From: Candidatus Omnitrophota bacterium
GTDB lineage: Bacteria > Omnitrophota > Gorgyraeia > Zapsychrales > Zapsychraceae
NCBI GenBank assembly: GCA_029261065.1
Contig: JAJDCB010000009.1
Span: 33,625-97,624 of the forward strand
Length of the DNA stretch: 64,000 nucleotides
Direction of reading: 5' to 3'
Shown: positions 1 through 64,000 of the stretch, in pieces
How positions within the stretch are numbered: position 1 is the stretch's first letter
How the letters are laid out: every line of letters starts with the position of its first letter
Notes under the pieces: generated by a model
The model's input: only the letters and a program-made list of their open reading frames with translations
The model's database searches: none
What the model was told of the DNA's origin: nothing
Made by a program: the position numbers and the translations under genes

Positions 1-1860
1 GTAATAAAAGCCTTACAGCGTTTAATCACAACAGCAAGTTGCATGATATTGGTTTTACCAACAAAATCTGTGGGCTTAGCCTTAGTCAACCGAAACAGTC
101 TATGCACAAGATACTTATCTTTCTCCATTCCTGTAATAACAACTCGGATATTTTTACTCGATAACATATCACATAGCTTGGCCATATGTTCCAATGGCCA
201 ATTTTTACTTTCCCATTTCGCTGAGGCGGAGATGTTTATTCCTACAATATTTTTTGCATTACTTAACCATTCTTCATCAAAAAGTTGCTTAACATAATCC
301 TCATCCGACTTTGTCGGCCAGACCTGCAATAACGTCTGCGCGTTATTTTTAATTCCCAACATCTTTAAAAGTTGAAATTGATGGGCAACGGCTGGAATAT
401 TATTTTTGTATTTTTTTAAAGGACGCGATAACAAAAAACTCCATTTTCCATTATCAAACCCAAAACTCTCCTTTGCCATTGCATAAAAGGACAAAAGATG
501 ACTTCTTCGATTATTTTGAAAATCGATCACTTTATCAAAATAGCGCTTACGAAATCTTCTTGCAAATTTCCATAATGAAAAAATATCTTTCCCATCATGG
601 GTTGGATCATATACGATAAGACCATCCAAATAAGGACAATTTTTTAGAATATGTCTAGAAGCACGCCCTACAAGACAATAAATTTTTGCCTCCGGATATT
701 TCTTTCTTAATGCTTTTAGGGAGGCTGAAATCAATATCACATCCCCGATAGAACTTAGTTTAATAACCAGAATATTTTCCGAATTCATAAGTTCTTTATA
801 AACCTCAACCGTTTGTGAAGCCATATGTTCAAGGGTAAAATAATTTTCAATTTTCGTATAAGCGGCATCAACTAAGCTTTCCACCAACTTTTCATCTTTA
901 AATAATTGAAGTACCGCCGCGGCCATCCCCTCGGGATCTTTTGGTAATACAAGAAGACCTGTTTTTTTATCATCAATAATATCAACGACACCCCCAACAC
1001 TTGTTGCCACAACAGGGACACCAACAGCCTGAGCCTCAAGAATCACGCGTCCAAAAGCCTCTGGTGTAATACTCGACATCACCAACACATCAACTTTTCT
1101 TAACAATTCATGCACGTCACTACGGTTTCCTAAAAATTTAATATTAGCTGCAAGTCCCATACGACGAATGAGAACCTCTAGCTCTTGTTTATAGCCCTGC
1201 TTTTTCTCTGGAGCATCTCCTATAATCCAAACAACGGTATTAGGCACCGCACGTATGACCTGAGCCATAGCTTTAATAAAATAGATATGACCCTTTAAAG
1301 GCGTAATGCGTCCTACCATCGCGACAATACGTTCAGAGCCTTTAGATTTGTGCTGTTCACGTCGCTTAAAGTTTTCTAAATCAACGCTTCTTGGAATATA
1401 TCGAATAGTTTCTGATTCAACGTCATAATCGTCAATCATATGCCGACCAATCACTTTACTTGGCGCAATTATATATTTGGCCCAACCCATCACTTGAGAA
1501 AAAAAATGACTTTTATAATATCCGTGACACGTTGTTATAAAACGAGCGGAAGTTTGACGCGTTGCAAAATACGCAATCCAGGCAGGTACACGAGATCGAG
1601 CATGAACGATATCGATCTTTTCATCAATTATAATCTTTCTTAAAACTTTTATTAATTTCATAACAGAGAAAAGAGACTTTTTATGAACAGGTAATTCAAG
1701 GTGCTTACTCCCCTCTCGCTCTAGCTGCTTAACTAATGTCCCTCCATTTGAAACAACAACAGATTGATAATCCTTTTCTACTAAATATCGTGCAAAATCG
1801 ACCGTACCACGCTCCACTCCACCGACATTTAATTCTGGTAAAATTTGTAAAATTTTCATG
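1..1860 (-). CDS. Partial (3'-end off window) bifunctional glycosyltransferase: N-terminal GT4/GT-B domain fused in frame to a GT9 heptosyltransferase-like domain (WaaC/WaaF/WaaQ family)
   Basis: Absent from the ORF track because no stop occurs inside the window. The reverse complement from the ATG (complement of 1857-1859) reads MKILQILPELNVGGVERGTV, a typical GT4 N-terminus. The frame stays open and reads ...EHMASQTVEVYKELMNSENILVIKLSSIGDVILISASLKALRKKYPEAKIYCLVGR... So a canonical GT4 C-terminus runs without a stop into the hallmark GT9 N-terminal motif (ILVIxLSSxGDVIL), and the frame continues past coordinate 1. Confidence 0.75.
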
Positions 1861-1868
1861 CTGATTCT

Positions 1869-3833
1869 TTAAATGACTCGCCGAACGGCATCAAGAATGA
1901 TTTGACCGCCATCCAACCTTTGCGTATGGATTTTATTTTTAATAACATTGTAGATATTTTGTCCAACATTTGTAACTTTCGAGGAACATATAAACCCATG
2001 TGAATTCAAATTATTGATAAATAGCTGATGCTTTTTAGAACCTGACCCAAAGGGAACGCTTGGTTCAGGAGAGAAGACAATTGTATTTTTTCCTGAACTT
2101 GCAGCCTCAGAGACCATTGAAATACTGTCTCCCGAAACAACAAGAATATCAGATAACCCTAATATTCCACCCACGGCTTCCGGAACATTCTCTTGATTGG
2201 CAAGAACCAATAATGGACAACTAGGATCTTTTTTAAACGCCTTAAATAACATTCTTTCAATATTGGCCGGGGTTCTTCGCGACGTTGAGATAAGAAAATC
2301 TAAACGGTGCTCTCCCGATATTTCTTTTAACTGATTAATCAATACGCTAATTTGTTTTTCTGTAATACAAATCTTTTTCGATGTCCCACCAATAAGAATA
2401 CCAACCTTTGTTCGTGTCCGCGATTTTAAGTGGGAATACTTGGCTAATAGCTTTTCACTTTGTTCATCGAGATAATCTTTTGAGATTAAGTTACACGCAC
2501 CTTTAATAACTGTCACATTCTCAGGAATATGATCTTTATTAGAAATATCATGTTCAGGTAAAACGATTAAATCAAAACGATTAAAGGGCAAAATGCCTGG
2601 TTTAAGAATGGCGATACTTTTAGCACTATGATCTTGAGAAATAAAATGATTTAAACTCGCTGAAGAAGAGCCACAAGAGATTATAAAATCTGTTTTCATA
2701 GACATAACCTGTTCAAAAGATTTAGCACTTAAAAATAGTTTTAGAAATTGTAATCGCCCTTGGTATAAAAAGGGATGTGAAAAAAAAGCCATTAAAGAAA
2801 AGAGCCGAGATAAAAACTTGGTTTTAAATTGGATTTCAATAATTTCTATTTTAGAGCTTATTCCTCGCCCTTCTAAAGCCTTCTGAACCATTTGACCAAC
2901 AAGTTGAGATTGACGGAGATGACCGGCCTTACCATCCGTTAATATCGCTACAGTAGCTTGTTTCGAATATTTCCAAATTTTATAAAACCACATATACTCA
3001 GAAGGATATTTTTCTATATAATCTTCCATAATTTTCGTAACCCGGGTAAGATTCGTCACAACATCCTTATCCACATCTCCTGACTTACTCAATTCCAAAG
3101 GCTTTTGAAATACCATACGATGTTGGGAACCTTTTTCTCTAAAGATAACAGAAAAACAAAGAGGAATATCCGATTTTAATCCCATACGAATGGCCCCGAC
3201 AGACATTGAAGCTTGTCGCCCAAAAAAGGGAACTAAGACGCCATCCTTCCCGCCCTGATCAACAACCATGCCAATGATTTCATTATTTTTAAGGCTCTTA
3301 ACAAAATCACGCGTTCCCATACCCCGCGAAAGAACGACAGAGCCCCCGCAATCCCGATAAGAATTTAACAACTCATCTAATTTCGAATACTTTTTTTGTG
3401 GTTTGACGATTACTTTATAAGGATGACCTAACATCGAAAAAGTTAAACTTGCCATCTCCCAACTGCCAAAATGCATAGCTATTAAAATAACACCCTTTCC
3501 CTTCTTAAGAGCCTCCTGGATATGTTCTTGCCCTTCCATCTTAACAAATTCATCAAATTTACTTCGATCCAACAATGGCATTCGAAATAGCTCAATCAAA
3601 TTTTGGCCGTAATTTGTAAACAATGTTTTTGTGATTTGCTTTAACTCTTGTGACGATTTGACATCAGCAAAAGCTATTTTTAAATTGGCATAAGCTTGCG
3701 ACTTATGTTTGACATCAAAATAATAAGCAAACAAACCTATACACCTCCCTACCCATAGCGCAATAGAGACAGGTAAAAGTCTTATCAGCCAAGCAAAAGT
3801 TTTAACGCAGTAGTAAAGAATCGACTCTTTCAA
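1869..3833 (-). CDS. Lipid A biosynthesis late acyltransferase (LpxL/HtrB/MsbB family) fused to a C-terminal ELM1/DUF1022-like domain
   Basis: 654 aa. The N-terminal ~290 aa carry an N-terminal TM segment and the HFGSWE motif (HX4E of lysophospholipid/lipid A acyltransferases). The C-terminal ~350 aa contain ...ILTDGKAGHLRQSQLVG... and KVGILIGGTSKK, which resemble the ELM1/DUF1022 family. It overlaps lpxK by 32 nt. Confidence 0.7.
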   Translation of the reverse strand: MKESILYYCVKTFAWLIRLLPVSIALWVGRCIGLFAYYFDVKHKSQAYANLKIAFADVKSSQELKQITKTLFTNYGQNLIELFRMPLLDRSKFDEFVKMEGQEHIQEALKKGKGVILIAMHFGSWEMASLTFSMLGHPYKVIVKPQKKYSKLDELLNSYRDCGGSVVLSRGMGTRDFVKSLKNNEIIGMVVDQGGKDGVLVPFFGRQASMSVGAIRMGLKSDIPLCFSVIFREKGSQHRMVFQKPLELSKSGDVDKDVVTNLTRVTKIMEDYIEKYPSEYMWFYKIWKYSKQATVAILTDGKAGHLRQSQLVGQMVQKALEGRGISSKIEIIEIQFKTKFLSRLFSLMAFFSHPFLYQGRLQFLKLFLSAKSFEQVMSMKTDFIISCGSSSASLNHFISQDHSAKSIAILKPGILPFNRFDLIVLPEHDISNKDHIPENVTVIKGACNLISKDYLDEQSEKLLAKYSHLKSRTRTKVGILIGGTSKKICITEKQISVLINQLKEISGEHRLDFLISTSRRTPANIERMLFKAFKKDPSCPLLVLANQENVPEAVGGILGLSDILVVSGDSISMVSEAASSGKNTIVFSPEPSVPFGSGSKKHQLFINNLNSHGFICSSKVTNVGQNIYNVIKNKIHTQRLDGGQIILDAVRRVI

Positions 3834-4854
3834 ACAAAAAATCCTTTCCTTCTAAAAAGCTAATATTAATCTTTAAATAAACACACCGAATGCCCTCAGA
3901 AAACAAAGAAGACCATCTCTTTAGTTTAACAGCATCTTTTTGAGTTGTGATAATCGTTTGGATATCATGGTCTTTACAAAAATTTAAAATCGTACGAATA
4001 TCAGATTCTGCATAATCATAATGATCCATAAATCTAAAACTTTTCTCAACACGCCCAACTTCTCCTTTAAGCGTAGCCTCAAAAGCTTCCGGCCGTCCAA
4101 TACTACTTATGAGACAAACCTTATCAGACTGAAAGTGGCCTAATTCATAGGAAGCTTGAGTTTTGACATCAAGATAACATTGTGGGGAATGTGTACTTAA
4201 TACAACAGGCACTTGGCAACCAACCTCATGAAGTTTACTTTTTATATTATTAAGATTACGCTCTCCTAAATCAGACTTAGTAATCAAAACGACATCTGCT
4301 CTTTTTATAGATGAGATAGCCTCTCTTAAGATACCTCTTGGTAACAACGACCCATTGCCCCAAGGGTCCATGGCATCTATAGCCACCACATCCAAATCTC
4401 TTTCTAACTTTAAATGCTGAAACCCATCATCTAGAATAAAAACATCAACGTCATTCTTCTCTAAATAGGTTACTGCACGATGATACCGATTAGCACCTGC
4501 TAACACAACGACATTCTCTAAATTTTCTTCTAACATCTTTACCTCATCACCCTGAGTCCCGCCCTTATATCCTCTTGTTAAAATAACGACTTTAAATTTC
4601 TTATCTTTAAGATGCCTTGCTATCTGCTCGACAATGGGCGTCTTGCCGACACCACCCAAAGTTAAATTACCTATACTGATAACAGGCTTTCCTAAAGAAT
4701 TGCTTTTTAGCAATCCTTTTTGATATCCCAAAAATCGGATTGATGATAAAAAAAAGAAAATATACGACAATAATTTCAGCATAACACCCACTAAAAACGC
4801 CAAAACACCTTGTTTCTGATCCGTAGCTACCTGATAAATGTATTGTTTCATCAA
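3802..4854 (-). CDS. lpxK: Tetraacyldisaccharide 4'-kinase
   Basis: 350 aa with an N-terminal TM segment. It has the P-loop VISIGNLTLGGVGKTP characteristic of LpxK, overlaps waaA by 4 nt, and sits in a lipid A context. Confidence 0.85.
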   Translation of the reverse strand: MMKQYIYQVATDQKQGVLAFLVGVMLKLLSYIFFFLSSIRFLGYQKGLLKSNSLGKPVISIGNLTLGGVGKTPIVEQIARHLKDKKFKVVILTRGYKGGTQGDEVKMLEENLENVVVLAGANRYHRAVTYLEKNDVDVFILDDGFQHLKLERDLDVVAIDAMDPWGNGSLLPRGILREAISSIKRADVVLITKSDLGERNLNNIKSKLHEVGCQVPVVLSTHSPQCYLDVKTQASYELGHFQSDKVCLISSIGRPEAFEATLKGEVGRVEKSFRFMDHYDYAESDIRTILNFCKDHDIQTIITTQKDAVKLKRWSSLFSEGIRCVYLKINISFLEGKDFLFERVDSLLLR

Positions 4855-6125
4855 TGCACTCTGTTCTCAATGAGCGTTTTAATCTCTGTTAGCGTCATAT
4901 CCATGACCCCTTGATTATCCTTAATCACTTGGCTAGATTTATTTTTAATCTCATCCATTCTTTGTTTATCCCCAAGCAACTCTTTCATTTTGACATATAA
5001 CTCATCGTGATCCTCTACTTGCACTAAGACGGACTCCTGTTTTAGAATACGCACAACATCTTTAAAATTTTGCGTCATGGGCCCAACAAACGTTGGTTTG
5101 CCAAAGAAAACGGGCTCCAAAATATTTTGCCCCCCACCCACAGATAAAGATTTTCCCACAAAAACCATATTAGCCAGACTATATAACCCTCCTAAATCGC
5201 CAATGGTATCAACAACAATAACGTGATCATTAATATCTACGCCTTGCTTAATATCCGAATAAAAAACCCCTTCTTCTCCCTCCTTACTACAAATTGTCAT
5301 AACCTCCTTCGCTCTTTTTACATCTCGTGGAGCGATGACAAGTCTTAACTGCGGATCATGATTTGATAATTTTTTAAAAACATCCAACAACATTTTTTCT
5401 TCACCAGGATGCGTGCTCCCGGCAATAATAAATTCAAATTGAGAATGCTGCATATTACTGGGCCACTTATAATCTTTTGAATCAGGGATATTATCAAATT
5501 TCAAATTTCCCATAACCTTAATACTATCAAGAGCTCCCCCCAGCAATTCTATGCGCCGCGCATCTTCCTTGCTTTGCATGCAAAAACAAGTAACACAAGA
5601 TAAAGCTTTCTTTATTATAAATTGAAAGCGTTGATACCCCTTAAACGCTTTATCAGAAATCCGTCCATTAATAATAATAATCGGTACCTGTACAGATTTT
5701 AGGTGCGCATAAATATTAGGCCAGATCTCTGTTTCTGTTGAAATATAAATGACCGGAGAAAGTATTAGAATATAGTGTTTGATAATAAAACTAATATCAA
5801 AAGGAGCAAACAAAACAATAATAGATTGATCAAAAGACTTTTGAGCAATTTCATACCCCCTCTCTGTCACAGTTGTTAAAACAATCTGTTTATCAGGGTA
5901 CAATGCCTTAATTCTTTGAATCAAACCACTAACCGCGTTTACCTCGCCAACGCTAACAGCGTGAACCCAAATACTCTCTTTGTTGCTAAATCGATCCTTT
6001 AGTTCTTGTGACCATAGTCCAAACCTTTGAAACATTCCCCTATGACATTTCCCTCTAAAAAAGAGAATAGGAAAATATAGAAGGAAAAGAGAAATAAAAA
6101 TAATATCGTAGAAAATATATTTCAT
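4851..6125 (-). CDS. waaA: 3-deoxy-D-manno-octulosonic acid (Kdo) transferase
   Basis: 424 aa with an N-terminal membrane anchor. It has the IWVHAVSVGE motif of the KdtA N-terminal domain and a GT-B C-terminal region. Confidence 0.85.
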   Translation of the reverse strand: MKYIFYDIIFISLFLLYFPILFFRGKCHRGMFQRFGLWSQELKDRFSNKESIWVHAVSVGEVNAVSGLIQRIKALYPDKQIVLTTVTERGYEIAQKSFDQSIIVLFAPFDISFIIKHYILILSPVIYISTETEIWPNIYAHLKSVQVPIIIINGRISDKAFKGYQRFQFIIKKALSCVTCFCMQSKEDARRIELLGGALDSIKVMGNLKFDNIPDSKDYKWPSNMQHSQFEFIIAGSTHPGEEKMLLDVFKKLSNHDPQLRLVIAPRDVKRAKEVMTICSKEGEEGVFYSDIKQGVDINDHVIVVDTIGDLGGLYSLANMVFVGKSLSVGGGQNILEPVFFGKPTFVGPMTQNFKDVVRILKQESVLVQVEDHDELYVKMKELLGDKQRMDEIKNKSSQVIKDNQGVMDMTLTEIKTLIENRVH

Positions 6126-6137
6126 AGCAAAAGAGAA

Positions 6138-6998
6138 TCAAGCGCGTGGATGAGCTTGATCGTATACCTTCTTTAATCTATCCGTTGTGACATGCGTATA
6201 AATTTGTGTTGTTGATAAATTGACATGGCCTAACAACTCTTGTACGGATCGCAAATCAGCCCCTCGATTTAACAAATGTGTCGCAAAAGAATGCCGAAAG
6301 ACATGCGGAGAGACATTTAATTGATCACTCATTTTTCCAATATGTTTATTAACGATATTGCGAACACTACGATCAGTGAGTCGTGTACCAAATTTATTCA
6401 GAAACAGAGGTGAAACATCATGCTTACGCAACTTTAAATAGTCTCTTATAGCCAAAAGTGCTTTTTCACCAATAGGAGCTAAACGCTCCTTTCTTCCCTT
6501 ACCCATTACACGTACAACATTTCCAATCATATCCACTCGTTCAACATTTAACCCAACCAACTCACTAACACGAATACCCGTACTGTATAACGTCTCTAAT
6601 ATAGCGCGATCTCGTCTTCCATATTCTGTTTTAATATTAGGCATCTTAAGACACGCTGACATCTCCGTTTCCGTTAAAAACTTAGGCAAAGGTTTATCTA
6701 ATTTAGGAGACATTAATAAAACAGCAGGATTATTTTTGATATGCCCCTCTCTTTGAAGAAAACGAAAGAACCCTCTTAACGTTGACATCTTACGAGCAAG
6801 CGTACGAGGACGATGTTTTTTTGCTCTTAAATGAGCCAAAAAACTTCTTAATTTAAGATAATCAACCTTTTCAATCGGCTGACCATCTAAAAAATCATAT
6901 AATTCCTCTAAATCTAAATTATAATTTAGAATCGTATGTTTGGAGTAATTTTTCTCTATTTCTAGATAAGAAATAAATTTTGAAATATAACGTTTCAT
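6138..6998 (-). CDS. xerC: Tyrosine site-specific recombinase XerC/XerD family
   Basis: 286 aa. The N-terminus reads ...YLEIEKNYSKHTILNYNLDLEEL..., and the C-terminus HVFRHSFATHLLNRGADLRSVQELLGHVNLSTTQIYTHV contains the catalytic R..H..R..Y region. It lies in the conserved dprA-topA-xerC neighbourhood. Confidence 0.8.
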   Translation of the reverse strand: MKRYISKFISYLEIEKNYSKHTILNYNLDLEELYDFLDGQPIEKVDYLKLRSFLAHLRAKKHRPRTLARKMSTLRGFFRFLQREGHIKNNPAVLLMSPKLDKPLPKFLTETEMSACLKMPNIKTEYGRRDRAILETLYSTGIRVSELVGLNVERVDMIGNVVRVMGKGRKERLAPIGEKALLAIRDYLKLRKHDVSPLFLNKFGTRLTDRSVRNIVNKHIGKMSDQLNVSPHVFRHSFATHLLNRGADLRSVQELLGHVNLSTTQIYTHVTTDRLKKVYDQAHPRA

Positions 6999-7040
6999 CA
7001 GGGGAAGGAACCTCCAAAGTAAAACATATCAATTAATATG

Positions 7041-9011
7041 TTATGAATCTTCTTTACTTTCTTGAGGCAATTCTTTGGCAATGTGTGTGCAATCTGGAAA
7101 CTTGCTACAGCCATAAAAAAACATGCCACGCTTTGATTTACGTCTGACAAGTTCACCTTCACAGGCTACTTCAGGACATTTAATCCCTAACGTAAAGGCT
7201 TCAGCATGTTTACATTCAGGAAAACCTGAACAACTTAAAAACTTTCCACGTCGCCCCCACTTGACAACCATTTGTCGTTTACATTCCGGACAATATTTAT
7301 CAACAAAATTTTCTGTCTTAACAATATTTTTTTCAGCATGTTCTAATTCACCAGCAAAAGTCTCATAAAACTCTTTTAACAAACTAGGATAATCAAGTTT
7401 ACCTTCTTCGACTTCATCTAATCGTTCTTCCATTCGCGCTGTAAAACCAACATTAATGACTCTTGAGAAATATTCCACAAGTAAATCGCAGATAAGAATT
7501 CCTAATTCCGTTGGTGATAAATAACCACGATCTCTTAAAACGTAATTCCTTAAAACCAGCGTTGATATAATAGAGGCATACGTACTTGGACGACCTATAC
7601 CATCTTCTTCCAAGGCCTTAACAATACTCGCATCTGAAAAACGTGGTGGCGGTTTCGTAAAGTGTTGGGTGGGCTTTAATTCCATGAGGTTAAGTTTGTC
7701 ATCTTTGGCATAATGAGAAAAATCCATCCGACCCTCTTCTTCTTTTTCTTCCCTCGAAACCGTTAAATGACCATCAAAAATTAAAGTTGAACCAGAAGCC
7801 CCAAATTGAAATCGTCCAGCCTTAATCTCCATTTTTTTATTCTCAAAAACAGCGGGCTCCATTTGTGAACTGACAAATCTATTCCAAATTAATTGATACA
7901 ACTTGTATTGATCATCCGTAAGAGAATTTCTTAAATCATATGCAGTACGTAAAACATCAGATGGGCGAATCGCCTCATGAGCTTCTTGGGCGGATTTCTT
8001 GGATTTATAAACATTGGGTTTCGCTGGTAAATATTTATCACCATATTCTTTCTTAATAAAGGTACGAAGTTTTTCTGTTGCTTCTTTGGAAATCGTTACA
8101 GAGTCGGTTCTCATGTAAGTTATCAAACCTTCCGTCTCGCCATTCCCTGTATCAATACCTTCATAGAGTTGTTGCGCGATCATCATGGTTCGATTAGCAT
8201 TAAATCGTAATTTATTAAAGGCATCTTGTTGCAGGGTACTTGTAATTAAAGGCGGCAGAGGCTTTCTTTTTATTTTTCGTTCTGAAATTTTTGTAACAAC
8301 AAAGTCTTCTTTTTTGATTTCTTCAGCAATGTCCTGGGTTTGTTTCTCCTGACTTAATTCAAATTTTTCACCATCTATTTTTTCAAGAGCCGCATTAAAC
8401 ATATCATCACGTCCCTGCTTTTGAAGATCTGCGGTAATCTGCCAATACTCTTTTGGGTTAAACTTCTTTATCTCTTTTTCTCGTTCAACAATAAGCCTTA
8501 ATGCAACGGATTGAACTCGACCCGCACTTAAACGCGACCCTACTTTTTTCCAAAGAATCGGACTTATTTTATAACCTACAATGCGATCCAATATGCGTCG
8601 ACCAATTTGCGCATTAATTTTTTTAGCATCAAATTCTCGGGGGGTTTCAAAAGCTTTTAATACAGCCTCCTTAGTAATTTCTTGAAATGTCACACGAAAA
8701 TTCTTCTTCCCCTCACCAATATGATTCATCAAATTCCAACCAATAGCCTCTCCCTCACGGTCAGGGTCAGTCGCGAAGAAAATTTGTTTAGCGGATTTAA
8801 CATCCTTCTTTAATTTAGTCAGATGTTTCTGTTTAGCACGCACCACAATCAACTTTGGTTCAAAATTATTTTCAAGATCTACACCTAATGTTGATTTAGG
8901 CAAATCAATAAGATGCCCCATTGATGAGAGAACTTTAAATTTGGGTCCTAAAATTTTATTAATCGTTTTGACCTTTGTAGGAGACTCAACAATAACGATG
9001 GATTTTGCCAT
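7041..9011 (-). CDS. topA: DNA topoisomerase I
   Basis: 656 aa. It starts MAKSIVIVESPTKVKTINKILG (Toprim), has a type IA core, and carries two C4 zinc ribbons at the C-terminus (CPECKRQ...CSGFPECKH; CPEVACEGE...CSKFPDC). Confidence 0.9.
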   Translation of the reverse strand: MAKSIVIVESPTKVKTINKILGPKFKVLSSMGHLIDLPKSTLGVDLENNFEPKLIVVRAKQKHLTKLKKDVKSAKQIFFATDPDREGEAIGWNLMNHIGEGKKNFRVTFQEITKEAVLKAFETPREFDAKKINAQIGRRILDRIVGYKISPILWKKVGSRLSAGRVQSVALRLIVEREKEIKKFNPKEYWQITADLQKQGRDDMFNAALEKIDGEKFELSQEKQTQDIAEEIKKEDFVVTKISERKIKRKPLPPLITSTLQQDAFNKLRFNANRTMMIAQQLYEGIDTGNGETEGLITYMRTDSVTISKEATEKLRTFIKKEYGDKYLPAKPNVYKSKKSAQEAHEAIRPSDVLRTAYDLRNSLTDDQYKLYQLIWNRFVSSQMEPAVFENKKMEIKAGRFQFGASGSTLIFDGHLTVSREEKEEEGRMDFSHYAKDDKLNLMELKPTQHFTKPPPRFSDASIVKALEEDGIGRPSTYASIISTLVLRNYVLRDRGYLSPTELGILICDLLVEYFSRVINVGFTARMEERLDEVEEGKLDYPSLLKEFYETFAGELEHAEKNIVKTENFVDKYCPECKRQMVVKWGRRGKFLSCSGFPECKHAEAFTLGIKCPEVACEGELVRRKSKRGMFFYGCSKFPDCTHIAKELPQESKEDS

Positions 9012-9016
9012 AGTAT

Positions 9017-10141
9017 TTACCTTTTCGTTTTATTTCGACTAAACATTTTACCTGGCCATTGACGCACCAAACGTTTGAGTTCTAATTGAAACAATAATGC
9101 CGTCGTAATGGAACTATCCTTTTGATAAAGACTCACAAGCTCATCAATGTGTACGGGTGTATCTGATAAACCTCTAAGCAACTCTTTTTCTGGATCTGTT
9201 AACGTAATTTGAGATTTTTGTTTTTCTGATTTACTCACTACTGCCGTTTTTTTAGGTTTAGCTATTTGTTGTCGGGCTGCAACTTCTTCTAAGATATCTT
9301 CCACACTACTAACAAGGATCGCCCCTTGTTTAATTAAGGCGTTAACGCCAAGTGCTGCTGGGTTATCAATTTTTCCTGGAATGGCATAAACATCGCGACC
9401 TTGATCGAGAGCAAAATCAGCTGTAATCAAAGCACCACTCTTTTTTGCTGCCTCTACAACTATAACACCACAACTTAAGCCACTAATGATTCGATTTCGA
9501 CGCGGAAAATTATAAGCAAGTGGCGGCATTTGCATAGCAAACTCAGAAATTACGGCACCATTATTAACAATATCATTCATGAGTGTTTTATTTTCAGGAG
9601 GATACACATGCGTAAGTCCGCATCCTAAAACGGCAATGGTAGGAGATGAAGATTTTAAAGCCCCTCGGTGGGCTGCGGTGTCAATCCCACGAGCCATCCC
9701 TGAAACAATGGTAAATCCATAATCAGATAACTCTGTGGCAAAACGTTCACACGTATTAAGACCATAAAGAGAGGCTCGTCTTGAACCAACCATGGCCAAA
9801 GCCTTCTCAAATTTAACGTTTAATGTCCCTTTGATATAAAGGACCAAAGGGGCATCAGCAATTGTTTTTATGCAGTCTGGATATTCGGAATCGATTAAAG
9901 TTACAACAGATACACCCTCACTCTTCATCAAGGCGTATTCTCTCTTAAGAAAATCCTCTTTATCAAAAGTTAGAATTTGCTCAACAGCACAAGAAGAAAT
10001 AACATTTTCTAGCTCCCACTCTTCTTGCGTTAAACTAAAAATTTTAGAGGCGCTACGAAATTTAAGAAGAAGCTGTAACTTTTTTCGGTTACCAAGTCCT
10101 GTGATTGCGTTTAAAACTAAAAGATATTCGTTTTCACTCAT
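9017..10141 (-). CDS. dprA: DNA processing protein DprA/Smf
   Basis: 374 aa with an N-terminal SAM-like region and a Rossmann-like DprA core (...GMARGIDTAAHRGAL...). It lies immediately upstream of topA, as in many bacteria. Confidence 0.8.
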   Translation of the reverse strand: MSENEYLLVLNAITGLGNRKKLQLLLKFRSASKIFSLTQEEWELENVISSCAVEQILTFDKEDFLKREYALMKSEGVSVVTLIDSEYPDCIKTIADAPLVLYIKGTLNVKFEKALAMVGSRRASLYGLNTCERFATELSDYGFTIVSGMARGIDTAAHRGALKSSSPTIAVLGCGLTHVYPPENKTLMNDIVNNGAVISEFAMQMPPLAYNFPRRNRIISGLSCGVIVVEAAKKSGALITADFALDQGRDVYAIPGKIDNPAALGVNALIKQGAILVSSVEDILEEVAARQQIAKPKKTAVVSKSEKQKSQITLTDPEKELLRGLSDTPVHIDELVSLYQKDSSITTALLFQLELKRLVRQWPGKMFSRNKTKR

Positions 10142-10682
10142 TTTTTAATACTCTCACTATTTCCTGACAAACCTCATCATTAGATTTTCCATCTGTATCA
10201 ATAATAAATTCTGCTTGTTCATACATCTCTTCACGCAAAGCTAAAAGCTCTTTAATCTGTCCTACAGGATCTGGGACATTCATCAAAGGTCGGTGATGAT
10301 CATCTTTAACTCTTTCAAAAATTTGCTGAACCGAGGCCTTTAAATAAATCAGATGACAATACTGCTTTAAAACCTTGATATTCTCAGGATCTAAAACAAC
10401 CCCGCCACCACAATCGATGATCAACCCCTCGGTTTCCGCTATTGACTTGATAAAATCATGCTCAAGCCTACGAAAGTAATCTTCCCCTTTCTCAAAGAAG
10501 ATATCTATAATCTTATGCCCTTGCTGTTCCTCAATCTTATCATCCGTAGAAACACGCTCCATAGACATCAATTCTTCTAACTTTTTTGATGCCACAGACT
10601 TACCAGAACCCATAAAGCCAATCAGAGCTATACTCTTACTTTTCATTGGTCGGATTGTAACATATTGGTTTTCCGCTGTCAA
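10134..10682 (-). CDS. aroK: Shikimate kinase
   Basis: 182 aa. It has the Walker A motif IALIGFMGSGKS, and its length and motif spacing are typical of AroK. It overlaps dprA by 8 nt. Confidence 0.8.
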   Translation of the reverse strand: MTAENQYVTIRPMKSKSIALIGFMGSGKSVASKKLEELMSMERVSTDDKIEEQQGHKIIDIFFEKGEDYFRRLEHDFIKSIAETEGLIIDCGGGVVLDPENIKVLKQYCHLIYLKASVQQIFERVKDDHHRPLMNVPDPVGQIKELLALREEMYEQAEFIIDTDGKSNDEVCQEIVRVLKNE

Positions 10683-10792
10683 ATTATGCCCTATATATAT
10701 AATATATATAAGATTATAACTAATTAGAGAAGAAAGGAAAAATGTGAGGTAAAATTTAAAATGGCTCTAAAATTAAAGACTAATAACACTTT

Positions 10793-11614
10793 TTAATACA
10801 AGCCGTAACCGCTTAAAACCCAATCAATTATGATATCTCCCCAAAAAAGCCCAATAATCGCCCCAGCTACTAAATAAGGCCCATAGGCGATAGTGGTATC
10901 TCCTGTTCTTAGCTTTTCAATAATACCAATAACTGATCCAAATAAAGGAGCAATAAAAAAGGTTAATATAGTGATCTCCCAACCCAAAAACGCACCAACC
11001 ATGGCTAAAAGCTTAACATCTCCCCCACCCATAGATTCCTTTTTAAACAAAAGATCTCCTAACAATCCCATAAAATACAAAGAGCCTCCTCCAACCAAAG
11101 CCCCTATTATTGAGATAGCCAAGGAATTAACATGAGCATACCAAAAAATATCAGGATGTGCAGCCACTGAATGCATTTGAGGAAGTAATGCGCTAAATAA
11201 AAAACCGAAATACATCCCCCCTACACTGACCTCATCTGGAATTATGCGATGTTCAAAATCGACAAACGTTGCAACAATAAAACATCCCATCATAAAAAGG
11301 TACGGAATGATGAGTATATTAAGTCCATAATATTGAAAAAATAAAACAAATACGATAGCTGTCAAAAATTCGATAAAAAGATATCGGAAAGAAAATTTGG
11401 CTTTACAATATCGGCATTTTCCACCTAGAAGAAAATAACTCACAAAAGGAATATTATCATACCACGCAATCGGTTTGTGGCACCCCACACAATGTGATGG
11501 TGGATTAATGACAGATTTTTCGTGCGGCATTCTGACAATACAGACATTTAAAAAACTTCCTATAGCAGAACCCATCACAAAGACAAAAATACTTATCAGC
11601 AGCATCTCATTCAC
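10793..11614 (-). CDS. Prepilin peptidase (A24 family, PilD-like)
   Basis: 273 aa. It has an N-terminal Cys-x-x-Cys ... Cys-x-x-Cys zinc-binding region (CVGCHKPIAW...GGKCRYCKAKF) and multiple TM helices with conserved Asp residues. Confidence 0.8.
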   Translation of the reverse strand: MNEMLLISIFVFVMGSAIGSFLNVCIVRMPHEKSVINPPSHCVGCHKPIAWYDNIPFVSYFLLGGKCRYCKAKFSFRYLFIEFLTAIVFVLFFQYYGLNILIIPYLFMMGCFIVATFVDFEHRIIPDEVSVGGMYFGFLFSALLPQMHSVAAHPDIFWYAHVNSLAISIIGALVGGGSLYFMGLLGDLLFKKESMGGGDVKLLAMVGAFLGWEITILTFFIAPLFGSVIGIIEKLRTGDTTIAYGPYLVAGAIIGLFWGDIIIDWVLSGYGLY

Positions 11615-12477
11615 GGTTGTAACCCTCCTTCTAAGGCTTCTCTCATAATCTGCTTCACTTCATCGTCTAGCTCAACTTGAGCCCAATGCTGAAAGGCTAG
11701 AACACCTTGATAAAACAACATGCCCAACCCATTGGATGTCCGAGCTCCCTGCTCCCGAGCCATTCGTAACAATAACGTCTCTTTAGGATTATATATTAAA
11801 TCGTAAACAAATAAATCAGGATGTAATAAATCTTCTTCTATCAAACAAGGATCTTCTTCATTGAGCCCCATAGACGTTGTATTTATTAAGAGATCCGTAT
11901 CTCTTAGTTCTAAATCATCAACACTCATAACAGATTCAACAATATCCATATTAATACGAGAGCCTAATTCCTTTAATAATTTTTCACTACGCTCTGCCGT
12001 TCGATTATAGATCTTGATATATTCAGGCCGTTCTGGAATCATACAAAGTGTGGCTAAAATGGCTTTAGCTGATCCTCCAGCGCCTAAAACCGCAATTCGT
12101 TTATCACTCGTTTCTACCCTTAGCTCTGATAAATGAATCATAAAACCTGGCGAATCTGTATTATACCCAACAAGCTTTCTTTCCTTGTTAATAACGACAG
12201 TATTAACAGCGCCAACTTTTTCAACCAAAGGAGAAAGGGTATCTAAATATTTTAAAACTTTTTCTTTGTAGGGAACTGTAACGTTAAATCCAAATATGGG
12301 AGATGTGGACTCATGAAGGTTAGCAAAGAAATCATCTAACTCATGCTCTTCTAGCGGAAAAAGATTATATATGGCCTCGACGTCTAAAGCTTTAAAGGCG
12401 GCATTATGCATTAAGGGAGAAAGGCTGTGTTTTAGAGGGTTTCCTATGATGCCGTATTGAGAAACATGATCTTCCAT
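11611..12477 (-). CDS. aroE: Shikimate dehydrogenase
   Basis: 288 aa with the N-terminus GIIGNPLKHSLSPLMHNAAF and the NAD(P)-binding motif GAGGSAKA. Confidence 0.85.
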   Translation of the reverse strand: MEDHVSQYGIIGNPLKHSLSPLMHNAAFKALDVEAIYNLFPLEEHELDDFFANLHESTSPIFGFNVTVPYKEKVLKYLDTLSPLVEKVGAVNTVVINKERKLVGYNTDSPGFMIHLSELRVETSDKRIAVLGAGGSAKAILATLCMIPERPEYIKIYNRTAERSEKLLKELGSRINMDIVESVMSVDDLELRDTDLLINTTSMGLNEEDPCLIEEDLLHPDLFVYDLIYNPKETLLLRMAREQGARTSNGLGMLFYQGVLAFQHWAQVELDDEVKQIMREALEGGLQP

Positions 12478-12482
12478 AACAA

Positions 12483-14024
12483 TTAAGAAACACCTTTTTT
12501 CTTGGCAGGAGTTTTTTGAGAAAGCACTTTATTAATGGCGTTGATATAAGCTTTAGCTGATGCTTCCAAAATGTCTGTACTCGTCCCGTGGGCAATGACG
12601 CTACTTGATTTAATCTTCGCTTTAATCGTGACCTCGCCTAAAGCATCTTTCCCTCGCGTGACCGATTGTATCGCGTAATCTAACAACTCACCTTTCACTT
12701 TTACGATCGCATCAATAGCCTTATAACAGGCATCAACCGGTCCATCACCTGTATGACTTTTATGAAATTTCTTTCCCTTACATTTTAAAACAACGTCTAC
12801 CTTAGATTTAATATCTGTACCACTCTGTGATTCTAAACTAACCAAAGACCACACTTTTTGATAAACCTTTAATTCATCCTCAACAATGGCTAATAAATCT
12901 TCATCGAAAACTTGTTTCTTTTTATCAGCAACACTCTTAAAACGTTCAAAAGCAAGATCAAGTTCTTTTCCCTTAACCGTTACTCCTAATTGTTTTAAAC
13001 GTTCTTTAAAAGCATGCCGACCTGAATGCTTCCCTAATATTAATCCCGTTCCCATAAAACCAACATCTTGGGGTAACATTATTTCATACGTTGAACGTTC
13101 TTTTAAGATACCATCTTGATGAATTCCTGATTCATGACGAAATGCGTTGTTACCAACGATCGCTTTATTAGGCGGAACAATAAACCCGGTTGATTTACTT
13201 ACCAAACGGGACACACGACAAATTTCCTTTGTATTGACTCTCGTTTTACATCTGTAAATATCAGGACGCGTTTTTATCGCCATCACAATTTCTTCCATAG
13301 ATGCATTACCTGCACGCTCTCCAATACCATTAACAGTGCATTCCACTTGACGGGCACCCTCTCGGACCGCAGACAACGAATTGGCCACAGCCACTCCCAA
13401 ATCGTCGTGACAATGAACAGAGATAATTGCCTTGTTTATATTCGGCACATTATTCTTGATATCCGCAATTAAGCTTCCATATTCTGAAGGCATACTGTAA
13501 CCAACCGTGTCAGGTATATTGACCGTTGTGGCACCCGCCTTAATAACTTCTTCTACGATCTTAAAAATAAAATCGCGCTCTGAACGTGAGGCATCTTCCG
13601 GAGAAAATTCAACATCCGCGACTTTCTTCTTGGCATATTTAACAGCATCAACAGCCATCTTTAAAATCTCTTCTTGAGACTTTTTTAATTTATATTTCAT
13701 GTGGATCTTTGACGTAGCTAAAAAGACATGAATACGATGTTTTTTGGCCATGCGAACCGCCTCATAGGATGCATCAATATCTTTTTTGATGCTTCGCGCT
13801 AATCCGCATACAATAGATTTTTTGATATTCTTGGCCACGGATTTAACGGAATTAAAATCTCCTTCTGATATGACAGGAAAACCAGCTTCAATGATATCGA
13901 CACCTAAACGTTCTAAGGCAAAGGCGATTTCAAGTTTTTCTTTCTCGCTCATACTCGCCCCAGGGGCCTGTTCCCCATCACGTAAGGTTGTATCGAATAT
14001 CAATACTCGATCGTCTTTAGCCAT
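12483..14024 (-). CDS. leuA: 2-isopropylmalate synthase (LeuA/CimA family)
   Basis: 513 aa. The N-terminus reads RVLIFDTTLRDGEQAPGASMS...VDIIEAGFP, there is an HCHDDLG metal site, and a C-terminal LeuA-dimer regulatory domain is present. Confidence 0.85.
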   Translation of the reverse strand: MAKDDRVLIFDTTLRDGEQAPGASMSEKEKLEIAFALERLGVDIIEAGFPVISEGDFNSVKSVAKNIKKSIVCGLARSIKKDIDASYEAVRMAKKHRIHVFLATSKIHMKYKLKKSQEEILKMAVDAVKYAKKKVADVEFSPEDASRSERDFIFKIVEEVIKAGATTVNIPDTVGYSMPSEYGSLIADIKNNVPNINKAIISVHCHDDLGVAVANSLSAVREGARQVECTVNGIGERAGNASMEEIVMAIKTRPDIYRCKTRVNTKEICRVSRLVSKSTGFIVPPNKAIVGNNAFRHESGIHQDGILKERSTYEIMLPQDVGFMGTGLILGKHSGRHAFKERLKQLGVTVKGKELDLAFERFKSVADKKKQVFDEDLLAIVEDELKVYQKVWSLVSLESQSGTDIKSKVDVVLKCKGKKFHKSHTGDGPVDACYKAIDAIVKVKGELLDYAIQSVTRGKDALGEVTIKAKIKSSSVIAHGTSTDILEASAKAYINAINKVLSQKTPAKKKGVS

Positions 14025-14025
14025 T

Positions 14026-14637
14026 TTATTGTCCTTCCTGACTCTGAAACTCTTTTATTTTCTCGCGCGTAAAACCTAAGGATACCTCAGCTTTACCACG
14101 GCCCGTTTTATTCGCATGAGCGTAAATCATAATGTCATCCATTTGCTCTTGAGTGATATGACTTTTTTTCTCACCAACAAGCCGAATATTTAAACCCCGC
14201 GTTTCTATAATCATCGGCTCTATTCCAAACTGTTTAACAAATTCTGGTAATGTTTTCTCCGAATAACCCCATTTATGATTTCCAAAGTGACCAATATAAA
14301 TATTGGATTCCCACATATTTTCCCCAAAAATAAAATCTACAAAATTGTCATATCCAAATTTGAAATAACGCGTTAAAATTTTCTTAAAATTAGGAACTTG
14401 CAACGTTACCCGACCACCAATTTTTAAAACCCTCACCCATTCATAAAATACTACATATCGCATATATTTATCAAAATGCTCCAACAAATCTTCAGCGAGA
14501 ATTTCTTCAACACTTTGATCCTCATAAGGCAAAGGTTTTGTTATATCATGAATAAGATCAGCACCCGTGGCTTTCACCGAATCAATATTGACCCAGCCTT
14601 CTAGTTTTTTTGTACCAGCACCTAAATGTAATTTCAT
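14026..14637 (-). CDS. Class I SAM-dependent methyltransferase (small, Methyltransf_11/23-like)
   Basis: 203 aa with motif I LHLGAGTKKLEGWVNID. It sits 1 nt upstream of the leuA start, and the RBS AAGGAAG lies 8 nt before its ATG. Confidence 0.6.
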   Translation of the reverse strand: MKLHLGAGTKKLEGWVNIDSVKATGADLIHDITKPLPYEDQSVEEILAEDLLEHFDKYMRYVVFYEWVRVLKIGGRVTLQVPNFKKILTRYFKFGYDNFVDFIFGENMWESNIYIGHFGNHKWGYSEKTLPEFVKQFGIEPMIIETRGLNIRLVGEKKSHITQEQMDDIMIYAHANKTGRGKAEVSLGFTREKIKEFQSQEGQ

Positions 14638-14661
14638 AATATGAATTCTTCCTTAAACTAG

Positions 14662-14685
14662 ATAGGCATCCTCTCGGATGCCTAT
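14662..14685 (-). terminator. Perfect 10-bp stem / 4-nt loop hairpin between ilvC stop and the methyltransferase-leuA start (possible attenuator/partial terminator)
   Basis: The hairpin is ATAGGCATCCtctcGGATGCCTAT. On the minus-strand RNA it is followed by CUAGUUUAAGGAAG (a short U-run, then the RBS of the downstream gene). Confidence 0.45.
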
Positions 14686-14717
14686 TTAATAATAAAAAAA
14701 TGATACGAGAAAGCGGC

Positions 14718-15710
14718 TTATTTATTCATCCAAGACATCATTTCCCGCAGCTTTACGCCTACTTTTTCAATCGGATGATTTTCCGAATCTTCTCGGTATT
14801 GGTCAAAATTAGGTCGACCTTTTTTATTTTCGCGCATCCATTCTCTCGCGAATTTACCCGATTGAATTTCAGAAAGAATTTTCTTCATCTCTTTACGTGT
14901 GCGATCTGTGATAATACGTGGTCCACGTGAATAGTCTCCGTATTCTGCCGTATCAGAAACACGCTTACGCATCCCCTTCACACCTTCTTCATACATCAAA
15001 TCTACAATCAACTTTAATTCATGCAAACATTCAAAATAAGCAATTTCAGGTTGGTAACCAGCTTCCGTTAAAGTTTCAAAACCTGCTTTAACAAGCTCGC
15101 TTGCTCCCCCACATAAAACACTTTGCTCACCGAATAAATCTGTTTCTGTTTCTTCTTTAAATGTCGTCTCAATTATTCCAGCACGACCACCACCAATACC
15201 TTTAGCATAAGCAAGAGCATCCTTTAAAGCGTTACCTGATGCATCTTGATAAACAGCAACCAAACAAGGAACACCTTTACCTTCTTCATATTGACGACGA
15301 ACTAATGCTCCAGGTCCCTTTGGAGCAATCATCCAAACATCCACCTCTTCCGGTGGTACAATTTGACCAAAATGAACGTTAAACCCATGAGAAAAGGCTA
15401 ATGATTTTCCTTTTTTCATATAACGCTTGATATCTTTTTTATAAAGCTCTGCTTGCACATGATCTTGTGTCAAAATTTGCAAAACGTCAGCTTCTTGAGC
15501 CGCTGTTCTAGCATCGACAGGTTTAAATCCGTCAGCAATCGCCATATCATAATTTGGTCCACCCTTTCTCTGGCTAACCAAAACATTTAATCCACTATCT
15601 CTTAAACTCAACGCTTGCCCTCGCCCTTGAATACCATATCCAATAATAGCGATGGTGCGATTATTATAAATATTTAAGTCTGCATCTTTATCATAATAAA
15701 TTTTTGGCAT
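14718..15710 (-). CDS. ilvC: Ketol-acid reductoisomerase (class I)
   Basis: 330 aa. It reads [11 protein letters not shown]...[21 protein letters not shown], a canonical KARI N-terminus. Confidence 0.9.
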
Positions 15711-15727
15711 AATCTAATCCTTTTTAC

Positions 15728-16708
15728 TTAAGTTAATACTTTTACAAGGTTCAAAAAGTCATCTAAATGTTTGAATTCTTTGTGAGTGGCCTCACGAATA
15801 TCGATCACATTAATTTCATCTTGTAACACTCCAACGGCCTTACCAAACTCTCCTTTATCGATCAACTCAACGGCAGCTGCTCCAAGTCTTGTGGCTAATA
15901 TACGATCTTGTCCTGAAGGGACGCCTCCGCGTTGCACATGTCCTAAGACAACAAATCTTGATTCCAAACCCGTCATCGTCGTAATCGTGTTGCCAACTTC
16001 ATGAGCCTTACCAGCGCCTTCAGCAACAACAATCATCCAGCTAATTTTTCCTCTTTTATGACCTTCTTTAATTCCTTGGCACATTCGATCATAATCAAAC
16101 TGTCGTTCAGGAATAATCACCTCTTCTGCACCCGCTCCAAGAGCCACTTCAATAGCAATGTAACCTGATTTATTCCCCATCACCTCAATGATAAATACCC
16201 GCTCCATGCTATGAGCCGTATCTCGAATTTTATCGATAGCATCTAAGGCTGTATTGACAGCGGTAAAACAGCCAATCGTTTGATCTGTGCCTTTAAGGTC
16301 ATTATCAATCGTGCCAGGCAAACCAATGACAGGAAATCCAAACTCTGCATAAAGCTCAGAAGCACCCCTATAACTTCCATCACCGCCAATCACAATCAAG
16401 GCGTCAATGTTATGTTTTTTTAAAATTTGAACGGCTTTTTCTTTTCCCTCAGGCGTACCAAACTGTGTAGATCGTGCTGTTTTTAAAATGGTCCCGCCTC
16501 GATTGATAATGTTTGATACAGAACGGTGATTGAGCGGAATAATCTCCTCATTAAAGATACCTTCGTACCCTCGGATAATCCCAACCACATCATATCCTTT
16601 ATGTATGGCACACCGAACAACACTGCGAATAGCAGCATTCATCCCTGGCCCATCACCACCAGATGTCAAAACAGCAATTTTCTTAACTTTTTTATTTAGT
16701 AATCCCAT
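15728..16708 (-). CDS. pfkA: ATP-dependent 6-phosphofructokinase
   Basis: 326 aa. It has the motifs IAVLTSGGDGPGMNAAIR and IVIGGDGS...GLPGTIDND. Confidence 0.9.
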   Translation of the reverse strand: MGLLNKKVKKIAVLTSGGDGPGMNAAIRSVVRCAIHKGYDVVGIIRGYEGIFNEEIIPLNHRSVSNIINRGGTILKTARSTQFGTPEGKEKAVQILKKHNIDALIVIGGDGSYRGASELYAEFGFPVIGLPGTIDNDLKGTDQTIGCFTAVNTALDAIDKIRDTAHSMERVFIIEVMGNKSGYIAIEVALGAGAEEVIIPERQFDYDRMCQGIKEGHKRGKISWMIVVAEGAGKAHEVGNTITTMTGLESRFVVLGHVQRGGVPSGQDRILATRLGAAAVELIDKGEFGKAVGVLQDEINVIDIREATHKEFKHLDDFLNLVKVLT

Positions 16709-16717
16709 ATGTATTTC

Positions 16718-18031
16718 TTAATACCGATAATGATCCGGCTTGTAAGGACCCTCGGGTTTGATATTTAGATAACTTGATTGCGCCTCTGTTAAGACATCAA
16801 GAGTGGCTCCCACCTTCTTTAAATGAAGACGAGCAACTTTTTCATCCAAATGTTTTGGCAAAACATAAACTTTATTTTCATAGTTTTTATTATTTTGCCA
16901 CAACTCAATCTGAGCCATAACTTGATTTGTAAATGAATTACTCATAACAAATGACGGATGCCCTGTAGCACAACCTAAATTAACCAATCGACCTTCAGCC
17001 AAAACAATTAATTTCTTTCCATCAGGATAAGTGTATTCATCCACTTGAGCTTTAATTTCATCGCGTTTGACATCACTACGACCATTTAAATAAGCCACTT
17101 CAATTTCTAGATCAAAATGACCAATATTACAGATAATAGAACCACTCTTCATAACATCCATATGGACACCACAAATAACATCACGACATCCTGTTGTGGT
17201 TACAAAAATATCACCCTCTTTTGCTGCCTCTGTCATAGGCTTAACTTCATAACCTTCCATACTTGCTTGAAGGGCACATATAGGATCGATTTCTGTAACA
17301 ATAACGCGTCCACCCATACCACGAAACGCTGCCGCACATCCTTTTCCAACATCACCGTAACCAGCAACGACACAAACTTTTCCAGAAATCATGACATCTG
17401 TGGCACGTTTAATACCATCTAATAGTGATTCACGACAACCATACAAATTATCAAACTTAGATTTTGTAACGGAGTCATTAACATTAATGGCTGGCATTTT
17501 AAGAGAACCTTCTTTTTCCATCTCATAAAGCCTATGGACGCCAGTTGTTGTTTCTTCAGAAAGACCAACAATGGATTCTGCAAACTGAGGATATTTTTCG
17601 TGAATAATGGCTGTCAAATCACCACCATCATCTAAAAGGATGTTCGGGCCTTTACCATCCGGCCAATTGATCGTCTGCTCGATACACCAATCATATTCTT
17701 CCAAACTCTCACCCTTCCAGGCAAAAACAGGAATGTTTTTAGCCGCAATCGCACTGGCCGCGTGATCCTGAGTTGAAAAAATATTACATGAAGACCAACG
17801 AACCTCAGCGCCTAAATCGATTAAACTTTCGATTAAAACAGCCGTCTGAATGGTCATATGGATACATCCAGCAATTCGCGCGCCTTTCAACGGTTTTTCT
17901 GATCCGTATTCTTTGCGAATAGACATCAATCCAGGCATTTCTGCCTCAGCTATATTAATTTCTTTGCGACCCCAGTCAGCCAAAGAAATATCTTTAACTT
18001 TATAATCATCTGTAGATGTAGAATTAGTCAT
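16718..18031 (-). CDS. ahcY: Adenosylhomocysteinase
   Basis: 437 aa. It reads [17 protein letters not shown]...AEMPGLM and has the NAD-binding motif GYGDVGKG. Confidence 0.9.
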
Positions 18032-18060
18032 GATAACCTCTCTAATAATAATTTAATAAT

Positions 18061-19224
18061 TTAAGCTGCTACTTGAGCATCTTTTTTTAACGCATCGGCT
18101 TTATCTGTTTTCTCCCAAGCAAAACCATCCCGTCCAAAATGGCCGTAAGCCGCCGTCTTTCTAAAATTAGGACTTAATAAATCTAATGTTTTGATGATTC
18201 CTTGTGGTGATAAATCAAAATTCTTTCGAATGAGATCAACTAAGGTTTCATCAGAAACTTTTCCCGTTCCATAAGTATCTACAAAAATACTCACAGGCTC
18301 TGGATGCCCGATAGCGTAGCTAAACTGAACCAAACATTTTTTAGCAAGACCAGCGGCAACAACATTTTTAGTCACATATCGAGCCATATAAGTGGCTGAA
18401 CGATCCACTTTAGTCGAATCTTTACCGGAGAAAGCGCCCCCACCATGGGCTACAATACCACCGTAAGTATCGACAACAATCTTTCGACCAGTTAAACCAG
18501 TATCTGATTGAGGTCCGCCGACAACGAACTTTCCTGTTTCATTAATATAAAATTTTGTTTTATCATCGATCATATCACCAACGATAGGCTTTGCAATCGT
18601 ATCGATAATTTCTTGGCGAGCTTTGGCCGTAATTTTCTTGCCGGAATCATCAACAATGTCTTCTGTATGTTGACAAGCAAGAACAACAGCATCAACACGA
18701 AGAGGTTTGTCATCTTCGTATTCAATGGTAACCTGACTTTTACAATCAGGACCTAAATAATCTAATGGGCCATTTTTACGAACTTCTTCAACACGGGCCA
18801 CTAATTTGTGCGCTAACATAATCGCTAAAGGCATCAACTCAGGCGTTTCATCTGTGGCATAACCAAACATAATGCCTTGGTCTCCCGCACCACCGGTATC
18901 AACCCCTTGAGAAATATCGGGCGACTGACTGTTAATGGCATTTAAAATAGAACATGTATTACCATCAAACCCATATTTTGGATCGTTATAACCAATATCT
19001 AAAACGACTTCTCTTACTAATTTATGAACATCAACATAAGTTGTTGTTGTGATTTCTCCCCCAACAATAACTAGCCCCATAGATATAAAGGTTTCACAAG
19101 CAACGCGTCCTTTGGGATCTTCAGCTAAAACAGCATCTAAAACCGCATCGGAGATTTGATCACACACTTTATCTGGATGTCCAGCCCCAACTGATTCTGA
19201 TGTAATAAAAAATTTTCCTTTCAC
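18061..19224 (-). CDS. metK: S-adenosylmethionine synthetase
   Basis: 387 aa. It reads [13 protein letters not shown]...GAGDQG...GGGAFSGKD, which are the canonical MAT motifs. Confidence 0.9.
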
Positions 19225-19287
19225 TTATACGCCTTCCTTTCCTTTTTATTTAACCCTAAAGGGATAGGTTTGATAAAACCTAACTGA

Positions 19288-20019
19288 TTAAAATTTATCT
19301 TGCGCCTCTTTGTATGACTCCACACTTCCGATATCATACCATTTTCCTGTAAATTTAAAACCATAGACATTACTTTTTTCATGAAGCCACCGGATATAAT
19401 CGCCGGCTGTATCAGAGATCTGAACTTCCTTTAAATACTGAGAAACCAGATTTATGGTCTGCTTTGGCAGAAAATAAAAACACATGGCAATGAGGCTGGA
19501 TTTGGGCTCCTGTGGCTTTTCTTCAAAGGATGTGACCTTAAATGAATCATCTATTCCTACAACACCAAACTTCTTAGCATCCTCAATATTTCCAATATCA
19601 TAAAGACCAATGGTTACAGATTCTGGATTTTTTTGTGCATATATTATATATTCATTTAGATTATAATCAAACAAATTATCGCCCCCCACGACTATGATGT
19701 CATCTGTAACTTTCTCAGTCTGAATGACATAATCAATGTCTCCAATCGAGCCTAGCCTGTCATCAGGGGTGTTGGTACCATCATTAACTATTCTTATGGG
19801 ATGCGGACATGAGCTTTCTTGGGCCCATTTCTCAAATTGACCAGCAAATTTATTATTTGTGACCAACAATATCTCATTTAACTCCTCTAAACCTTGGATT
19901 CTATCAAGAATATAATCAACTAAAGGCCTTCCATTTATATCCAATAAGGCTTTTGGCGTGTCTTTAACCAAAGGGTATAATCTCGTTCCGTATCCTGCAG
20001 CTAATATAATCGCTTTCAT
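19288..20019 (-). CDS. Sugar-phosphate nucleotidyltransferase (NTP_transferase fold, GlmU/RmlA/LicC-like N-domain)
   Basis: 243 aa. It has MKAIILAAGYGTRLYPL (G-x-G-T-R-L nucleotide-binding signature) and sits immediately upstream of metK with a 63-nt spacer. Confidence 0.7.
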   Translation of the reverse strand: MKAIILAAGYGTRLYPLVKDTPKALLDINGRPLVDYILDRIQGLEELNEILLVTNNKFAGQFEKWAQESSCPHPIRIVNDGTNTPDDRLGSIGDIDYVIQTEKVTDDIIVVGGDNLFDYNLNEYIIYAQKNPESVTIGLYDIGNIEDAKKFGVVGIDDSFKVTSFEEKPQEPKSSLIAMCFYFLPKQTINLVSQYLKEVQISDTAGDYIRWLHEKSNVYGFKFTGKWYDIGSVESYKEAQDKF

Positions 20020-20031
20020 CTTCTTATCCTT

Positions 20032-21801
20032 TTATTCTTTACTATTTTCTTCGTTTAAAAACGCGGGAGCTAATTCATTGAGTTTCATTCGACTAAAATT
20101 CTCAACTTCTTGTCCCGTTGATAACGACAAGGCCTCTGTCGCCAATTTTTTAGCATCTTTAAAGTTTACGCTTCGTATCATTTGTTTAATTTGTAAAATG
20201 CTTAACGGAGACATGCTGAAATCATCTAATTCTAATCCTAATAAAATTAAAGCAAGAACAGGTTCGCTACACATCTCTCCACAGAGTCCTACTGAAATTT
20301 TTTCAGCATGGGCCGCATCAATCGTTCGTTTAATCAGTCTTAAAACACCTGGGTGACCAGGTTCATATAAATCAGCCGTTTTGATATTCACACGATCAAC
20401 AGCTAATGTGTATTGAATCAAATCATTTGTTCCAATACTAAAAAAATCTACTTCTTTCGCTAAAAGATCTGCGGTCATCGCAGCTGAAGGCACCTCAATC
20501 ATAATGCCAACAGGCATCTTTTCATCAAAAGTTATATTTTCATCTTTTAAATTTTGTTTAACCTCTTTAAGAATATCATTGGCCGCTCTTAAGTCGCCCA
20601 ACCCTGTAATCATCGGGTACATTAAACGGACCTTTCCAAAAGCGGAGGCTCGCAGCACAGCTCTTAATTGTGTTTTAAAAATGTCTGGTCGAGCTAAACA
20701 AAAACGTATCGCCCTCCATCCCAAAAACGGATACATATCACGAGGAATTTGTAGACTAGAAATAAATTTATCGCCCCCTAAATCTAGACTTCTAATGGTC
20801 ACAGGGTTTGGGGCAATTTGCTCAGCCACTTGTTTATAGGCCTTAAATTGTTCTTCTTCTGATGGAAGATCAACTCGGTTCATATAAAAATATTCCGTGC
20901 GATATAAACCTATTCCGTTAGCACCATGTTTGATAATCGTAGGGATTTCTTCCGGCAATTCTAAATTAGCCAATATTTTTACTTTATGCCCATCCGATGT
21001 CTCACATGGCAGATCTTTAATTTCTTTGAATTGATCTTGAAACTCCACAATTCGAAACTGTGCATCCTTATAAATGGCTTTTGTCTCTTTTGTCGGGTTT
21101 ATTAACACAAGCCCTTTTCGACCATCAATGATAACAAAATCTTGATTACGAATTTTAAGGGTAGCATCCTTTAATCCAACGACAGCAGGAACTCCTAAAG
21201 ATTTGGCCATAATCGCGGTATGTGAAGTCTTGCCTCCTACATCTGTAGCAAAGGCTATGATATTTTGATTGTACATACTCGCTGTATCTGAAGGTGATAA
21301 ATCATGGCTTATAATAATAAGCTCTTCTGTTAAATTGTCAAAATCATGCAACTTAGATTCATCCATCAAATTTTTTAAAACACGTCGACCAATATCACTG
21401 ACATCACTCACGCGCTCTTTTAAATATTCATCTTCAATATTTGAGAAAATTTTTACATATTTCTTAAGCACTTCTGAGAAAATATACTCAGCTGAAAGTT
21501 TCTCATCGCGAATGCGTTTAATCACTTCATCTGTCAAAGATCTATCTTCTAAAACAAGCAAATGAGCATCAAAAATTTGAGCATGTTGCCCACCCAAATC
21601 TTTACTGATATTTTTTTGTATCTCTAATATCTCTTCTTTCGTCTTGATAAGGGCTTCTTCAAAACGAGCAATTTCTATTGGTATTTCCGTCTCCATTATC
21701 ACACGAGGAGCAACAACAAAATCTTGTTTATCCAAGATAAAGGATGAACCCGATGCTATACCTGGAGCGGCAGCTATTCCTTTTAAAACAATTTCTTCCA
21801 C
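20032..21801 (-). CDS. ptsI: Phosphoenolpyruvate-protein phosphotransferase (PTS enzyme I)
   Basis: 589 aa. It has an N-terminal HPr-binding region, the phospho-His region GGKTSHTAIMAKSLGVPAVVG, and a C-terminal PEP-utilising TIM barrel (GLYRTEF-like). Confidence 0.85.
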   Translation of the reverse strand: MEEIVLKGIAAAPGIASGSSFILDKQDFVVAPRVIMETEIPIEIARFEEALIKTKEEILEIQKNISKDLGGQHAQIFDAHLLVLEDRSLTDEVIKRIRDEKLSAEYIFSEVLKKYVKIFSNIEDEYLKERVSDVSDIGRRVLKNLMDESKLHDFDNLTEELIIISHDLSPSDTASMYNQNIIAFATDVGGKTSHTAIMAKSLGVPAVVGLKDATLKIRNQDFVIIDGRKGLVLINPTKETKAIYKDAQFRIVEFQDQFKEIKDLPCETSDGHKVKILANLELPEEIPTIIKHGANGIGLYRTEYFYMNRVDLPSEEEQFKAYKQVAEQIAPNPVTIRSLDLGGDKFISSLQIPRDMYPFLGWRAIRFCLARPDIFKTQLRAVLRASAFGKVRLMYPMITGLGDLRAANDILKEVKQNLKDENITFDEKMPVGIMIEVPSAAMTADLLAKEVDFFSIGTNDLIQYTLAVDRVNIKTADLYEPGHPGVLRLIKRTIDAAHAEKISVGLCGEMCSEPVLALILLGLELDDFSMSPLSILQIKQMIRSVNFKDAKKLATEALSLSTGQEVENFSRMKLNELAPAFLNEENSKE

Positions 21802-22067
21802 TAAATTTCTTCCCTTTTTAAAAACACTTCCAATTCATCTAAAAGAGCCTGAGCATCGTCTCCCTCAACTTCTACTTTTAACTTCGAATCCTTCTGGGCC
21901 CCTAACGTTAAAATACCCATAATAGAGGCGCCATTAACTTTTTCTTCGCCTTTAAGAATGGTTACGTTTGAGTTATATTTTGTCACAATCTGAACAAACA
22001 TCGCAGCCGGACGCGCGTGAAGGCCTTGTTCGTTTTTAATCATTAATTCTTTTTCTAATTTGGGCAT
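21801..22067 (-). CDS. ptsH: Phosphocarrier protein HPr
   Basis: 88 aa. It has the His-15 region GLHARPAAMFV and overlaps ptsI by 1 nt. Confidence 0.85.
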   Translation of the reverse strand: MPKLEKELMIKNEQGLHARPAAMFVQIVTKYNSNVTILKGEEKVNGASIMGILTLGAQKDSKLKVEVEGDDAQALLDELEVFLKREEI

Positions 22068-22086
22068 AATACGTACTCAAAATCTT

Positions 22087-23328
22087 TTATCGTTTAATAA
22101 CGCGATACGTCTCTATTAATTTAATCAAAGCCCGATTTAATTTCGTGGAGTCATGTCTAACAAAGTTAGTTACACCTAAAAGATCCGTGGCAAACACCTT
22201 AAAGCCCATTTCTTTAACTTTTTCTGCATCCGCCTTAACAGGATAAGACCCCTCTTCCTTATATCGACCTAGAGCCTCTTCTGGCGGTTCGGCATTGTTC
22301 ATCAAGCACACATCAATAACATCATTATTAGAATGATCAACAATCGCCTTCACATGATCACTCGCTGAATAATCTCCAGACTCTCCATTTTGTGTCATTA
22401 CGTTACAAATATAAATCTTAAACGCTCTTGATTTAGCTATCGATTCACTCACACCCTTAATAATCAAATTAGGTATAACACTTGTATACAAACTTCCCGG
22501 ACCTAACACTATAATATCAGCTTCTTCAATGGCCGCTAACGCATCTGCTGTGGGAACAGCATCTTCATCTGTTAAACTAACTCTTTTAATTCTTAACTCG
22601 GGATTAGGGATCTTATCTTCCCCTTGAGTCTTTGAACCATCCATATATTCAGCAACCAAATGAAGATTCGTTACTGTCGATGGAACAACTTTTCCACGAA
22701 TAGCTAAAACATGACTCGTTTCTTTAACAGCGCGTTCAAAATCTCCGTCTGTCAGCTGTACCATAGCTGTTAAAAATAAATTCCCAAAATTGTGACCTTG
22801 CAGTTGAGAATCTTGTGAAAAACGAAATTGAAATAACTCACCCATTAAAGCCGGTGCATCAGCTAGAGCCACTAAACAATTACGGATATCACCAGGGGCA
22901 ACGATATTAAATTCTTCTCTTAAACGTCCAGAAGAGCCACCACTATCAGCGACCGTAACAATCGCTGTAATATTAGCGCTATATTCTTTTAAACCAAAAA
23001 TTAAATGAGAAAGACCTGTTCCCCCTCCAATAACAGCAATCTTAGGCCCCCGTTCTAGATATTGTTTTTGATACAGTATATTGACTAAATCGCGCTCTCC
23101 TCTTGGAAGAAGGAGTGTCATCAGCGAAACAATCATTTTCCCCACACTTAGAACTATTAAAATAGCTCCGCACAATATCCAGACGATCCCAATGACTTTC
23201 ACAAACCCAAAAGGTTTTGCCAAAAGGAATGCGCCAATTATAACAATAAATACACCGCAAATGGAAAACGTAACCCACCGTTTAATACCCATTCCACGGT
23301 ACAACCATCTAAAAGGATTTTTGGACAT
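22087..23328 (-). CDS. YvcK/UPF0052 (CofD-like) gluconeogenesis-factor family protein with an N-terminal ~90-aa two-TM extension
   Basis: 413 aa. The core carries IAVIGGGTGLSHL...VADSGGSSGRLR, which are YvcK hallmarks. The N-terminal 90 aa contain two strongly hydrophobic segments (VTFSICGVFIVIIGAFLLA; VIGIVWILCGAILIVLSVG). The start lies 2 nt after the ptsN stop. Confidence 0.75.
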   Translation of the reverse strand: MSKNPFRWLYRGMGIKRWVTFSICGVFIVIIGAFLLAKPFGFVKVIGIVWILCGAILIVLSVGKMIVSLMTLLLPRGERDLVNILYQKQYLERGPKIAVIGGGTGLSHLIFGLKEYSANITAIVTVADSGGSSGRLREEFNIVAPGDIRNCLVALADAPALMGELFQFRFSQDSQLQGHNFGNLFLTAMVQLTDGDFERAVKETSHVLAIRGKVVPSTVTNLHLVAEYMDGSKTQGEDKIPNPELRIKRVSLTDEDAVPTADALAAIEEADIIVLGPGSLYTSVIPNLIIKGVSESIAKSRAFKIYICNVMTQNGESGDYSASDHVKAIVDHSNNDVIDVCLMNNAEPPEEALGRYKEEGSYPVKADAEKVKEMGFKVFATDLLGVTNFVRHDSTKLNRALIKLIETYRVIKR

Positions 23329-23330
23329 GA

Positions 23331-23807
23331 TTAAAGCTTAGACAATCGCACATCTTCTTGTTGTACGATCTTTAATATCATTTTTTCGTCCGTGACAGAC
23401 TTAAGACTATCTCTGATAAATTTATCTTTTAATAAACGAGATATTCTTGCTAATGCCTTTAGGTGAGGTCCTGCAGAATCAACAGGAGCAACGAGCAAGA
23501 AAAATATGTGGGCAGGCTCTCCATCGAGAGAATCAAAGTTAATTCCTTTTTTACTAACACCTAAGCACCCTATCAGCTTTTTAACACACTCACATTTACC
23601 ATGAGGAATAGCTATCCCCTGACCAATGGCTGTCGAACCTAACGCTTCTCGAGCCATTAGAGTTTCAACAATTTTCTTTTTATGTTTCTTATCAATTTCA
23701 CCGGAACTAATAAACAAATCTACCAATTCTGAAATAACATCTTCTTTTTTTGAACCTTTCAGATCAGCACTTATTGCTTTGGGACAAAGAAAATCAGTAG
23801 TCTTCAT
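23331..23807 (-). CDS. ptsN: PTS EIIA type-2 (fructose/mannitol/Ntr family; PtsN-like)
   Basis: 158 aa with the active-site His region GIAIPHGK. It belongs to the ptsN-yvcK-ptsH-ptsI regulatory PTS module. The RBS GAGGAGG lies upstream of the start. Confidence 0.75.
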   Translation of the reverse strand: MKTTDFLCPKAISADLKGSKKEDVISELVDLFISSGEIDKKHKKKIVETLMAREALGSTAIGQGIAIPHGKCECVKKLIGCLGVSKKGINFDSLDGEPAHIFFLLVAPVDSAGPHLKALARISRLLKDKFIRDSLKSVTDEKMILKIVQQEDVRLSKL

Positions 23808-23878
23808 CTAAATGTTTCCTCCTCGAAGTCTTACGATCATATCTTTATTCATAATAATTTCTATTAAATACTTAAAAA

Positions 23879-23952
23879 AGCGGCGGAAGGGATTTGAACC
23901 CTCGACATCCACCTTGGCAAGGTGGCATTCTAGCCAGCTGAATTACCGCCGC
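23879..23952 (-). tRNA. tRNA-Gly (anticodon GCC)
   Basis: The reverse complement reads GCGGCGGTAATTCAGCTGGCTAGAATGCCACCTTGCCAAGGTGGATGTCGAGGGTTCAAATCCCTTCCGCCGC plus discriminator U. It has a 7-bp acceptor stem, a GTTCAAATC T-loop and anticodon loop TTGCCAA. CCA is not encoded, and T6 follows the 3' end. Confidence 0.9.
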
Positions 23953-24061
23953 AAATTATTAGTAGGTTGTAGTAAGTACGTTGTAGGTAGAGATCCGAAA
24001 CAAATTTACTTTTCTACTTACAACCTACATCCTACTTCTTACTTAATAATAATTCCTCAAG

Positions 24062-24143
24062 TGCCCCGCGAGGGACTTGAACCCCCACGGATTACTCCAC
24101 TAGTTCCTAAGACTAGCGCGTCTACCAATTCCGCCAGCGGGGC
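24062..24143 (-). tRNA. tRNA-Leu (anticodon UAG), class II with long variable arm
   Basis: The reverse complement reads GCCCCGCTGGCGGAATTGGTAGACGCGCTAGTCTTAGGAACTAGTGGAGTAATCCGTGGGGGTTCAAGTCCCTCGCGGGGCA. The anticodon loop CTTAGGA gives UAG, a long variable arm is present, and CCA is not encoded. Confidence 0.9.
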
Positions 24144-24226
24144 AAGGCTTCGTAAAAATGCTTTCGCATTTAATAAGCTACTAACTTCGCTCTTCATAAA
24201 ATGAAGTACAAAGTTAGTGGCTCAAA

Positions 24227-24302
24227 TGGTGACCCACCTGCGACTTGAACGCAGCACACCAGCCTTAAAAGGGCTGTGCTCTACCGGATGAGCTAGTGGG
24301 TC
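24227..24302 (-). tRNA. tRNA-Lys (anticodon UUU)
   Basis: The reverse complement reads GACCCACTAGCTCATCCGGTAGAGCACAGCCCTTTTAAGGCTGGTGTGCTGCGTTCAAGTCGCAGGTGGGTCACCA (76 nt). The anticodon loop CTTTTAA gives UUU, and CCA is encoded. Confidence 0.9.
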
Positions 24303-24310
24303 AAAGACAT

Positions 24311-24360
24311 ACGCGAAAAAACGCGAAAAGATTAAGAAGGATTCGCGAAAATATGCGAGA
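24311..24360 (-). promoter_or_regulatory. Three direct repeats of CGCGAAAA (TTTTCGCG on the minus strand) plus a degenerate fourth, immediately upstream of tRNA-Lys/Leu/Gly cluster and downstream of frr
   Basis: The region 24311-24360 reads acgcgaaaaa acgcgaaaag attaagaagg attcgcgaaa atatgcgaga. The repeats are spaced 10 and 21 nt apart and lie within 60 nt of the tRNA-Lys 5' end. Confidence 0.35.
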
Positions 24361-24364
24361 TGTT

Positions 24365-24928
24365 CTAATTAATATCTTTTAAGTTTTTGCTTTTTTCTTC
24401 TAAAAGAACGTCAATATCTTTGATAAATTTATCTGTCAACTTCTGTATCTCTTCATGCGCTTTAAAACTGTCATCTTCAGAAATAGTCTTACTCGTTTCC
24501 ATCTTTTTTACTTTGTCATTCGCTTCTTTACGCATCGTACGTAAAGAAATACGCCCCTTTTCAGCCATCTCTTTAACCAGCTTCGCTAATTCGTTTCTTC
24601 TCTCTTCAGATAAAGCAGGAATATTTAATCGAACAATCTTACCGTCATTCATCGGGGTAAGCCCTAAGCTTGATTGATTGATAGCTTTTTCAATTTCAGG
24701 AATAACCGTTGGATCCCAAGGCTGAATAACAATAGTACGGGCATCAGGAATACTAACGGCAGCGACTTCTTTAAACATTGTTGGAGTCCCATAATAATCG
24801 AGATGCAAACCTTCAATAAGACCTGGATGAGCGCGGCCTGTACGAACTTCATTAAATTCGCGTTTAGCCGAATCAATAGCTTTTTTCATTATACCTTCAG
24901 TTTCTTTTAAGATTTCTTTAACTGGCAT
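24365..24928 (-). CDS. frr: Ribosome recycling factor
   Basis: 187 aa. It reads ...MKKAIDSAKREFNEVRTGRAHPGLIEGL... and lies in the rpsB-tsf-pyrH-frr synteny. Confidence 0.9.
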   Translation of the reverse strand: MPVKEILKETEGIMKKAIDSAKREFNEVRTGRAHPGLIEGLHLDYYGTPTMFKEVAAVSIPDARTIVIQPWDPTVIPEIEKAINQSSLGLTPMNDGKIVRLNIPALSEERRNELAKLVKEMAEKGRISLRTMRKEANDKVKKMETSKTISEDDSFKAHEEIQKLTDKFIKDIDVLLEEKSKNLKDIN

Positions 24929-24973
24929 CTGACACCTTCTTGTTAGACGTTAGTAAAAATCTATAACAACAAT

Positions 24974-25693
24974 TTAGTGAACAACCGTACCTATCTTCTC
25001 ACCTAAAACTGCCTTTTTTATATTTCCTTTTTTAAGCAAATCAAAAACTACGATGGGTAAATTGTTATCCATACACATACTAATCGCCGTTGCATCCATA
25101 ACCCTTAAATCTTTTCTTAACACATCTATAAATTTTAATGATTCAAATCGCTTAGCACTCTTATCTTTCATCGGATCCGCTGTATAAACACCATCAACCT
25201 TTGTCGCCTTTAAAATAACATCCGCATCAATTTCTTTTGCTCTAAGGGCAGCTGCCGTATCTGTCGTAAAATAAGGATTTCCTGTACCAGCGACAAAAAT
25301 AATCACGCGACCTTTTTCTAAATGTCTTACAGCGCGACGTCGAATATAAGGCTCTGCAATAGCAGCCATGGAAATAGCCGTCATAACACGGGTTTGAACA
25401 TCACATCTTTCTAAAGCATTTTGAAGGGCCAATCCATTAAGAACAGTGGCTAGCATTCCCATGTAGTCAGCGACTGATCGATCAAGTCCAAAACGTTTAG
25501 ACTCCATTTGGCCGCGAAAAATATTTCCGCCTCCAACGACCAAGGCAATTTTGACACCTAAATCGCGAACTTCTTTTATTTGTTCGGCCAAGGAGATGCA
25601 CATCTCAACATCGATACCATGCTCTCCTTTACCTAGCAAAGCCTCACCACTAAGCTTTAAAAGAATTTTTTTATAGATTGGTTTTTTACTCAA
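24974..25693 (-). CDS. pyrH: UMP kinase
   Basis: 239 aa. It reads [11 protein letters not shown]...[13 protein letters not shown] and is an amino-acid-kinase family member. Confidence 0.9.
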
Positions 25694-26231
25694 CTTCGTT
25701 GACCTTGTAGCGTTTAAAACGGCTTACAAAAATGTTTTCACCAATACTTGCTATACTTTCATTAATTAAATCTTGAATTGTTTTTTTAGAATCTTTAACA
25801 AACGATTGTTCTGAAAGACAATTCTCTTTGATATATTCTTCTTTATTATCTTGCGAATTTAAAACGTCTTCTGGAATATCATCTTTTTTTAAAAAAAGAG
25901 GATTAACAGCAGCTATGTGCATCGCCAAATCTTTAGCCAACCGACCAAAATCTTCATTAGAAGCCACGAAATCTGTTTCACAATTGACCTCAACAAGAAC
26001 ACCAATTTTTGAACCCTGATGAATATAGGCCTCAATGCGCCCTTCTTTGGCTTCACGGCTTCCTTTTTTGGCTGCAATCTCTAAACCTCTTAAGCGCAAA
26101 AATTCTTTCGCTTTCTTAACATCTCCACTAGATTCTTCCAAGGCATTCTTGCATTCCATAACGCCGCATGATGTTTGTTCTCTTAATGTTTTAATATCTT
26201 CAGCTGAAATCGCCATAACGTATCCTTTCAC
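25686..26231 (-). CDS. tsf: Elongation factor Ts (short form)
   Basis: 181 aa. It has the N-terminal UBA-like [27 protein letters not shown], which is the canonical EF-Ts start. The true start may be the second Met (MAISAEDIK, complement of ~26216). It overlaps pyrH by 8 nt. Confidence 0.8.
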
Positions 26232-26275
26232 CTAATTTATTTGATTAAAATGATTCGAAGAAACTTATCAAAGTT

Positions 26276-27070
26276 TTATTCCGCGGCTGGCACTTCTTTT
26301 TCTTGCGGTTTTTCTTCTTTTTTCTCATCCTTTGGAACAACAACTTGTTGTTCTTCACTCTTCTTTCTTATCGTTTCACTTTCTGTGAATTCTTTCACGC
26401 CTTCAAGTATACTTTCAACAACAAGAGATGTTATAAATCGAATGGACTTTAAAGCATCGTCATTTCCTGGAATAGGATAATCAATAACATCTGGATTACA
26501 ATTCGTATCAACAATACCAACAACAGGAATGTGTAGCTTAATCGCCTCTTTAATAGCTATATCTTCCTTCTTAGGATCAACAACGAATAAGATACTTGGT
26601 AATTTTTTCATCTCACGAATACCGCCTAAATCGCGAAGAAGTTTATCCCGTTCTTTCGTTAACCTTGCAATCTCTTTCTTTTTTAAATTTTCCCAAACGC
26701 CGTTTTCACTCATTTTTTCAATTTCGTTTAAACGACTAATAGATTTCTTAACTGTTTGAAAATTTGTTAGAAGCCCGCCTAACCAGCGATTTTTAATGTA
26801 AAACATTTTTGCTTTGTTGGCTTCTTCTTCAACAATCAATTGGGCTTGTTTTTTAGTACCAACAAAAAGGACGTCCCCGCCTTTGGCAGCAACGTCTTTA
26901 ACATATTCTCTTGCAGTATTTAAACAAGCAACAGTCTTCTCTAAATCTATGATATAAATCCCAGCGCGTTGTCCAAAAATAAACTTCTTCATCTTCGGGT
27001 TCCAACGCTGAGTTTGATGTCCAAAATGAACACCTGATTCTAACAACTTCTTAATTAATTCGTCAACCAT
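26276..27070 (-). CDS. rpsB: 30S ribosomal protein S2
   Basis: 264 aa. It reads [19 protein letters not shown]..., the canonical S2 N-terminus, and has an acidic C-terminal tail. Confidence 0.9.
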
Positions 27071-27098
27071 CGCTCTAACTCCTTATGTAACTTTGTTT

Positions 27099-27149
27099 CA
27101 ATTCTATTCTTTATTTGAGCTTAGGGCAGCAAAAAACCGAATAGAATTG
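27099..27149 (-). promoter_or_regulatory. 11-bp perfect inverted repeat (CAATTCTATTC ... GAATAGAATTG, 29-nt spacer) in the rpsB 5' leader
   Basis: The repeat lies 30-80 nt upstream of the rpsB start (27070) on the transcribed strand. rpsB/tsf leaders are known targets of S2 autoregulation in other bacteria. Confidence 0.35.
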
Positions 27150-27287
27150 TTATTAATAATTAATTTTTTAATATTGAAAATCTTTCAACAGCATATTCCC
27201 CATCGAAAGATCGAGATAGTATAGCCAATAATTGTTTTATTTGCAACCATTTATTTACCTAGAAACAAAGCGTATATCAGCCACCCA

Positions 27288-29081
27288 TTAAGCCTGAAAC
27301 TGCATGCTATGCAACCTGTTATACAAAGGGCAACTCTCAAGAAGCTCATCATGGGTCCCAATCCCCACAACCTGACCTTTCTCTAAAACAACGATTTTAT
27401 TGGCTTTTTTGATAGTAGATAATCGATGCGCGATCGCCACAACAGTCCGTCCCTGCATGAGTTTATCAAGGGCCTCTTGAACAAACTTTTCTGATTCTGA
27501 ATCAAGTTGAGAGGTTGCTTCATCCAAGATGAGAATCGGAGGATTCTTTAGAATCGCACGCGCGATAGACAAACGCTGTTTCTCTCCACCTGATAATCGA
27601 AACCCACGATCACCGATCACAGTATCATACCCATCAGGCATATCCTTAATAAAACGATGGGCAAAGGCCTTCAAAGCGGCTTGCTCCACTTCGGCCAAAG
27701 GAATCTCAGGGTGCCCATAGGCAATATTGCCGCGAACAGTGTCGTTAAATAAAATAGATTCTTGGGTGACAATTCCAAATTGCTTACGAAGAGAATTGAA
27801 AGAGACTTCTTTCAAATCGACACCATCCATGATGACTGAGCCTTGTGTGGGATCATAAAAGCGTGGAATGAGATTAACCAAGGTCGTTTTACCTGTTCCC
27901 GTTGGCCCCACAATAGCAACAAGTTCTCCCTTATTGATTTCAAGATCAATACCGCGAAGAACTTCCTCAGCATCCTCAGCATATTTAAAGTGAACATCCT
28001 TTAAGCACAAACCTTCTTGCATCTCGGGAATATCCCTAGCCCCTTCCTTTTCTAAAACTGTAATCTCTGCATCTAAAATTTCATAAATTCGTTCGTTAGC
28101 CGCAATAGCCTGTTGTAACAAAGCATTAACATTTCCTAATTTTTTGATCGGACTAATAAGCATCATAAAAGAAGCAATAAGAGTGATCAAAACCCCCGCG
28201 CTCATCGTCTCATCCATAACTTTATTTCCCAACCACATAAATATCCCCATCGCACAACATAGGCCCACCACCTCTGTAATGGGTGAAATCAACAACAGCC
28301 GTCGGACAGCCTTCATTTTTAGTTTATACAATGTATAATTTTCTTTCTTAAAACGGTTCACTTCATACTTCTCTGTGTTAAAGGCTTTGACTACTTTTAT
28401 TCCAGAAACCGTTTCCATAATATGTGAAGTAATATCGGCCATTTTTTCTTGCGTGAAAATAGAAATCTTTTTTAACTTCTTGCCAATTTGCGAAATGGGA
28501 ATACCAATAAAAGGAAACACTATCAATAAAATAATTGATCCTTCGGTGTAGATATTTAAAGCTATTCCTAAATAAATTAAAATCATCATTGGCTGACGAA
28601 ACAAATCGATAACAGCGTAGGAAACAGCATTTTCTATAATATTGGCATCAAACGTAATTCTTGAAACAATCTCTCCTGTTCGTTTTTTACTAAAATAGTC
28701 AATGGAAAGATGTTGAATCTTGTGGTAAAGGTTATCTCTTATATCTCGCATAACATTTTGAGAAATTTGCGACATAAAATATGAGTACCAATAAACAAAA
28801 AACTGCTTGCTTATGATAACAATGACCGCGGCGATAGGAAAATATTTGAATATTATTTTGTTGTCCATATCATTAATTTTTCCAATAAAATCAGCGACAA
28901 ACTGAGGTAACTCATTGGGAATGATAATCGGTTTATCGCTAAAAATGCGATCAATCATGGCGGGAATCATGGGAAGCTGAAAAGCCTCGAAAAAAGAGGC
29001 AAGAATCATAAAGATCACAGCGCCAACAAAATAGCGCTCATAACCCTTAACGAATTTTAACATTTTAAGGTATTCTTTCAT
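27288..29081 (-). CDS. msbA: ABC transporter, fused permease/ATPase exporter (MsbA-like lipid A flippase family)
   Basis: 597 aa. It has six N-terminal TM helices, Walker A GPTGTGKTT, the signature LSGGEKQRLSIARA, and Walker B ILILDEATS. It is adjacent to lpxB. Confidence 0.7.
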   Translation of the reverse strand: MKEYLKMLKFVKGYERYFVGAVIFMILASFFEAFQLPMIPAMIDRIFSDKPIIIPNELPQFVADFIGKINDMDNKIIFKYFPIAAVIVIISKQFFVYWYSYFMSQISQNVMRDIRDNLYHKIQHLSIDYFSKKRTGEIVSRITFDANIIENAVSYAVIDLFRQPMMILIYLGIALNIYTEGSIILLIVFPFIGIPISQIGKKLKKISIFTQEKMADITSHIMETVSGIKVVKAFNTEKYEVNRFKKENYTLYKLKMKAVRRLLLISPITEVVGLCCAMGIFMWLGNKVMDETMSAGVLITLIASFMMLISPIKKLGNVNALLQQAIAANERIYEILDAEITVLEKEGARDIPEMQEGLCLKDVHFKYAEDAEEVLRGIDLEINKGELVAIVGPTGTGKTTLVNLIPRFYDPTQGSVIMDGVDLKEVSFNSLRKQFGIVTQESILFNDTVRGNIAYGHPEIPLAEVEQAALKAFAHRFIKDMPDGYDTVIGDRGFRLSGGEKQRLSIARAILKNPPILILDEATSQLDSESEKFVQEALDKLMQGRTVVAIAHRLSTIKKANKIVVLEKGQVVGIGTHDELLESCPLYNRLHSMQFQA

Positions 29082-29221
29082 AATAGCGGCTAATTTACCA
29101 TACCCATTGACTTTTGTCGAGGTATTTGTTAGGTTAGAGGCTTACGTTTCTAAACGTTTTTCACTTGAATTCCAATTTCTTTTAATCTGTAAACGATTGC
29201 TAATCAACAATTTATAAAACC

Positions 29222-30157
29222 ATGCCTCAAAAAATAAAACTAGCCTTGATCGGTATCGGACACCTAGGAGCCATCCACCTTAAAGTCCTTCAGGAATTGC
29301 TGGATCACGTGGAAATCGTGGCCATTTGCGACATTAAGGAAGAACGCACCCAGCGTTTGGCTAGCCACTACAATGTGCCTGTTGTTGATCATTACACAAA
29401 ACTTCTAGGAAACGTTGATGCTGTTGATATTTGCGTACCTACGGAAAACCATTTTGAAGTGGCTGAATTCTTCTTAAAAAATAACGTTCACACCTTTGTT
29501 GAAAAACCTATTTCAAAAACACTTAAAGAAGCCGATGAATTGATTGCCTTGTCTGAGAAAAATAATGTCAAACTACAAGTAGGCCATGTCGAACGTTTTA
29601 ATGCTGCCTTTGAATCCATCAAACATTTTACGCATAACCCGATGTTTATCGAATGTCATCGGCTTAACAACTTCCCTAATAGATCTTTAGATGTTGGCGT
29701 TGTCATGGATTTGATGATTCATGATATCGATATCGTTTTAGGTATTATCAAATCCCCCATTGCAGATATTCAAGCGGTGGGTGTTAACGTTTTAACGCCC
29801 TTAGAGGATATTGCAAGCATTCGCTTAACTTTTGAAAATGGCTGTGTGTGCAATTTAACAGCCAGTCGTATTTCTGAAGAGGTGATGCGGAAAATTCGAA
29901 TCTTTCAAAATGATATGTACATCTCTCTCGATTATGTTAAACAAGAAGCTTTTATTTATAAAAAACATGGAACTCAAATTTCCAAACACAGCCTGCCCAT
30001 TGAAAAAGAACAACCCTTAAAAAAAGAATTAAATCATTTTCTAGAGTGCATAACACTTAATCAAAACCCAATCGTTTCCGGCCGTGAAGGTCGAGAGGCT
30101 TTAGATGTTGCTTTACGCATAAGCGATCTTATATGGAGCAAGAAAAACAAATCATAA
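29222..30157 (+). CDS. Gfo/Idh/MocA-family NAD(P)-dependent oxidoreductase (possible UDP-GlcNAc 3-dehydrogenase GnnA-like)
   Basis: 311 aa. It has the N-terminal Rossmann motif KLALIGIGHLGAIH and the EKP motif (FVEKPIS). Its 3' end overlaps the lpxB start by 25 nt, which indicates translational coupling. Confidence 0.7.
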   Translation: MPQKIKLALIGIGHLGAIHLKVLQELLDHVEIVAICDIKEERTQRLASHYNVPVVDHYTKLLGNVDAVDICVPTENHFEVAEFFLKNNVHTFVEKPISKTLKEADELIALSEKNNVKLQVGHVERFNAAFESIKHFTHNPMFIECHRLNNFPNRSLDVGVVMDLMIHDIDIVLGIIKSPIADIQAVGVNVLTPLEDIASIRLTFENGCVCNLTASRISEEVMRKIRIFQNDMYISLDYVKQEAFIYKKHGTQISKHSLPIEKEQPLKKELNHFLECITLNQNPIVSGREGREALDVALRISDLIWSKKNKS

Positions 30158-31284
30158 TTGTCGCCGGAGAAGCATCTGGTGATATGCACGCAGCTCATCT
30201 CGTTGAGAAGATTAAAACACTTGATCCTCAAATAAAAATTGCTGGGTTCGGCGGACCTCAACTGCAAGCAAAAGGCGTGGAAATTTATCAGGATCTCACC
30301 AAAATTGCTGTCGTTGGTTTCTTTGAAGTCCTTAAACACTATCCCCTTTTTAAAAAAGCGTTTAATCTTATCCTTAAAAAAATAAAGACAACAAAACCTA
30401 GTGCCGTTATTCTCGTTGATTATCCAGGGTTTAATTTACGGCTAGCCAAAGAAATAAGAAAGATCAAAGGCTTAAACACTAAAATTATCTATTACATAAG
30501 CCCTCAAGTTTGGGCGTGGAAACAAAAACGTGTGGCGGACATCAAAAAATATGTTGATGAGATGCTTGTGCTTTTTGAATTTGAGAAAACTTTTTATAAA
30601 CGTTTTAATGTTAATGCAACCTTTGTCGGCCACCCTTTACTTGAACTGATGGATGTGAATCTAAAAAAGGAAGAATATTTAAAAACAACGAAATTACAAG
30701 AATACAAATTAACGATTGGACTCCTTCCTGGTTCTCGAAAAAAGGAAGTGGAACGCCATCTTCCTATAATGTTAGAGACAATAGAGGTTCTTAACAAAGA
30801 ATTTCCTATGCTTCAATTTCTCATCATCCAAGCCCCTACAATTGAGACAGAATTCATTGAATCTCTTCTCCCCCAAAATACACGACACCTAGCGCTAGTT
30901 CCTCAATCTTATAATGCCATCAATGCTTGTGATCTTTGCATGGTTGCCTCTGGGACGGCAACGCTTGAGGTTGCGATATTGGGAAAACCCATGGTGGTTA
31001 TTTATAAAACATCCCTATTAACCTTTGCACTTGCCAAATGGCTTATTAAGATTCCCTACATAGCCATGGTTAATGTCATCGCCGAGCGTAAAATTGTACC
31101 AGAATGTGTTCAACATCAAGCGAGACCTTCAGTCATTGCAAAAGAACTTAAAGCCATTTTCACAGATGAGATAAAAATTGCGGAAATCAAATCTGATTTG
31201 GGTGAGGTAAAAAAATCTTTGGGAGATGGTGGGGCAAGCGAGCGTGCCGCTCGCGCTATACTTAAAACAATTTCAACAACTTAA
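30133..31284 (+). CDS. lpxB: Lipid-A-disaccharide synthase
   Basis: 383 aa. It reads IIIVAGEASGDMHAAHLVEKIK...FGGPQLQAKG, the canonical LpxB N-terminus, and is a GT19. Confidence 0.9.
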   Translation: MEQEKQIIIVAGEASGDMHAAHLVEKIKTLDPQIKIAGFGGPQLQAKGVEIYQDLTKIAVVGFFEVLKHYPLFKKAFNLILKKIKTTKPSAVILVDYPGFNLRLAKEIRKIKGLNTKIIYYISPQVWAWKQKRVADIKKYVDEMLVLFEFEKTFYKRFNVNATFVGHPLLELMDVNLKKEEYLKTTKLQEYKLTIGLLPGSRKKEVERHLPIMLETIEVLNKEFPMLQFLIIQAPTIETEFIESLLPQNTRHLALVPQSYNAINACDLCMVASGTATLEVAILGKPMVVIYKTSLLTFALAKWLIKIPYIAMVNVIAERKIVPECVQHQARPSVIAKELKAIFTDEIKIAEIKSDLGEVKKSLGDGGASERAARAILKTISTT

Positions 31285-31288
31285 AAAT

Positions 31289-31822
31289 CTATCGATTATT
31301 ACAATCTTCCGGACAATTACAACTATTTTCGAATTGATTACAAATTCCGTTACCACAAGGCAAACAGGCTGCCACACTATCAACAGAATTTGACCCTTTC
31401 ATATCACAGGTTCCATCAAAAAATTCAACACCACAACGTTTAACCATTCCCTCGCAACATTGCACATCTTGTCCCGTATACGCTAACCCACCACATCCTC
31501 CAGCGGGTTGAACTTTGTAATAACACACCTTTTTCCCCGAACATCCATCCATAATCTGGCAAGAATCTTCCGGACAATCATCAACGCTTAACTCCAAACA
31601 CGATTTTGGAAAACAGCCTATATCACATCCATCAAAAAGGATGCCAGCATAACATGTCTGCATACATTTATCCTTTGGACACTCCTCTTCTTTTTCATAA
31701 ATATCAGCGCAATATTCTCCTAATTCATCGGCTTTAAGAGAGCTTGTAAAAACTAATCCAGTGAACACTATTAAAACACATACAAAAAATCTTAAAATTA
31801 TTCTTCTTGAAAATAATATCAT
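31289..31822 (-). CDS. Secreted cysteine-rich protein of unknown function (about 22 Cys in ~150-aa mature part)
   Basis: 177 aa. It has a signal peptide/TM at the N-terminus (RFFVCVLIVFTGLVFTSSLKA). The mature region is acidic and carries CxxC/CC motifs and a C-terminal CGNGICNQFENSCNCPEDC, which is a Cys-rich-repeat-like motif. Its stop lies 4 bp from the convergent lpxB stop. Confidence 0.5.
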   Translation of the reverse strand: MILFSRRIILRFFVCVLIVFTGLVFTSSLKADELGEYCADIYEKEEECPKDKCMQTCYAGILFDGCDIGCFPKSCLELSVDDCPEDSCQIMDGCSGKKVCYYKVQPAGGCGGLAYTGQDVQCCEGMVKRCGVEFFDGTCDMKGSNSVDSVAACLPCGNGICNQFENSCNCPEDCNNR

Positions 31823-31952
31823 GATACGTCCTCTTTAAAGTATTGTTGATTTAAGAATTTTTTACTTTTACTACCCTCTAACAAGATTACCCTCTACTTG
31901 AAATCAAAAAAATATTTTGATTACAAAAAATTTAGTTGCCATAAACCGCTTA

Positions 31953-32225
31953 TTATTCAGCTTCTAACTCTAAATACACCTTAGGATCCCCTAAGACACC
32001 GGCCATTTTCATTCCTTCCCGTAATTCCTCAGACTGTGAAAAACGGACAGCCTTATGAAGATCATCCCACTCAAAAACGATGGAAATGTCATTAAGATCA
32101 TCTGAATTACGAAAAATCTGGCAACTGCTCTGGCCGCTCATTTTTCTAAAAGGCGCTCCTAAATCAAAAAGTTTCTTCCACTTATCAAAATCTTCTACCT
32201 TATGTTGTACAATAATTTTAGCCAT
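31953..32225 (-). CDS. Small hypothetical protein (90 aa), possibly ferredoxin-like alpha+beta fold (Dabb/ABM/EthD-like)
   Basis: This ORF has no signal peptide and a charged C-terminus. It lies between the Bat operon end and the Cys-rich protein gene. No confident family assignment can be made by eye. Confidence 0.4.
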   Translation of the reverse strand: MAKIIVQHKVEDFDKWKKLFDLGAPFRKMSGQSSCQIFRNSDDLNDISIVFEWDDLHKAVRFSQSEELREGMKMAGVLGDPKVYLELEAE

Positions 32226-32250
32226 TTATCCCTCCGTTTAAATTGCCTTA

Positions 32251-33012
32251 TTAAAACCTTTCCACAGATTTTTGGCGGACCCAGCCGGATTTGCTATCTA
32301 TCCGTTTTATTTTAAACCAATCATCCTCTTTTTTCAAAATTTTTAACCCCACACCTTCAGGTAGCGGAAAATGGATAGTAGAATTTTTTCTCGGTTCAAA
32401 TCTCGCTTCATCCTTTATTATTACATAAGCTAAATTCGAGTCTCCATTAATCTTCATAATAAAACCAAATAAAAAAACGCAGAAAATCACAGCAAAAGCA
32501 GTAAATGCCCATTTCCTTGTTGAAGATTTCCACTTTAAGAATTCTGCGATCAAATACATTAGACTCATTACTATCAAAATGCATGTCATGATAGTAAACA
32601 TCTCCTCTTTTGTATAAAACTGGACATGAGCCTTAAGAGCCCTCTGATAAAGGTTTAAAGAAACCTTTGTATTATCTTTTATACGCGCCTTAGCAAAACG
32701 ATAATTGAATTTTAAATCTCCATCACGCGGAATAATTCTTAAGGCACGCTCATAATTGAGCATAGCCTTTCCTAATTGTTTATTTTTAATGTAACTGTTG
32801 GCTAGATTAAAATAAACGTTTCCACTCACACGGCCGCTTGCAATGATAGCCTCATAATCCTCAATTGCTTTTCCCAAATCTCCACTTTTATAATAATGTT
32901 CAGCGGAGACAAACTTGCCCAGAATATCTTTCTTACTGAGATTACTCCACGCAGGATTGATCATCATTAAACTTAAAATACACACAAGACTCGCAATTCG
33001 CCGTTTTCTCAT
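32251..33012 (-). CDS. batE: BatE-like protein: signal peptide, TPR repeats, TM helix, C-terminal SH3-like domain
   Basis: 253 aa. It has the TPR motif YFNLANSYIKNKQLGKAMLNYERALRI, a mid-protein TM, and a C-terminal ...DDWFKIKRIDSKSGWVRQKSV SH3b-like region. It overlaps batD by 4 nt. Confidence 0.65.
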   Translation of the reverse strand: MRKRRIASLVCILSLMMINPAWSNLSKKDILGKFVSAEHYYKSGDLGKAIEDYEAIIASGRVSGNVYFNLANSYIKNKQLGKAMLNYERALRIIPRDGDLKFNYRFAKARIKDNTKVSLNLYQRALKAHVQFYTKEEMFTIMTCILIVMSLMYLIAEFLKWKSSTRKWAFTAFAVIFCVFLFGFIMKINGDSNLAYVIIKDEARFEPRKNSTIHFPLPEGVGLKILKKEDDWFKIKRIDSKSGWVRQKSVERF

Positions 33013-34835
33013 TTAATTCGCCTCTCAATATGATCAATAATTTCTTCAACGCGTTGATAAGCAATTCTCATATTTTTGGCATCAATAATACGGGAACCAA
33101 AACGAATGGTGTCACACTCCTCAATTGTGACTGCAATATCCGTTAAAAACTTTTCATCAATACGTTTGGATTCTTCACAATTTTTAATTGCTTCATAATT
33201 CACAGCCCCTAAAGCCAGATGAAATTTATGGGCTAAGTAATGCTGTAGGGTTTTAAATAAACTGTCATAAAATTGATCAATCTTATTTAAATCCATAAGC
33301 CTTCTGGCCTGCATAAGATCTTTTCTTGCATGCTTAGGAGCAAGATGTCTTTTGGCAAAAACCGTATCTGTTTCCAATCTTTGATAACGCTTTAAAAAGA
33401 ACAAAACCACCCCCCACAATAATCCATACAGCAAAAGAAATATAAAATAATAACCCTGCTTATAAAAGGGCCTATCCTTTTCTTCTAGAATCCCCAATCT
33501 ATCTTTAATAAAAACGATATCACTACCTAACTCTTGCTGCTTTTCAATAATCTCAAGTTTTTTATTCAATCCAATAACGCGAAGTTCCCCATCCCCTTCG
33601 ACTTTCTGAATGTTAATAGGAAAAGGACCTTTTGTAATCGTTAAATATTTATTATATCGAGGATCAAAATAGGAAAAATTAATGGCTGGGAATTCTTTAA
33701 TATCTGAAGATTTTGGAATAACAACCTCTTCCAAACGTTTTTGCTTGCCATCATCTTTAATAATGGGTTCATATACTTTAAATTGATCCTCAATATCAAG
33801 CTTAGGAAAATTAACCGTTTTTAAATGCCCTTCACCACTAATCATCATCTTAAGCGTTAACGGATCTCCCTCTTTGACATCTGATGGACCAACGGAGGCA
33901 TCAAAATGATAATTTCCCACCGCTCCATTAAATCCAATCGGACGCCCTTCACTTGGTAAATCCTTCACCTTAATAACCATCTCACCTGATTTAATTTTAA
34001 TTGGTCTTTTTTCAGATCGATTAAAAAAATCTGAAAAGAAAGGATCATCAAAGACGCTCTCACGACGATTAGATTTGTCTGATGCAACCAATATATTGCA
34101 ATTAACGGTAAGAGGCCCTAAATTCAACTCCCCAGTTCGTGTTGGATAAATCGTTTTATTAAATTCAACAATGTCATATTTCAAACCATTAATAACCTGT
34201 TGATATTGTTTAACAGCTGTCTTACCTTCTTCACTAAATCCGACATTATCTAAAATAGGATAATTAATATCCCTTAAAGACAACTCGTTGGCATACAAAA
34301 GTATTTTGATAGGAATAGGACTGTTAAGATAAAATTCTGTATCAGGCGCTTTTAGCACTACAAATAACTTATCATCTAATGTGCGCGCTTTTGGTTGTTG
34401 TGTTTGAATGGTGTTTTTGCTAGCGCCAGGAATATCTATCACTGTAATCGTGATAGCGTCGGTAAAATATCTCTTTGAATCAACATCCAACTCTAAAGAA
34501 GGAATTTCAAATTCACCAACCTTTAAAGGATAAAATTTATAAACAAACGTCTTTGAGCTTGAATATTGAGCATTCAGGATTGTATAACTTGTTTTCGAAC
34601 CGGCGGCTTGCACATCGAAGCCTTCAATATTAGAAAAAGGAACAGGAATAACATCTTGTGAACCATTGACTGTCACGGTTAACTCCACATAAGAGTCTAA
34701 TCGCACCTCTTTTTTATCAACGGAGGCCTCAACACTAACCGCTTGGGCATAAGCTTGTGGAGAAACTCCTATTACGATAAAGGAAAAGAGAACAAACAAT
34801 AACAATCGATTTATAGTTACCAATAACTTTATCAT
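33009..34835 (-). CDS. batD: BatD (oxygen-tolerance protein BatD family)
   Basis: 608 aa. It has a signal peptide, a large beta-rich periplasmic region, and a C-proximal TM (YFIFLLLYGLLWGVVLFFL) followed by a cytoplasmic tail. This is the typical BatD architecture and operon position. Confidence 0.65.
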   Translation of the reverse strand: MIKLLVTINRLLLFVLFSFIVIGVSPQAYAQAVSVEASVDKKEVRLDSYVELTVTVNGSQDVIPVPFSNIEGFDVQAAGSKTSYTILNAQYSSSKTFVYKFYPLKVGEFEIPSLELDVDSKRYFTDAITITVIDIPGASKNTIQTQQPKARTLDDKLFVVLKAPDTEFYLNSPIPIKILLYANELSLRDINYPILDNVGFSEEGKTAVKQYQQVINGLKYDIVEFNKTIYPTRTGELNLGPLTVNCNILVASDKSNRRESVFDDPFFSDFFNRSEKRPIKIKSGEMVIKVKDLPSEGRPIGFNGAVGNYHFDASVGPSDVKEGDPLTLKMMISGEGHLKTVNFPKLDIEDQFKVYEPIIKDDGKQKRLEEVVIPKSSDIKEFPAINFSYFDPRYNKYLTITKGPFPINIQKVEGDGELRVIGLNKKLEIIEKQQELGSDIVFIKDRLGILEEKDRPFYKQGYYFIFLLLYGLLWGVVLFFLKRYQRLETDTVFAKRHLAPKHARKDLMQARRLMDLNKIDQFYDSLFKTLQHYLAHKFHLALGAVNYEAIKNCEESKRIDEKFLTDIAVTIEECDTIRFGSRIIDAKNMRIAYQRVEEIIDHIERRIK

Positions 34836-34841
34836 TACGCG

Positions 34842-35834
34842 TTACCAATCCTTCAAAACAGATTGAGATTTAAATTTTTGTTTATACACATTTAATAACC
34901 CTCGAGGCTCAACGGATTGTTGATAACTCTGTAAAAGCGTTTGCGCTTCTTGCTCTGTCAGCTCTTTGTTCTCTTTCTTCATCTTATTATCTTGAGCTTG
35001 CTCATTGGCCGAAGACTGATCTTCATTAGCCTGCTCTTGTTCATTCTTTTTTTCTTCTTCATTTGAATCCGGTTGAGATTGGGATTGCTCATCTTCTTGG
35101 TCTTCATTATTATTTTGTTCATTCTGACTTTCTTGATCCTGCTCTGAGTTCTGTTGTTGCTCATTTTGGTTTGAAGACTGCGATTGATCATCTTGATTTT
35201 CTTCCTGCTGAGACTGATTGGAATCGTTATTTTCCTCTTTATTTTGAGAATCCTGATCCTCTTGATCGTTGTTATTCTCCTGCGATTGATCTTTAGACTG
35301 ATCTGAAGACTGCCTATTTTGCTGCACCTGTTTCTCTATTTTTTCAACTAATCGCTCTGCCAATTCCAAATTGTATTTAGCATCTTCATTTTTCCAGTTA
35401 ATAGCCAAAGCATTCTCAAATTGAGCCACAGCCTCCTTTGAATGATCTAAACTCACCATCAAATCCTCCGATCCTAATCGATTTGCCCTCTGATAGTTAG
35501 CATTTCCAAGATTAAAATGAACCTGCTCTTTCAACTCTAAATCCTCCGTTAAAGTGGCAAAATTTAAATTCTCAATAGCTTGGGCATAGTCTTTCAATTT
35601 ATACAGAGCGGTGCCTTTATTAAAACTTATAATAGCAGAAAGAGGATCCCGCTCTAAGGCCTGATCATATTTTTCTAAAGCTTTAGAATAATCATCTTTT
35701 TTATAGTAATTATTTCCCTTTTTGACATCTCCCTCCATTGAGGCTAACACCGATGTGGCATTTCCAATAATTAAGACAAATAAACTAATCAAAAAGATTA
35801 ATCCTGTTTTTTCTTTTTTCGTGTTGATAAACAT
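34842..35834 (-). CDS. batC: BatC-like TPR protein with a long acidic Q/N/E/D/S-rich low-complexity tail
   Basis: 330 aa. It has a signal peptide and TPR units (YYKKDDYSKALEKYDQAL; ALYKLKDYAQAIENL). Residues ~170-290 form an extremely low-complexity stretch (QQNRQSSDQSKDQSQENNNDQEDQD...), corresponding to nt ~34965-35325. Confidence 0.65.
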   Translation of the reverse strand: MFINTKKEKTGLIFLISLFVLIIGNATSVLASMEGDVKKGNNYYKKDDYSKALEKYDQALERDPLSAIISFNKGTALYKLKDYAQAIENLNFATLTEDLELKEQVHFNLGNANYQRANRLGSEDLMVSLDHSKEAVAQFENALAINWKNEDAKYNLELAERLVEKIEKQVQQNRQSSDQSKDQSQENNNDQEDQDSQNKEENNDSNQSQQEENQDDQSQSSNQNEQQQNSEQDQESQNEQNNNEDQEDEQSQSQPDSNEEEKKNEQEQANEDQSSANEQAQDNKMKKENKELTEQEAQTLLQSYQQSVEPRGLLNVYKQKFKSQSVLKDW

Positions 35835-36808
35835 GTCTCCGTTACAAGTAATAAAAGGGCCATACTTAATGGAATTTGAAACCGTTCATTAAAACGTTTT
35901 TCTTTTTTACTTTCCACTTCCCGACGCTGCATCTTAGAAATCTGTTGATCATATAAATAATCTAGCCCAAACTGAGCGCCACTCGCTTTTACATAAACGC
36001 CGCCGGTTGTTAACGCAATATCTTGCAAAATCCTTTCATTAAGTCTGGACTTAACAACATTTCCTTTAGAATCCTTCAAATACCCTTCATCTCCTCTACT
36101 ATTGCGAATCCGAATTAATTCCCCTTCCCTCGTTCCAATACCTATCGTAAATATTTTAATCCCTTTTTCTTTAGCCACCTTCGCTACTTTTAAAGGATCC
36201 CCCTCCAAATTATCACCATCTGTAATGATAATAACAGCCTTGTGTTGGCTTAGTGTATTATCGTAACTCTTTAAGGACTCGGAGATGGCGGCCTCTAAAT
36301 TCGTTCCTCCCACAGGAATCGATGATGTGCTTAGTGCATTAAGACTCAACACAAAACCATTGTAATCGACCGTCAAAGGGCAAACCATAAAGGCATCCCC
36401 TGAAAAAGCAATGAGACCTATACGATCGCCTTTTAATTTCTTTAATAAATCCATAACAGCCAATCGTGTTCGCTCCAAACGATTGGGTTTAACATCTTGG
36501 GTAAGCATACTTTTTGATGTATCCACAACAACCAATATATCTACGGCTTCACGTTTTATCTCTCGCCACTGAAATCCCCATTGGGGACGCGCTAAAGCAA
36601 CAATACTTAAAGCAACGACCCCACCGATAAGCACCATTTTCAAAATATTACGCGAATGTTCCGTATTACGATTTACTTCTTTTAAAAGCTGTGGCTCAAT
36701 AAAACTTTCCGTGATTTTTTGTTTTCTTTTATGACTCCAATAGAAGAAAAAAACAAGAATAAAAAGCAGCCAAAAAAGATGAAACATGTTTAAATTTTCA
36801 AATTGCAT
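35798..36808 (-). CDS. batB: BatB: membrane-anchored von Willebrand factor A (VWA) domain protein
   Basis: 336 aa. It has N-terminal TMs and the VWA MIDAS motif ILVVVDTSKSM. The true start may be the downstream Met, which would reduce the 37-nt overlap with batC. Confidence 0.7.
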   Translation of the reverse strand: MQFENLNMFHLFWLLFILVFFFYWSHKRKQKITESFIEPQLLKEVNRNTEHSRNILKMVLIGGVVALSIVALARPQWGFQWREIKREAVDILVVVDTSKSMLTQDVKPNRLERTRLAVMDLLKKLKGDRIGLIAFSGDAFMVCPLTVDYNGFVLSLNALSTSSIPVGGTNLEAAISESLKSYDNTLSQHKAVIIITDGDNLEGDPLKVAKVAKEKGIKIFTIGIGTREGELIRIRNSRGDEGYLKDSKGNVVKSRLNERILQDIALTTGGVYVKASGAQFGLDYLYDQQISKMQRREVESKKEKRFNERFQIPLSMALLLLVTETCLSTRKKKKQD

Positions 36809-36811
36809 AAA

Positions 36812-37804
36812 TTAAGGTATTTTTAAAAAAGAAGTTTGTCTTAAAATTAATTCAATGATCAGTAAGAAAATGGCGGCCAATAAAAACTTCTCAAATAACT
36901 CCGTGTATTCATAATAACCGTATTCTTCAATCTCGGTCTTCTCAAGCCTATCAATCTCTTCATAAATTTTTCGCAAAGAAGAAGTATCTGTGGCCCGATA
37001 ATACTTTCCTCCCGTAATATCCGCAATCTCTTCTAATGTCTTTTCATCTAAATCTAACATCACATTTTGATAAACCTTCTTCCCAAAAAAGTTAGTAGGA
37101 TACGGCACGGGCCCTGTCGAGCCCGCTCCAATCGTATAAATCTTAACACCATAATGCTTAGCGGCTCGGGCAGCTTCAATAGGATCAACATCCCAAACAT
37201 TATTAACGCCATCTGTTAATAAAATGACTATCTTACTTTTTGCTTCACTATCCTTTAATCGCGATAAGGATGAGGCTATAGCCGACCCAACGGCTGTCCC
37301 ATCTTTGATTAAACCCATCTCTACTCGTTCTAAATTCAATACGATCCATGTATAATCCGTAGTTAAAGGACAAACTGTATAAGCCAATCCAGCAAATGCA
37401 ATTAATCCAATCCGATCATTTTGCCTTTTCTCAATAAAATCAATGACAACCTCTTTAATAATATGTAAACGATTCTTTCGTTTGCCATTAATCTTAAAGT
37501 CCTCCGCAGCCATACTACCTGAGGAATCGATTGCCAGTAAAATATCAATCCCCTCTGTTTTAACAATCGCCTTATCGATTACAATGCGAGGACCTGCTAA
37601 AGCAAAACAAAAAAGAAAAATAATGCCATAACGCAAATAACGCGGCAGATGAATAAATCGCATCTTCCACGTGGGCTTTAACGATTTTAGGAGTATGCCA
37701 GATGAGAAATGAAAACCTGTTGACGGCTTTCTTTTTTCACGAGAAATACAGAAGATTAATAAAATGGGAATTAGCAGTAAAAATAAAGGTGTCTTAAAAA
37801 TCAT
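36812..37804 (-). CDS. batA: BatA: membrane-anchored VWA domain protein
   Basis: 330 aa. It has N-terminal TMs and the MIDAS motif ILLAIDSSGSM. It overlaps the DUF4381 gene by 4 nt. Confidence 0.7.
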   Translation of the reverse strand: MIFKTPLFLLLIPILLIFCISREKRKPSTGFHFSSGILLKSLKPTWKMRFIHLPRYLRYGIIFLFCFALAGPRIVIDKAIVKTEGIDILLAIDSSGSMAAEDFKINGKRKNRLHIIKEVVIDFIEKRQNDRIGLIAFAGLAYTVCPLTTDYTWIVLNLERVEMGLIKDGTAVGSAIASSLSRLKDSEAKSKIVILLTDGVNNVWDVDPIEAARAAKHYGVKIYTIGAGSTGPVPYPTNFFGKKVYQNVMLDLDEKTLEEIADITGGKYYRATDTSSLRKIYEEIDRLEKTEIEEYGYYEYTELFEKFLLAAIFLLIIELILRQTSFLKIP

Positions 37805-38361
37805 ACAACCCGTGTCTCCTCAAGTAATGCTTTGGCTAATTCAAAACTCTTCTCAACCTCTTCTCGTCCCGGTTCATGTTTAGCAAATTTAACAAGATCA
37901 CATGACGTTAAAAAGTCCTTTAGAACATTTTTTTGTTTTTCATTTAACTTATCAAGCGCCTGTAAATCAGCTAAAAATTCCTCCGTTGTCATATCTGGGG
38001 CATTAATTGTAAACTGCTCCTCAAAATAGTAACGAATAATACGTGATAATTTTAAATAAAATTCTTCATAACGTTTATTATTTAGAAGATCCTCTTCCTG
38101 CAAAGACTTTAATCTTAACATGGCGCACTCATAAGGTGTTTTGATCTTACCCACCGTTATTTTTCTACGTTCTAACCTTTTTGAGATAACATATAAAACA
38201 CCCAAAATTAACCCACCTAAGAGAAGGAATAACATGATCCAAAAAATAACCGGGTTCATAGGTAAAGCGAAAGGCGGACTAACATCTCGTAATTCCTCTG
38301 CATTAACAGAATGTATATTTATCGTTAGAAAAAATGTTATTAAGAAAAAGGCTTTTTTCAT
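37801..38361 (-). CDS. DUF4381-like small membrane protein of Bat/MoxR operons
   Basis: 186 aa. It has a signal peptide, one TM (VIFWIMLFLLLGGLILGVLYVI) and a C-terminal helical region (...DLVKFAKHEPG...). Its position between DUF58 and BatA is the usual place of DUF4381 genes. Confidence 0.55.
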   Translation of the reverse strand: MKKAFFLITFFLTINIHSVNAEELRDVSPPFALPMNPVIFWIMLFLLLGGLILGVLYVISKRLERRKITVGKIKTPYECAMLRLKSLQEEDLLNNKRYEEFYLKLSRIIRYYFEEQFTINAPDMTTEEFLADLQALDKLNEKQKNVLKDFLTSCDLVKFAKHEPGREEVEKSFELAKALLEETRVV

Positions 38362-39276
38362 TTATCTAAATTTACTTTTTTGCCGTCTTAGAAAAAATTT
38401 AATCATTTCATCGGAATAGGATGAATCCGTTGAAAGATTAATCGAATCAACCCCAACCGATCGAAAAAGCTGATCTCTTGATTTAACCCTGCGATCATTA
38501 TGATAATTATAATGTTCGCGTAATCGGGGACTTGTTGTATCAATGATAAAAGATTTACCTGTTTCAGCATCTTCAAGTTCCACAAGACCGGCTTGTGTTA
38601 GTGTTGTCTCTTTAGGGTCGTTAAGACAAATGGCGGTTAAATCGTGTTTTTTATTTGCTGCAGAAAGTGATTTTTTTAGAGTTTCTCTTAAATCCGCATT
38701 TTCAGGGTCCACCTGATCAACTAAAAAATCAGAGATGAGAAACGTAATAGCACCCCTTGTGGTGACTTTATTCAGATAATCAATCGCTTGAATCAAATCT
38801 GTTTTTTGATGTTCCGGCTCAAAATATAGGATTTCACGCACAACGCGTAGGACATGGCTAAGACCTTTACGTGGAGGAATAAACTTTTCAATTTTATCTG
38901 TAAAAATAATAAGCCCAATCTTATCATTATTACGCGAAGCACTAAGGGCTAGAAGAGCCGACACCTCTGCTGCTAGATGACTTTTAAGATGCTTCACACT
39001 TCCAAATCGTGTGGACTCTGAAACGTCAACTAAAATCATAACGGTTAACTCGCGCTCCTCCACAAATTTCTTTATGTAAGGCTTTCCCGTTCTCGCCGTT
39101 ACGTTCCAATCGATGCTACGCACATCATCGCCGAACTGATACTCTCGCACCTCGTCAAATTCAATGCCTTGGCCTTTAAAGACACTATGATATTGTCCAG
39201 CAAAAACATCTGTTACAAGACGTTTGGTGGTGATTTCAATACGTTTGATATTTTGAAATAGGTCTTTTGGGATCAT
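38362..39276 (-). CDS. DUF58 family protein (MoxR-associated VWA-like)
   Basis: 304 aa. It carries the DUF58 signature VFKGQGIEFDEVREYQFGDDVRSIDWNVTARTGKPYIKKF. Confidence 0.8.
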   Translation of the reverse strand: MIPKDLFQNIKRIEITTKRLVTDVFAGQYHSVFKGQGIEFDEVREYQFGDDVRSIDWNVTARTGKPYIKKFVEERELTVMILVDVSESTRFGSVKHLKSHLAAEVSALLALSASRNNDKIGLIIFTDKIEKFIPPRKGLSHVLRVVREILYFEPEHQKTDLIQAIDYLNKVTTRGAITFLISDFLVDQVDPENADLRETLKKSLSAANKKHDLTAICLNDPKETTLTQAGLVELEDAETGKSFIIDTTSPRLREHYNYHNDRRVKSRDQLFRSVGVDSINLSTDSSYSDEMIKFFLRRQKSKFR

Positions 39277-39361
39277 GATTAGAATATAGGATATGGTGGT
39301 TAGCTTTCAAGGATTTATATAGAAAAGGAATAACGCCCAGAAACCCAACCCTCAATCTTTA

Positions 39362-40357
39362 TTAAGGCACTTCTATTTCATGTAAAATCGTATCCACAAT
39401 GTCTTCAGGAGTTTTCTCTTCAGCCTCGGCCTCATAGCTGATGATGACACGATGTCGAAGCACATCCATGCCGATAGACTTAACATCTTGTGGAGTCACA
39501 TAACCACGCCCCTGCAGGAAAGCGTATGCTTTGGAGGCAATAGCTAAATTAATGGTAGCTCGAGGAGAAGCCCCATATTGAATAAGCCCATTGAGTGATG
39601 ATAAATTATAAGAGCCTGGATCACGTGTGGCATCTACGATATTAACAATGTACTTCTCAATCTTCTCATCCATATAAATTTCATCAACAACTGCTCGCGC
39701 TCGCATTAATTCTTCAGGTTTAATAATCGGTTGAACATCAACCTTGCTTGAAGTAAAAGACATTCGTTGTAATATTTTTAACTCCTCATCCTTAGTAGGA
39801 TAACCGACTTTAACTTTTAACATAAACCGATCCACTTGAGCTTCGGGCAAAGGATACGTTCCTTCCTGTTCAATAGGATTCTGTGTTGCTAATACAAGAA
39901 ACGGCTCATCCAATTGAAGGGTGTCAGATCCGATTGTCACCTGCCTCTCTTGCATCGCTTCAAGTAACGCACTTTGCACCTTGGCAGGAGCACGATTAAT
40001 TTCATCAGCAAGAATGATATTGGCAAAAATCGGTCCTTTTTTAACAATAAAGTCGCCTGACTTCTGATCAAAAATTAATGTTCCCGTTAAATCGGCAGGT
40101 AACATATCAGGTGTAAATTGTAGACGTTGAAATTTTGTTTGAATGGTTTGGGAAAGTGTTTTAACAGCTGTGGTTTTAGCTAATCCTGGGACGCCTTCGA
40201 GTAAAATATGACCGTTAGCCAGCATCCCGACAAGAAGTCGTTCAAAAAGATACTTTTGACCGACCATGACTTTTTGAGTTTCAAGAAGCAACCCTTCAAT
40301 AAAGGCGCTTTCTTTTTTGACTTTCTCATTTATAACTGAGATATCTTGTGTTGACAT
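39362..40357 (-). CDS. moxR: MoxR-family AAA+ ATPase
   Basis: 331 aa. It has Walker A LLEGVPGLAKTT and Walker B ILADEINRA, and is the first gene of the Bat-type operon. Confidence 0.85.
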   Translation of the reverse strand: MSTQDISVINEKVKKESAFIEGLLLETQKVMVGQKYLFERLLVGMLANGHILLEGVPGLAKTTAVKTLSQTIQTKFQRLQFTPDMLPADLTGTLIFDQKSGDFIVKKGPIFANIILADEINRAPAKVQSALLEAMQERQVTIGSDTLQLDEPFLVLATQNPIEQEGTYPLPEAQVDRFMLKVKVGYPTKDEELKILQRMSFTSSKVDVQPIIKPEELMRARAVVDEIYMDEKIEKYIVNIVDATRDPGSYNLSSLNGLIQYGASPRATINLAIASKAYAFLQGRGYVTPQDVKSIGMDVLRHRVIISYEAEAEEKTPEDIVDTILHEIEVP

Positions 40358-40439
40358 AAAGGCCCTCCACTTTTCAATGATTATCTCTTAAATACAATTA
40401 TTGCTAACTATTTATCAACTTCTAAAAATGAACTTACTG

Positions 40440-43400
40440 TTAACCCAGATGTACATCAATACGTTTTAATTTACCATCACGAATGTCTCCAGAATACGGT
40501 GATGGAATAAATGCGCCTTTAAGGAGAACAGGTTTCTTTTTTTGAGAATACGTTAGCTCTATGTCCTGAACGCTAACCGCAGATTTCCCATAAGTATTCT
40601 TCTTTTTAGGATTGTGATAAACAACAAGAGTTGATCCTAAAAATACAAAAGCATAACAATTCTGATCAATTTTCTCTTTAAAGCACTCCCTTTTAATATC
40701 ATAAAATTCAACTGTTGATTTCTGTGTTGTAAATAGCCAACTCGGTAAAGCCGGCACAAAAGACAGTACAAGCTCTTGATTCGCATTAAGGGAAAATGGA
40801 TTTAAACCCACATTCATCAGCAACCACATGTGCAAAAATTCTGCCGTACTCCCCGATAACCGCGCAACAAACCCTTGTCCATGTAACGAGGCATCTTCGT
40901 GGGCTGAACTAACAATAAAAGAAGAATTCTCCAAAGTACTTCTTCCATAAACAGCTGGATCTAAGGATGAGACTAACACATGTTTAAAGTTATCAAAAAA
41001 CTCCTCGTACAACCCTTGTCTCAGAACTTCCAACATAAACTTATATTCCATGTGAAGCCAGACCGATTCGTTCTCCAACCAACCTGAAGGAAAAATGCGG
41101 CAACGGCCGATTTCATCAGTCTCATTCGCTAAATTCTCGTTAACTTTATACATTTTAAGTTTTTTATCAAACAAGGGGCTACGACGCACTTGACTATATA
41201 ACTCTTTTGCCTCCTTAACATCCTTCGCCACTCTTAAAGCATGCACATAACCTTCTAAAAATAACGGCAGATTATGACGTTTAAATTCCAGTGGACGGAC
41301 AAAGGGCTGCTCTTCATTCTGACTTTTATCTAATTCTTGATATTTCGGAACTTGATGATAAAAGTACGTTGATAAAAATCCTTCTTTCGTAAAACCAGCA
41401 TCAATAGAGGTATTAATTTTCTCGATAACACCAATTAAAAACGTCTTAATCGCAGCAACCGTCATTTGCTCCTCGACTCCATCAACACCTAAACGAATCC
41501 GATTACGATAATGCTCTTTAATATCATTCGATTTTTGCCAGTAAGCTTTAGGATCCTGTTTTAAAGAAAGTAATGGACTTAAACCTGTGACAAACGTATA
41601 CAGCTCTTCAAACAAAGAAAACTGATGATTATCGGCCAATCCAAGTTGTTTTAAAGACTCTAATAAAAACTGACTATACCTTTTGATTTCAATTGTCTCA
41701 GAAATTGAAGATCCTAGAAGGCCAGGCAAGCCATTTAAAGAATCATACCAATTGGGTTTATCCGCCTCCATCTCCACCCCAACACCGCTTGGATCGAGAG
41801 ATGCGACTTTATTAGCAATAAGACATAACAACTTACAAACTAAATGCGTGTAATAAACCCCACCTTCTCCATTTTTAACCTTGAGACGATTTCCCTTTAA
41901 TTTCGCACCAATGGCCATCGTTCCGTCTTTAACAGATTCATATTGCCTCACTCCACGCTCAGTTAAAATATAACGCTGATCGCGAGGTAACACATAATGA
42001 TCGTTATGATAAAAATAAAACTCTTCCTTCTCCATTAATAAATGCCGTAACTTCTCGGGATAAAGAGCTAGATAACTTTCTAATAAATCCAGATTATACG
42101 TCCAATGATCAGACCAAAATCCCTCCCCATGATTTGAGAGTTCTTGTTTCTTAGAACCTTGTAAAACACGTGATAAAAATTCTTGCTGTGTTACTTTTAG
42201 GGAAATCGATTCCTGCGCAATAAAGGTGAGCAGCTCTCCGGGAAGAAACGCTTCTTCTAAGATATTTGTTAACTTCTTATGATCTGATTTTTCAACACAT
42301 TGATTGAGCACGGTCTTTACGTATTTTTGATCTTGAATCTTAAAAGAAACCCCTTGAACAACTAATGGATTATAACCATCAGCTTGAGACAAATTTAAAA
42401 AGGTCATAATATGACTATCACCAACCAATGGGTTAAACCAAGCATCGTTGCGTCGATTTTGATTCACATCACGATAATTTCCATTACCTTGGGAGTAATA
42501 ACTGGCCGCGACATAAAAATAATTATAATCGCGTTCCAAATCCCCATGCTTTCGACTATAGACATTAAAGGCCACATCGCCCTGTTTCGTTCCTATCGTG
42601 ACAGGAAGCCCACCTCTTAAAATATTATCCAAAAATGTCGATGAACAATATTTATCAAAGGTATCCAAAGAACTCTTTGTTAAGCAATAATTTTTAACCT
42701 CATCAATAATCCCTTTGTTGACCTTACTTTTTCTGTCTATATAATTCTTTTGAGTCGCCTGCTTAACCATATCATTGAGGGCATCAACGTCATGAGCGTA
42801 ACCTAACATCGATACGACTTCCTTCGTTGCTTTAGGCTTTAATGTTGCCTTAAAATAGGACATCGCAGAAGGGGAACGATTGCTCGTTTGTTGCACTTTT
42901 GGAAGAGAAAATGATTTTTCTATAAACTGTTGAGGACAGACAAAGTCTTGAGCTGCACCAAAAACGCAAGCATTCTCAACTATTGGTTCGAGCAGTTTAT
43001 TTTTTCCGCCTTGAGGATCAAAACTAAAATAAAAATTTCCCTCCTCAATAGGTGTCACCTCGGGCTTATCCGAGACCTCTACATTGAGTTGGTAATAAGC
43101 TGCCTTTTTCTTTAAATTGCGCACTTTAACCCACGCCTCAACGGTGCGTGAAATATTCTTATTTAAAGCATCCGTTAATCCGTAAGGTACAATGACAGGC
43201 AACCCATCTATCACTTCAATATCTTTGGCTTGTTTGCCCACGTTTATAATACTAACTCGTCGAATAAGTGCTGCGAAAGGTTCTTCAGCCAACGTAAAAT
43301 AATTAACGCGAACAATTATTCCCAGATCTAAATTTTCTTCCTCAAGCGTTAAATCATGCGCACTCATCGAAAGCTTTACTTTCTTTTTATAGTCTGTTCC

Positions 43401-43712
43401 CTCTAGATGATTTTGGAAAGGTTCATAGTAACGTGTTTTTGGCCCTATCTTTACTTTGATAAACGTGCGAAATCCTTGAAGAGCGGTTTGCCGATAAGCC
43501 TTATTCGCCGGCTGAAACTCCATGATGGCTTTATCCTTGGCCTCAATACCAAAGCTTGTCACACACTGACCTCGATTAACATAGAATACCCACATCGGAA
43601 TACCCCACAGGCCAGCTATCCCTGGAAAAAAATTGCTAAATAGTTTAGCTTGATTATAGTTCTCTATATTAAAACACCCGTTTTCATCTAAAGTATATTT
43701 TGGATTATTCAT
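40440..43712 (-). CDS. Large cytoplasmic protein, probable (alpha/alpha)6-barrel glycoside phosphorylase/hydrolase-like enzyme (GH94/GH65-like; tentative)
   Basis: 1090 aa with no signal peptide. The N-terminal region resembles the N-domains of GH94 phosphorylases (short conserved aromatic-rich segment PMWVFYVNRGQ). The mid-region motif GNGNYRDVNQNRRND resembles the catalytic RD..QD region of GH94-type enzymes. This assignment is made by eye only. Confidence 0.35.
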   Translation of the reverse strand: MNNPKYTLDENGCFNIENYNQAKLFSNFFPGIAGLWGIPMWVFYVNRGQCVTSFGIEAKDKAIMEFQPANKAYRQTALQGFRTFIKVKIGPKTRYYEPFQNHLEGTDYKKKVKLSMSAHDLTLEEENLDLGIIVRVNYFTLAEEPFAALIRRVSIINVGKQAKDIEVIDGLPVIVPYGLTDALNKNISRTVEAWVKVRNLKKKAAYYQLNVEVSDKPEVTPIEEGNFYFSFDPQGGKNKLLEPIVENACVFGAAQDFVCPQQFIEKSFSLPKVQQTSNRSPSAMSYFKATLKPKATKEVVSMLGYAHDVDALNDMVKQATQKNYIDRKSKVNKGIIDEVKNYCLTKSSLDTFDKYCSSTFLDNILRGGLPVTIGTKQGDVAFNVYSRKHGDLERDYNYFYVAASYYSQGNGNYRDVNQNRRNDAWFNPLVGDSHIMTFLNLSQADGYNPLVVQGVSFKIQDQKYVKTVLNQCVEKSDHKKLTNILEEAFLPGELLTFIAQESISLKVTQQEFLSRVLQGSKKQELSNHGEGFWSDHWTYNLDLLESYLALYPEKLRHLLMEKEEFYFYHNDHYVLPRDQRYILTERGVRQYESVKDGTMAIGAKLKGNRLKVKNGEGGVYYTHLVCKLLCLIANKVASLDPSGVGVEMEADKPNWYDSLNGLPGLLGSSISETIEIKRYSQFLLESLKQLGLADNHQFSLFEELYTFVTGLSPLLSLKQDPKAYWQKSNDIKEHYRNRIRLGVDGVEEQMTVAAIKTFLIGVIEKINTSIDAGFTKEGFLSTYFYHQVPKYQELDKSQNEEQPFVRPLEFKRHNLPLFLEGYVHALRVAKDVKEAKELYSQVRRSPLFDKKLKMYKVNENLANETDEIGRCRIFPSGWLENESVWLHMEYKFMLEVLRQGLYEEFFDNFKHVLVSSLDPAVYGRSTLENSSFIVSSAHEDASLHGQGFVARLSGSTAEFLHMWLLMNVGLNPFSLNANQELVLSFVPALPSWLFTTQKSTVEFYDIKRECFKEKIDQNCYAFVFLGSTLVVYHNPKKKNTYGKSAVSVQDIELTYSQKKKPVLLKGAFIPSPYSGDIRDGKLKRIDVHLG

Positions 43713-43756
43713 GTTATTTTATCAGTTTGCAACAAAATCTCTTTTTTTGTTGATTA

Positions 43757-44539
43757 TTAATAAGGATTTTTGGCCTTTCGAAAAAGATTGTAATACCCAG
43801 ATAATTTCATTAAAAGGATATCAGCCCTATTATCTTTGTCGCTAAAGCGCACCCGATTGATTTCAAAGACATCTTTATTTTCACGATCAAACCCTCTATT
43901 AGTCGCCAAAGCCGATTCATAACCTGCCTTTTTAACAATTTCTTTAATCTCGTCACTAAAGCCCCCAACAGGATAAGCAAAATGCTTTATCTCAACCCCC
44001 AGCTTCTTCTCTAAGACATGCTTACTTTCTATGATTTCATACCGTTGCAAATCAACTGACGCATCCGGTAAATATACATGTGTTCGTGAATGGCTTCCAA
44101 AAGAAATTCCTCCAGCCATCATCTCTTTAATCTGTTTTAGAGATAGATGTCCATCCATATCAACAAAATCTGAAGGAATAAAAATGGTGGCGGGGAATTG
44201 ATATTTTTTTAGGATTGGCCATGCGTAGGTGTAATTATTTTCATACCCATCATCAAAGGTGAGGACAACCGTTCTTTTTCCCAAGGGTCTATTCTCTTTG
44301 ATCGCTTGAATCAAAGCATCTAAGGTAATAACTTGATAGCCTTTTTCATGTAGAAAAGCCATTTGATTTTCAAAATTTTCTGGGGTAGTTGTATTCGCTT
44401 TTTGTTGTTCGGTAGGTTCAACATGATGATACATAACGACGGGGACGACATAATTATACGATACCCAAAGTGTAAAAAAACTCACTAGGATAACGATGAG
44501 AACAAAGGTTATGGCAAAAAATTTCTTTATAGCGTGCAT
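43757..44539 (-). CDS. Polysaccharide deacetylase (NodB homology domain), membrane-anchored
   Basis: 260 aa. It has an N-terminal TM and the motifs VVLTFDDGYENN ... SHSRTHV ... YPVGG, the NodB motif series. Confidence 0.8.
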   Translation of the reverse strand: MHAIKKFFAITFVLIVILVSFFTLWVSYNYVVPVVMYHHVEPTEQQKANTTTPENFENQMAFLHEKGYQVITLDALIQAIKENRPLGKRTVVLTFDDGYENNYTYAWPILKKYQFPATIFIPSDFVDMDGHLSLKQIKEMMAGGISFGSHSRTHVYLPDASVDLQRYEIIESKHVLEKKLGVEIKHFAYPVGGFSDEIKEIVKKAGYESALATNRGFDRENKDVFEINRVRFSDKDNRADILLMKLSGYYNLFRKAKNPY

Positions 44540-44540
44540 A

Positions 44541-44990
44541 TTAAAGGCTCGATAAATTTTTCTTAACTAATTGACTGACAAGCTTGTTATCTGCTTTACC
44601 ATCCACCTTAGGTAAAAGCGCCTTCATTACAAGCCCCATATCTTTCATGGAACTGGCCTTTGACTCTTGAATGGCCTCTTCAACTAACTTTTGAACCTCA
44701 GCTTCTGCCATTTCCTCTGGCAAATACCCTTTAAGCAAATCCATCTCACCTTGTTCTTTACTAGCTAATTCTTCACGGCCGCCCTTTTTATACATCTCAA
44801 TAGAATCTTGCCTTTGTTTGATCTGCTTTTTTATGATCGCGACAACGTCTTTATCTTCAAGAGAATCCGCTTTTAATTCAATAATCTTATTCTTCAATTG
44901 GGCTCGTAAAAAATTCAACGTTGTAGAAACATCCTTTTTTCGTGCTTTCATCGCTGCAATATAATCCGTATTTATTTGCTTCTCTAACAT
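44541..44990 (-). CDS. yqeY: GatB/YqeY domain protein
   Basis: 149 aa. It reads ...YIAAMKARKKDVSTTLNFLRAQLKN... and ...GKADNKLVSQLVKK..., typical of YqeY. Confidence 0.75.
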   Translation of the reverse strand: MLEKQINTDYIAAMKARKKDVSTTLNFLRAQLKNKIIELKADSLEDKDVVAIIKKQIKQRQDSIEMYKKGGREELASKEQGEMDLLKGYLPEEMAEAEVQKLVEEAIQESKASSMKDMGLVMKALLPKVDGKADNKLVSQLVKKNLSSL

Positions 44991-45084
44991 AAGCCCTCCT
45001 AATGGGTTTCGACAATTCCTGCTAAGCAGAATTTAACTCTTTCTCTAATTGAGTCGATATTCTACTAGATATTGATTAAAATTT

Positions 45085-45318
45085 CTAGTCTTTTCCTTCT
45101 TGGATCAAAATTTTCTTCTCTCGCGATTTATGCCCCGAAATGATCTGAATTTGGCGCTTTTTTGCTCCTAAGTACTTTGCTAGCAACTGAATAACAGCCT
45201 CATTAGCGCTGCCATCAATTGCCGGTTTACAGACATAAACCTTTAATTGGTTCTTCTCTTCCTTAATATGCGCTTTTTTGGCATTCGGGACGACTTTAAT
45301 ATTCAGCTCACAACTCAT
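45085..45318 (-). CDS. yggU: DUF167/YggU family protein
   Basis: 77 aa. It reads LNIKVVPNAKKAHI...VCKPAIDGSANEAVIQLLAKYLG, the YggU signature. Confidence 0.75.
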   Translation of the reverse strand: MSCELNIKVVPNAKKAHIKEEKNQLKVYVCKPAIDGSANEAVIQLLAKYLGAKKRQIQIISGHKSREKKILIQEGKD

Positions 45319-45344
45319 TTACATTATCCTAATTTCATAAAGTT

Positions 45345-45436
45345 CCTGTAATCTAGTAATCTGAGCTATCCCGCGCGAGTTACGAGCAAAGCGAGTATGT
45401 CTGAGCTCGGGATAGCTCAGATTACTAGATTACAGG
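45345..45436. repeat. Perfect 29-bp inverted repeat with 34-nt spacer (92-nt hairpin-capable element) in the ygjP-yggU intergenic region
   Basis: The left arm at 45345-45373 is CCTGTAATCTAGTAATCTGAGCTATCCCG. The right arm at 45408-45436 is its exact reverse complement CGGGATAGCTCAGATTACTAGATTACAGG. No flanking direct repeat (TSD) is evident. Confidence 0.9.
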
Positions 45437-45455
45437 ACGAGCTTCCCTATTATAG

Positions 45456-46226
45456 TTAAGGCAACACCATATCGTAATGATGTTTCTTCAGCCATGCTTT
45501 GGCATCCAAATATTGTGGATAAAATTTTTTCACTTGATTCCAAAAACGTTTGGAATGATTCGGCACAATTAAATGGCATAATTCATGAACGACCACATAA
45601 TCAATGACCTCCATGGGTGCTAAAATAATTTGCCAATTAAGATGAATGGTCTGTGTATTATAGTCACAATTGCCCCATATTCTTTTATGCGCACGAATAG
45701 CGATTGTCTTTGGGGTGACATTAATAATACGAGCATAATAAAAAAGCCTTCCTCCTAAAACTTCTTGCGCTTGCTGACGATACCATTGAATCATTTTGGC
45801 TTTAGTCAGCTGCTTTATTTTTTCTTCACTAAGAGATTCGGGTACGCTTACAAGCCACCTTTGTCCATCAAACTCAATTTTCGCTCTCTTAGCGGATGAG
45901 GACCTTACATTAAGAGTGCACTTCTCTCCCATAAACAAAAAATTATTCCCGTCTATAAAGTCTCTTGATTGTAATTGGGATTGAATATCTTTGGCCTGTT
46001 TAACTCGCGTGATAATCCAATGTTCTTTTTCCTTCATAAACATTTGGATCTCTTTCATCTTCGAGCTAAAGGGTACAGAAACGCTTAAATTGGCTTTCTC
46101 ATCAATGGAAATCGTTAAAGTTCTTCGATGAGAAGAACGCTTTAATAAAAATTCAAGGTCTCCTTGGGAGGAACGAAAAAAAGATATCTCTTTAGTTATT
46201 TTTTTGGGACGTTTTATTCGAGGCAT
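45456..46226 (-). CDS. YgjP-like metal-dependent hydrolase (DUF45/WLM/SprT-like zinc metallopeptidase)
   Basis: 256 aa. The C-terminal region reads VVVHELCHLIVPNHSKRFW (HExxH zinc site), the typical YgjP family end. Confidence 0.75.
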   Translation of the reverse strand: MPRIKRPKKITKEISFFRSSQGDLEFLLKRSSHRRTLTISIDEKANLSVSVPFSSKMKEIQMFMKEKEHWIITRVKQAKDIQSQLQSRDFIDGNNFLFMGEKCTLNVRSSSAKRAKIEFDGQRWLVSVPESLSEEKIKQLTKAKMIQWYRQQAQEVLGGRLFYYARIINVTPKTIAIRAHKRIWGNCDYNTQTIHLNWQIILAPMEVIDYVVVHELCHLIVPNHSKRFWNQVKKFYPQYLDAKAWLKKHHYDMVLP

Positions 46227-46270
46227 AACGCAGATGATACTTCGTTCATGGAAGAAAATGCGGAATGGAT

Positions 46271-47458
46271 TTAATCTATGATTTCTACATCAATTGTAAC
46301 ATTTCGTGGCTTGGCAATATCCGTTTGAGGCTTTACTTCTGATTCCTGAGGAACTCCTGCATCATATTTGGCTTGATTAACTTTGATCTCGACGCCATTT
46401 TTTACTAAATAACCATTATTGCCTAAAACAAGACGAATACGATCCAACTCTTTTAAGGCTGACTTTCTGGCCTGTTGAGCTTCTTTTTTAAAATGCTTAA
46501 TTTTTGTTTTAACCGTTCTCATCCGACCTTCATACAAATTCATTAAAACTTTAGCTTCTTCAGTGTTTTTAACATCACCCGCATAAAACCTCATCTGATC
46601 TTGCAAAACAGAAATTTCTAAATTCAGCTCCTTATTTTTTTGTTGAAGCAAAGATATGGTTTGCTCTAGTTCCATGCGTGTTTCAGATATTTGATGCTCA
46701 TTAAGATTTTTGACTGTTTCTAGATCATTAACCAATGATGTATTCCCAGATTTTGCTTGCGCTAACATCTGTTCTGTTTCAGCTAAAATAGACTTCGTAG
46801 ATTCTAATTCTTCATTCAAAGAAACCAACATACTTTCGCTTTCATTATAAAGCTGCTTTGTACTTTCTAATTCGCTTGTCAAATTAGTTACCATCAACTC
46901 ACTCGCATAATAACGATGGGAATAACTCATTGTTAAGGCGGCCTGTTGATCGGAAACGGCAAACAATTTATGATTGGCCAAATTAATATTCTTATACGTA
47001 TCCTGCCCCGTCCAAGTCATCCAAGCAGCAAGCATGGCTGCTGCAAAAATCAAAAGAACGCCTAAAAGGGCGGTAAGCTTTTTCTTATTACTAAAACTTA
47101 ATAATCCTTTTTGAATCCGTTGTCTAAGCTTAGCTGATATGTATTCGGAAGGTTCTACAAACTTAACACCACAGAGATTGCGTTGTTGAAAAACGCCCTG
47201 TTTTCTTTGCCAGACTAATCGAGCTGTTTGAGGAATAAAATTGCGAGGACCTAAATCGGTATCAAAAGATAAAACACACTTATTGGTTTGATCAAGGGCT
47301 TCATCTATCTCTAGAAGCATCCCTGATGTGCTGATATTACGAACTCTAGCCCTTCCCGATTTCGACGTCTGAGGAATTCGCCAGGCAATACGCTTATTTT
47401 CATTTATGCGTAAGTTTTCTCGCGTATCGCTAAAGACCCTATTCGTTGTTGTCACCAT
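46271..47458 (-). CDS. Membrane-anchored PilZ-domain protein with long coiled-coil region
   Basis: 395 aa. The N-terminal ~120 aa contain KRIAWRIP...RARVRNISTSGMLLEI, consistent with the PilZ RxxxR ... (D/N)xSxxG c-di-GMP-binding motifs. A TM follows (LTALLGVLLIFAAAMLAAWMTW), then ~200 aa of heptad-like coiled coil. Confidence 0.6.
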   Translation of the reverse strand: MVTTTNRVFSDTRENLRINENKRIAWRIPQTSKSGRARVRNISTSGMLLEIDEALDQTNKCVLSFDTDLGPRNFIPQTARLVWQRKQGVFQQRNLCGVKFVEPSEYISAKLRQRIQKGLLSFSNKKKLTALLGVLLIFAAAMLAAWMTWTGQDTYKNINLANHKLFAVSDQQAALTMSYSHRYYASELMVTNLTSELESTKQLYNESESMLVSLNEELESTKSILAETEQMLAQAKSGNTSLVNDLETVKNLNEHQISETRMELEQTISLLQQKNKELNLEISVLQDQMRFYAGDVKNTEEAKVLMNLYEGRMRTVKTKIKHFKKEAQQARKSALKELDRIRLVLGNNGYLVKNGVEIKVNQAKYDAGVPQESEVKPQTDIAKPRNVTIDVEIID

Positions 47459-47614
47459 TTTTGGAAGCTCCAGTTCTACCTAATTGACGTAACAACCTTT
47501 AAAACAACACACATCTAAACTTTCAAACCTTAAAAGCCATTATAAAGACAATTTAAAATCAAGACAAGGGAATTTATTGTTATTTTATTTTTCTAATATT
47601 CTAAATTCTTTGTC

Positions 47615-48313
47615 CTAAAATAATCGTAAACGTACAGCACGAAATTCTTTCAGAATCAAATCTTCTTTAGACTTAGACATTTGCAAAATATTAACTAAAT
47701 GAGCCGCCTCAATCTTCCCTTCATTAAGACCCTTTAAAATCATCGTATTTTTCTCAGAGACATGTAACAACAAATTTCTATAAATGACCTTGGATGACAA
47801 AATATGCCGAAGTGTAGTCTCAAAATTAAGGCGTTGAGAGGATTGAAGCTCTGTTAAGGACAATCCCTCCTCTCCTAACTTTCCATACAAAACCCCTAAA
47901 TTATATCTATACCAAAAAACCTCTGGCTTTCGCCTAACAGCCTCCTTTAACAAAACGATAGCCTTATCATAGTCGCCTACTTGATAGTAACAAAACCCCA
48001 ATAAGGCATAACTTTCAGAAATATGAGGGAAAAATTCAATAACAGCTTGATAATAGCGCAAATATTCCTTCATTCGCTCAACCTCAACAGATGACGGGTC
48101 ATTTGAGATCTCTAAAAGATAATCAAAAGATGATGGCACAATCATGTTGAGTTTTCTTACCTTAAAACCATCTTGAAACTTCTTATAATCAACAACACCA
48201 CCAGAGACCAAATAAAGGAATGCATAAAAGACAAACGCCCTTCTTGAAAAACTTCGTAAAATAGTCCAAAACTTATAAGAGTCTTCATTATGTGTTTGAG
48301 TGTGATCAGCCAA
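47615..48313 (-). CDS. Membrane-anchored TPR-repeat protein
   Basis: 232 aa. It has an N-terminal TM (FVFYAFLYLVSGG) and the TPR unit ALLGFCYYQVGDYDKAIVLLKEAVRRKPE. Its 3' end overlaps the start of the next gene by 8 nt. Confidence 0.6.
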   Translation of the reverse strand: MADHTQTHNEDSYKFWTILRSFSRRAFVFYAFLYLVSGGVVDYKKFQDGFKVRKLNMIVPSSFDYLLEISNDPSSVEVERMKEYLRYYQAVIEFFPHISESYALLGFCYYQVGDYDKAIVLLKEAVRRKPEVFWYRYNLGVLYGKLGEEGLSLTELQSSQRLNFETTLRHILSSKVIYRNLLLHVSEKNTMILKGLNEGKIEAAHLVNILQMSKSKEDLILKEFRAVRLRLF

Positions 48314-50477
48314 GTTCGGTCCTCTTTCTGCCGCTTAAATAGAAAACACCACCCAAGGTCCCTGCCATGATGAGCATTAGCACAACATTAAAAACCACTC
48401 GTATGGGGGAACCATATACAAATTCAACATTATGCGTGCCCATTGGGACCCAAACTCCTTTAAATGACATATTGGTCTTCCATATAGGTACGTGTTGACC
48501 ATTGATATACGCCGTCCTCCCTTTATGATCATTATCATTAAAAACCAAAAATTTATTTTTAAGCAAATCTGTTTTTAGAGATAAACGATTTCCTGTATAT
48601 TTAGAAACACGAACTTCCCTAGAATCTGTATGAATAATTTGAAATGTCTCGCTAGCATTTTTATCGATAGCCGAAATCACCCCACCTTGCCCCACATCTT
48701 TGATAAAGGCTAAGTTCGTATTCTGCGCCATTGTCTTTGCTAAACGGTTTAGATCGAAGGTCTCTTCCTGAATAATTTCAACATTATCATATAGAATAAT
48801 TTTATACCGCAGATATTCATCAAGAATAAACGGATTAATATTATGGTAAAGCTCTACAAAAGACTTTAAACCTACGTATACCTGATTAGCTCTCTTCTCT
48901 GTTAACTGAGAAACGTAAGTTTGATAATCCTTGGATTTTCTTTCTAAAAAATAATCTACGCGTTCTTTAGAAAGCAGCAAGGGCATATCATCAATAGTAA
49001 ACTCTTTAAATAGAGAATCTCGCGTATGAGAATTTTTATCAAGATGAGCATAGACAATGAGAGGTTGGATACCGATAAGGAGTAAAAGGAAAAAATAAAG
49101 CCATTGATGTTTGATAAGTTTAAACCCAGAAAAAACATTTAAAAAAAACAACACACTTAATCCACAAATCATCCATTCACAAATTCCCGCATGACTTTTA
49201 AATAAAATAACGCCAAAACCAAGATGGGCTAAAAAAACAAGCAAACCATAGATAGGAGGCTTAATTTTTTTCTCTTCAAACTCCTCTAAAATAAGCTTTA
49301 AATGTTCCACGCAAACAAGAACATAAACAGGCAACAATGTTAACCATATAAAAAATTGAAAGTTCCGAAAATATTTAAAAAATAAGATATGTTCGTACAA
49401 AAATTTATAAATGGGTGTGGCATCATAAAGACTGATCCAATAAATAATAACACCCCACAGGGCAAGAAGCATTAAACGAGGGCTCCTTTTAGCTGCAATA
49501 AGCCCTAACAAAAAGAGCAAGTGAACCCAAATAGAGATGTATACTTTTCCCAACAACATCGATTCATAGTTGGTGAATAAATCTTTTAATATATTCTGGG
49601 TAGCAATCCCTCCCACAGCATTAGATTGTAGGCCCACCTCTGCCATATGAGTAGATAAAGCATTATGCGTTCGGACAGGCAAAACTAATTCTGATTGGTA
49701 CCCTTGGACATAAAATAATAATCCGGGAACTATAGCAAGCAATAAAAATAGGACGCACATCAACGAAAACCATTTATTGCGTGCAATAAAACCAAAAAAT
49801 ATATAAAGAGCACGAGGGATACAAGAGAAATAAAACAAAGAAAAACAAAAAATAAAAACAATCAAAGTCGTTAAAAAATAGAAAGGAATGTATGTGATGG
49901 CGATGATCATAAGGCAGATTGTCATCCCTAAAAAAGAACGTTTGTTAGGGGTAGTATAAAAATCTAATAAAAAGAAAAAGAACCATATCGAAGGCGTTAA
50001 TACTAACATCACAAAAGAACCAAACAACGTTGTAGCCAAAGATGAACTCATCAAAAGTAAATAAGCACAAAAAGCCAAATACGTATGAGAAAACAAACGT
50101 TTAGCAATATAATAAAATCCAAACATGCCAAGAAAATAATAACCAGCTAGGAATGTAAAATAAGCGGTATCAAAACTAACACCTATCTTAACAAACAAAA
50201 GGATTAACATATAAAAGGGGTTAACCTCACCTATCCGACGGTAGAAAAATTCTGTAGGTGTTCCAGATAAACGTATTGGATCCCACATGGCAAATATGCC
50301 GTTGGATAAATGATAGATTAAAGTGCGGGTGTGCTCGTAATATGAAATAGCATCCCCAACAAGCGGAGCTTCTGTGGTAAGAAAACTTCTGAAGGCATAG
50401 AGCCAAGCAACAATTGATAAGATAAAGGCAACGACAAGAAAGCCACGTGAGGAAAAATTATTCTGCGGAAGCCCCAA
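48306..50477 (-). CDS. Large polytopic membrane protein, YfhO/GT-C-like topology (putative lipid-linked glycosyltransferase)
   Basis: 723 aa with ~12-14 predicted TM helices in the first ~460 aa. The first extracytoplasmic loop carries an acidic/aromatic motif (GDAISYYEH). A ~230-aa soluble domain follows, then a final C-terminal TM (VVFNVVLMLIMAGTLGGVFYL). This topology is typical of YfhO/GT-C enzymes. Confidence 0.45.
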   Translation of the reverse strand: MGLPQNNFSSRGFLVVAFILSIVAWLYAFRSFLTTEAPLVGDAISYYEHTRTLIYHLSNGIFAMWDPIRLSGTPTEFFYRRIGEVNPFYMLILLFVKIGVSFDTAYFTFLAGYYFLGMFGFYYIAKRLFSHTYLAFCAYLLLMSSSLATTLFGSFVMLVLTPSIWFFFFLLDFYTTPNKRSFLGMTICLMIIAITYIPFYFLTTLIVFIFCFSLFYFSCIPRALYIFFGFIARNKWFSLMCVLFLLLAIVPGLLFYVQGYQSELVLPVRTHNALSTHMAEVGLQSNAVGGIATQNILKDLFTNYESMLLGKVYISIWVHLLFLLGLIAAKRSPRLMLLALWGVIIYWISLYDATPIYKFLYEHILFFKYFRNFQFFIWLTLLPVYVLVCVEHLKLILEEFEEKKIKPPIYGLLVFLAHLGFGVILFKSHAGICEWMICGLSVLFFLNVFSGFKLIKHQWLYFFLLLLIGIQPLIVYAHLDKNSHTRDSLFKEFTIDDMPLLLSKERVDYFLERKSKDYQTYVSQLTEKRANQVYVGLKSFVELYHNINPFILDEYLRYKIILYDNVEIIQEETFDLNRLAKTMAQNTNLAFIKDVGQGGVISAIDKNASETFQIIHTDSREVRVSKYTGNRLSLKTDLLKNKFLVFNDNDHKGRTAYINGQHVPIWKTNMSFKGVWVPMGTHNVEFVYGSPIRVVFNVVLMLIMAGTLGGVFYLSGRKRTELG

Positions 50478-50501
50478 TGTTGGTACCTTTAAGAATACTT
50501 T

Positions 50502-52475
50502 CTAGTTAAAAAAAGGAATGGATTCTAAAATGTCATCGATAATGGCTTCTTCTGGCGAGACAGATTCTTGCTGCATGGGTTCATCCCCTACTACAGCCCC
50601 ACCTTCTGTCGTTACAGCACCAGACTCATCATCGCGATTATATGTTTTTTGCCTTTGCAATTCCGGATTTTGTTCCCGAATATCAAGGGCCTTAAAGATA
50701 ACATCTTTTAATTCTTGTTTAGCCCTATCAAAAATCATAGATTTGGCAACACCATCAATTTCTGGATAAACAATTAGTTTATCATAAGGACCATTGTATT
50801 GAGAAAATTGAATTTCAACTTGCGACTCATCATTTAAAAAGGAAGAAAACTCTGAAACGCCATTAACGATAGAGTTAGAAAGCTTCTCTTCTAAATAAAG
50901 AGTCGGTTTAAATTGAATATTCCCCTTATAATCTAGCTCCCCATCAGCTTTGAGAACAAACTCTTCTCCATCTATGTCTAAATTATAAGAAATTCTACTA
51001 TTTTTCGTTTGTAGCTTTGTATTAATTAAAGATATATTAGTATCCGGACTATTGAGTTTCTCTTTTAATGTGCTTGGTAAAGAACGATTTAGTTCCTCAA
51101 TGATGTCATATCCAGCTGCTTTTGCGATAATTGTTGGCGCTGATAACACTTTATCAAAAACCATTCTTAAGATATTAATATTGATCAATTTTGCATCCAC
51201 CACTTGCAGGCTTCCTGTTCCTACTAAAGATGATTTTAACATCTCTAACGTTTGCGCTTGCGTTTTAATTTCTAGATTCGAGCTTAAACTTCCCTCTAAA
51301 TTTAACGGCTCATCTAAGCCTTCTATTTCAATTAATTTCTCTTGCGAAAACAACTCTTGTAACAATAGATCCTCAGCATTAATATCTAATCGCAACTTCC
51401 TCTCTTTCATATAATCATCCACACGTCCCTTAATTTGAATCTTACCTTGAGCCAAATACATAAAAAACTCATTAATGATCACATCTTGTTCGCTGATTTC
51501 CAACTTGATATCAATATTTTCAATCGGATATTTTAAATCAGCAGACCTTATCTTCCCATTATTAAGCCCTCCATCAGCTGTTAGAACCAGCAAACCTTCC
51601 GGCCCTACAATTACCTGATGAATATCTAAACTAACAATTCCTTCAAGTTTATCCGTTAATCCCACTGGTCTTAAGTCAGGCACACTATTTAATAGACGAG
51701 ATAAAGAAAGATCTGATAAATTTGATTTTAACTTCACATCATCCACACGCAATTGACGATTTTTAGCATCGATCTGGGCTGTGCCATCAAAATCAATATT
51801 TGGTTTATCGCTAAACATCGACCATGCCATTTTAAAAGGAAACGGCTTATCTAAAGATAAATTTGAAATTTCAATTTGTAAATCAGCAATAGGAACATTA
51901 ACAGGAGGATCTTTTCGTTTATCTAGAAAGGTAACTAATCCATTTGAGATACGAATGGATTTAGCCATGATAGGTGGCATTTTAAAATTCTTTGACTTAT
52001 CTTTTTTTGATGAACCTGACGTTTCCTTCTCCTCACTTTCTGTAGAAGAAACAGAATCATTTACAGTTTTAGCAAAGGCTTCAAAATTTAATGTTCCGTC
52101 TTTATCAATAATAAGATGAATCTCTGGCGTATCAATCTCGATATGATTGATAACAATGGCTTGTGTGGTTATAAAGGCAAGAACATCCACATGTAGACGT
52201 AGGGAATCTGCTATCAGCATAGGAGATTGAGAAAATTGAGGATCATCGTTTAAACGAAGACTATCCACTCTAACAGACGCCCCCTTAAAAAAAGAAAAAT
52301 CAAGAGCTAAAGTATCAGCATACACCTCACGCTGAAGTTGTTTACTAACGGTCTTAATTATCTGAGGTTTGTAGTTATTAAGCTTAACCGTTTTTAAAGC
52401 AATAATCGTTGCACATACAACAATGAGCAGTAAGATAACAATCGTTTTTAGTAAAATTTTGATAAACTTTTTCAT
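50502..52475 (-). CDS. AsmA-family protein (TamB/YhdP-like envelope lipid-transfer family)
   Basis: 657 aa. It has an N-terminal TM anchor ([21 protein letters not shown]) followed by a long beta-rich periplasmic region typical of AsmA-like proteins. The C-terminus is acidic. Confidence 0.6.
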
Positions 52476-54739
52476 AATGAGAGCTTTAGATTGCTTAATA
52501 TATCTTTTAATGCGTTAACATCTGTCACAGGACGTTTGCAGACATGATTCTCACATACATAAACCGTCGTCTTATCATCCTTTGGTTTTTGATTTTCAAT
52601 AAAGGGCGCAATTTCAACGATCCCCTTTGAATCCTTTTTTGTTGAATTTAATACCACAACTTTATTGGGCAAAAACAAATTAAAAATTGGATTAACGAAA
52701 TTATGAATATCCTCATTTTTAGTAGATGCTATAACTATTTCTTGTGAAGGTCCTAATGAATAATCGAAAGCAATAAGCATTTGAGCATATGCGCTCGGCC
52801 TTTGCAAGAGTTCATCAGAAAATGCTTGAATGAGTTTATCTGTATAGCCTTCCCATTTTTTATCCAAAGTTATATGGGATAATCGCACCATAGTTAACGC
52901 GGCCATAGAATTGCCTGAGGGTATGGCTCCATCATGAATTTCTTTTTGCCGGAAAATAAGCTCTTTAGCATCAGAAGCCGTAAAATAAAAACCATGCCTT
53001 TCCTCATCCCAAAAATATTGAATCATCTGATCACTTAAAGAAATTGAGTGCTTTAAATATTTTAAATCAAATGTAGCTTCATACAAATCTATCAAAGCAT
53101 TTGTCAAAAAAGCATAGTCTTCAATAGTTGCTGCGATACCTGCATCACCATCACGGTAGCGATGAAGAAGCCGCCCCCTTTTATCAATCATTGTTGCTAA
53201 AAGAAAATCAGCACTTTGAATGGCAGCATCTTTATATTTTTCATCATCTAGTACGCGGGAGGCAAATGCTAAAGAAGAAATCAATAAGGCATTCCAATCT
53301 GTTAAAATCTTATCATCCAAGTGAGGAACTGGCCTTGTTTTTCTTTGAACAAACAACTTATCTTTAGATTCTTTTAAAATTTCATTTACTTCTTTTTCTG
53401 AAATTTTAAATTGATCTGCTGTTTGTTTCACTGTGCGTTCCACAAACACAATATTCTTCCCAATAAATTCCTGGTGGGGATCATTTTTAGCATTCCCAGA
53501 GTCACGTATACCAAAATAATATTTAAAAACTTGTGCGGCTCTCTTCTCTAATATAGAGTCTATTTCTTCAGAACGCCAAACGTAAAAAGCCCCTTCCTTT
53601 TTTTCATGAATTTGATTAGGATCTACAGAAACTTGTGAATATTCATCTGGATCAAGACTATCGGCATCCTCAGCAGAATAAAAACCACCTTGATCATCTT
53701 TCATATCGCGCAAACAATAATCTAAAACTTCACGCGCCACTTGAGCGAAAAAAGGTTCTTTTGTAATTTGATACGCTTCTAAATAGGTCCTTGCTAAAAT
53801 AGCTTGATCATAAAGCATTTTTTCAAAATGTGGCACCTGCCAATACTGATCCGTTGAATAACGATGAAAGCCTCCCCCTAAATGATCATACATTCCTCCA
53901 TTAGCCATTTGAACTAACGTTTGTTTAACCATATCCAAAACACGATTATCTTGCGTTCTTAACCAATATCTTAATAGATAAGATAGATTGTGGCTCGATG
54001 GAAATTTAGGGCTTGAACCAAAGCCGCCATATTGATCATCGTATATACGATCATATTGTTGAAAAGCACTTTTTAGTAACTCTTTTGTTAACACCTTTGT
54101 TCCTCCGCCCTGAGGAATATTCTCCTTAATCATCTCCGTTAATGTATTACTTGATGTTATCAGTTGTTCTCGATTAGTACTCCACGATCGATGAATCGAT
54201 TCCATCACCTCCGTCAATCCCGAAGAACCCCATTTTGCTTTAGGTGGAAAATAGGTGCCGCCAAAAAACGGTTTCTTATCAGGTGTTAAGATAACCGTAA
54301 GCGGCCATCCCCCCCGTCCTGTCATGGCCGTTACAGCACTCATATAAATATTATCAATGTCCGGACGTTCTTCACGATCCACTTTTATAGGAACAAAGTA
54401 TTCATTAATTTTTTGGGCAATCGCTTCATCCTCAAAAGATTCATGCGCCATGACGTGACACCAATGACAGGTGGAATAACCAATGGATAAAAATATAGGT
54501 TTGTCTTCCTTTTTTGCTTTCTCAAACGCCTCCTCCCCCCAGGGATACCAATCAACGGGGTTAGATGCATGTTGCAAGAGATACGGACTTTTTTCGTGGA
54601 TCAAACGGTTTTGATGTTGTTTTGTTTTATTCATAGCAAGGCCTCTCGTTCTTGCAGATGCAAGATTCATAAATACAAATATCGGCAATACAACTAAAGA
54701 GAAAATTACGAAAATTTTAAAGTTCTTTTTCGAAATCAT
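52472..54739 (-). CDS. Thioredoxin-domain protein of the DUF255/YyaL (SPATA20-like) family with six-hairpin glycosidase-like domain
   Basis: 755 aa with an N-terminal signal/TM. It reads [52 protein letters not shown], the hallmark DUF255 thioredoxin-like motif with CxxC. Confidence 0.8.
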
Positions 54740-54820
54740 GATTTACAGTTTAACAATTTATTATAGATAACTCAACAAAAGTTATATCATGAAAAAAAGA
54801 AGGCGGGGATAAAGAGAAAA

Positions 54821-57800
54821 TTAATAATGTTGTTCAACACCATTTAATGCATCAGCAATCATATCGGCACGGGATTTATTATCAGGCAACGATAGTTCTT
54901 GCCGTTGAGGTATTGATTTAAAACTTGAAGGTTGTTTATATGTCCTTTTAGGGGCAACACGACCTTTCTTCTTACGAAATTTAGATTCTCTGATAAGTGC
55001 TTTTTCACATTTACTAATAAATTTATCTATCTTTTTATAATTTGGTTTAATATCACCTACCTCAAGAAAAACATTTTTAGCCTGATAAAACTCCTTATGC
55101 TCATACAGACTGATGCCCTTGGCATATAATATTTCTAAATTTACTTCCAACTCCTTGCGTATCTTTTCACGTTCTTGACGAAGTCTTTCTTGTCGTTCAC
55201 GTACCAAACGATCTAACTCCATTTGTTTTTCTTTCTCCAAAACAGAACGTCTCTTTTTCTCTAATTTAAGCTGTTCTGCCCGAGAAATTCGCAATCGTTC
55301 TTCTTTACGTTTCTCAAATTTTTCTGATACAGGAGCATCCAACTTCTCTTTAAACTTCTCAACCCTTTTAAGGTTAATCTTTTCTCTTTTATCACCATTT
55401 AATTTAGCAATACTTTTAATTGTCTTTACTTTTTCTTTAGCCAATTGCGCCTCCTCTCTTCTAATCTGAGCTTCCAAGTCTTCTGTATCAGCAGCCTTAA
55501 ATAAATCAATAGGCGAGGTGCCACTTTGGTTCATTTTTGATTCTCGTATCAGCATTATTTTCTTTCGTTTCGCCTCATCCTTAGCAATTTCTTTTTGAAA
55601 TTTTCTACGATCCTTACTCATTCGTTTACGCATACGTTCTAAATACTTTTCAGAGAAATCGCCTTTGGCCAACAACGACTCATACTTATTAAACTTGGCT
55701 TGAGCCAACTCTTTATTATCAGAACGATATAATACCATCCCTTCTTTATAGACTTGAGAAATTTCCCTTTTTAATCGATTACGAATTTCTTTTTCCTTAA
55801 TCTTAGCTATTCGTTTGGCTTCCTTTTCCTTAGACAATCTTTTCTTTTCTGCCTCTTTGTTCTTTAATTCTTCCTCATGCTTCTTCGCCTCTAATTCCAA
55901 CTCCTGCTTTTTCTTCTCAAATTCCAATTTTCTTAACTGTTCAACTCGGGCCAATTCTTCTTCCTTTTCTTTTAATTCCATCTCTTTCTTTAACAAACGT
56001 CGATTAGTCTCTTCTTCCTTTTTCTTAAGCTTTGCTTCACGTTTATCATAAGGATATTTTAATTTTGATTCATTATCCTCTTTTGCACGCCATTGATCAT
56101 TTTCTTTTTTAGCTTTTTCTTCCAATTCTTGGTCATTTTTAACCATTTGTTCTTGCACATCATCCTTTTTTGATTCTTTTTTTAGAGCTTCTCTCTTTAA
56201 CTCTTTTACATTTTCAATGCGTTGCGCCTCAAACGCCTCATCTGCCTTAGCCAACATTCGTTCACTACGAAGAACGTAAGCTTTAGCTGACTTGAATCCT
56301 GGGTGGAGGGCATCTATGGTAGAAAATTTAACCTTCGCCTCTTGATAAAATCCATCTTCAAACAAAGACAAACCTTCTTCATAAAGTTTCTCAACCTCAT
56401 CCTGCCATAATTTTTTGTGTTCATTATCTTTTGAGCGCAGATGTTTATTTATTACCTTCTGATTTTTCTTGTATTCTTTTTGACGTTGCCTTTCTAATCG
56501 GTTAACTTTATTGGACGTTGCCCTACGTTTGACTTCTGCCTTTTCACCATCTATATCTTGTTTAATGCGTTTTTCATCGTATTTCGAAAGCACTTTATCT
56601 TCATCTGAAACTTTTTCCTTTTCCTGAGCATGTTTATCTTCCTGATTAGCTTTAACTGCTAAAACACCGCCTGCTTTGACCGCTTCACTCTTCATACGGG
56701 CAGCCTCTTTTTCTAATCTTAAAGCTTCCTTTTCTAAATTTTTAACTCTTTCCTCTTCCTTTTTACGTGCATTTTGTTCAGCTAATTGAAACTCACGCTT
56801 TTTCTTAAGATCTTCCATCTTCATACGGGCAGCCTCTTCTTCTAATCTCAAAGCTTCCTTTTCTAAATTTTCAACTCTTTCTTCTTCCTTTTTACGCGCA
56901 TTTAATTCAGCTAATTGAAACTCACGCTTTTTCTTAAGATCTTCCTTTTTTCGCATTTTTTCTTCTTCTACGTTTTCTTTTTCTTCTATTTTAATTTCTT
57001 TTCTTAAATCTTTCTTTTGTTGGGCCTTTCTCCATTTTGCACGCCGTTTTCTTTCACGCTTAACTTTGGCAATCGTCTCACGTTCTCGACGAAGCTCATC
57101 TTTAAATTCTTGATTACGTTTTCCACTTAATTCACCTAAATGTTCCTCTTTCGCTTTTAATTCGGCCACCCTCTTATCTTGTTTTTTATGCCACTCATCC
57201 TCATCAAACTTTTCATCACCTTGTTCTTCTGTTTTATGAAGCAATGAAGCATCAACATCTTTTAACTCCAAAGGCTCCTTTGCTTTGGCAGCCGAATTTA
57301 CAATTTTTCTTTCTTTCGTTTCAAGTTGTTTCGTGATGCGACCTAAGTACTTTTCTGTAGAACGATAATCTTCCTTCATAGCATTAATTTCCGTAAACTT
57401 ATCACGAGCCAAACCATATTCACCTTGACGATAAAATTCTTGAGCTTGCTTATAAAGCATTTTTAACTCATCTTTTTTAGAGACAATTTTTTCATCATTT
57501 TTCTTCGCAGAAGATCTCTTAACCTTAACGGCCTTTCTTTTCTTTTTCTTAACAATCTTTGCCTTGACCTTAGGTGAAGAAGAAACAGGCGTAATACGCT
57601 GAGATCCGTTAATAGCGCTATCCTCCAAACGTGACAAATAACTTAAGGCATCCTTGTATCCAGGATAAAGAGCCTCAAGTTGAATAAATTTTATTTTAGC
57701 CTGAGAATATTGTTTTTGTTTATAAAGATTTACGGCCTCTTTATAGCGCGTGTCTGCATCTTTTGTTAATTGCTCCTTACGATTTTTAACGGCACGATCA

Positions 57801-59428
57801 ATCGCGTTATCTTGATAATCGCTCTTTACGACCCTTATAGCTGGCTTATCTTTTGCTAAATATTTTTCAATTTTACTTAAAAAACTATCTGTCTTCTTAT
57901 AGTCTGGAAATATACGTTTAAGCTCCTGAAATTTTACTTTTGCCTGCTTGTATTCTTTCTTCTTATATTTACTCACTGCAGCTTTATAGACAACACCCGC
58001 TTGCTTTTCTTTATGCGCTTTAAGTTTATCGGCCACATCTTTGGCCTGATCACTATCAGTAGCATCTTGATCGACATCTTGAGCTACCTCTTTTTTTAAA
58101 CGCTTAATTTCGCTTTTTTTACTTTTTTTACTTTTTTTGCTTTTTTTGCTTTTTTTGCTTTTTTTGATTTTAGCTTGCTTCAACTGCCTTTCTTTTTTCA
58201 ACTCTTGAGCAAAACTTTTCAAATCATCGCTTTCTCTTACCCCCAAAATCTTATTTAATTTTGCAAAATATTTTGCTGTATTTTTATAATCCGGATAAAA
58301 GTCTTCCAATTCATCAAACCGCTTCTTAGCCTTTTCGTAATCTTTACGCTTAAATAATTTTATCGCAGCTTTATAAAGAAATTCAGCCTCATCTTCTGCC
58401 CGCATTTTTTCCCGCATAGCTTTCTGCTCTTTATATTTTTTATTTAATGCCTTTTTTTCTTTACTAGATAACTTAACGATTTCATTGCCATCTTCATCAA
58501 AACGATCTGCGTGTTTTTCTCGATATTTTCTAAAATTCTCAATATCTCGATCAACACGTGATAAATATCTAATAGTCGACTTATAATTTGGTAATATCCA
58601 CTCAACTTCCTGAAACTTTTCTTTGGCCAATTCATATTGGCGTGTCTTATGTAGAGAGACGGCTTGACGATAGGTTTCCTCTGCTTGATCTTCTAGCTTT
58701 TGTTCTCTATCCTTTTCTCGCTTTAATATTTCAGCTTTCCACTTTTGTTTATCACTACGCCGCTCCACAGCTTCTTGCTGTAATTTTTTCTCAATCAAGA
58801 CTTCTTGTTCTTTATCAATTTCACGCCCAATTAACATCATATAACTACGCGTTGCTTTATGATCAGGAAACATGTCTTCTACATTTTCAAACTCTTTTTT
58901 GGCTGCCATCCATTTTTTCTGTTTATATAGTGACACTGCCGACTGATAAACCTCTTCAACCTCTTTTGAGCTATAACCTCGCTCAACTTCTAAACGTTTA
59001 ATTTTTCGTTTTTCTTCTTTATTAAAAGCAATTTCTAGTTTTTTCGCTTTACGCGCGCTTTCATTTAAATAAGCCTTCATCTCAGGGTGCTCTGTAATTT
59101 TAATCGCATCTTCCCATAATTTTTGGGCCTCTTCAAACTTACCTTCTTCGTATAAACGCATTGCTTTTTCGTAATACTCCCGTGCCTTTTCTTCACGCTG
59201 TTGATTACGTCTTAAACGTGCTTGATTCTTCAACTTATCATTTACAGACTCAATTTTCTTCTTAGATTTTTTAATAAGGGCTTTAAGATTAAGAACATAA
59301 CCCTCGCTTTCTTTTTGTTCTTTAAAGGGGATGTCCTCCTCGGCGGAAGATAGAGTTGGTGGTGCGCTTAAAAAAAGGCTGGCGCTTAGAAGGCTAATAG
59401 TGAGGTGCTGTTTAAATAGCTTTTGCAT
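54821..59428 (-). CDS. Secreted 1535-aa Lys/Glu-rich coiled-coil protein with ten dispersed BamD/YbgF-like TPR hairpin units
   Basis: It has a signal peptide (LTISLLSASLFLSAPPTLSSAEE). A ~42-aa unit of the form Yx(A)vxLYkxKxYxxAKxKFxEvxxxxPdYKxTxxYLxRIxxxL occurs ten times (e.g. YKEAVNLYKQKQYSQAKIKFIQLEALYPGYKDALSYLSRLE; YKAAVSKYKKKEYKQAKVKFQELKRIFPDYKKTDSFLSKIEKYL). The units are separated by highly charged K/E/R-rich predicted coiled coil. The gene also contains a 129-nt tandem duplication and a (KKS)6 tract. Confidence 0.7.
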   Translation of the reverse strand: MQKLFKQHLTISLLSASLFLSAPPTLSSAEEDIPFKEQKESEGYVLNLKALIKKSKKKIESVNDKLKNQARLRRNQQREEKAREYYEKAMRLYEEGKFEEAQKLWEDAIKITEHPEMKAYLNESARKAKKLEIAFNKEEKRKIKRLEVERGYSSKEVEEVYQSAVSLYKQKKWMAAKKEFENVEDMFPDHKATRSYMMLIGREIDKEQEVLIEKKLQQEAVERRSDKQKWKAEILKREKDREQKLEDQAEETYRQAVSLHKTRQYELAKEKFQEVEWILPNYKSTIRYLSRVDRDIENFRKYREKHADRFDEDGNEIVKLSSKEKKALNKKYKEQKAMREKMRAEDEAEFLYKAAIKLFKRKDYEKAKKRFDELEDFYPDYKNTAKYFAKLNKILGVRESDDLKSFAQELKKERQLKQAKIKKSKKSKKSKKSKKSKKSEIKRLKKEVAQDVDQDATDSDQAKDVADKLKAHKEKQAGVVYKAAVSKYKKKEYKQAKVKFQELKRIFPDYKKTDSFLSKIEKYLAKDKPAIRVVKSDYQDNAIDRAVKNRKEQLTKDADTRYKEAVNLYKQKQYSQAKIKFIQLEALYPGYKDALSYLSRLEDSAINGSQRITPVSSSPKVKAKIVKKKKRKAVKVKRSSAKKNDEKIVSKKDELKMLYKQAQEFYRQGEYGLARDKFTEINAMKEDYRSTEKYLGRITKQLETKERKIVNSAAKAKEPLELKDVDASLLHKTEEQGDEKFDEDEWHKKQDKRVAELKAKEEHLGELSGKRNQEFKDELRRERETIAKVKRERKRRAKWRKAQQKKDLRKEIKIEEKENVEEEKMRKKEDLKKKREFQLAELNARKKEEERVENLEKEALRLEEEAARMKMEDLKKKREFQLAEQNARKKEEERVKNLEKEALRLEKEAARMKSEAVKAGGVLAVKANQEDKHAQEKEKVSDEDKVLSKYDEKRIKQDIDGEKAEVKRRATSNKVNRLERQRQKEYKKNQKVINKHLRSKDNEHKKLWQDEVEKLYEEGLSLFEDGFYQEAKVKFSTIDALHPGFKSAKAYVLRSERMLAKADEAFEAQRIENVKELKREALKKESKKDDVQEQMVKNDQELEEKAKKENDQWRAKEDNESKLKYPYDKREAKLKKKEEETNRRLLKKEMELKEKEEELARVEQLRKLEFEKKKQELELEAKKHEEELKNKEAEKKRLSKEKEAKRIAKIKEKEIRNRLKREISQVYKEGMVLYRSDNKELAQAKFNKYESLLAKGDFSEKYLERMRKRMSKDRRKFQKEIAKDEAKRKKIMLIRESKMNQSGTSPIDLFKAADTEDLEAQIRREEAQLAKEKVKTIKSIAKLNGDKREKINLKRVEKFKEKLDAPVSEKFEKRKEERLRISRAEQLKLEKKRRSVLEKEKQMELDRLVRERQERLRQEREKIRKELEVNLEILYAKGISLYEHKEFYQAKNVFLEVGDIKPNYKKIDKFISKCEKALIRESKFRKKKGRVAPKRTYKQPSSFKSIPQRQELSLPDNKSRADMIADALNGVEQHY
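56691..56948. repeat. Tandem duplication, 2 x 129 nt (~95% identical), inside the 1535-aa gene
   Basis: Copy 1 at ~56691-56819 and copy 2 at ~56820-56948 both begin TTCATACGGGCAGCCTCTT. They encode two near-identical 43-aa units (EDLKKKREFQLAE(L/Q)NARKKEEERV(E/K)NLEKEALRLE(E/K)EAARMK). Confidence 0.9.
58113..58166. repeat. Simple sequence repeat: six tandem 9-nt units CTTTTTTT(A/G), each with a T7 run, encoding (KKS)6 on the minus strand
   Basis: The sequence 58113-58166 reads cttttttta cttttttta ctttttttg ctttttttg ctttttttg ctttttttg. It lies inside the 1535-aa gene (KIKKSKKSKKSKKSKKSKKSE). Confidence 0.9.
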
Positions 59429-59456
59429 AAATTAATAATTCGTAGTAAACATGTCG

Positions 59457-59474
59457 TCCCCGCGAAAGCGGGGA
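59457..59474 (-). terminator. GC-rich stem-loop (6-7 bp stem, GAAA tetraloop) in the AT-rich spacer between the two giant genes
   Basis: The hairpin is tCCCCGCgaaaGCGGGGa. A second imperfect GC hairpin lies at ~59516-59532 (TTCCGCttccGCGGGAA). On the minus-strand transcript no strong U-tract follows the stem, so it is a weak intrinsic-terminator candidate or an RNA stability/processing element. Confidence 0.4.
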
Positions 59475-59579
59475 TCCATTTATAATAATATATATAGATA
59501 TAGTTATTATGAGGTTTCCGCTTCCGCGGGAATAACACTTTTCTATTAGTACACTTTTAATATATCTATATTAGTGACC

Positions 59580-62500
59580 TCATTCTACCATAGGCCCTTG
59601 AACCTCTTCCAGAATTTTCTCCAGTATTTTCTTTGCTTTATCATACTGTCCATTCTTATAATATTGGTCAGCTAGAGTGCTCATTTCTTTAAGTTTTTCT
59701 TCCTTATCAATTTGACCCTGAATATATTGGGCGGCCTCAGCAAACATCATTTGACCTGCCATAATAATATCGCGATAGATCTGTTGAGATTCTTCTAAAC
59801 GGCCGTCCTTGTGGGCTTTTTGAGCTAAGACAAAATAACTATTTAATTCATAGAGGATCGGACTATCATCTCGTGATAACTCATCATCAACCATAATCCA
59901 AGCCCAATAGGCGATTTTTTCTTGTAACCAGCGCTGTTTATTGCGATCTTTTTCTTCCTGCGTTTGATCATAAAGACTTCCGGTAATGCGCATAAACGGC
60001 CCTTCAGAGGCATAATCTAGATGAGTGAGATCATCATCAAATTCTGTAAAATTGTAACCAATTCCAATTTGAGCAAACTCACCTACACGTCTGGCTCCCT
60101 CAATGAGGAATCCACGTTTTTGGTCTCGGGCTTCTTCAACATCCAAAATACGGAATTCACTTCCTATCGTCCAATCGCTATCAATTTTATAATTCAATCG
60201 ATGAATCATTAACCATGTATGTGTTTTTGTAAAATCAAAGCCTGTGACTTTTTCTTCCCCAATACGATACGCAAACTTTTCTGTAACTTGCCATTTATCT
60301 GTTAAATCATAAATCACATCAACAGCCATAACATGCGCGCTTTCTTCTTCAATATCAGATTTATCCTCCTGACCTTCTGGAGAGCGTTCTTCAAGATAAG
60401 TGTAACGACTTAAGATATTTAAGCGATCATGATAAATAGGACGATAGGCAGCACCAATAATTAACTCTTTATGTTTCGCCTCATAACGGCCTGCTGTTTC
60501 ATTTCGTGTCTTAGAAATTTCTATTTTACTAAAGACGGTAAGTTCAGAAGAAAGCTTGCCTTCGACAGAGCTAAAAACGAGATACTGTCTTTTATTTTCT
60601 TCACCATCATCAAAACGCGCTTCTAATTTTGTTGAACTGCTAAGCGCTTTTCCTGTTTCTTCATCTGTATGAGAATAACCCATTCCTAAACTCACCACAT
60701 CACGATCAGATTCAGAACCATCATGACTTTGAACTTCTCCTCGCTCATAAGAACCTGAAAAAGCCCAACGATCATCAATGTCCCCTGATAACCCATAGAT
60801 GTTTGAACTCGTAATATCTTTATCACCTTCTGAATACGCGCGTGTTAGAGACCCTTCTAACTTCTTACCGTTCTTCTCACGAATAAGACTGTATGTCGAA
60901 TCGGTTGTATTGGCCTCAGGTGTTTGTCCAAAGGCACGATTGGTGGCCACACGTAAGTCTTGTGTTAATCTTGAACTTGAACCAAAACTCATAGCACTTG
61001 ATCGACCCTCCGTTTTTGAATCGGTTAGATCAAACTGGCTGGTTGTTGTAGTTTTGTCATTAATTTGAGAGTCGCCACCAAAACTTAACGTTGTTGAACT
61101 ATCATCAACAGACTTAGCCATCTCAATATTGGTATTAACAGAGGTCTTCTCATCAACTTGTTTGGATGCTCCTACTCCAAGAGTTGTGGTCCTTTGACCT
61201 GCTTTATCTGTAGTAACTGAAGTTCGCACCTCAACCTCATCACTAATTTTAGCTTCAGCTCCCATGGTAGATGTTTTCTCTACATTGCCAGCTTTATCCG
61301 TAGTAATGGCATAACCACCCGTTAAGCTTAACCGTTCTGAGACATCAGCTGTTACATCTAGCTCTGTTGCTGTTCCTGATGTTGCGATAACCTCTTTGGC
61401 TTCGATGGTTATACTTTCTGTTGGTTTTACTATGGCACCAAGTGTTGTTTGGTTATTCTTCGCACCATGAATAGTCATTTGCTGCTCTATGGAAAGTTCT
61501 AACTTATCGCTTACGGTATAATCTCCACGGATAGCCAAAGAATCTTCAATTTCTTCAGACTGACTGTCAAACTTATCAATACGCGATTTTGTCACTTGAC
61601 GTTGGTATTCCCCTGTTAATTTTAAGTCGCGAATCTCATGGACAACCTGAACGATTGAAGTCGATGTCTTAAACGCTCCTAATTGAAGTTGTGTTTGCGC
61701 ATTGCCATCGTGAATCAGGCTTTGAATATCATGACGGGCACTTAACCGTGTCTTTTCAGCTAAATCATAAACGACCTCAAATCCTGAAAGCTCTTTGCCT
61801 TGCTGAGATGTCGTAGCTGCTGATGAGAAGTCATTTCCTATCCATTTATAATAGCTGCTCACACCAAGTCTGTTAAATAATCTAGCATCCCCCTTAATAC
61901 CATAGGCCGATCCAGATGAAATTTCGCTGGTTTTTAGTTCTGCAAAGGATAAACCACCATCCGTTGATATAAACGTGCCTTGCGATTCTGAAACCGTTTC
62001 GGCGTATTCAGCCGTAACAGAGGCATCTTCACTTAGTCGTACAGTCACATCCGTACCCCGCAATTCGTAATCTGTTTGATCTTGGGTTTCACTCACATAA
62101 GTGACTCCAGCAATCACGTTATCTGAAAGTGCCTGTCGGACACGTGTACCGGCGGTGGATTCATCAAGTTTTTCATTCACTTCATACTGGTAATCTGTAA
62201 TCACATAAACAAGATTTCCGTCTAATAAGTCATTAGAGATGATGGAATAAGTATCCACAAGGATTGGTACAGGTCTCCAGAACAAGATACGACCACTGTT
62301 ATAATCCATTTCATAGTCAGCCCCTTCTTTCATTTCTCGAGAAGAAACAACTAAACCTGTAATCTTATCTCTTACTTCAATCAAAACTTTATCAGAACCT
62401 TCAATGACATCCTTATGTTTTAAGAAGTAGAGCGAACCACCCGTTGCTAAAAACTCATTATGCGCACTCTTTTGTTGTGTGCGGGCATGGAAGGCAACAA

Positions 62501-64000
62501 CTTTTGTACGCGAATCTCCAAATTTTGTTGCACTTAACGATTCAAAATCAACCATACCACCAAATAAACTTCGTGAGTATTGAGAGAATTCTGTTTCATC
62601 AAATCCAATGCTGTAGTTACCCCATTTCGCTTCAGATTTATCCCACTCAACGAGGACAAAGAGATTGCCTTGGGTATTAGTCGCATCATAATCGATATTT
62701 CCATCATCGCCGTATACAGGATAATACTCATCAGGATCTAGATTTCTAAAAAGTTCTTTACGTTTACGATTGCTATCAAAACTGGATGTAATCAAATATT
62801 TACCAAGAACCTTACCCTTTAAGTAATACGCTAGCTGACCTTCAGACCAGAAGCCATTTGTGAATTTCTCATCTTGTTCAACAACTTCGATGTTACCTCG
62901 CGTAAAGGTATAACCCATCTTTGCATCACCCATCGCGACAAAGAAGACACGATCTTCGCCAATTTTGAGTGGTCGGTTAAATGTTGAATATTTTCTTGTA
63001 TCTGAAGTCAAACTGGAAACATCCGTTAATGCCGCTAATCCACCCTCATCATAAACAAGACCTTCTTCATCCCCGTCTGGAATCTGCTGGACTTGTAAGA
63101 TGTAATCGCCTTTTGGCAAGATGACATCGACTTTATTTAAATCATCTGTTGCTTGGCGAAGATCGCCATCAATTAATTCGCGAGCTGTTAAAGCCTTAGC
63201 TTTCGTGACGGGGACATCAACAAATAACTGCCCATCTTTTATGACCCGAATACTCTTAAGGTTCGTTTGATTGCGATCAATAAATACGGTTTCCCCTTCA
63301 ACAAAAATGTTTTGAAGACGCACACTATTTACCGTCGATTGCCCCTTGGCCCATTGTGGATATTTTTCTCGTCTTGCATCTGTTGCTTCTATAAACTCCT
63401 CGTATTCTTCCTTTTCTTCAATCTCTCTAAAGTTTAAGAGTTGTGGTTTAGTTTCATCCCATTTACCCTTTGCATCTTCAACATATAGTAAGTATTGATA
63501 ATTGCGATCCGTTCGAACATACTCACCCGTCGCATCACGGCCATCCCATAGGATTGGATCATGAATATTTAAACGATTACCATCAAACTTACGGATGAGC
63601 CTATTAGTATCGCGATCAACGATTTCGAGTTTCCAATATTCTATAAAGGAAGCATAGTTGGTAAAAACCTTAAACTCGAGGGCTTCAACGGGGACATCTT
63701 CGTAAAGCACGAGTTCTTCATTAAAGAGACTTGTGTGCAATCGTGGTTTAGGACGTTTATCTTCTTGGACAACACTGACATCTTCTGTAAAGAACTGTAA
63801 GTTTTTATCTTGAGATATATCGTAATCTACATTGACACCAAAGTTCACCTTAGCCGTTAACCCTTTGGTGATATCAACGATGACAACTTTATTGGTGGTT
63901 AAATAACTTCCTTCGGGCAATGTTCGTTCATCTAATCTAAAGAGATGTCGTCCTGGTGTTAAGGCTGGAACACTAAAGCGTCCTTTCTGGTCTGTTGTAA
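59580..64000 (-). CDS. Giant beta-rich surface/outer-membrane-associated protein (>1470 aa; N-terminus beyond window end) with carboxypeptidase-regulatory-like and FlgD-Ig-like domains, Thr/Ser-rich segments and C-terminal TPR-like helical tail
   Basis: The ORF track starts it at a TTG (63918-63920), but the frame remains open to nt 64000 (...TTDQKGRFSVPALTPGRHLFRLDERT-L-PEGSYLTTNK...), so the true start is off-window. GRFSVP...PGRH resembles a CarboxypepD_reg domain. ILWDGRDATGEYVRTDRNYQY resembles an FlgD Ig-like domain. A long alternating/amphipathic T/S/G-rich beta region ends ...GEFAQIGIGYNFTEF.... The C-terminal ~120 aa are TPR-like (YYKNGQYDKAKKILEKIL). Confidence 0.6.
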   Translation of the reverse strand, partial: TTDQKGRFSVPALTPGRHLFRLDERTLPEGSYLTTNKVVIVDITKGLTAKVNFGVNVDYDISQDKNLQFFTEDVSVVQEDKRPKPRLHTSLFNEELVLYEDVPVEALEFKVFTNYASFIEYWKLEIVDRDTNRLIRKFDGNRLNIHDPILWDGRDATGEYVRTDRNYQYLLYVEDAKGKWDETKPQLLNFREIEEKEEYEEFIEATDARREKYPQWAKGQSTVNSVRLQNIFVEGETVFIDRNQTNLKSIRVIKDGQLFVDVPVTKAKALTARELIDGDLRQATDDLNKVDVILPKGDYILQVQQIPDGDEEGLVYDEGGLAALTDVSSLTSDTRKYSTFNRPLKIGEDRVFFVAMGDAKMGYTFTRGNIEVVEQDEKFTNGFWSEGQLAYYLKGKVLGKYLITSSFDSNRKRKELFRNLDPDEYYPVYGDDGNIDYDATNTQGNLFVLVEWDKSEAKWGNYSIGFDETEFSQYSRSLFGGMVDFESLSATKFGDSRTKVVAFHARTQQKSAHNEFLATGGSLYFLKHKDVIEGSDKVLIEVRDKITGLVVSSREMKEGADYEMDYNSGRILFWRPVPILVDTYSIISNDLLDGNLVYVITDYQYEVNEKLDESTAGTRVRQALSDNVIAGVTYVSETQDQTDYELRGTDVTVRLSEDASVTAEYAETVSESQGTFISTDGGLSFAELKTSEISSGSAYGIKGDARLFNRLGVSSYYKWIGNDFSSAATTSQQGKELSGFEVVYDLAEKTRLSARHDIQSLIHDGNAQTQLQLGAFKTSTSIVQVVHEIRDLKLTGEYQRQVTKSRIDKFDSQSEEIEDSLAIRGDYTVSDKLELSIEQQMTIHGAKNNQTTLGAIVKPTESITIEAKEVIATSGTATELDVTADVSERLSLTGGYAITTDKAGNVEKTSTMGAEAKISDEVEVRTSVTTDKAGQRTTTLGVGASKQVDEKTSVNTNIEMAKSVDDSSTTLSFGGDSQINDKTTTTSQFDLTDSKTEGRSSAMSFGSSSRLTQDLRVATNRAFGQTPEANTTDSTYSLIREKNGKKLEGSLTRAYSEGDKDITSSNIYGLSGDIDDRWAFSGSYERGEVQSHDGSESDRDVVSLGMGYSHTDEETGKALSSSTKLEARFDDGEENKRQYLVFSSVEGKLSSELTVFSKIEISKTRNETAGRYEAKHKELIIGAAYRPIYHDRLNILSRYTYLEERSPEGQEDKSDIEEESAHVMAVDVIYDLTDKWQVTEKFAYRIGEEKVTGFDFTKTHTWLMIHRLNYKIDSDWTIGSEFRILDVEEARDQKRGFLIEGARRVGEFAQIGIGYNFTEFDDDLTHLDYASEGPFMRITGSLYDQTQEEKDRNKQRWLQEKIAYWAWIMVDDELSRDDSPILYELNSYFVLAQKAHKDGRLEESQQIYRDIIMAGQMMFAEAAQYIQGQIDKEEKLKEMSTLADQYYKNGQYDKAKKILEKILEEVQGPMVE

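Follow-up and report, generated by a model that had tools for sequence, protein, structure and literature searches.

The 64,000-nucleotide stretch of Candidatus Omnitrophota DNA analyzed here (the window) contains, at its beginning, two real gene fusions, lpxL::ELM1 and GT4::GT9, in a lipopolysaccharide (LPS) gene block. We consider it probable that a core LPS operon of an Omnitrophota bacterium begins here and that the fusions encode two genuine bifunctional enzymes, conserved throughout the phylum, which work in the manner proposed below. A search of the literature for LpxL::GT, LpxK::GT and GT4::GT9 fusions found no report in its searchable part, and both fusion proteins were already in databases under single-domain names.

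The LPS block lies wholly on the minus strand and is transcribed in the order waaA, lpxK, lpxL::ELM1, GT4::GT9. The initial annotation had described both fusions as followed by lpxK-waaA, which is correct in plus-strand coordinates but not in transcription, where waaA and lpxK come first. The first gene of the block in the window, waaA (4851 to 6125), encodes a 424-aa Kdo transferase (Pfam Glycos_transf_N, E = 3e-56) that scored below the cutoff of NCBIfam PRK05749.1-4 (321 bits; cutoff, 438). Its stop overlaps by 4 nt the start of lpxK (3802 to 4854), which encodes a 350-aa tetraacyldisaccharide 4'-kinase (Pfam LpxK, E = 5e-74) above the cutoff of TIGR00682 (183.8 bits; cutoff, 91.95). The 3' end of lpxK in turn overlaps by 32 nt the start of lpxL::ELM1, a 654-aa ORF (1869 to 3833) with a TTG start and a stop codon at 1871 to 1869. 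GT4::GT9 begins with the ATG at 1859, 9 nt past this stop, and extends to the start of the window. Its minus-strand translation reads MKILQILPELNVGG...TVEVYKELMNSENILVIKLSSIGDVIL... and is free of stops to window position 1; the gene was missing from the ORF list because its frame runs off the window edge. A Logan-assembled contig (L001, run SRR15505515), identical to the window over the overlap (3833/3833 nt), supplied the full-length GT4::GT9 of 701 aa with its stop. Hydrophobic N-terminal segments are present in WaaA (residues 2 to 27), LpxK (residues 15 to 42) and LpxL::ELM1, but not in GT4::GT9.

Both Pfam domains of LpxL::ELM1 were matched within the single ORF, in agreement with the initial proposal that an LpxL-like acyltransferase is fused to an ELM1/DUF1022 domain. 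Residues 1 to 290 (2964 to 3833, minus strand) form the LpxL-type late (secondary) acyltransferase domain (Lip_A_acyltrans, PF03279; residues 7 to 288; E = 7e-50; 170.3 bits; cutoff, 22.3; profile positions 16 to 294 of 295), with a hydrophobic anchor at residues 16 to 37. The HX4E dyad H121/E126 (given as H121-G-S-W-E126) was invariant across 64 homologues, and Foldseek matched the domain to LpxM (5KN7/5KNK; E about 1e-14; TMt, 0.65 to 0.68) and also to PatA. The Pfam family, the HX4(D/E) motif, the anchor and the fold (23% identity) are shared with known LpxL/LpxM enzymes (Escherichia coli LpxL; Acinetobacter baumannii LpxM, 5KN7), and the gene likewise sits beside lpxK and waaA. The known enzymes, however, consist of one domain and measure about 300 aa, whereas the Omnitrophota protein adds a 364-aa C-terminal GT-B domain directly. 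Acyl transfer by the LpxL domain to Kdo2-lipid IVA is predicted; the domain fell below the cutoff on all 17 NCBIfam models (best, NF006270, 153.8 bits against 248), so the specific acyl transfer and the subfamily are not settled by sequence. The junction with ELM1, at about 2946 to 2972, reads ...WFYKIWKYSKQ/ATVAILTDGKAGHLRQSQ... and is essentially linker-free.

The ELM1/GtrOC1-type domain (PF06258, formerly DUF1022) occupies residues 291 to 654 (1869 to 2963, minus strand). Pfam Mito_fiss_Elm1 matched residues 368 to 617 (E = 2e-45; 155.5 bits against a 27-bit cutoff), and homologues with a better-aligned ELM1 N terminus spanned profile positions 1 to 300 of 304. The structure model of residues 292 to 654 (pLDDT about 90) shows alternating beta and alpha elements arranged as the two Rossmann domains of a GT-B fold. 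Foldseek matched the C-terminal half to GT-B proteins, among them WecB-type epimerases, TreT, MGD1 and MshA, at E values of about 1e-6 to 1e-7 (best, 6e-7); these values are weak, the matches are generic to GT-B, and some are non-transferase UDP-GlcNAc 2-epimerases. A search for solved structures among sequence relatives of the ELM1 domain returned none. The invariant residues include D300, Q308, H428, N448, S518-R519-R520-T521, S567-G568, S570, E576 and G581-K582. Given the modeled GT-B fold and the invariant polar residues, ELM1 is most likely an early core glycosyltransferase; its catalysis, donor and acceptor are all predictions made from fold and conservation. Pfam places PF06258 in the GT-B glycosyltransferase clan CL0113. 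Acinetobacter GtrOC1, a member of this family, is a predicted lipooligosaccharide (LOS) core glycosyltransferase, and several PF06258 paralogues occupy glycosyltransferase slots of Acinetobacter LOS outer-core loci (PMC4172580); the phenotypes of GtrOC1 knockdown group with those of lpt genes (PMC11975115). With the clan placement and the prediction for GtrOC1, the earlier statement that the bacterial function of ELM1 is unresolved no longer wholly holds, although the activity is still only a predicted one. The Omnitrophota domain shares the Pfam family and the GT-B clan with GtrOC1 and the plant mitochondrial fission protein ELM1, and with GtrOC1 also the LPS/LOS context. Those two are listed solely as Mito_fiss_Elm1 proteins, unfused, whereas the Omnitrophota domain forms the C-terminal part of an LpxL protein, or of LpxK in one subclade.

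In the second fusion, the GT4 frame had been noted to continue without a stop into a heptosyltransferase N terminus, and the frame is indeed uninterrupted, with the junction at 777 to 788, where it had been placed. Residues 1 to 357 of the 701-aa protein (789 to 1859, minus strand) form a GT4 (retaining GT-B) domain, matching Glyco_transf_4 (PF13439; residues 12 to 162; E = 6e-25) and Glycos_transf_1 (PF00534; residues 165 to 334; E = 1e-42). The EX7E motif (E267/E275) is invariant in homologues. The best PDB match was 7MI0, a Rickettsia africae glycosyltransferase (phmmer, E = 4e-60; Foldseek, 32% identity, TMt 0.83); we know of no publication on its function. The motif and the GT-B fold are shared with both 7MI0 and WaaG (2IV7), the latter being only a distant relative (E = 1e-10). 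Some homologues are labeled PelF by PGAP from a partial-model match, a label that is probably misleading in an LPS operon. Translation and homologue alignment placed the four-residue linker MNSE (residues 358 to 361) between the domains, without gaps in 22 homologues; the Met is Leu in most of them, and therefore there is no conserved internal start in GT4::GT9. In the structure model, the helix at residues 343 to 358 runs straight into the strand at 362 to 366.

The GT9 (heptosyltransferase-type) domain occupies residues 362 to 619 in the window (1 to 776, minus strand); its last 82 residues and the stop fall beyond window position 1. The in-window part matched Glyco_transf_9 (PF01075) at residues 430 to 619 (E = 3e-19; 69.8 bits against 22). 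The full-length domain from L001 passed TIGR02195 (HepII; 147.5 bits; cutoff, 134.6) and fell below the cutoffs of the HepI, HepIII, RfaF and RfaQ models. Stand-alone GT9 paralogues also pass TIGR02195, so a match to this model does not identify the domain specifically as HepII. Heptosyl transfer by GT9 is predicted from sequence. The N-terminal G372-D373 is invariant, as is a C-terminal four-Cys motif, and Foldseek matched the domain to 3TOV (TMt, 0.89) and WaaF 1PSW (TMt, 0.83); the fold matches of the whole protein were 7MI0/BshA and 3TOV/WaaF. PF01075, the G-D motif and the fold are shared with known GT9 heptosyltransferases (E. coli WaaF/RfaF, 1PSW, and WaaC; Veillonella parvula, 3TOV). 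Unlike these, the Omnitrophota domain is fused behind a GT4 domain via the four-residue linker and shares its operon with three further GT9 paralogues. Domain scanning had been suggested as a check on the assignments, and both GT9 and ELM1 scored well over their Pfam gathering thresholds.

Since the source is a metagenome-assembled genome, the fusions might have arisen from a missed stop or an indel that welded separate genes in assembly or sequencing, and a handful of database proteins, each about 360 aa long, do resemble a stand-alone ELM1 of the same family. We regard this as extremely improbable. The independent Logan assembly gives the same sequence over 3833 nt. Among 187 GTDB species-level relatives of LpxL::ELM1, the best 78 loci (32 to 63% identity), from many studies, were examined: lpxK was directly upstream in 77 and waaA upstream in 74, and LpxL::ELM1 was fused in all 74 complete species-level homologues, the named ones all being Omnitrophota. 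Of the 62 loci whose sequence reached far enough downstream, 60 had GT4::GT9 there as one uninterrupted ORF of about 700 codons, which in 59 lay no more than 400 bp away. At the protein level, more than 120 clusters carried both domains of LpxL::ELM1 (53 to 63% identity, all about 654 aa), and more than 120 carried both domains of GT4::GT9 (about 700 aa). Both junctions were gap-free, neither had a conserved internal start codon, and majority-residue frequencies at the junction and in the rest of the protein were 0.84 versus 0.68 for one fusion and 0.75 versus 0.73 for the other; by this alignment measure, the junctions are at least as conserved as the remainder of the proteins. Both proteins thus have a frame that stays open across the junction in independent genomes and lacks a conserved internal start, as expected of single polypeptides. 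As for the ELM1-only entries, three of the eight checked (about 360 aa) share 90% clusters with fused members of 642 to 667 aa, so there the split form is an artifact, and one adjoins a 252-aa fragment on its contig. The missed stop or frameshift for which an orthologue comparison had been recommended is effectively ruled out by this comparison across genomes.

The initial annotation also took the fusions to couple late acylation physically to core glycosylation. This proved too specific, as one Omnitrophota subclade has LpxK::ELM1 in the same operon with no LpxL domain there; the partner of ELM1 is therefore not specifically the late acyltransferase, and any physical or functional coupling is a matter of interpretation. 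What is conserved is that ELM1 is joined to a lipid A enzyme anchored in the membrane, and the LpxK::ELM1 variant independently connects ELM1 with lipid A assembly. A rival reading takes the fusions as real but functionally neutral: in compact Omnitrophota genomes, loss of stop codons would repeatedly weld overlapping operon neighbors, and the domains would act independently with no channeling or obligatory coupling. The operon genes lie close together, with overlaps of 4 nt and 32 nt and a gap of 9 nt, ELM1 accepts two different N-terminal partners, and the phylum has, besides LpxK::ELM1, a WaaA::LpxK and even a CCA/polyA-polymerase::LpxK fusion of neighbors; the existence of WaaA::LpxK and LpxK::ELM1 means that fusion may partly be a neutral by-product of overlapping genes and compact genomes, not of selection for channeling. 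Nevertheless, this account seems unlikely to us as a whole. Both fusions persist down to 32 to 40% identity with zero reversions among complete loci, the linkers show no length variation, and when LpxL was lost, ELM1 stayed fused to the next membrane-anchored enzyme instead of being freed. The models of LpxL::ELM1 (pLDDT, 89.3; pTM, 0.85) and GT4::GT9 (pLDDT, 88.2; pTM, 0.83) fit a fixed domain packing, and pTM values of this height suggest that the domains pack against each other instead of being loosely tethered. A different role for ELM1, as a non-enzymatic adaptor that recruits LPS proteins to LpxL or LpxK, appears highly improbable. To our knowledge, no biochemical activity, glycosyl transfer included, has been demonstrated for any PF06258 protein. 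The sole functionally studied member, Arabidopsis ELM1, is described as a localization factor for the dynamin DRP3A (PMC5666842), and an adaptor would resemble it. Against this, the invariant positions hold polar or charged residues and lie at the GT-B nucleotide-sugar site (SRRT, GG, SGDSxSMxxE and GK), and the clan placement and the Acinetobacter paralogues in glycosyltransferase slots likewise point to an enzyme.

We return to two bifunctional enzymes as the preferred reading. The fusions, their domain identities, their catalytic-type motifs and the conserved operon are observations; the reaction order, the sugars and any substrate channeling are inferred, as follows. The hydrophobic helix and LpxL domain of LpxL::ELM1 would lie at the cytoplasmic face of the inner membrane, where the LpxL domain would put a secondary acyl chain on Kdo-lipid IVA freshly made by WaaA and LpxK. 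ELM1, held at the same membrane surface, would most likely attach an early sugar to that same acceptor, in its Kdo/lipid A region. GT4::GT9, which has no membrane anchor, would next extend the core twice in succession: its GT4 domain would catalyze a retaining transfer of a hexosyl unit, and its GT9 domain an inverting one, most likely of ADP-heptose. Downstream GT4 and GT9 enzymes would then lengthen the core, and MsbA and the Lpt machinery would export the product. Each fusion would hold its two activities at a 1:1 stoichiometry, with the active sites for consecutive steps next to each other. HldE (heptose kinase and adenylyltransferase; bifunctional NCBIfam model NF008454) similarly combines consecutive envelope-glycolipid steps in one polypeptide, but with a different enzyme pair. 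Two double-headed LPS enzymes in nearly all sequenced Omnitrophota relatives are a modest variation on a well-known pathway. More tentatively, and with less than even odds, ELM1/DUF1022 GT-B domains may in general be early lipid A-core glycosyltransferases that need to be held at the membrane beside their acceptor; Omnitrophota would do so by making the domain a lasting C-terminal extension of the transmembrane-anchored lipid A enzyme that precedes it, mostly LpxL, and LpxK where LpxL was lost. If true, this would be the first concrete and testable biochemical assignment for a family whose bacterial functions are so far predictions and whose role in plant mitochondria is non-enzymatic. On this reading, the LpxK::ELM1 clade might also make LPS without LpxL-type secondary acylation.

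The operon is an LPS inner-core assembly line, and in a related genome (L083) it reads waaA-lpxK-lpxL::ELM1-GT4::GT9-GT4-GT9-GT9-PilZ-GT9-PfkB-kdsB-kdsA-kdsD-kdsC-lptC, and at the end of the locus an ABC ATPase gene, possibly lptB, begins. All four GT9 paralogues score highest on the broad HepII model; of the stand-alone ones, two pass TIGR02195 and the third reaches 126 against the cutoff of 134.6. The PfkB protein of this genome passed the heptose-7-phosphate kinase model TIGR02198 (357.8 bits; cutoff, 345), and the operon of another relative (L081) also has a PfkB gene. Because that part of the operon falls outside the window, the evidence for the heptose kinase comes from a related genome only; gmhA, gmhB, hldC and hldD were not located. 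Elsewhere in the window, lpxB, encoding the lipid A disaccharide synthase, lies on the plus strand (30133 to 31284; Pfam LpxB, E = 8e-103), so the pathway has its own LpxB. On the minus strand (27288 to 29081) is an MsbA-like ABC exporter (Pfam ABC_membrane and ABC_tran), which scored below the cutoff of its best NCBIfam model, TIGR02203 MsbA_lipidA (530.6 bits; cutoff, 602), and is probably the lipid A-core flippase.

All genes between window positions 1 and 9011 lie on the minus strand, as seen in the ORF listing of the window. The 654-aa ORF encoding LpxL::ELM1, in which an LpxL-type acyltransferase is joined to an ELM1/GtrOC1 domain, ends at 1871..1869, and the minus-strand translation of 1..1900 showed that an ATG at 1859, 9 nt past this stop, opens the GT4::GT9 frame. 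This frame covers an entire GT4 sequence (...TVEVYKELM), which a four-residue linker connects to a GT9 N-terminus (NILVIKLSSIGDVIL...), and it contains no stop from 1859 to window position 1. It was missing from the ORF list only because it runs past the window edge. The remaining end was supplied by L001, a Logan-assembled contig (run SRR15505515) that was identical to the window across 3833 shared bases, giving a full-length GT4::GT9 of 701 aa followed by a further GT4 gene with a 4-nt overlap. The junctions proposed in the initial annotation were confirmed at 777-788 (GT4/GT9) and about 2946-2972 (LpxL/ELM1). Upstream, waaA and lpxK overlap by 4 nt and lpxK and lpxL::ELM1 by 32 nt. A sequence scan of 1..9200 found promoter- and terminator-like sites to be no more frequent than in shuffled sequences, with none at the junctions, consistent with a single transcription unit. 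In the direction of transcription the order is waaA-lpxK-lpxL::ELM1-GT4::GT9.

The assignment of the domains, including GT9 and ELM1, was borne out by Pfam. LpxL::ELM1 matched Lip_A_acyltrans at residues 7-288 (E=7e-50) and Mito_fiss_Elm1 at residues 368-617 (E=2e-45), and GT4::GT9 matched Glyco_transf_4 and Glycos_transf_1 at residues 12-334 and Glyco_transf_9 from residue 430 to the window edge. The neighboring products matched LpxK (E=5e-74) and the WaaA N-domain (E=3e-56). Full-length GT4::GT9 scored above the NCBI curated HepII cutoff (147.5 bits versus 134.6), while the LpxL domain fell under every equivalog cutoff. In the homologue alignments, H121 and E126 of the LpxL domain, E267 and E275 of the GT4 domain and G372-D373 of the GT9 domain were invariant, as were D300, Q308, H428, N448, S518-R519-R520-T521, S567-G568, S570, E576 and G581-K582 of ELM1. 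An N-terminal hydrophobic segment was present in each of WaaA, LpxK and LpxL::ELM1 and was not found in GT4::GT9.

AlphaFold models of LpxL::ELM1 (pLDDT 89.3, pTM 0.85) and GT4::GT9 (pLDDT 88.2, pTM 0.83) were both confident, and in each the final helix of the first domain leads into the first beta strand of the second within a few residues. Foldseek searches of the PDB matched the N-terminal half of LpxL::ELM1 to LpxM (5KN7/5KNK, E of about 1e-14) and also to PatA. The ELM1 half, whose family PF06258 is placed by Pfam in the GT-B clan CL0113, matched only generic GT-B proteins by fold (E=6e-7 and weaker), with no sequence-related solved structure. The GT4 half was most similar to a Rickettsia africae glycosyltransferase (7MI0, 32% identity, TMt 0.83) and the GT9 half to 3TOV and WaaF (TMt 0.89 and 0.83, respectively); no PDB chain covered both halves. 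Four cysteines at the GT9 C-terminus, encoded past the window start at L001:4639-4686 (residues 664-679), form the invariant motif C664-x-P-C667-Y-S-x2-C672-x6-C679, which may bind a metal. Model confidence was low at residues 664-671, which include the first two cysteines, with pLDDT below 50 at 664-666 and 669-671.

Both fusions were found to be real, as indicated by the uninterrupted frames, the domain scans, the identical L001 sequence and conservation in relatives. Among 5.8 billion proteins searched, LpxL::ELM1 matched more than 120 clusters at 53-63% identity, all of about 654 aa with both Pfam domains and, where named, from Omnitrophota/Omnitrophica. GT4::GT9 also matched more than 120 clusters, which are about 700 aa long and contain both a GT4 and a GT9 domain. 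Taking one genome per GTDB species gave 187 relatives, of which the best 78 loci were analyzed. All 78 came from Omnitrophota metagenome-assembled genomes, at 32-63% identity, including some ENA bins that bear the name "uncultured Planctomycetales" yet have the whole operon in common with the rest. Within this set, lpxK was directly upstream in 77 of 78 loci and waaA in 74 of 78, and LpxL::ELM1 was fused in all 74 copies uncut by a contig end. Where 2.3 kb or more of downstream sequence was available (62 loci), GT4::GT9 was encoded by a single unbroken ORF of about 700 codons in 60, lying within 400 bp in 59. The only locus with downstream room that lacked GT4::GT9 at this place was L017, in which an ATPase-like gene was inserted.

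The 31-residue block around each junction was free of gaps in alignments of 64 and 22 homologues, and conservation at both blocks was at least the protein average. Since the Met of the GT4/GT9 linker is not conserved and ELM1 starts without a Met, neither second domain can be translated on its own. Stand-alone ELM1 proteins were considered as possible split orthologues; however, of eight matches of about 360 aa examined, three fall into 90% clusters that also contain fused proteins of 642-667 aa, and these three are thus fragments of fused genes. A second GT4::GT9 fusion was similarly suggested by tblastn, in which a single HSP extended over both the next GT4 gene and the GT9 gene after it at eight loci (L014, L019, L038, L045, L052, L065, L073 and L074, at about 10.0-12.4 kb, or 4.7-6.9 kb in L065). 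ORF tracing excluded it, revealing an in-frame stop after about 366-403 codons. The two genes are adjacent and in the same frame, parted only by this stop codon, which accounts for the single HSP.

The wider operon was seen in L083, a related contig of about 1.17 Mb that shares with the window the upstream synteny aroE-pilD-aroK-dprA-topA-xerC. These genes, in which pilD encodes an A24 peptidase, lie directly upstream of waaA (window 6138..12477, L083:1-5713), and the fusion proteins of L083 are only about 60% identical to those of the window despite this kept gene order. The L083 operon reads waaA-lpxK-lpxL::ELM1-GT4::GT9-GT4-GT9-GT9-PilZ-GT9, then PfkB-kdsB-kdsA-kdsD-kdsC-lptC and, at the locus end, the beginning of a gene for an ABC ATPase, perhaps lptB. 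The PfkB protein scored above the curated D-glycero-beta-D-manno-heptose-7-phosphate kinase cutoff (357.8 versus 345), and two of the stand-alone GT9 proteins were also above the HepII cutoff. Together with lpxB (30133..31284) and genes for a GnnA-like oxidoreductase and an MsbA-like exporter inside the window, this operon identifies the block as an assembly line for LPS lipid A and inner core. The canonical lpxB also rules out ELM1 as a replacement for LpxB (GT19). It belongs to a second lipid A cluster (27288..31284) comprising the MsbA-like ABC exporter gene on the minus strand, a divergent Gfo/Idh/MocA oxidoreductase gene and then lpxB. The best NCBIfam match of the oxidoreductase was UDP-GlcNAc 3-dehydrogenase (232 bits, below cutoff), and, with such a GnnA-like enzyme encoded beside lpxB, the lipid A backbone may be built on 2,3-diamino-2,3-dideoxyglucose.

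When the ELM1 domain alone was searched against 1.84 billion cluster representatives, 2064 matches were obtained at E values up to 0.001. The best 150 were mostly fused proteins of about 650 aa, together with some of about 700 aa that Pfam identified as LpxK::ELM1. The latter form about 29 clusters (700-740 aa; for example, P0342, P0285 and P0413, and the loci L081:3438-5543 and L082:1784-3940), with all named ones from Omnitrophota, and consist of a full LpxK sequence followed directly by the ELM1 N-terminal motif. Their genes lie in the corresponding operon, waaA ... lpxK::ELM1-GT4::GT9-GT4-GT9-GT9-PfkB, where no LpxL domain is encoded close by. ELM1 is thus still carried at the C-terminus of a membrane-anchored lipid A enzyme even where LpxL is missing; these lineages may be without LpxL-type secondary acylation. 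The initial annotation had taken the fusions to couple late acylation with core glycosylation. This reading is supported overall, but LpxK::ELM1 ties ELM1 to the lipid A/Kdo stage generally and not to late acylation in particular. The independent fusion of ELM1/GtrOC1 to LpxL and to LpxK points to a function at that stage.

WaaA::LpxK fusions of 657-827 aa were also found in other Omnitrophota (P0425, P0429, P0431, P0456, P0460, P0476, P0496, P0498 and P0500), indicating that neighbors are commonly fused in this LPS operon, in part perhaps as a neutral outcome of genome compaction. In P0430 and P0432 (879-895 aa), a CCA/polyA-polymerase-type nucleotidyltransferase is joined to LpxK. A genuine stand-alone ELM1-family protein of 360 aa (P0353, L080:8001-9083) lies in an unrelated cluster with methyltransferases, a GT2 and an ABC exporter, so the family is not confined to lipid A operons.

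In the reaction order that we infer, Kdo-lipid IVA would be produced by LpxK and WaaA on the cytoplasmic side of the inner membrane and would then receive a secondary acyl chain from the LpxL domain. ELM1, a GT-B domain rigidly joined to LpxL and anchored through the LpxL helix, would next add an early core sugar. The predicted sugars transferred by the soluble GT4::GT9 are a hexose (GT4, retaining) and then, most likely, a heptose (GT9, inverting), and any channelling between joined domains would be equally putative. Further GT4 and GT9 enzymes encoded downstream, along with MsbA and the Lpt machinery, would complete and export the molecule.

In Acinetobacter, GtrOC1 is a predicted LOS glycosyltransferase that every outer-core locus group shares (PMC4172580), and its knockdown gives phenotypes that cluster with those of lpt genes (PMC11975115). 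A search of the literature on the ELM1 Pfam names, Omnitrophota LPS and LpxL fusions turned up only Acinetobacter OC-locus papers and none describing the LpxL::ELM1, LpxK::ELM1 or GT4::GT9 fusions. The proteins are already in public databases under automated names covering one domain only ("heptosyltransferase II," "PelF," "ELM1 family protein" and "lauroyltransferase"), and the annotation is corrected here, as each name covers half of a fusion protein. The pathway and all four domain families are textbook knowledge, and the understanding of LPS synthesis is unchanged; what is new is an architectural variant of these well-known LPS enzymes that extends across the phylum. Omnitrophota are an uncultured, often ultra-small lineage, for which the block provides a phylum-wide, synapomorphy-like marker. 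The main value, of moderate interest, is a route toward the function of the ELM1/GtrOC1 family, since the fusions offer a natural construct with acceptor and enzyme co-localized for its biochemical assignment.

Elsewhere in the window, a Bat/MoxR-type operon (32251..40357, minus strand) encodes a MoxR AAA ATPase, a DUF58 protein, an unassigned 186-aa ORF, two VWA proteins, a TPR protein, BatD and a further TPR protein. Four large minus-strand ORFs (40440..43712, 48306..50477, 54821..59428 and 59580..63920; 1090, 723, 1535 and 1446 aa, respectively) gave no Pfam match or TPR repeats only, and among them lie genes for an AsmA-like protein (50502..52475) and a DsbH-like thioredoxin protein (52472..54739).

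Follow-up and report, generated by a model that had tools for sequence, protein, structure and literature searches.

The window analysed here is a stretch of 64 kb (36.9% GC) from an Omnitrophota metagenome-assembled genome. On its minus strand it carries an operon in which the genes for a YgjP-like metallopeptidase and a DUF167/YggU protein are separated by a long perfect palindrome. The genes of this region, assigned from Pfam matches and the ORF table, are as follows.

46271-47458, minus strand: PilZ-domain protein (Pfam/ORF table)
45456-46226, minus strand: YgjP-like metallopeptidase (PF01863), 256 aa, the upstream cistron (Pfam E = 4e-54)
45085-45318, minus strand: DUF167/YggU (PF02594), 77 aa, the downstream cistron (Pfam E = 2e-23)
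44541-44990, minus strand: YqeY (Pfam/ORF table)
43757-44539, minus strand: polysaccharide deacetylase (Pfam/ORF table)
40440-43712, minus strand: 1090-aa protein without a Pfam domain (ORF table)

Genomic context of the ygjP-yggU junction

An earlier note on this DNA placed the palindrome between a ygjP-like gene and yggU, and the Pfam matches bear this out. Both genes are intact: the C terminus of YgjP (...DMVLP) agrees with the family consensus, and the match of YggU covers positions 2-76 of the 76 in the Pfam model. Thus, the extra DNA sits exactly between two undamaged genes. Where the source of a YgjP homologue is named, it is almost always a metagenome-assembled genome of Omnitrophota (Omnitrophica). 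One database protein is identical to the YgjP of the window and the next best is only 57% identical, indicating that no close relative has been sequenced. The operon order PilZ-YgjP-DUF167-YqeY-deacetylase-1090-aa protein is conserved across Omnitrophota contigs.

Gene order is kept over a block of more than 20 kb (window positions 36812-59428) in two distant members of the Omnitrophota (loci L119 and L120), whose YgjP proteins are 46-57% identical. This block consists of the genes for a giant TPR protein, a DsbH-like protein, AsmA, PilZ, YgjP, DUF167, YqeY, the deacetylase, the ~1090-aa protein without a Pfam domain, MoxR, DUF58, and two successive VWA proteins. In one population variant (L127, positions 6806-10082), the gene for the domain-less protein of ~1095 aa is called as two ORFs (527 and 524 aa), which suggests a frameshift, a stop codon, or an assembly error.

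Pfam matches of 46 window ORFs point to housekeeping functions: lipid A synthesis, enzymes of the shikimate and branched-chain amino acid pathways, translation factors, a BatA-D/MoxR cluster, AsmA, and DsbH. No transposase, RAYT, or reverse transcriptase is found among these 46 ORFs, a set that has the giant ORFs at 54821-59428 and 59580-63920 outside it. The sole recombinase found in the window is encoded by a XerC/D-like gene (6138-6998), located beside topA and dprA and 39 kb from the palindrome.

The GC skew of the plus strand is strongly negative across the whole window, ranging from -0.12 to -0.26, and the long ORFs all lie on the minus strand except for two (29222-30157 and 30133-31284). 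The uniform skew indicates that the window belongs to one replichore, with its genes co-directional with replication, and the lack of a switch places both the replication origin and the terminus outside it.

The palindrome and its immediate surroundings contain the following features.

45438-45455, minus strand: non-palindromic flank of 18 nt from the ygjP stop codon to the palindrome, CTATAATAGGGAAGCTCG
45408-45437, no strand: right arm of the perfect 30-bp repeat (inverted-repeat search)
45400-45407, no strand: TCTGAGCT, an 8-nt duplicate of arm positions 45360-45367 that abuts the right arm (read from the sequence)
45374-45407, no strand: non-palindromic spacer of 34 nt between the arms, 53% GC, folding weakly alone, with GCGAGT twice in direct orientation
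45348-45363, no strand: tandem 8-mers GTAATCTA and GTAATCTG in the left arm, mirrored in the right arm
45344-45373, no strand: left arm of the perfect 30-bp repeat, TCCTGTAATCTAGTAATCTGAGCTATCCCG (inverted-repeat search)
45319-45343, minus strand: flank of 25 nt from the palindrome to the yggU start codon, ACTTTATGAAATTAGGATAATGTAA

The two arms are 100% complementary over 30 bp. This adds one base on each side to the perfect 29-bp repeat (45345-45436, 92 nt) of the earlier note, so that the whole palindrome measures 94 nt (45344-45437). With one mismatch allowed, the inverted repeat reaches 33 bp (45344-45376 and 45405-45437). The palindrome has a GC content of 0.47 (window, 0.37; adjoining 25-nt flank, 0.20), and its stem one of 43%. 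Stop codons interrupt all three frames of the arm (TAA at 45349, TAG at 45354, TAA at 45357, and TGA at 45362); a frame check finds the arm stop codons on both strands, with each arm stopping in three of three frames. There is no ORF of at least 20 aa inside the palindrome.

Two further sequence features may bear on the transcript. The duplicate next to the right arm could form an alternative local hairpin, TCTGAGCT-CGGGAT-AGCTCAGA, of 8 bp with a 6-nt loop, which in a minus-strand transcript would precede the formation of the full stem. An AGGA motif at 45330-45327, 8 nt 5' of the yggU ATG and within the 25-nt flank, represents a putative Shine-Dalgarno-like motif for yggU.

The earlier note described the palindrome as very unlikely to arise by chance, with a stem far longer than that of a terminator, no U-tract, and no target-site duplication. 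All four statements agree with the results. A search of the window for 30-mers with up to 3 mismatches recovers only the two arms, compared to 0.00 matches expected from 100 dinucleotide shuffles, which excludes a chance origin. The stem of 30 bp far exceeds the length of a terminator stem. On the minus strand, there is no U-tract 3' of the stem, where the tail reads ACUUUAUGAAAUUAGG (given as ACUUUAUG in the terminator test), and the terminator scan likewise raises no flag. At the edges (...AAAGT/TCCTG...CAGGA/CGAGC...), direct repeats are missing at every length, both at the ends and close to them, and a palindromic duplication is ruled out by the outermost paired bases, T...A.

The minus-strand RNA of the palindrome folds at -59.8 kcal/mol (z = -9.0), a value equalled by none of 200 shuffles, and its single-stranded DNA folds at -35.5 kcal/mol (z = -10.9). 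In a sliding fold of 110 nt over both strands of the whole 64-kb window (mean, -16.8; standard deviation, 5.9), the palindrome is the extreme and the most stable structure, with -63.0 and -59.7 kcal/mol. The runners-up are the tRNA cluster, at -44.7, and the intergenic segment 59441-59550, at -40.

This last segment is the second-best fold outside the tRNAs: either strand reaches -40 kcal/mol, and 59425-59585 has a z of -4.5. It lies between the genes for a 1446-aa and a 1535-aa protein and contains two GC-rich mini-hairpins, CCGCGGAAGCGG and CCCCGCTTTCGCGGGG on the minus strand, which in addition pair with one another over an AT-rich spacer, an arrangement like that of a REP doublet.

Related loci and searches for further copies

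The distance from the YgjP stop codon to the DUF167 start codon differs widely between the window and the orthologous loci.

Window: 137 nt
L120-129: 74 nt (fold z = -1.8, no significant structure)
L002: 26 nt
L119: 25 nt
L118: 4 nt
L039: 1 nt
L117, the closest relative: 0 nt
L037: 0 nt
L003-5: 0 nt

No long inverted repeat is found in the YgjP-DUF167 spacers of eight relatives. On this comparison of sequences, the palindrome is DNA gained in the source lineage, since the spacers of these eight relatives measure 0 to 74 nt and lack the hairpin, compared to 137 nt in the window. The search of related genomes proposed in the earlier note thus finds the palindrome absent from eight orthologous loci, an absence that the note had listed among the outcomes speaking against its proposal. 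A foldback sequence inserted specifically in this lineage, at a junction that is otherwise tight and probably translationally coupled, is what the evidence supports best.

One further locus (L006, positions 3835-3900 of a Logan contig from SRR20820735) has no DUF167 gene. Its YgjP-to-YqeY spacer of 217 nt contains, just 3' of ygjP, an unrelated long imperfect hairpin (GAACTTACGTTCCCCCACC...GGTGGGGTCCGTAAGTTC) with a fold z of -6.1, a second and independent one at the same operon junction.

Searches with up to 3 mismatches, with blastn-short, and with nhmmer reveal no second copy of the palindrome in the 64-kb window. The longest word that it has in common with the rest of the window is 11 nt, so that the surrounding 64 kb is not the source of any of its parts. 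There is likewise no second copy in 1.64 Mb of fetched loci. A scan of genome_contigs with the YgjP alignment, aimed at relatives, yielded loci that belong mostly to other phyla. Exact words (two from the arms and one from the spacer) have no match in the viral_contigs collection, and a 22-mer has none in genome_contigs, a collection that does not include the source locus itself. A blastn search of plasmid and phage records gives chance-level fragments only. In the metagenome_contigs collection, a 17-mer matches 30 loci, each through a single arm and with little extension, and these matches are judged to be due to chance. The earlier note considered a multicopy element and held that a single-copy state would speak against it; in all the sequence searched (the window, the fetched loci, and the public scans), the palindrome is single-copy.

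Eight of the 30 metagenome matches (L011, L015, L017, L018, L019, L020, L031, and L033) represent one conserved non-coding element from soil. It reads cgcaatctaacccaagTAATCTGAGCTATCCCGaaagcggcttggc..., followed by an apparent ribosome-binding site and an ATG, and has 18 to 22 nt in common with the arm, a likeness that is also judged to be due to chance. ARAGORN and Rfam scans that covered most of these loci detect no tRNA and no Rfam family at the 17-mer. One of the soil contigs (L019) contains an Rfam group I intron at 326-554, with 53.9 bits against a gathering score of 50.

Rfam models find only three tRNAs above the gathering threshold in the window, and membership of the palindrome in an Rfam family is rejected at the gathering score. 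In a permissive search of 45200-45600, the best models on the palindrome are miRNA hairpins, with 25 bits against a threshold of 69, and the others are weaker. A tRNA-derived origin was considered, as the arm holds GGGATAGCTCAG, which resembles a tRNA D-arm, and rejected: ARAGORN finds nothing there. No words are common to the palindrome and the three tRNA genes of the window.

Comparison with known palindromic elements

The palindrome displays several traits of MITEs, namely, perfect terminal repeats of 30 bp, a length of 94 nt, and no transposase ORF. A target-site duplication is missing (flanks ...AAAGT and CGAGC...), which speaks against mobilisation as a MITE by a DDE transposase. The earlier note had proposed a MITE or a REP-like repeat. 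The foreign origin implied by this proposal is supported by the eight loci that lack the palindrome, whereas the assignment itself gains nothing from the searches, which found no duplication or GTAG motif, no second copy in the sequence covered, and no transposase in the scanned window ORFs.

In Neisseria, Correia elements (CREE/NEMIS) are multicopy, with a TA duplication at their flanks. Similar to the palindrome, they are non-coding, intergenic units of ~100-150 bp with long terminal inverted repeats. They are co-transcribed with their neighbors, as the palindrome probably is, and they provide the closest model for how the palindrome would work. In contrast to them, the palindrome has one known copy, no TA or other duplication, and perfect 30-bp arms, and it belongs to another phylum. 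RNase III binds or cuts the hairpin of Correia RNA, and the expression of neighboring genes can be altered by these elements (PMC2649163; review, PMC10969869).

With REPINs, the palindrome shares the layout of two inverted units and a spacer in one symmetrical, extragenic hairpin of ~70-110 nt. A single REP is a short and imperfect palindrome that usually carries a conserved GTAG/CTAC tetranucleotide, and the REPIN mechanism is not expected to leave a target-site duplication. The palindrome differs in that its arms contain direct 8-mers only and no self-complementary part, that they lack GTAG and CTAC, and that no RAYT is encoded by the scanned ORFs of the 64-kb window. REPINs are hairpin-forming mobile units related to the IS200/IS605 family, in which a less conserved spacer lies between two conserved parts in inverted orientation; a genome contains tens to hundreds of them and encodes a RAYT (PMC3116915). 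With respect to duplication and sequence, the palindrome fits neither the Correia nor the REPIN class.

ERIC and SPRITE elements are small imperfect palindromes in transcribed intergenic DNA that change mRNA stability or termination (PMC10969869). They form multicopy families with a known consensus in Enterobacteria and pneumococci, whereas the palindrome has no match in plasmid and phage records. The palindromic elements of Rickettsia (RPEs) resemble it as short palindromic insertions in the compact genomes of an uncultured or host-associated lineage. RPEs are known for in-frame insertion inside genes. The palindrome of the window, in contrast, is intergenic and has stop codons in three of three frames of each arm on both strands, and a Rickettsia-type in-frame element was rejected on these grounds.

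Several other candidates were rejected. An attC site was considered for the ends TCCTGTA...TACAGGA, but attC stems are imperfect, with extrahelical bases, and the stem here is perfect; no IntI or cassette array is found in the scanned window ORFs. For a retron msr/msd region, the neighbors are YgjP and DUF167, and the scanned ORFs contain no reverse transcriptase domain. An inverton would have a segment of 34 bp without a promoter-like site, and the only recombinase is the XerC/D-like one at 39 kb. A dif site fails on its defining features. Outward promoters at the edges (ATTACA...GATAAT) were also dismissed: promoter-like sites occur at the shuffle rate (70, compared to 65.7 expected), so that these hexamers carry no weight.

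Origin and likely effect of the palindrome

Our tentative preference, held at a little under even confidence, is that the palindrome represents a miniature non-coding foldback element inserted into the ygjP-yggU junction without a target-site duplication. In style, such an element is most likely nearer to REPINs or IS200/IS605-derived hairpin elements than to MITEs of DDE transposases, and the present copy would be either recent or an orphan. We infer mobility from several features that fit such an origin: the precise insertion, the differing composition, the perfect arms, and the symmetric 8-mers. The mirrored tandem 8-mers may represent the layout typical of protein-binding ends, and the perfect pairing of 30 out of 30 positions indicates a recent origin or maintained pairing. 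Also counted in its favor are the gain relative to the related loci, the strongest fold of the window, the intact flanking genes, the precedents among Correia elements and REPINs, and the perfect palindromic insertions at two other Omnitrophota loci (L001 and L053, described below). Counted against mobility are the lack of a second copy in all the sequence searched, of a target-site duplication, and of a mobility gene in the scanned window ORFs. A full-text literature search returned nothing relevant on palindromic elements in Omnitrophota; if the palindrome is mobile, no other small foldback element would have been noted before it in that phylum.

Whichever its origin, the palindrome is probably co-transcribed with the operon, as the genes all lie on the minus strand and the cistrons of the relatives are abutting or coupled. 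The operon transcript would then fold into a perfect double-stranded stem of 30 bp. Translational coupling between ygjP and yggU would be lost, and yggU would have to be translated from its own putative ribosome-binding site, the AGGA motif of the new spacer. The long duplex would be a likely substrate of RNase III or a block to 3' exonucleases, so that processing and stabilisation could differ between the two parts of the operon. By analogy with the Correia and ERIC elements, RNase III processing, 3'-end protection, and uncoupling are all likely. Of the readings offered in the earlier note, the decoupling of the flanking genes by an RNA hairpin appears to be the most defensible as a consequence, because the insertion breaks the TAA-ATG junction seen in the relatives.

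If the palindrome is mobile, it would offer a clean natural example of a translationally coupled gene pair parted by an insertion with neither gene damaged, and a simple test bed for the effect of a long perfect RNA duplex on operon processing. A single-copy state would leave it a local curiosity without wider importance.

Unlikely, although by no means negligible, is an origin in place, in which a single-copy hairpin that is not mobile DNA arose or became fixed at the junction, e.g., through inverted duplication by template switching in an expanded spacer. Such a hairpin might have been retained because it serves the operon in processing, in stabilisation, or as a partial barrier to transcription. 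It would agree with the single copy in everything searched, with the missing duplication and the lack of a transposase nearby, and with a junction spacer that already varies from 0 to 74 nt among the relatives; the internal 8-nt copy of the arm at 45400-45407 looks like the trace of a local fold-back, and the unrelated hairpin downstream of ygjP in L006 hints at recurring or tolerated hairpins at this place. However, the arms and the spacer match nothing in the 64 kb, so that at least 64 nt of new sequence need a source, and the GC content of the palindrome is well above that of its flanks. In addition, 8 of 10 related lineages have no hairpin and abutting cistrons, so that no conserved need for one is evident.

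A site that acts as double-stranded DNA or as a cruciform (an operator, an invertible switch, a Xer-type or attC-type site, or the hairpin of a nicking enzyme) is improbable. The mirrored 8-mers GTAATCTA and GTAATCTG do look like repeated protein-binding half-sites, and the single-stranded DNA hairpin is very stable (z = -10.9). However, arms of 30 bp placed 34 bp apart are unlike known operators, the inter-arm segment of 34 bp is very short for a switch and has no promoter-like site, and the attC cores RYYYAAC and GTTRRRY are missing at the ends. All relatives lack the palindrome even though they keep the neighboring genes. The recombinase or regulator site suggested in the earlier note finds no support here, the sole recombinase being the XerC/D-like protein encoded 39 kb away (6138-6998).

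Less probable again, and in our view very unlikely, is an ordinary factor-independent terminator of ygjP. The hairpin directly follows the stop codon on the coding strand, but an AT-rich stem of 30 bp (43% GC) with a loop of 34 nt and no U-tract is not that of an intrinsic terminator, and the scan did not flag it; terminator-like sites occur in the region at the chance rate (13 found, compared to 12.5 expected). The TAA-ATG junction of ygjP and yggU in the relatives also implies a single transcript. That the palindrome is an artefact of the assembly or the library (a fold-back chimera, for example, or an adapter remnant) is hardly credible: the source is a metagenome-assembled genome and the sequence is found nowhere else, but both sides run collinearly into intact genes in a phylum-conserved order, in a fold-back chimera the upstream sequence would follow as its reverse complement, and to our knowledge the palindrome contains no recognisable adapter.

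Other palindromes in Omnitrophota

In 1.43 Mb of fetched DNA, which comes mostly from other phyla, Omnitrophota sequence accounts for all three of the longest perfect inverted repeats, the palindrome of the window being one of them. One of the other two (L001, positions 395-468; GCA_029261055.1, JAJDCA010000018.1) has perfect 30-bp arms and a 14-nt loop and is located at the start codon of miaA. The miaA ORF reads MKK-IGTDTFFQHNAQKKVSVP-IFFIIGPTAVGKS, with an apparent in-frame insertion of 54 nt (18 codons) ahead of the P-loop. Alignment to the Pfam IPT model begins only at residue 22. The other (L053, positions 6464-6516; Omnitrophica WOR_2 RIFCSPHIGHO2_01_FULL_52_10, MHGM01000004.1) has perfect 24-bp arms and a 5-nt loop. 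It is AT-rich within a GC-rich PabB/TrpE-like ORF (5962-7392), where it lies in frame in the linker between the Anth_synt_I_N and Chorismate_bind domains. Both palindromes have GGGACA...TGTCCC ends, in L001 within A/T runs, and as in-frame palindromes they resemble the behavior of RPEs in Rickettsia.

It is conceivable, if rather doubtful, that these two palindromes and that of the window are kin in kind, though not in sequence, and belong to an undescribed class of mobile perfect palindromes of Omnitrophota that insert without duplication. Under this reading, miaA and the pabB/trpE-like gene would each have gained 18 in-frame codons (54 nt) through their palindrome, and the unrelated long hairpin of L006 at the ygjP junction adds a third lineage. 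If true, Omnitrophota would host foldback elements both between and within genes, similar to RPEs and moved by an undescribed enzyme.

The contig with the miaA palindrome contains further repeats. In the spacer between hflX and a PilZ gene (L001, 2689-2784), GGGCATGATAAATC is present three times, with two copies in direct and one in inverted orientation, and a 15-bp inverted repeat is found at 6121-6244. This genome seems to be rich in intergenic repeats.

Follow-up and report, generated by a model that had tools for sequence, protein, structure and literature searches.

Seven successive open reading frames on the minus strand, from 46271-47458 through 59580 to the end of the 64,000-nucleotide stretch analysed here (the window), make up the cluster under study. 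They are listed below with the gene that borders them.

45456..46226, minus strand: YgjP-like metallopeptidase, outside the cluster (Pfam, 184 bits)
46271..47458, minus strand: PilZ protein with one transmembrane helix (residues 128-146), a periplasmic coiled coil and a C-terminal LGNNGY domain
47615..48313, minus strand: small membrane-anchored TPR protein (TPR Pfam matches), overlapping the YfhO-like gene by 8 nt
48306..50477, minus strand: YfhO-related polytopic membrane glycosyltransferase of GT-C fold (AF2, Foldseek)
50502..52475, minus strand: AsmA-family protein of 657 aa with an N-terminal membrane anchor (Pfam AsmA, 93.5 bits)
52472..54739, minus strand: DUF255/YyaL-type thioredoxin (CHWC motif) with an (alpha/alpha)6-like domain (Pfam)
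54821..59428, minus strand: KE_TPR, a secreted Lys/Glu-rich protein of 1535 aa with about ten TPR-like hairpins
59580..64000, minus strand: Giant, the C-terminal 1472 aa of a frame that is open at the window end

The coordinates agree with an earlier note on this DNA, which described seven adjacent genes: successive frames overlap by 8 nt (48306/48313) and by 4 nt (52472/52475), and no credible plus-strand gene was found between the seven. That note also pointed to the tight packing; the layout stands, and it equals the norm of the window. The minus strand holds 45 of the 47 genes, intergenic gaps have a median of 44 nt within the cluster versus 12 nt outside, and 8 of the 36 junctions beyond the cluster overlap: co-directionality and packing do not exceed the window background. 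Promoter and terminator scans stayed at chance level. All this favours the view that the seven genes form no functional unit, their order being inherited in a strand-biased, compact genome and their adjacency incidental; for reasons given with the comparative data, we consider this view unlikely. Collinear single-strand gene arrays are typical of this Omnitrophota lineage.

That the host is diderm is shown by the LPS genes of the window (LpxB, LpxK, WaaA, a lipid A acyltransferase and an MsbA-like ABC transporter). The YfhO-like, AsmA and DUF255 proteins have identical counterparts on an NCBI contig of 105,589 nt, where a protein of 394 aa matches PilZ. Almost every named relative belongs to Omnitrophota or is a MAG labelled 'uncultured Planctomycetales'.

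A giant protein with a predicted outer-membrane barrel

There is no in-frame stop in 63920-64000, and the Giant gene continues beyond the end of the window. Three features can be placed in its visible part:

59601..59960, minus strand: C-terminal helical (TPR-like) tail, after the last barrel strand (AF2 helices)
59970..62951, minus strand: predicted outer-membrane beta-barrel module, about 46 strands of at least 9 residues
60975..61274, minus strand: Ser/Thr-rich stretch (35% S+T) in the middle of the barrel module, poorly conserved and of low pLDDT

The barrel model, of moderate confidence (pLDDT 68.9, and 38-57 in the central third), predicts that visible Giant is mostly an outer-membrane beta-barrel of about 46 strands, then a helical tail. 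The tail's AF2 helices are model residues 1017-1136, with weak TPR_2/TPR_19 matches. Giant has at least 276 homologues of 2000-3400 aa with N-terminal DUF11, CarboxypepD_reg or SdrD_B domains: in this family the N-terminal repeats vary and a C-terminal module of about 1340 aa is conserved. The family comprises 2941 representative clusters (E<=1e-3) in which the match is invariably C-terminal, the proteins measuring from about 1000 to 7600 aa and the N-terminal region reaching more than 6000 aa. The earlier description of a giant beta-rich protein with Thr/Ser-rich stretches fits the 1472 aa that are seen; of its two domain calls, FlgD-Ig was not detected, and CarboxypepD_reg/SpaA comes down to a weak partial match at the window edge (E 0.19 and 0.029).

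In Giant, as in type V secretion (classical and inverse autotransporters), one polypeptide unites a hypervariable repeat 'passenger' with a conserved membrane beta-barrel. However, type V barrels have 12-16 strands, against about 46 predicted in the roughly 1000 residues of the Giant module; unlike in autotransporters, the barrel is succeeded by a helical, TPR-like tail and its last strand is therefore not C-terminal, and no Autotransporter Pfam match was found. The best solved-structure matches are Deinococcus radiodurans SlpA (a connector of 30 strands) and SprA, the 36-strand T9SS translocon, which is described as the largest known barrel (bioRxiv 10.64898/2026.03.07.710327); both of them, like the predicted Giant barrel, are very large single-chain outer-membrane barrels.

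An alternative is that the barrel and KE_TPR form an envelope-spanning connector like Deinococcus SlpA or OmpM, which would space the outer membrane or tie it to underlying layers, and would be neither adhesin nor export device. KE_TPR is indeed long, secreted, highly charged and helical, and the tail after the last strand is probably periplasmic. But TM-scores against SlpA are only about 0.2, SLH, OmpA-like and peptidoglycan-binding domains were found neither in visible Giant nor in its relatives P0047 and P0053, and a hugely variable N-terminus (more than 6000 aa) with adhesin-type repeats is more typical of surface-exposed passengers. We hold both such a connector and its spacing or tying role to be improbable.

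A recurring core

The N-terminus of KE_TPR is signal-peptide-like and its composition is 34% K+E. Its description as a secreted protein with about ten hairpins holds, while the likeness to BamD is sub-threshold only (55 bits, threshold 81). An unbiased metagenome scan returned 39 loci with a Giant of at least 38% identity, of which 27 are scorable, with at least 1 kb downstream. A KE_TPR-like gene directly follows Giant in 23 of the 27, and also in loci L083, L165, L166 and L041; the pair is kept at 38-52% identity despite varied flanks on both sides. Eleven of these Giant loci extend at least 9 kb downstream: KE_TPR is present in eight, DUF255 in four, AsmA in three (tblastn) to five (clustering), PilZ in two and the YfhO/TPR pair in none. 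Giant homologues of less than 38% identity lie among housekeeping genes (dapB ... uvrA), with partner genes beside 0 of 33.

DUF255 comes after KE_TPR in L083, L087, L089, L092, L099, L102, L118 and L134. AsmA is syntenic in L083, L086, L087, L093, L102, L118, L165, L166, L168 and L169, where its orthologues are fast-evolving (25-30% identity). The order is Giant-KE-(DUF255)-c33-AsmA in L093, L102 and L118, and Giant-KE-DUF255, with no recognised AsmA, in L134; the downstream flank of these four loci differs from that of the window (a NifU-like gene, then ilvN/ilvB on the opposite strand), and their upstream flanks are likewise variable. L083 reads Giant-KE-DUF255-AsmA-PilZ, without YfhO/TPR. 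DUF255 and AsmA are paired without Giant in L169 and L010, and both are absent from the Giant-KE loci L088, L090, L094, L096, L105, L106, L116 and L117.

That the Giant-KE_TPR pair persists among varied flanks, and that its extension by DUF255 and AsmA (DUF255 only in L134) is found where the flanks are wholly unlike those of the window, argues against incidental adjacency. The earlier proposal that several cluster genes belong together gains support: judging from gene order in many Omnitrophota loci, the recurring uncharacterised core is Giant plus KE_TPR, often with DUF255 and the AsmA-like protein.

The DUF255/YyaL thioredoxin-fold call holds (Pfam DUF255/Thioredox_DsbH, 265 bits). Its assignment to the envelope is uncertain, because most orthologues lack the signal peptide and comparison of N-termini makes internal Met36 a possible true start; the protein may be cytoplasmic and unconnected with the envelope. 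The AsmA-family call is borne out by the Pfam AsmA score and by further matches to YhdP and DUF748, with a transmembrane segment at residues 7-25. AsmA-like proteins (YhdP, YdbH-YnbE, TamB) are described as intermembrane phospholipid bridges (PMC8593681, PMC11126948). As in TamA-TamB, the gene for an inner-membrane-anchored AsmA-family protein sits in a conserved block with an outer-membrane barrel gene; but the Giant barrel is not Omp85/POTRA, and the window protein, unlike TamB, is short, fast-evolving and without a detected DUF490 or an identified partner lipoprotein.

A separate YfhO/TPR cassette

The AF2 model of the YfhO-like protein (pLDDT 83.7, pTM 0.87) has PglB, EmbC, STT3, ArnT, AglB, DPY19, ALG9 and PMT4 as best Foldseek matches. 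The earlier call is thus upheld for the GT-C fold; Pfam YfhO, matched in the C-terminal part alone, stays under its cut-off (23.7 against 28.5 bits), although 18 of 23 members of the family match it, and D42 is invariant. The call of a membrane TPR protein is confirmed by its Pfam matches. TMTC/PMT-type GT-C enzymes combine a GT-C membrane domain with a TPR module facing the acceptor side; in the window cassette the TPR is instead a separate, translationally coupled polypeptide.

In 71 of 82 loci the next gene downstream of the YfhO-like one encodes a small TPR homologue, a pairing which, with its translational overlap, also counts against purely incidental adjacency. The cassette is multicopy: a genome has two to three paralogous loci. 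It borders other genes of the cluster in just three places (the window, L010 and L041), and lies between AsmA and PilZ in the window only: of the 79 YfhO-like loci beyond the window, two adjoin AsmA/DUF255 or Giant, and 77 are without other cluster genes. Conversely, none of the 80 Giant-anchored metagenome loci has the pair, nor does any of the five PilZ-anchored ones. The window protein is 35% identical to its paralogue in L041 and 34% to that in L010; the paralogue nearest Giant in other genomes appears not to be orthologous to it. Fused membrane and TPR proteins (cluster c30) adjoin Giant in L090 and L118. This distribution indicates that the pair is an independent, separately mobile multicopy cassette inserted into the core.

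It is here that the model of the earlier note, a single c-di-GMP-responsive system of seven genes in which the YfhO-like enzyme would O-glycosylate Giant while AsmA and PilZ would build and regulate the structure, becomes very unlikely. The genes do adjoin on one strand, the PilZ motifs are intact, the GT-C fold is confirmed and Giant contains an S/T-rich stretch; about 5 of 46 loci (window, L041, L090, L118, L123) carry GT-C-like or TPR membrane genes no more than 10 kb from Giant. Known YfhO-family members act extracytoplasmically, adding sugars to teichoic acids or to S/T-rich regions of proteins (PMC5836110, PMC12041528). Among them, streptococcal PgtC2 and PgfM1/M2 have S/T-rich extracytoplasmic regions and adhesins as glycosylation targets, and the Pgf operon encodes them next to adhesins (PMC12041528). 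These enzymes, with B. subtilis YfhO and Listeria GtlB, share the GT-C fold and similarity to Pfam YfhO. They differ in that the window protein is below the Pfam cut-off, has a diderm host and a small TPR membrane partner, and lacks their GT2 or GtcA partner in cis: neither a GT2 polyprenyl-phosphate sugar synthase (GtrB/CsbB-type) nor a GtcA flippase was found within the 64-kb window, nor was a GGDEF/EAL gene or a riboswitch. Against a single system stand these absences, the loci counted above, and the lack of PilZ in the more distant Giant-KE loci L093, L102, L118 and L134. Synteny splits the seven genes into three units: Giant-KE_TPR(-DUF255)(-AsmA) recurs, the seven genes taken as one unit partly fail the note's own test of recurrence in other genomes, and the cassette and PilZ link separately.

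PilZ and its housekeeping neighbours

The call of a membrane-anchored PilZ-coiled-coil protein (395 aa) proves sound: Pfam PilZ scores 31.5 bits (cut-off 22.5), and the c-di-GMP motifs RxxxR and NxSxxG are invariant, with R13/R17 and N41/S43/G46 conserved in 37 homologues. It is very likely, from these motifs, a c-di-GMP receptor. The small LGNNGY domain was found only in a family of 47 detected homologues, all named members being Omnitrophota.

YgjP, which directly follows PilZ in L086, L165, L166, L167, L168 and L169, is its most constant neighbour, and opens a collinear housekeeping block, YgjP-DUF167-YqeY-deacetylase-GH149-like. L165 and L166 read Giant-KE-AsmA-PilZ-YgjP-DUF167-YqeY-PDA-U1090(-Bat), and L168 reads AsmA-PilZ-YgjP and onward; Giant is absent from L169 (DUF255-AsmA-x-x-PilZ-YgjP and onward), and both Giant and AsmA from L167 (KE-like-PilZ-YgjP and onward). 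PilZ, though AsmA usually precedes it, is thus tied more constantly to the downstream block than to AsmA, which it adjoins only in relatives with the gene order of the window, all Omnitrophota where named. Across L165-L168 collinearity exceeds 30 kb and takes in obvious housekeeping genes (YqeY, the Bat operon, LpxB, MsbA), and in PilZ-bearing loci MoxR is 77-79% and U1090 58-61% identical. The synteny around PilZ could largely be plain inherited collinearity, and to this extent the view that no functional unit exists gains ground.

Alg44 has a cytoplasmic PilZ domain, one transmembrane helix and a periplasmic helical domain (MFP-like co-polymerase), a domain order that the window protein matches at similar length. 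Together with the TPR protein, the barrel and a Polysacc_deac_1 gene at 43757-44539, this recalls synthase-dependent exopolysaccharide secretion of the Bcs/Alg/Pel/Pga type (PilZ, TPR, barrel porin, polysaccharide deacetylase). We find this extremely unlikely: the PilZ protein has no HlyD/MFP match and differs from Alg44 by its LGNNGY domain; no GT2 synthase, Alg8-like or other, was found in the 64-kb window; the barrel is several times bigger than 16-18-strand exopolysaccharide porins; and the deacetylase, separated from PilZ by YgjP, DUF167 and YqeY, stays with these three even without Giant and AsmA (L167).

A model for the locus

The explanation that we prefer, and to which we give about an even chance, is that three evolutionary units make up this 18-kb stretch as a mosaic, within a long collinear single-strand array. 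The data show how the genes are arranged, their domain and fold assignments and the statistics of synteny; every functional coupling that follows is inferred. The YfhO-like enzyme would probably take sugar from a polyprenyl-phosphate donor and attach it to an acceptor in the periplasm or at the surface, the S/T-rich stretch of Giant being only one among possible acceptors. The PilZ protein may tune the module on its AsmA/KE_TPR side, which is the weakest link in the proposal; c-di-GMP control and glycosylation of Giant are conjecture. In the core, the barrel would anchor, and possibly export, the variable adhesin-like repeat region of Giant at the cell surface, KE_TPR would serve in the periplasm as scaffold or chaperone, binding the tail of the barrel there, and the AsmA-like bridge would supply lipid or aid insertion where this outsized barrel lies, in the way that TamB serves TamA substrates. 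On this best reading, the core module would build or anchor a giant, barrel-anchored surface protein.

Gene order in the window and its recurrence

The earlier note read seven consecutive minus-strand genes as one conserved, c-di-GMP-responsive system that assembles or glycosylates a surface structure. Of the 168 related loci examined, none has all seven genes together; only sub-blocks of the combination are conserved, and the seven genes fall into three units. Unit 1 consists of Giant, a large repeat protein, and KE_TPR, a Lys/Glu-rich secreted TPR protein, with DUF255 and AsmA in a subset of loci; Unit 2 is a YfhO-like gene with a small TPR gene; and Unit 3 is the PilZ gene, which is followed by YgjP. 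Coordinates, strand and overlaps (one of 8 nt, one of 4 nt) were correctly described, and the seven genes are listed here in the 5' to 3' order of the minus strand.

Genes of the cluster and the two genes that follow it
59580 to beyond 64000, minus strand: Giant
54821-59428, minus strand: KE_TPR (1535 aa)
52472-54739, minus strand: DUF255
50502-52475, minus strand: AsmA
48306-50477, minus strand: YfhO-like
47615-48313, minus strand: small TPR
46271-47458, minus strand: PilZ-TM-coiled coil
45456-46226, minus strand: YgjP, directly after PilZ
45085-45318, minus strand: DUF167/YggU (77 aa), within the 465-nt "gap" that separates YgjP from YqeY, below usual ORF length filters

The order continues with YqeY, a polysaccharide deacetylase, a 1090-aa GH149-like protein and a MoxR/DUF58/BatA-D operon. 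A DUF167/YggU gene is also seen at the equivalent place in loci L165-L168.

The tight co-directional packing of the cluster is real, but unexceptional. The minus strand carries 45 of the 47 genes of the window, in which G+C is about 37% and GC skew is negative throughout; the cluster gaps of 44, 156, -8, 24, -4, 81 and 151 nt have a median of 44 nt, against 12 nt outside the cluster, where genes overlap at 8 of 36 junctions. With so extreme a strand bias and such short gaps, co-directionality is uninformative here and, more generally, tight co-directional packing in compact, strand-biased genomes is no evidence of an operon. A scan of the window for consensus promoters and terminators gave counts equal to the shuffled expectation, and thus no information on operon structure.

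The remaining genes are same-strand housekeeping genes, including those of ribosomal protein S2, EF-Ts, RRF, LpxB/LpxK/WaaA, an MsbA-like protein and SAM synthetase. The lipid A and LPS genes at 1869-6125 and 27288-31284 (a lipid A acyltransferase fused to an ELM1-like domain, LpxK, WaaA/KdtA, an MsbA-like ABC transporter and LpxB) indicate that the host has a true LPS outer membrane. At 33009-40357 the minus strand carries an entire "aerotolerance" operon of the Bat type (MoxR AAA+, DUF58/VWA, an unknown 186-aa protein, BatA, BatB, a BatC-like TPR protein and BatD), collinear with the relatives L166 and L167. The 1090-aa protein (40440-43712, minus strand) has no Pfam match and a partial NCBIfam match to GH149 beta-1,3-glucan phosphorylase (124 bits, cut-off 1150); in relatives it is 58-61% identical and always comes after the polysaccharide deacetylase. 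An Rfam scan of the window returned three tRNAs only and no c-di-GMP riboswitch, and the 64 kb hold no GGDEF/EAL or GT2 genes.

The presence of PilZ, TPR and porin genes could be read as a synthase-dependent exopolysaccharide system of the Bcs, Alg, Pel or Pga type. We reject this reading, because no processive GT2 synthase lies beside these genes or anywhere in the window.

The genes that accompany Giant

A metagenome scan anchored on Giant yielded 80 loci, 39 of them with a Giant identity of at least 38%. Within this identity range, and with at least 1 kb of downstream sequence, a KE_TPR-like gene stands directly downstream of Giant in 23 of 27 loci. The 11 loci with at least 9 kb downstream contain KE_TPR in 8 cases, DUF255 in 4, AsmA in 3 (by tblastn) or 5 (by clustering), PilZ in 2 and the YfhO/TPR pair in none. 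Locus L083, whose Giant is 54% identical, has the order Giant-KE_TPR-DUF255-AsmA-PilZ without YfhO/TPR. In L093, L102 and L118 the series Giant-KE_TPR-(DUF255)-c33-AsmA is kept, c33 being a protein cluster of these loci, while L134 has Giant-KE_TPR-DUF255, then an unclustered 301-aa protein, and no recognised AsmA. All four run on into a NifU-like gene, and then into ilvN/ilvB on the other strand. Since these loci keep the Giant-KE_TPR block beside different downstream genes, the block survives a change of flanks; in further loci, Giant and KE_TPR are followed by unrelated genes. The 141-aa gene after the AsmA position in L093, L102, L118 and L134, tried as a minimal PilZ, is the NifU-like one.

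Partner genes are lacking in the complete genome CP070684, whose Giant is 41-42% identical, and none are detectable in the 41 loci with an identity under 38%. One coherent subgroup of the latter has Giant between dapB and uvrA amid housekeeping genes. A shorter distant barrel homologue (about 1550 aa) is found in L129-L154, in a strictly conserved 17-gene neighbourhood with the order argG ... dapB, a 530-aa secreted unknown, the barrel, a 140-aa lipoprotein, uvrA ... hrcA/grpE/dnaJ-like; the neighbours argG/argH/lysA/dapF/dapA/dapB ... uvrA ... hrcA/grpE/dnaJ-like were assigned by reading the sequences. As a functional clue this neighbourhood was set aside, housekeeping genes being uninformative; it suggests a core, non-accessory role of the barrel protein in that lineage.

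Two other kinds of neighbour were observed. Cluster c8, whose large proteins reach 1158 aa, lack a Pfam match and have repeats like 'GIGT...L.V.G', occurs just upstream of Giant in eight loci (L085, L099, L101-L104, L112 and L134); it might be a further partner, in which case its gene would sit past the end of the window. IS200-type Y1 transposase genes (c28) adjoin Giant in L083 (812-1441), L100 and L108.

Pfam profile searches support the PilZ, TPR, AsmA (with DUF748/YhdP) and DUF255 assignments. KE_TPR has the signal-peptide-like N-terminus, the Lys/Glu-rich composition (34% K+E) and the roughly ten TPR-like hairpins ascribed to it, and its resemblance to BamD is below threshold. The AsmA protein belongs to its family (AsmA 93.5 bits, DUF748 68 bits, YhdP 46.5 bits) and has a TM segment at residues 7-25. 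The DUF255 protein is likewise a member of DUF255/Thioredox_DsbH (PF03190, 265 bits), with the CxxC motif 'CHWC'. A hydrophobic, signal-like N-terminus (its first 35 residues) is shared by the window and L083 alone; the orthologues of L087, L089, L099, L102 and L134 begin some 10-15 residues ahead of the conserved core, and Met36 of the window protein aligns with the starts of most orthologues. Judging by this alignment, Met36 may be the real start and the annotated one possibly a miscall, which would alter the predicted compartment; to count as an envelope protein, DUF255 would have to be extracytoplasmic.

A large family of predicted barrels

No stop codon closes the Giant reading frame before the window edge, and the part of the protein that can be seen is its C-terminal 1472 residues. 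The FlgD-Ig domain that had been proposed for it is undetected even at E <= 1, and the CarboxypepD_reg/SpaA domain comes down to a truncated match at the window edge. The Ser/Thr-rich stretch does exist (35% S+T at 60975-61274), and is the least conserved and lowest-confidence part of the barrel module.

A word-indexed search with Giant found at least 276 matches, and a full phmmer scan 2941 representative clusters (at 50% identity) at E<=1e-3, of which 995 at E<=1e-30. Lengths in the family extend from about 1000 to 7600 aa, and the homologous module is C-terminal in every case; repeats such as DUF11, CarboxypepD_reg, SdrD_B and Big occupy the N-terminal parts. The core of the barrel, about 1000 residues, is without a Pfam or NCBIfam model.

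An AF2 model of residues 331-1472, computed from a 52-sequence alignment (pLDDT 68.9), has about 46 strands of at least 9 residues (DSSP) followed by four long helices; pLDDT is 38-57 in its central third. The C-terminal module is predicted to have the fold of a transmembrane, outer-membrane beta-barrel. It differs from a type Va autotransporter by the helical tail that follows the barrel, and the 12-strand Autotransporter beta-domain gave no Pfam or NCBIfam match at the C-terminus. The helical tail was also tried as a copy of the KE_TPR hairpins, and the similarity is insignificant (BLASTP E = 0.42). The largest known barrel, as described, is SprA, with 36 strands (bioRxiv 10.64898/2026.03.07.710327). 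The literature on "giant ORFs" of Omnitrophota deals with far larger proteins (20-85 kaa), mostly alpha-helical membrane proteins, and giant barrels are unreported there. This is a large, unannotated family with a fixed partner and, if the model is a guide, possibly with barrels of record size; it is worth following up.

The YfhO-like and TPR cassette

The YfhO-like protein falls short of the Pfam family (PF09586), with 23.7 bits for a cut-off of 28.5 and a match in the C-terminal region only. A YfhO match at E<=0.01 is found in 18 of 23 members of its own family, the best at 7e-08, and we treat the protein as a divergent relative rather than a certified member. As a PDB sequence search with its profile gave nothing significant, a fold search was used. 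With an AF2 model (pLDDT 83.7, pTM 0.87), the top 17 Foldseek matches in the PDB are all GT-C enzymes (PglB, EmbC, STT3, ArnT, AglB), mostly with probability 1.0 and TM-scores of 0.25-0.39; DPY19, ALG9 and PMT4, further GT-C enzymes, come lower in the list. The predicted model has the GT-C fold, with a polytopic N-terminal module and a periplasmic domain that superpose on solved GT-C enzymes. Residue D42, in the motif 'VGDAISYYEH' of the first extracytoplasmic loop, is invariant in 23 sequences and may have a catalytic role.

A scan anchored on the YfhO-like gene, with one genome per GTDB species, gave 79 loci, and 82 with three added from a separate search. Nearly all are from Omnitrophota or from MAGs labelled "uncultured Planctomycetales", as are nearly all named relatives of the cluster proteins, and a genome has two to three paralogous loci. 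The next gene downstream is a small TPR gene in 71 of the 82. AsmA and DUF255 are nearby in L010 only, Giant and KE_TPR in L041 only, where YfhO-TPR is directly upstream of Giant, and PilZ in no scanned locus. Because the TPR partner is constant and the other cluster genes are nearly absent around it, the pair is an independent, multicopy two-gene cassette. Its association with Giant is weak: GT-C-like genes lie within 10 kb of Giant in about 5 of 46 loci. A search for insertion scars around the cassette found short chance repeats only.

Locus L010 (1700-13164) has the order AsmA(1273 aa)-YceI-DsbA-DUF255-Pirin-YfhO-TPR, in which envelope and redox genes are again brought together at a YfhO/TPR pair. 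Polytopic membrane proteins with a C-terminal TPR region (cluster c30) lie directly upstream of Giant in L090 (4207-5781) and L118 (789-4515); c30 is the analogue, in a single polypeptide, of the YfhO+TPR pair, and its N-terminal 'FxxDD...N' motif is reminiscent of TMTC-type GT-C enzymes.

The glycosylation proposed by the earlier note has a precedent, since YfhO-family enzymes of streptococci glycosylate S/T-rich extracytoplasmic protein regions and adhesins (PMC12041528). The partners of three-component glycosylation, a CsbB/GtrB-type GT2 and a GtcA-type flippase, are absent among the ORFs of the window, and could lie elsewhere in the genome.

The PilZ protein and inherited collinearity

The PilZ domain (PF07238) scores 31.5 bits for a cut-off of 22.5, over residues 13-113. 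In the c-di-GMP-binding motifs RxxxR and (D/N)xSxxG, R13, R17, S43 and G46 are invariant in 37 homologues, and N41 is conserved in at least 90%. The domain is followed by a single TM helix (residues 128-146), a long stretch of coiled coil and, at the C-terminus, a conserved domain with 'LGNNGY'. From these motifs, the protein is very probably a c-di-GMP receptor. All its named homologues are from Omnitrophota.

PilZ is adjacent to YgjP in 6 of 6 scorable loci, and AsmA is upstream of PilZ in 7 of the 8 related loci with PilZ, directly except in L169, where it is two genes away. Loci L165 and L166 have the order Giant-KE_TPR-AsmA-PilZ-YgjP-DUF167-YqeY-deacetylase-1090-aa protein(-MoxR/Bat), and L168 has AsmA-PilZ-YgjP-...-LpxB. 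In L169, DUF255-AsmA-NUDIX-hexapeptide transferase-PilZ-YgjP-... occur without Giant or KE_TPR; in L167, a KE_TPR-like 1657-aa gene precedes PilZ-YgjP-... without Giant or AsmA. In the PilZ-anchored loci, identities are 77-79% for MoxR, 58-61% for the 1090-aa protein, 52-57% for Giant, 34-38% for PilZ and 25% for AsmA.

We considered the possibility that adjacency is purely inherited collinearity. Lineage-wide collinearity probably accounts for much of the synteny of the PilZ locus. Unit 1 passes the classical test of a functional cluster, because it is kept across 38-57% protein identity while its flanks change. The periplasmic part of PilZ could touch AsmA or KE_TPR; adjacency inside one collinear lineage is insufficient to establish such a contact, and the top-ranked literature matches hold no link between AsmA-like proteins and PilZ.

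Discussion

The unified c-di-GMP and glycosylation model of seven genes, which we considered along with the other readings, is mostly not borne out: its genes do not recur together, and the GT2 and flippase are missing from the window. We prefer to read Unit 1 as a module that would build or anchor a giant, barrel-anchored surface protein. In this module the role of a scaffold or chaperone in the periplasm would fall to KE_TPR. TamB and other AsmA-like proteins suggest, by analogy, that the AsmA-like protein would provide a local bridge for lipid or for assembly. Giant and KE_TPR as an SlpA-like tether were considered too. Unit 2 would be a GT-C glycosylation cassette inserted at this locus. 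The conserved core varies known themes in a way so far undescribed: it joins a repeat protein, anchored by its barrel, to an AsmA-like helper.

A bolder conjecture, which we hold to be very improbable, joins all these parts: Giant would make a single closed barrel, exceeding SprA with its more than 40 strands, and form with KE_TPR, the AsmA-like bridge and the PilZ-TM-coiled-coil protein a c-di-GMP-gated trans-envelope machine. With it, ultra-small Omnitrophota, perhaps dependent on a host, would deploy or retract a giant adhesin, its S/T-rich loops being glycosylated by the GT-C/TPR cassette.

The useful outcome is an object more clearly delimited than the seven-gene "system" first proposed: a family of about 2900 clusters, large and uncharacterised, that, in Omnitrophota, is accompanied by a specific secreted TPR partner and often by an AsmA-like protein. 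The core of Unit 1 lends itself to asking whether AsmA-like proteins can be specific for a substrate. Should the barrel have its predicted size, it would extend the size range of known single-chain outer-membrane barrels, and it raises the question of how such outsized barrels are inserted and supplied with lipid. Giant is a candidate surface or attachment structure of Omnitrophota, distinct from their 20-85-kaa "giant ORFs".

Follow-up and report, generated by a model that had tools for sequence, protein, structure and literature searches.

An Omnitrophota protein family with isolated TPR nodes, encoded beside a giant predicted outer-membrane barrel

Natural TPR domains, like designed CTPR proteins, consist of at least three adjacent repeats stacked into a superhelix. 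The periplasmic protein CpoB (about 260 aa) has a single trimeric coiled coil at its N-terminus and three contiguous TPRs; its gene belongs to the tol-pal operon, and it operates together with an envelope-spanning complex. BamD, a ~245-aa lipoprotein of five contiguous TPRs, acts at the periplasmic face of outer-membrane barrels. Long charged helices occur in TolA, which is anchored in the inner membrane via a transmembrane helix and has no TPR, and in SAH domains, which are mostly eukaryotic and cytosolic. In OmpM and Deinococcus SlpA, a trimeric coiled-coil stalk belongs to the same polypeptide as the barrel, lies N-terminal to it and terminates with an SLH domain. Bacteria of the phylum Omnitrophota have not been cultivated and are mostly ultra-small; to our knowledge, their envelope is essentially uncharacterised.

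Here, we describe a protein of this phylum, encoded in a window of 64,000 nucleotides (the whole stretch of DNA that was analysed, to which all positions refer). A single ORF at 54821..59428 encodes 1535 aa plus the stop codon (ORF list and translation); an earlier note, made from the sequence alone, had given the same coordinates, to which the minus strand is added here. The product, referred to below as the rod protein, is Lys/Glu-rich, all-helical, exported by prediction and furnished with ten TPR nodes. Its composition (K 19.5%, E 14.4%, R 7.8%; net charge +115) agrees with the Lys/Glu richness first reported for it. The gene is neighboured in the window by a giant barrel gene, DUF255, AsmA, a YfhO-like gene and PilZ, with no tol or pal gene among these neighbours. 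LpxB and an MsbA-like ABC transporter are also encoded within the window, and the organism therefore has an outer membrane.

Architecture of the rod protein

The N-terminal 29 residues (MQKLFKQHLTISLLSASLFLSAPPTLSSA, 59342..59428, minus strand) form a predicted Sec-type signal peptide, as had been proposed, with SPase I cleavage before E30. By a hydropathy and cleavage-site-pattern heuristic, MQKLFKQHLTISLLSASLFLSAPPTLSSA has a hydrophobic core behind a basic n-region and would be cut after S-S-A, ahead of EE; it contains no lipobox Cys. On the same criteria, about 87 of 90 homologues begin with an equivalent signal peptide whose cleavage site is AxA-like, and none of the 90 has a further hydrophobic segment. 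There is no Cys in aa 1-40, which speaks against BamD membership by lipoprotein signal; the sole Cys of the protein sits in unit 10. We take the rod protein to be Sec-exported and non-lipidated and to stay, most likely, in the periplasm.

Ten units of ~45 aa each start at aa 86, 161, 253, 352, 481, 562, 659, 1016, 1227 and 1435. A unit HMM built from the homologues' units alone, with the target left out, scores them at 30.7-72.3 bits; when the rod protein was shuffled 500 times with its composition preserved, the best score was 9.5 bits. The tenfold recurrence of the motif that the earlier note had reported is exact. All lie on the minus strand: unit 1 at aa 82-127 (59048..59185, 39.2 bits), unit 2 at aa 157-204 (58817..58960, 63.1 bits), unit 3 at aa 249-296 (58541..58684, 72.3 bits), unit 4 at aa 348-394 (58247..58387, 49.7 bits; the best BamD-like stretch, yet sub-threshold), unit 5 at aa 479-522 (57863..57994, 51.3 bits), unit 6 at aa 560-603 (57620..57751, 57.0 bits), unit 7 at aa 657-702 (57323..57460, 50.6 bits), unit 8 at aa 1012-1058 (56255..56395, 44.3 bits), unit 9 at aa 1225-1270 (55619..55756, 30.7 bits; the most degenerate, without the P-x-Y-K turn) and unit 10 at aa 1432-1477 (54998..55135, 41.7 bits). 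Their spacing had been called roughly regular at 100-170 aa; the measured intervals are 75, 92, 99, 129, 81 and 97 aa, then 357, 211 and 208 aa.

Each unit amounts to a single canonical TPR with a capping helix added, and the unit consensus spans all positions of Pfam TPR_2 (1-34 of 34; 30 bits, cut-off 27); the whole protein scores 43.6 bits against the same model (PF07719, cut-off 27) and by this measure contains the TPR repeat. The label BamD/YbgF-type does not hold, since the consensus fits generic TPR_2 best (30 bits) and reaches 18-19 bits for YfiO/BamD (cut-off 25). Over the whole protein, the NCBIfam models for BamD (TIGR03302, 55.1 bits, cut-off 81.4) and SycD/LcrH (TIGR02552, 41.2 bits, cut-off 104.8) stay below threshold, and no match to the tol-pal YbgF model is listed at E<=0.01. 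Pfam and NCBIfam together give nothing past generic TPR models, in line with the first impression that the architecture belongs to no described family.

AlphaFold, run on aa 28-720 with a 38-sequence alignment, returned an all-helical model (pLDDT 80.9, pTM 0.33) that sets each unit between long, continuous, solitary helices. At each modelled unit, helices of 47-79 residues run into 14-residue return helices. The end of the incoming long helix would form TPR helix A of the node and the 14-residue return helix its TPR helix B, while the capping helix would continue as the next long helix; nodes built in this way from long-helix ends and a return helix would not stack as an ordinary TPR solenoid, and the chain would therefore stay extended. 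The protein does not form a structural TPR domain of at least three adjacent repeats in a right-handed superhelix, its unit starts lying 75-357 aa apart. A Foldseek search of the PDB with the model found compact TPR solenoids alone (TM 0.07-0.10) and no global structural analogue; PDB sequence searches gave no match for the whole protein and designed or generic TPRs alone for the unit consensus (E>=0.1).

The linkers had been taken for coiled coil. Their heptad signal is weak (best-register a/d occupancy is 0.25-0.5 in most of the linkers and reaches 0.75-0.88 in short peaks around aa 851-911), and the helices of the AlphaFold model are solitary. In the three long linkers (aa 703-1434), charged residues make up 52-59% and hydrophobic ones 20-25%, and pairs of opposite charge at i/i+3 and i/i+4 are dense (0.27-0.45 per residue), a composition that appears to fit charged single helices better than coiled coil. 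The longest, at about aa 703-1011 (56396..57322, minus strand; 55% charged, 20% hydrophobic), contains a recent 43-aa tandem duplication (56689-56945, minus strand; TRF, 129-bp unit x2, 94% identity), and the linker between units 4 and 5 contains a 9-bp tandem repeat of 7.1 copies that codes for a (KKS)n tract (58108..58171, minus strand; TRF and translation). Laid end to end, the helices would by an estimate from their lengths far exceed the width of the periplasm, and a simple perpendicular span is therefore unlikely.

Conservation across Omnitrophota

Searches recovered 90 close homologues, all from Omnitrophota MAGs, and a wider family of at least 246 clusters at 50% identity (E<=1e-30). 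On sequence evidence, the rod protein is no one-off but a member of an unnamed, phylum-wide Omnitrophota family. A literature search on Omnitrophota TPR proteins, outer membrane and periplasm and on outer-membrane tethers returned nothing on this family. Unit number, which the earlier note had proposed comparing between strains, varies from 7 to 21 per family member, and a terminal unit is kept at the unit-10 position in nearly all of them. Unit spacings are quantised at 99, 63, 75 and 92 aa: the first is 75 aa in 83 of 91 proteins, the second 92 or 99 aa in 87 of 91, and the first three are nearly invariant across the family. Invariant residues and residue-exact spacing persist at 30-45% identity. 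These quantised spacings lend indirect support to the earlier proposal of a molecular ruler.

The family-defining feature is a conserved N-terminal block at aa 30-296 (58541..59341, minus strand), made up of a long helix at the N-terminus, units 1-3 and the linkers that go with them. Its invariant alignment columns include the nearly invariant motifs RRNQQREE, ITEHPEM, PDHKATRSY and EVEW, and its pLDDT is mostly 85-95 in the AlphaFold model. At the other end, after a Ser/Pro/Gln-rich linker, lies a conserved motif, RADMIADALNGVE (aa 1520-1532; 54833..54871, minus strand), with the family pattern R-x-[DE]-[AVI]-[IV]-x-x-A-L-D-x-[FIV]-E, present in 74 of 91 family proteins (background rate, 0.01 per 30 aa). 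We considered whether this motif is a stand-alone version of the capping helix that completes the half unit of the barrel (see below); the unit HMM finds no match in it (E>0.3), and simple sequence mimicry is therefore rejected. Strong positive charge as a family trait, for example for polyanion binding, is likewise rejected, as family members have net charges anywhere between -21 and +197.

We define the Omnitrophota TPR-node rod family by a signal peptide, an N-terminal block with 75/92-99/99-aa spacing, a terminal unit, a C-terminal ALD-x-F-E motif and a gene placed directly 3' of a giant barrel gene. The protein described here has units at aa 86, 161, 253 and 352, carries RADMIADALNGVE and is preceded by a barrel gene that ends 151 bp upstream. 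The intergenic region between the two genes (59429..59579, minus strand) would form a long GC-clamped RNA hairpin (MFE -45.5 kcal/mol, z = -5.2; 0/200 shuffles equal it). An Rfam scan of this region gave no family, its sole match being a sub-threshold miRNA that we regard as noise, and promoter and terminator scans around the rod gene gave site counts no higher than in shuffles. The motif CCCGCGAAAGCGGG of this region occurs nowhere else in the window.

The upstream barrel gene and candidate roles of the rod

The upstream gene encodes a predicted outer-membrane beta-barrel of about 1000 aa and about 50 strands (59967..62981, minus strand; AlphaFold strand meander and Foldseek), and the model matches SlpA, SprA, LptD and TonB-dependent receptors at Foldseek probability 1.0. 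The part before the barrel (62982..64000, minus strand) runs in an open frame to 63998 at the window edge. Orthologues of the giant protein are 2300-3300 aa long and carry Ig-like repeats (DUF11/CLIPPER, CarboxypepD_reg, SdrD_B and Big_6 by Pfam on orthologue L001:991-9876). At ~3000 aa, the giant protein has one of the largest predicted beta-barrels.

Many barrel homologues stop at the beta-signal ...GPFIRITGKF. The protein of this locus continues past its last barrel strand with a C-terminal helical tail (59583..59966, minus strand; AlphaFold and unit HMM) of four helices (pLDDT 81-91), which ends in a truncated TPR unit made of helices A and B alone (...LADQYYKNGQYDKAKKILEKILEEVQGPMVE). The tail extends exactly 159 aa past GYNFT in 29 of the 33 Omnitrophota loci in which this anchor was found. 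In most Omnitrophota loci, the unit HMM matches the tails over its positions about 5-27 alone and stops 10 aa before the C-terminus. Single tail matches are weak (i-E 1e-2 to 1e-5), and they are convincing only because the same position recurs from tail to tail. In outer-membrane barrels, a C-terminal extension past the last strand is periplasmic, and a half copy of the unit in this tail therefore suggests docking on the periplasmic side.

Among loci sampled from 53 GTDB species, the giant barrel gene lies immediately 5' of the rod gene, on the same strand, in every related locus that has upstream DNA; a partner role is therefore most likely. Moreover, in other lineages the unit is fused to the barrel itself: in six proteins of the barrel family (P0129, P0136, P0162, P0132, P0183 and P0185), the last strand is followed by a K/E/R-rich helix and one complete unit (unit i-Evalues 7.5e-07 to 2.4e-12). 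No separate rod partner gene was found for the fused barrel P0129, and in the two contexts checked outside Omnitrophota no rod gene lies downstream of giant-barrel homologues. Protein P0277, encoded in an RND efflux operon, joins a signal peptide and 27 units to a TolC-like OEP domain. The single-TPR-node module recurs on other outer-membrane channels, as an appendage on their periplasmic side.

With moderate confidence, we favour a reading in which the rod protein partners the giant barrel protein in the periplasm, as a scaffold or tether. The scaffold idea had already been raised in the earlier note and has gained in likelihood from the pairing with the barrel gene and from the units fused to the periplasmic end of barrels and to a TolC-like channel. 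The rod would bind the barrel physically and stay in the periplasm, and could dock on the barrel tail via its nodes or via the conserved N- and C-terminal motifs. From there it may link or space barrel complexes below the outer membrane, or tie them to deeper envelope layers; the rod protein has no detectable SLH, OmpA, LysM or SPOR peptidoglycan-binding domain and no inner-membrane anchor, which counts against the tether model. Other points on that side are the low pTM of the rod model (0.33), the wide range of net charge in the family, the weakness of single tail matches and the weak relation of rod length and unit number to the length of the giant barrel protein.

A more elaborate proposal, which we regard as speculative and rather unlikely, is that rod and barrel form a previously undescribed two-component periplasmic lattice or outer-membrane tether, in which the rod completes or clamps the half TPR of each tail and linker lengths fix the spacing of the giant surface proteins. 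The linker lengths of 63, 75, 92 and 99 aa correspond to roughly 9-15 nm of helix. If true, this lattice would act as a genuine molecular ruler of the periplasm, or as a skeleton of the envelope, in a phylum of ultra-small cells.

The strict conservation of the gene pair would also suit a secreted substrate: in this two-partner-like scheme, the rod would cross the outer membrane via the upstream barrel and form a charged surface fibril or coat, its N-terminal ~270 aa acting as targeting domain. The N-terminus is indeed the most conserved part of the family, as in TpsA substrates, the barrel is exceptionally large and its Foldseek matches include the SprA translocon, and the C-terminal half is length-variable and tandem-duplicating, as in surface proteins. 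However, the fused units follow the last barrel strand or precede a TolC-like domain, both periplasmic by known topology, and the half unit in the tail of the Omnitrophota barrel suggests docking on that same side. Furthermore, none of the two-partner secretion components (TPS substrate domain, POTRA, ShlB-type transporter) is detected by Pfam in the rod protein, the upstream fragment or a full-length orthologue. We therefore judge secretion through the barrel improbable.

We give equally little weight to a dedicated periplasmic chaperone or assembly factor comparable to BamD or the SycD class, whose nodes would hold the unfolded ~3000-aa protein in transit and pass it to BAM. Conserved adjacency to one very large client gene would fit such a factor, as would the sub-threshold likeness to BamD (55 bits) and SycD/LcrH (41 bits) and a weak positive correlation with giant-protein length (rho 0.40, p 0.05 for rod length and rho 0.38, p 0.07 for unit number; n=24, phylogeny uncorrected). 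These NCBIfam scores, however, fall well under the respective cut-offs (81.4 and 104.8), known holdases are compact and have no hundreds of residues of charged rod, and the residue-exact spacing together with permanent covalent barrel fusions argues for a structural rather than a transient role.

Finally, an ordinary TPR protein with low-complexity spacers, no specific partner and a neighbourhood that is mere conserved gene order is disfavoured and quite improbable, for although Pfam returns generic TPR families alone and source annotations of homologues read 'hypothetical', 'TPR repeat protein' or 'TolA-binding protein', the residue-level conservation of sequence and spacing at 30-45% identity, the phylum-wide barrel adjacency, the independent fusions that tie the unit to outer-membrane proteins and the half unit in the barrel partner's tail all stand against it.

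The phylum-wide pairing of this giant barrel protein with a long charged rod whose single TPR nodes keep fixed spacings makes the gene pair a concrete, testable candidate for surface organisation or anchoring in Omnitrophota cells. If the binding and spacing ideas hold, the rod would represent a new type of periplasmic scaffold; if they fail, it would still belong to an unnamed family that deserves its own domain-database model.

Comparison with known systems

Judged by profile searches, no Pfam or NCBIfam model covers the rod architecture past generic TPR, and the rod family is so far unnamed. Like CpoB/YbgF, the rod protein is a predicted periplasmic protein with a Sec signal peptide that combines helical segments with short bacterial-type TPRs; unlike CpoB, it is 1535 aa long, disperses ten single TPRs along its length and lacks a tol-pal context. 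BamD/YfiO is its best sub-threshold NCBIfam match and has a similar TPR flavour, but the rod protein has no lipobox, reaches 55 bits against a cut-off of 81.4 and places its units 63-357 aa apart.

For the gene pair as a whole, OmpM and Deinococcus SlpA may offer a functional analogy, as they too join a large outer-membrane barrel to a long alpha-helical stalk in the periplasm. In the present pair, the rod is a protein of its own with TPR nodes, neither it nor the upstream protein has a match to an SLH domain, and the barrel's own tail is C-terminal, so that the single polypeptide of OmpM/SlpA is not found. TolA domain II and ER/K SAH domains use as rigid spacers long helices that are rich in Lys, Glu and Ala, poor in hydrophobic residues and densely patterned with i/i+4 salt bridges; the predicted helices of the rod protein resemble these in composition and may serve likewise, although they are interrupted by folded nodes. 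The unit consensus aligns to the last repeat and capping (solvating) helix of designed CTPR proteins, and to the whole 34-residue TPR_2 model. In contrast to CTPR, however, each repeat of the rod protein stands alone between long helices in the AlphaFold model, an unusual use of the TPR as an isolated joint between long single helices instead of a stacked solenoid.

Units and predicted structure of the rod protein

The rod protein is encoded by a single 1535-codon ORF at window positions 54821–59428 (minus strand), matching the coordinates given in an earlier note made from the sequence alone. The protein is rich in Lys, Glu and Arg (19.5%, 14.4% and 7.8% overall), and its net charge is +115. 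It begins with MQKLFKQHLTISLLSASLFLSAPPTLSSA|EE, which resembles a signal peptide of the Sec/SPase I type, also recognized earlier, and lacks a lipobox cysteine. Judged by hydropathy, ~87 of 90 homologues carry a similar signal peptide with an AxA-like site, and none of the 90 has a second hydrophobic segment.

A motif search found exactly ten copies of a ~45-aa unit, the number first counted, starting at aa 86, 161, 253, 352, 481, 562, 659, 1016, 1227, and 1435. When scored with an HMM trained only on units of homologous proteins, the ten reach 30.7–72.3 bits vs. at most 9.5 bits for the best segment in 500 shuffles of the protein, so the repeat is real and far above chance. The units are spaced by 75, 92, 99, 129, 81, and 97 aa, then by 357, 211, and 208 aa, which replaces the roughly regular 100–170 aa initially reported. 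The unit consensus across the family, AEELYQEAVALYKKKKYEEAKEKFEEVEKILPDYKATRKYLKRIDKDI (807 units), covers positions 1–34 of the 34 in the TPR_2 model (30 bits, cut-off 27) and is followed by ~14 residues of capping helix, while its match to YfiO/BamD (18 bits) falls under the cut-off of 25. The whole protein also scores under the cut-offs of the NCBIfam models for BamD (55.1 vs. 81.4) and SycD/LcrH (41.2 vs. 104.8). We therefore describe the unit as a single ordinary TPR to which a solvating helix is added, and the original “BamD/YbgF-type” label is not specifically supported.

An AlphaFold2 model of aa 28–720, built from a 38-sequence alignment, is wholly helical (mean pLDDT 80.9, pTM 0.33), with low confidence confined to short loops and a Lys/Ser/Pro-rich stretch at ~aa 610–642. 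In every modelled unit the end of a 47–79-residue helix provides TPR helix A, the chain turns back through a 14-residue helix B, and a third helix runs on as the next long helix. Because the units thus form nodes linked by continuous long helices, the model predicts that stacking into a solenoid is impossible. In keeping with non-stacking nodes, a PDB sequence search gave no match, and Foldseek against the PDB recovered compact TPR proteins only, at TM-scores of 0.07–0.10. Of the residues in the three long linkers of the C-terminal half, 52–59% are charged and 20–25% hydrophobic; opposite charges are dense at i/i+3 and i/i+4, and best-register a/d occupancy is mostly 0.25–0.5. The coiled coil proposed in the earlier note is therefore not demonstrated in its classical form, and charged single helices are the better guess from linker sequence. 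The longest linker contains two 43-aa copies encoded by a 129-bp tandem duplication (56689–56945, 94% identical), and a 9-bp repeat in 7.1 copies (58108–58171) encodes (KKS)n; both are signs of continuing change in linker length.

An Omnitrophota family with quantised unit spacing

A search of 5.8 billion proteins returned 90 homologues of 899–2301 aa (E ≤ 1e-5), annotated as hypothetical, TPR, “TolA-binding” or “BamD”, and all those that are named belong to Candidatus Omnitrophota/Omnitrophica, including Ca. Zapsychrus. Searched against 1.84 billion cluster representatives, the family profile matched 246 with E ≤ 1e-30 and 941 with E ≤ 1e-10, and among GTDB species, each represented by a single genome, 53 loci were identified, almost all in Omnitrophota MAGs; the few labelled otherwise have placeholder names or lie on short contigs. 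The best homologues are 41–49% identical to the rod protein, so its source is an Omnitrophota lineage that has no near relative among the collections searched. As first suspected, this is not a described family: it is unnamed, has no dedicated model in Pfam or NCBIfam, and is absent from the literature searched.

The number of units varies from 7 to 21 per protein, and their spacings are quantised (99 aa 161 times, 63 aa 120 times, 75 aa 85 times, and 92 aa 52 times; n = 986 spacings). Of 91 family proteins, 83 have a first spacing of 75 aa, 87 a second spacing of 92 or 99 aa, and 66 a third spacing of 99 aa. Many residues are invariant within the first ~270 positions, linkers included, and the C-terminal half is the variable part. 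Beyond the last unit lie a Ser/Pro/Gln-rich linker and then a conserved terminal motif, R-x-[DE]-[AVI]-[IV]-x-x-A-L-D-x-[FIV]-E (74/91). Net charge ranges from −21 to +197, which rules out basic character as a family property.

The giant barrel protein and units fused to other outer-membrane proteins

Among the 53 related loci, all those with DNA available upstream carry an orthologue of the giant barrel gene directly 5′ of the rod gene, in the same orientation. In the window this ORF (59580–64000, minus strand) has its stop at 59580 and is open to the window edge, so that the C-terminal 1472 aa are present; full-length orthologues have ~2300–3300 aa, with Ig-like repeats (DUF11/CLIPPER, CarboxypepD_reg, SdrD_B, Big_6) in their N-terminal half. 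The last 1143 aa are modelled as a meander of ~50 β-strands followed by four helices (AlphaFold2, pLDDT 68, pTM 0.54), and Foldseek matches this model only to large outer-membrane barrels (probability 1.0; Deinococcus SlpA, SprA, LptD, and TonB-dependent receptors). The predicted ~50-strand barrel would be, to our knowledge, among the largest.

Many homologues of other lineages end exactly at a typical β-signal, ...GYNFTDFNDDLTHLDYTSQGPFIRITGKF, which marks the end of the barrel. Omnitrophota versions continue with a tail, which measures exactly 159 residues in 29 of the 33 loci where a GYNFT anchor was found. The unit HMM matches it over positions ~5–27 only, that is helices A and B, and stops 10 residues short of the C-terminus, indicating that the tail ends in half a unit. 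Bacterial outer-membrane barrels place an extension after the last strand in the periplasm, and the tail is therefore predicted to be periplasmic. Homologues also occur outside Omnitrophota, and these differ in their C-terminal appendage: some have none, and others have a full unit, LytR_C, or an extended K/E tract.

The 151-nt region between the two genes (59429–59579, minus strand) contains a long GC-clamped RNA hairpin whose arms, CCCGCGGAAGCGG and CCGCUUUCGCGGG, flank an AT-rich palindrome (MFE −45.5 kcal/mol, z = −5.2). It matches no Rfam family and may act as an attenuator or processing site, or may be a small palindromic element.

Downstream, the rod gene adjoins a gene for a 755-aa protein (52472–54739, minus strand) in which a DUF255/DsbH-like thioredoxin is joined to a six-hairpin glycosidase-like region with a weak GH88 match. 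At this position related loci have a DUF255 thioredoxin-like gene, an AsmA gene, or both, with DUF255 next in about half and AsmA in the rest, and further on PilZ, YgjP, YqeY, polysaccharide deacetylase and a conserved 1090-aa protein. The latter (40440–43712, minus strand), with no Pfam match, is kept in this cluster across Omnitrophota, downstream of the deacetylase gene. A complete Bat-type (Bacteroides aerotolerance-like) operon at 32251–40357 (minus strand) comprises a MoxR AAA+ ATPase, DUF58, a 186-aa ORF, BatA and BatB (vWA), BatC-like TPR, BatD, and BatE-like TPR+SH3. LpxB (lipid-A-disaccharide synthase) and an MsbA-like ABC exporter (27288–31284) show that the organism makes lipid A/LPS and has an outer membrane.

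Six other barrel proteins (P0129, P0136, P0162, P0132, P0183, and P0185, the first three labelled Ca. Scalindua) carry a K/E/R-rich helix and a complete unit after the last strand (i-Evalues 7.5e-07 to 2.4e-12); the one such context examined has no separate rod gene. A further protein, P0277 (2406 aa; locus L059, 6001–13221, GCA_030154545.1), combines a signal peptide and 27 rod-type units, spaced ~60 aa apart over 1900 aa, with a TolC-like OEP domain at its C-terminus. Its gene belongs to an RND efflux operon and precedes the membrane-fusion and RND transporter genes. P0277 is thus an outer-membrane efflux factor bearing a 1900-aa periplasmic array of TPR nodes. Together with a 2915-aa array of 26 units encoded by a PVC-group symbiont, these fusions indicate that the unit-plus-charged-helix module has been used repeatedly as a periplasmic appendage to outer-membrane channels.

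Proposed role of the rod and barrel pair

In the best-supported reading, the rod protein works in the periplasm as the partner of the giant barrel protein and serves as its scaffold, spacer or tether. The analysis shows the export signal, the node-and-rod anatomy, the conserved quantised spacing, the phylum-wide adjacency, the fusions, and the barrel with its half-unit tail; physical binding, periplasmic retention and a structural role are what we infer. Three results speak against a simple tether: the domain searches yielded neither a cell-wall-binding domain nor an inner-membrane anchor, rod length correlates only weakly with barrel protein size (rho 0.40, p 0.05), and, as estimated from helix lengths, the extended rod would be longer than a periplasm is wide. 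The last of these favours a rod that lies under the outer membrane and joins several barrels. The scaffold or ruler envisaged in the earlier note is supported in part and sharpened by the partner gene; its underlying observation was largely right, with spacing, coiled coil and TPR subtype corrected.

Export of the rod protein to the cell surface via the giant barrel is disfavoured by the periplasmic position of the fused units. A dedicated chaperone fits poorly with the structural constraints on unit spacing, and the same constraints argue against an ordinary TPR protein.

By the defining features of OmpM/SlpA, TolA, BamD, CpoB, and SycD, the rod protein belongs to none of them. The closest functional analogies are OmpM/SlpA, an outer-membrane barrel with a long periplasmic helical stalk, and TolA with its long charged helix. 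The individual parts (TPR motifs, charged helices, a partner barrel in the outer membrane) are familiar; what is unfamiliar is how they are arranged, with single TPRs serving as fixed-interval joints and the partner barrel ending in half a TPR.
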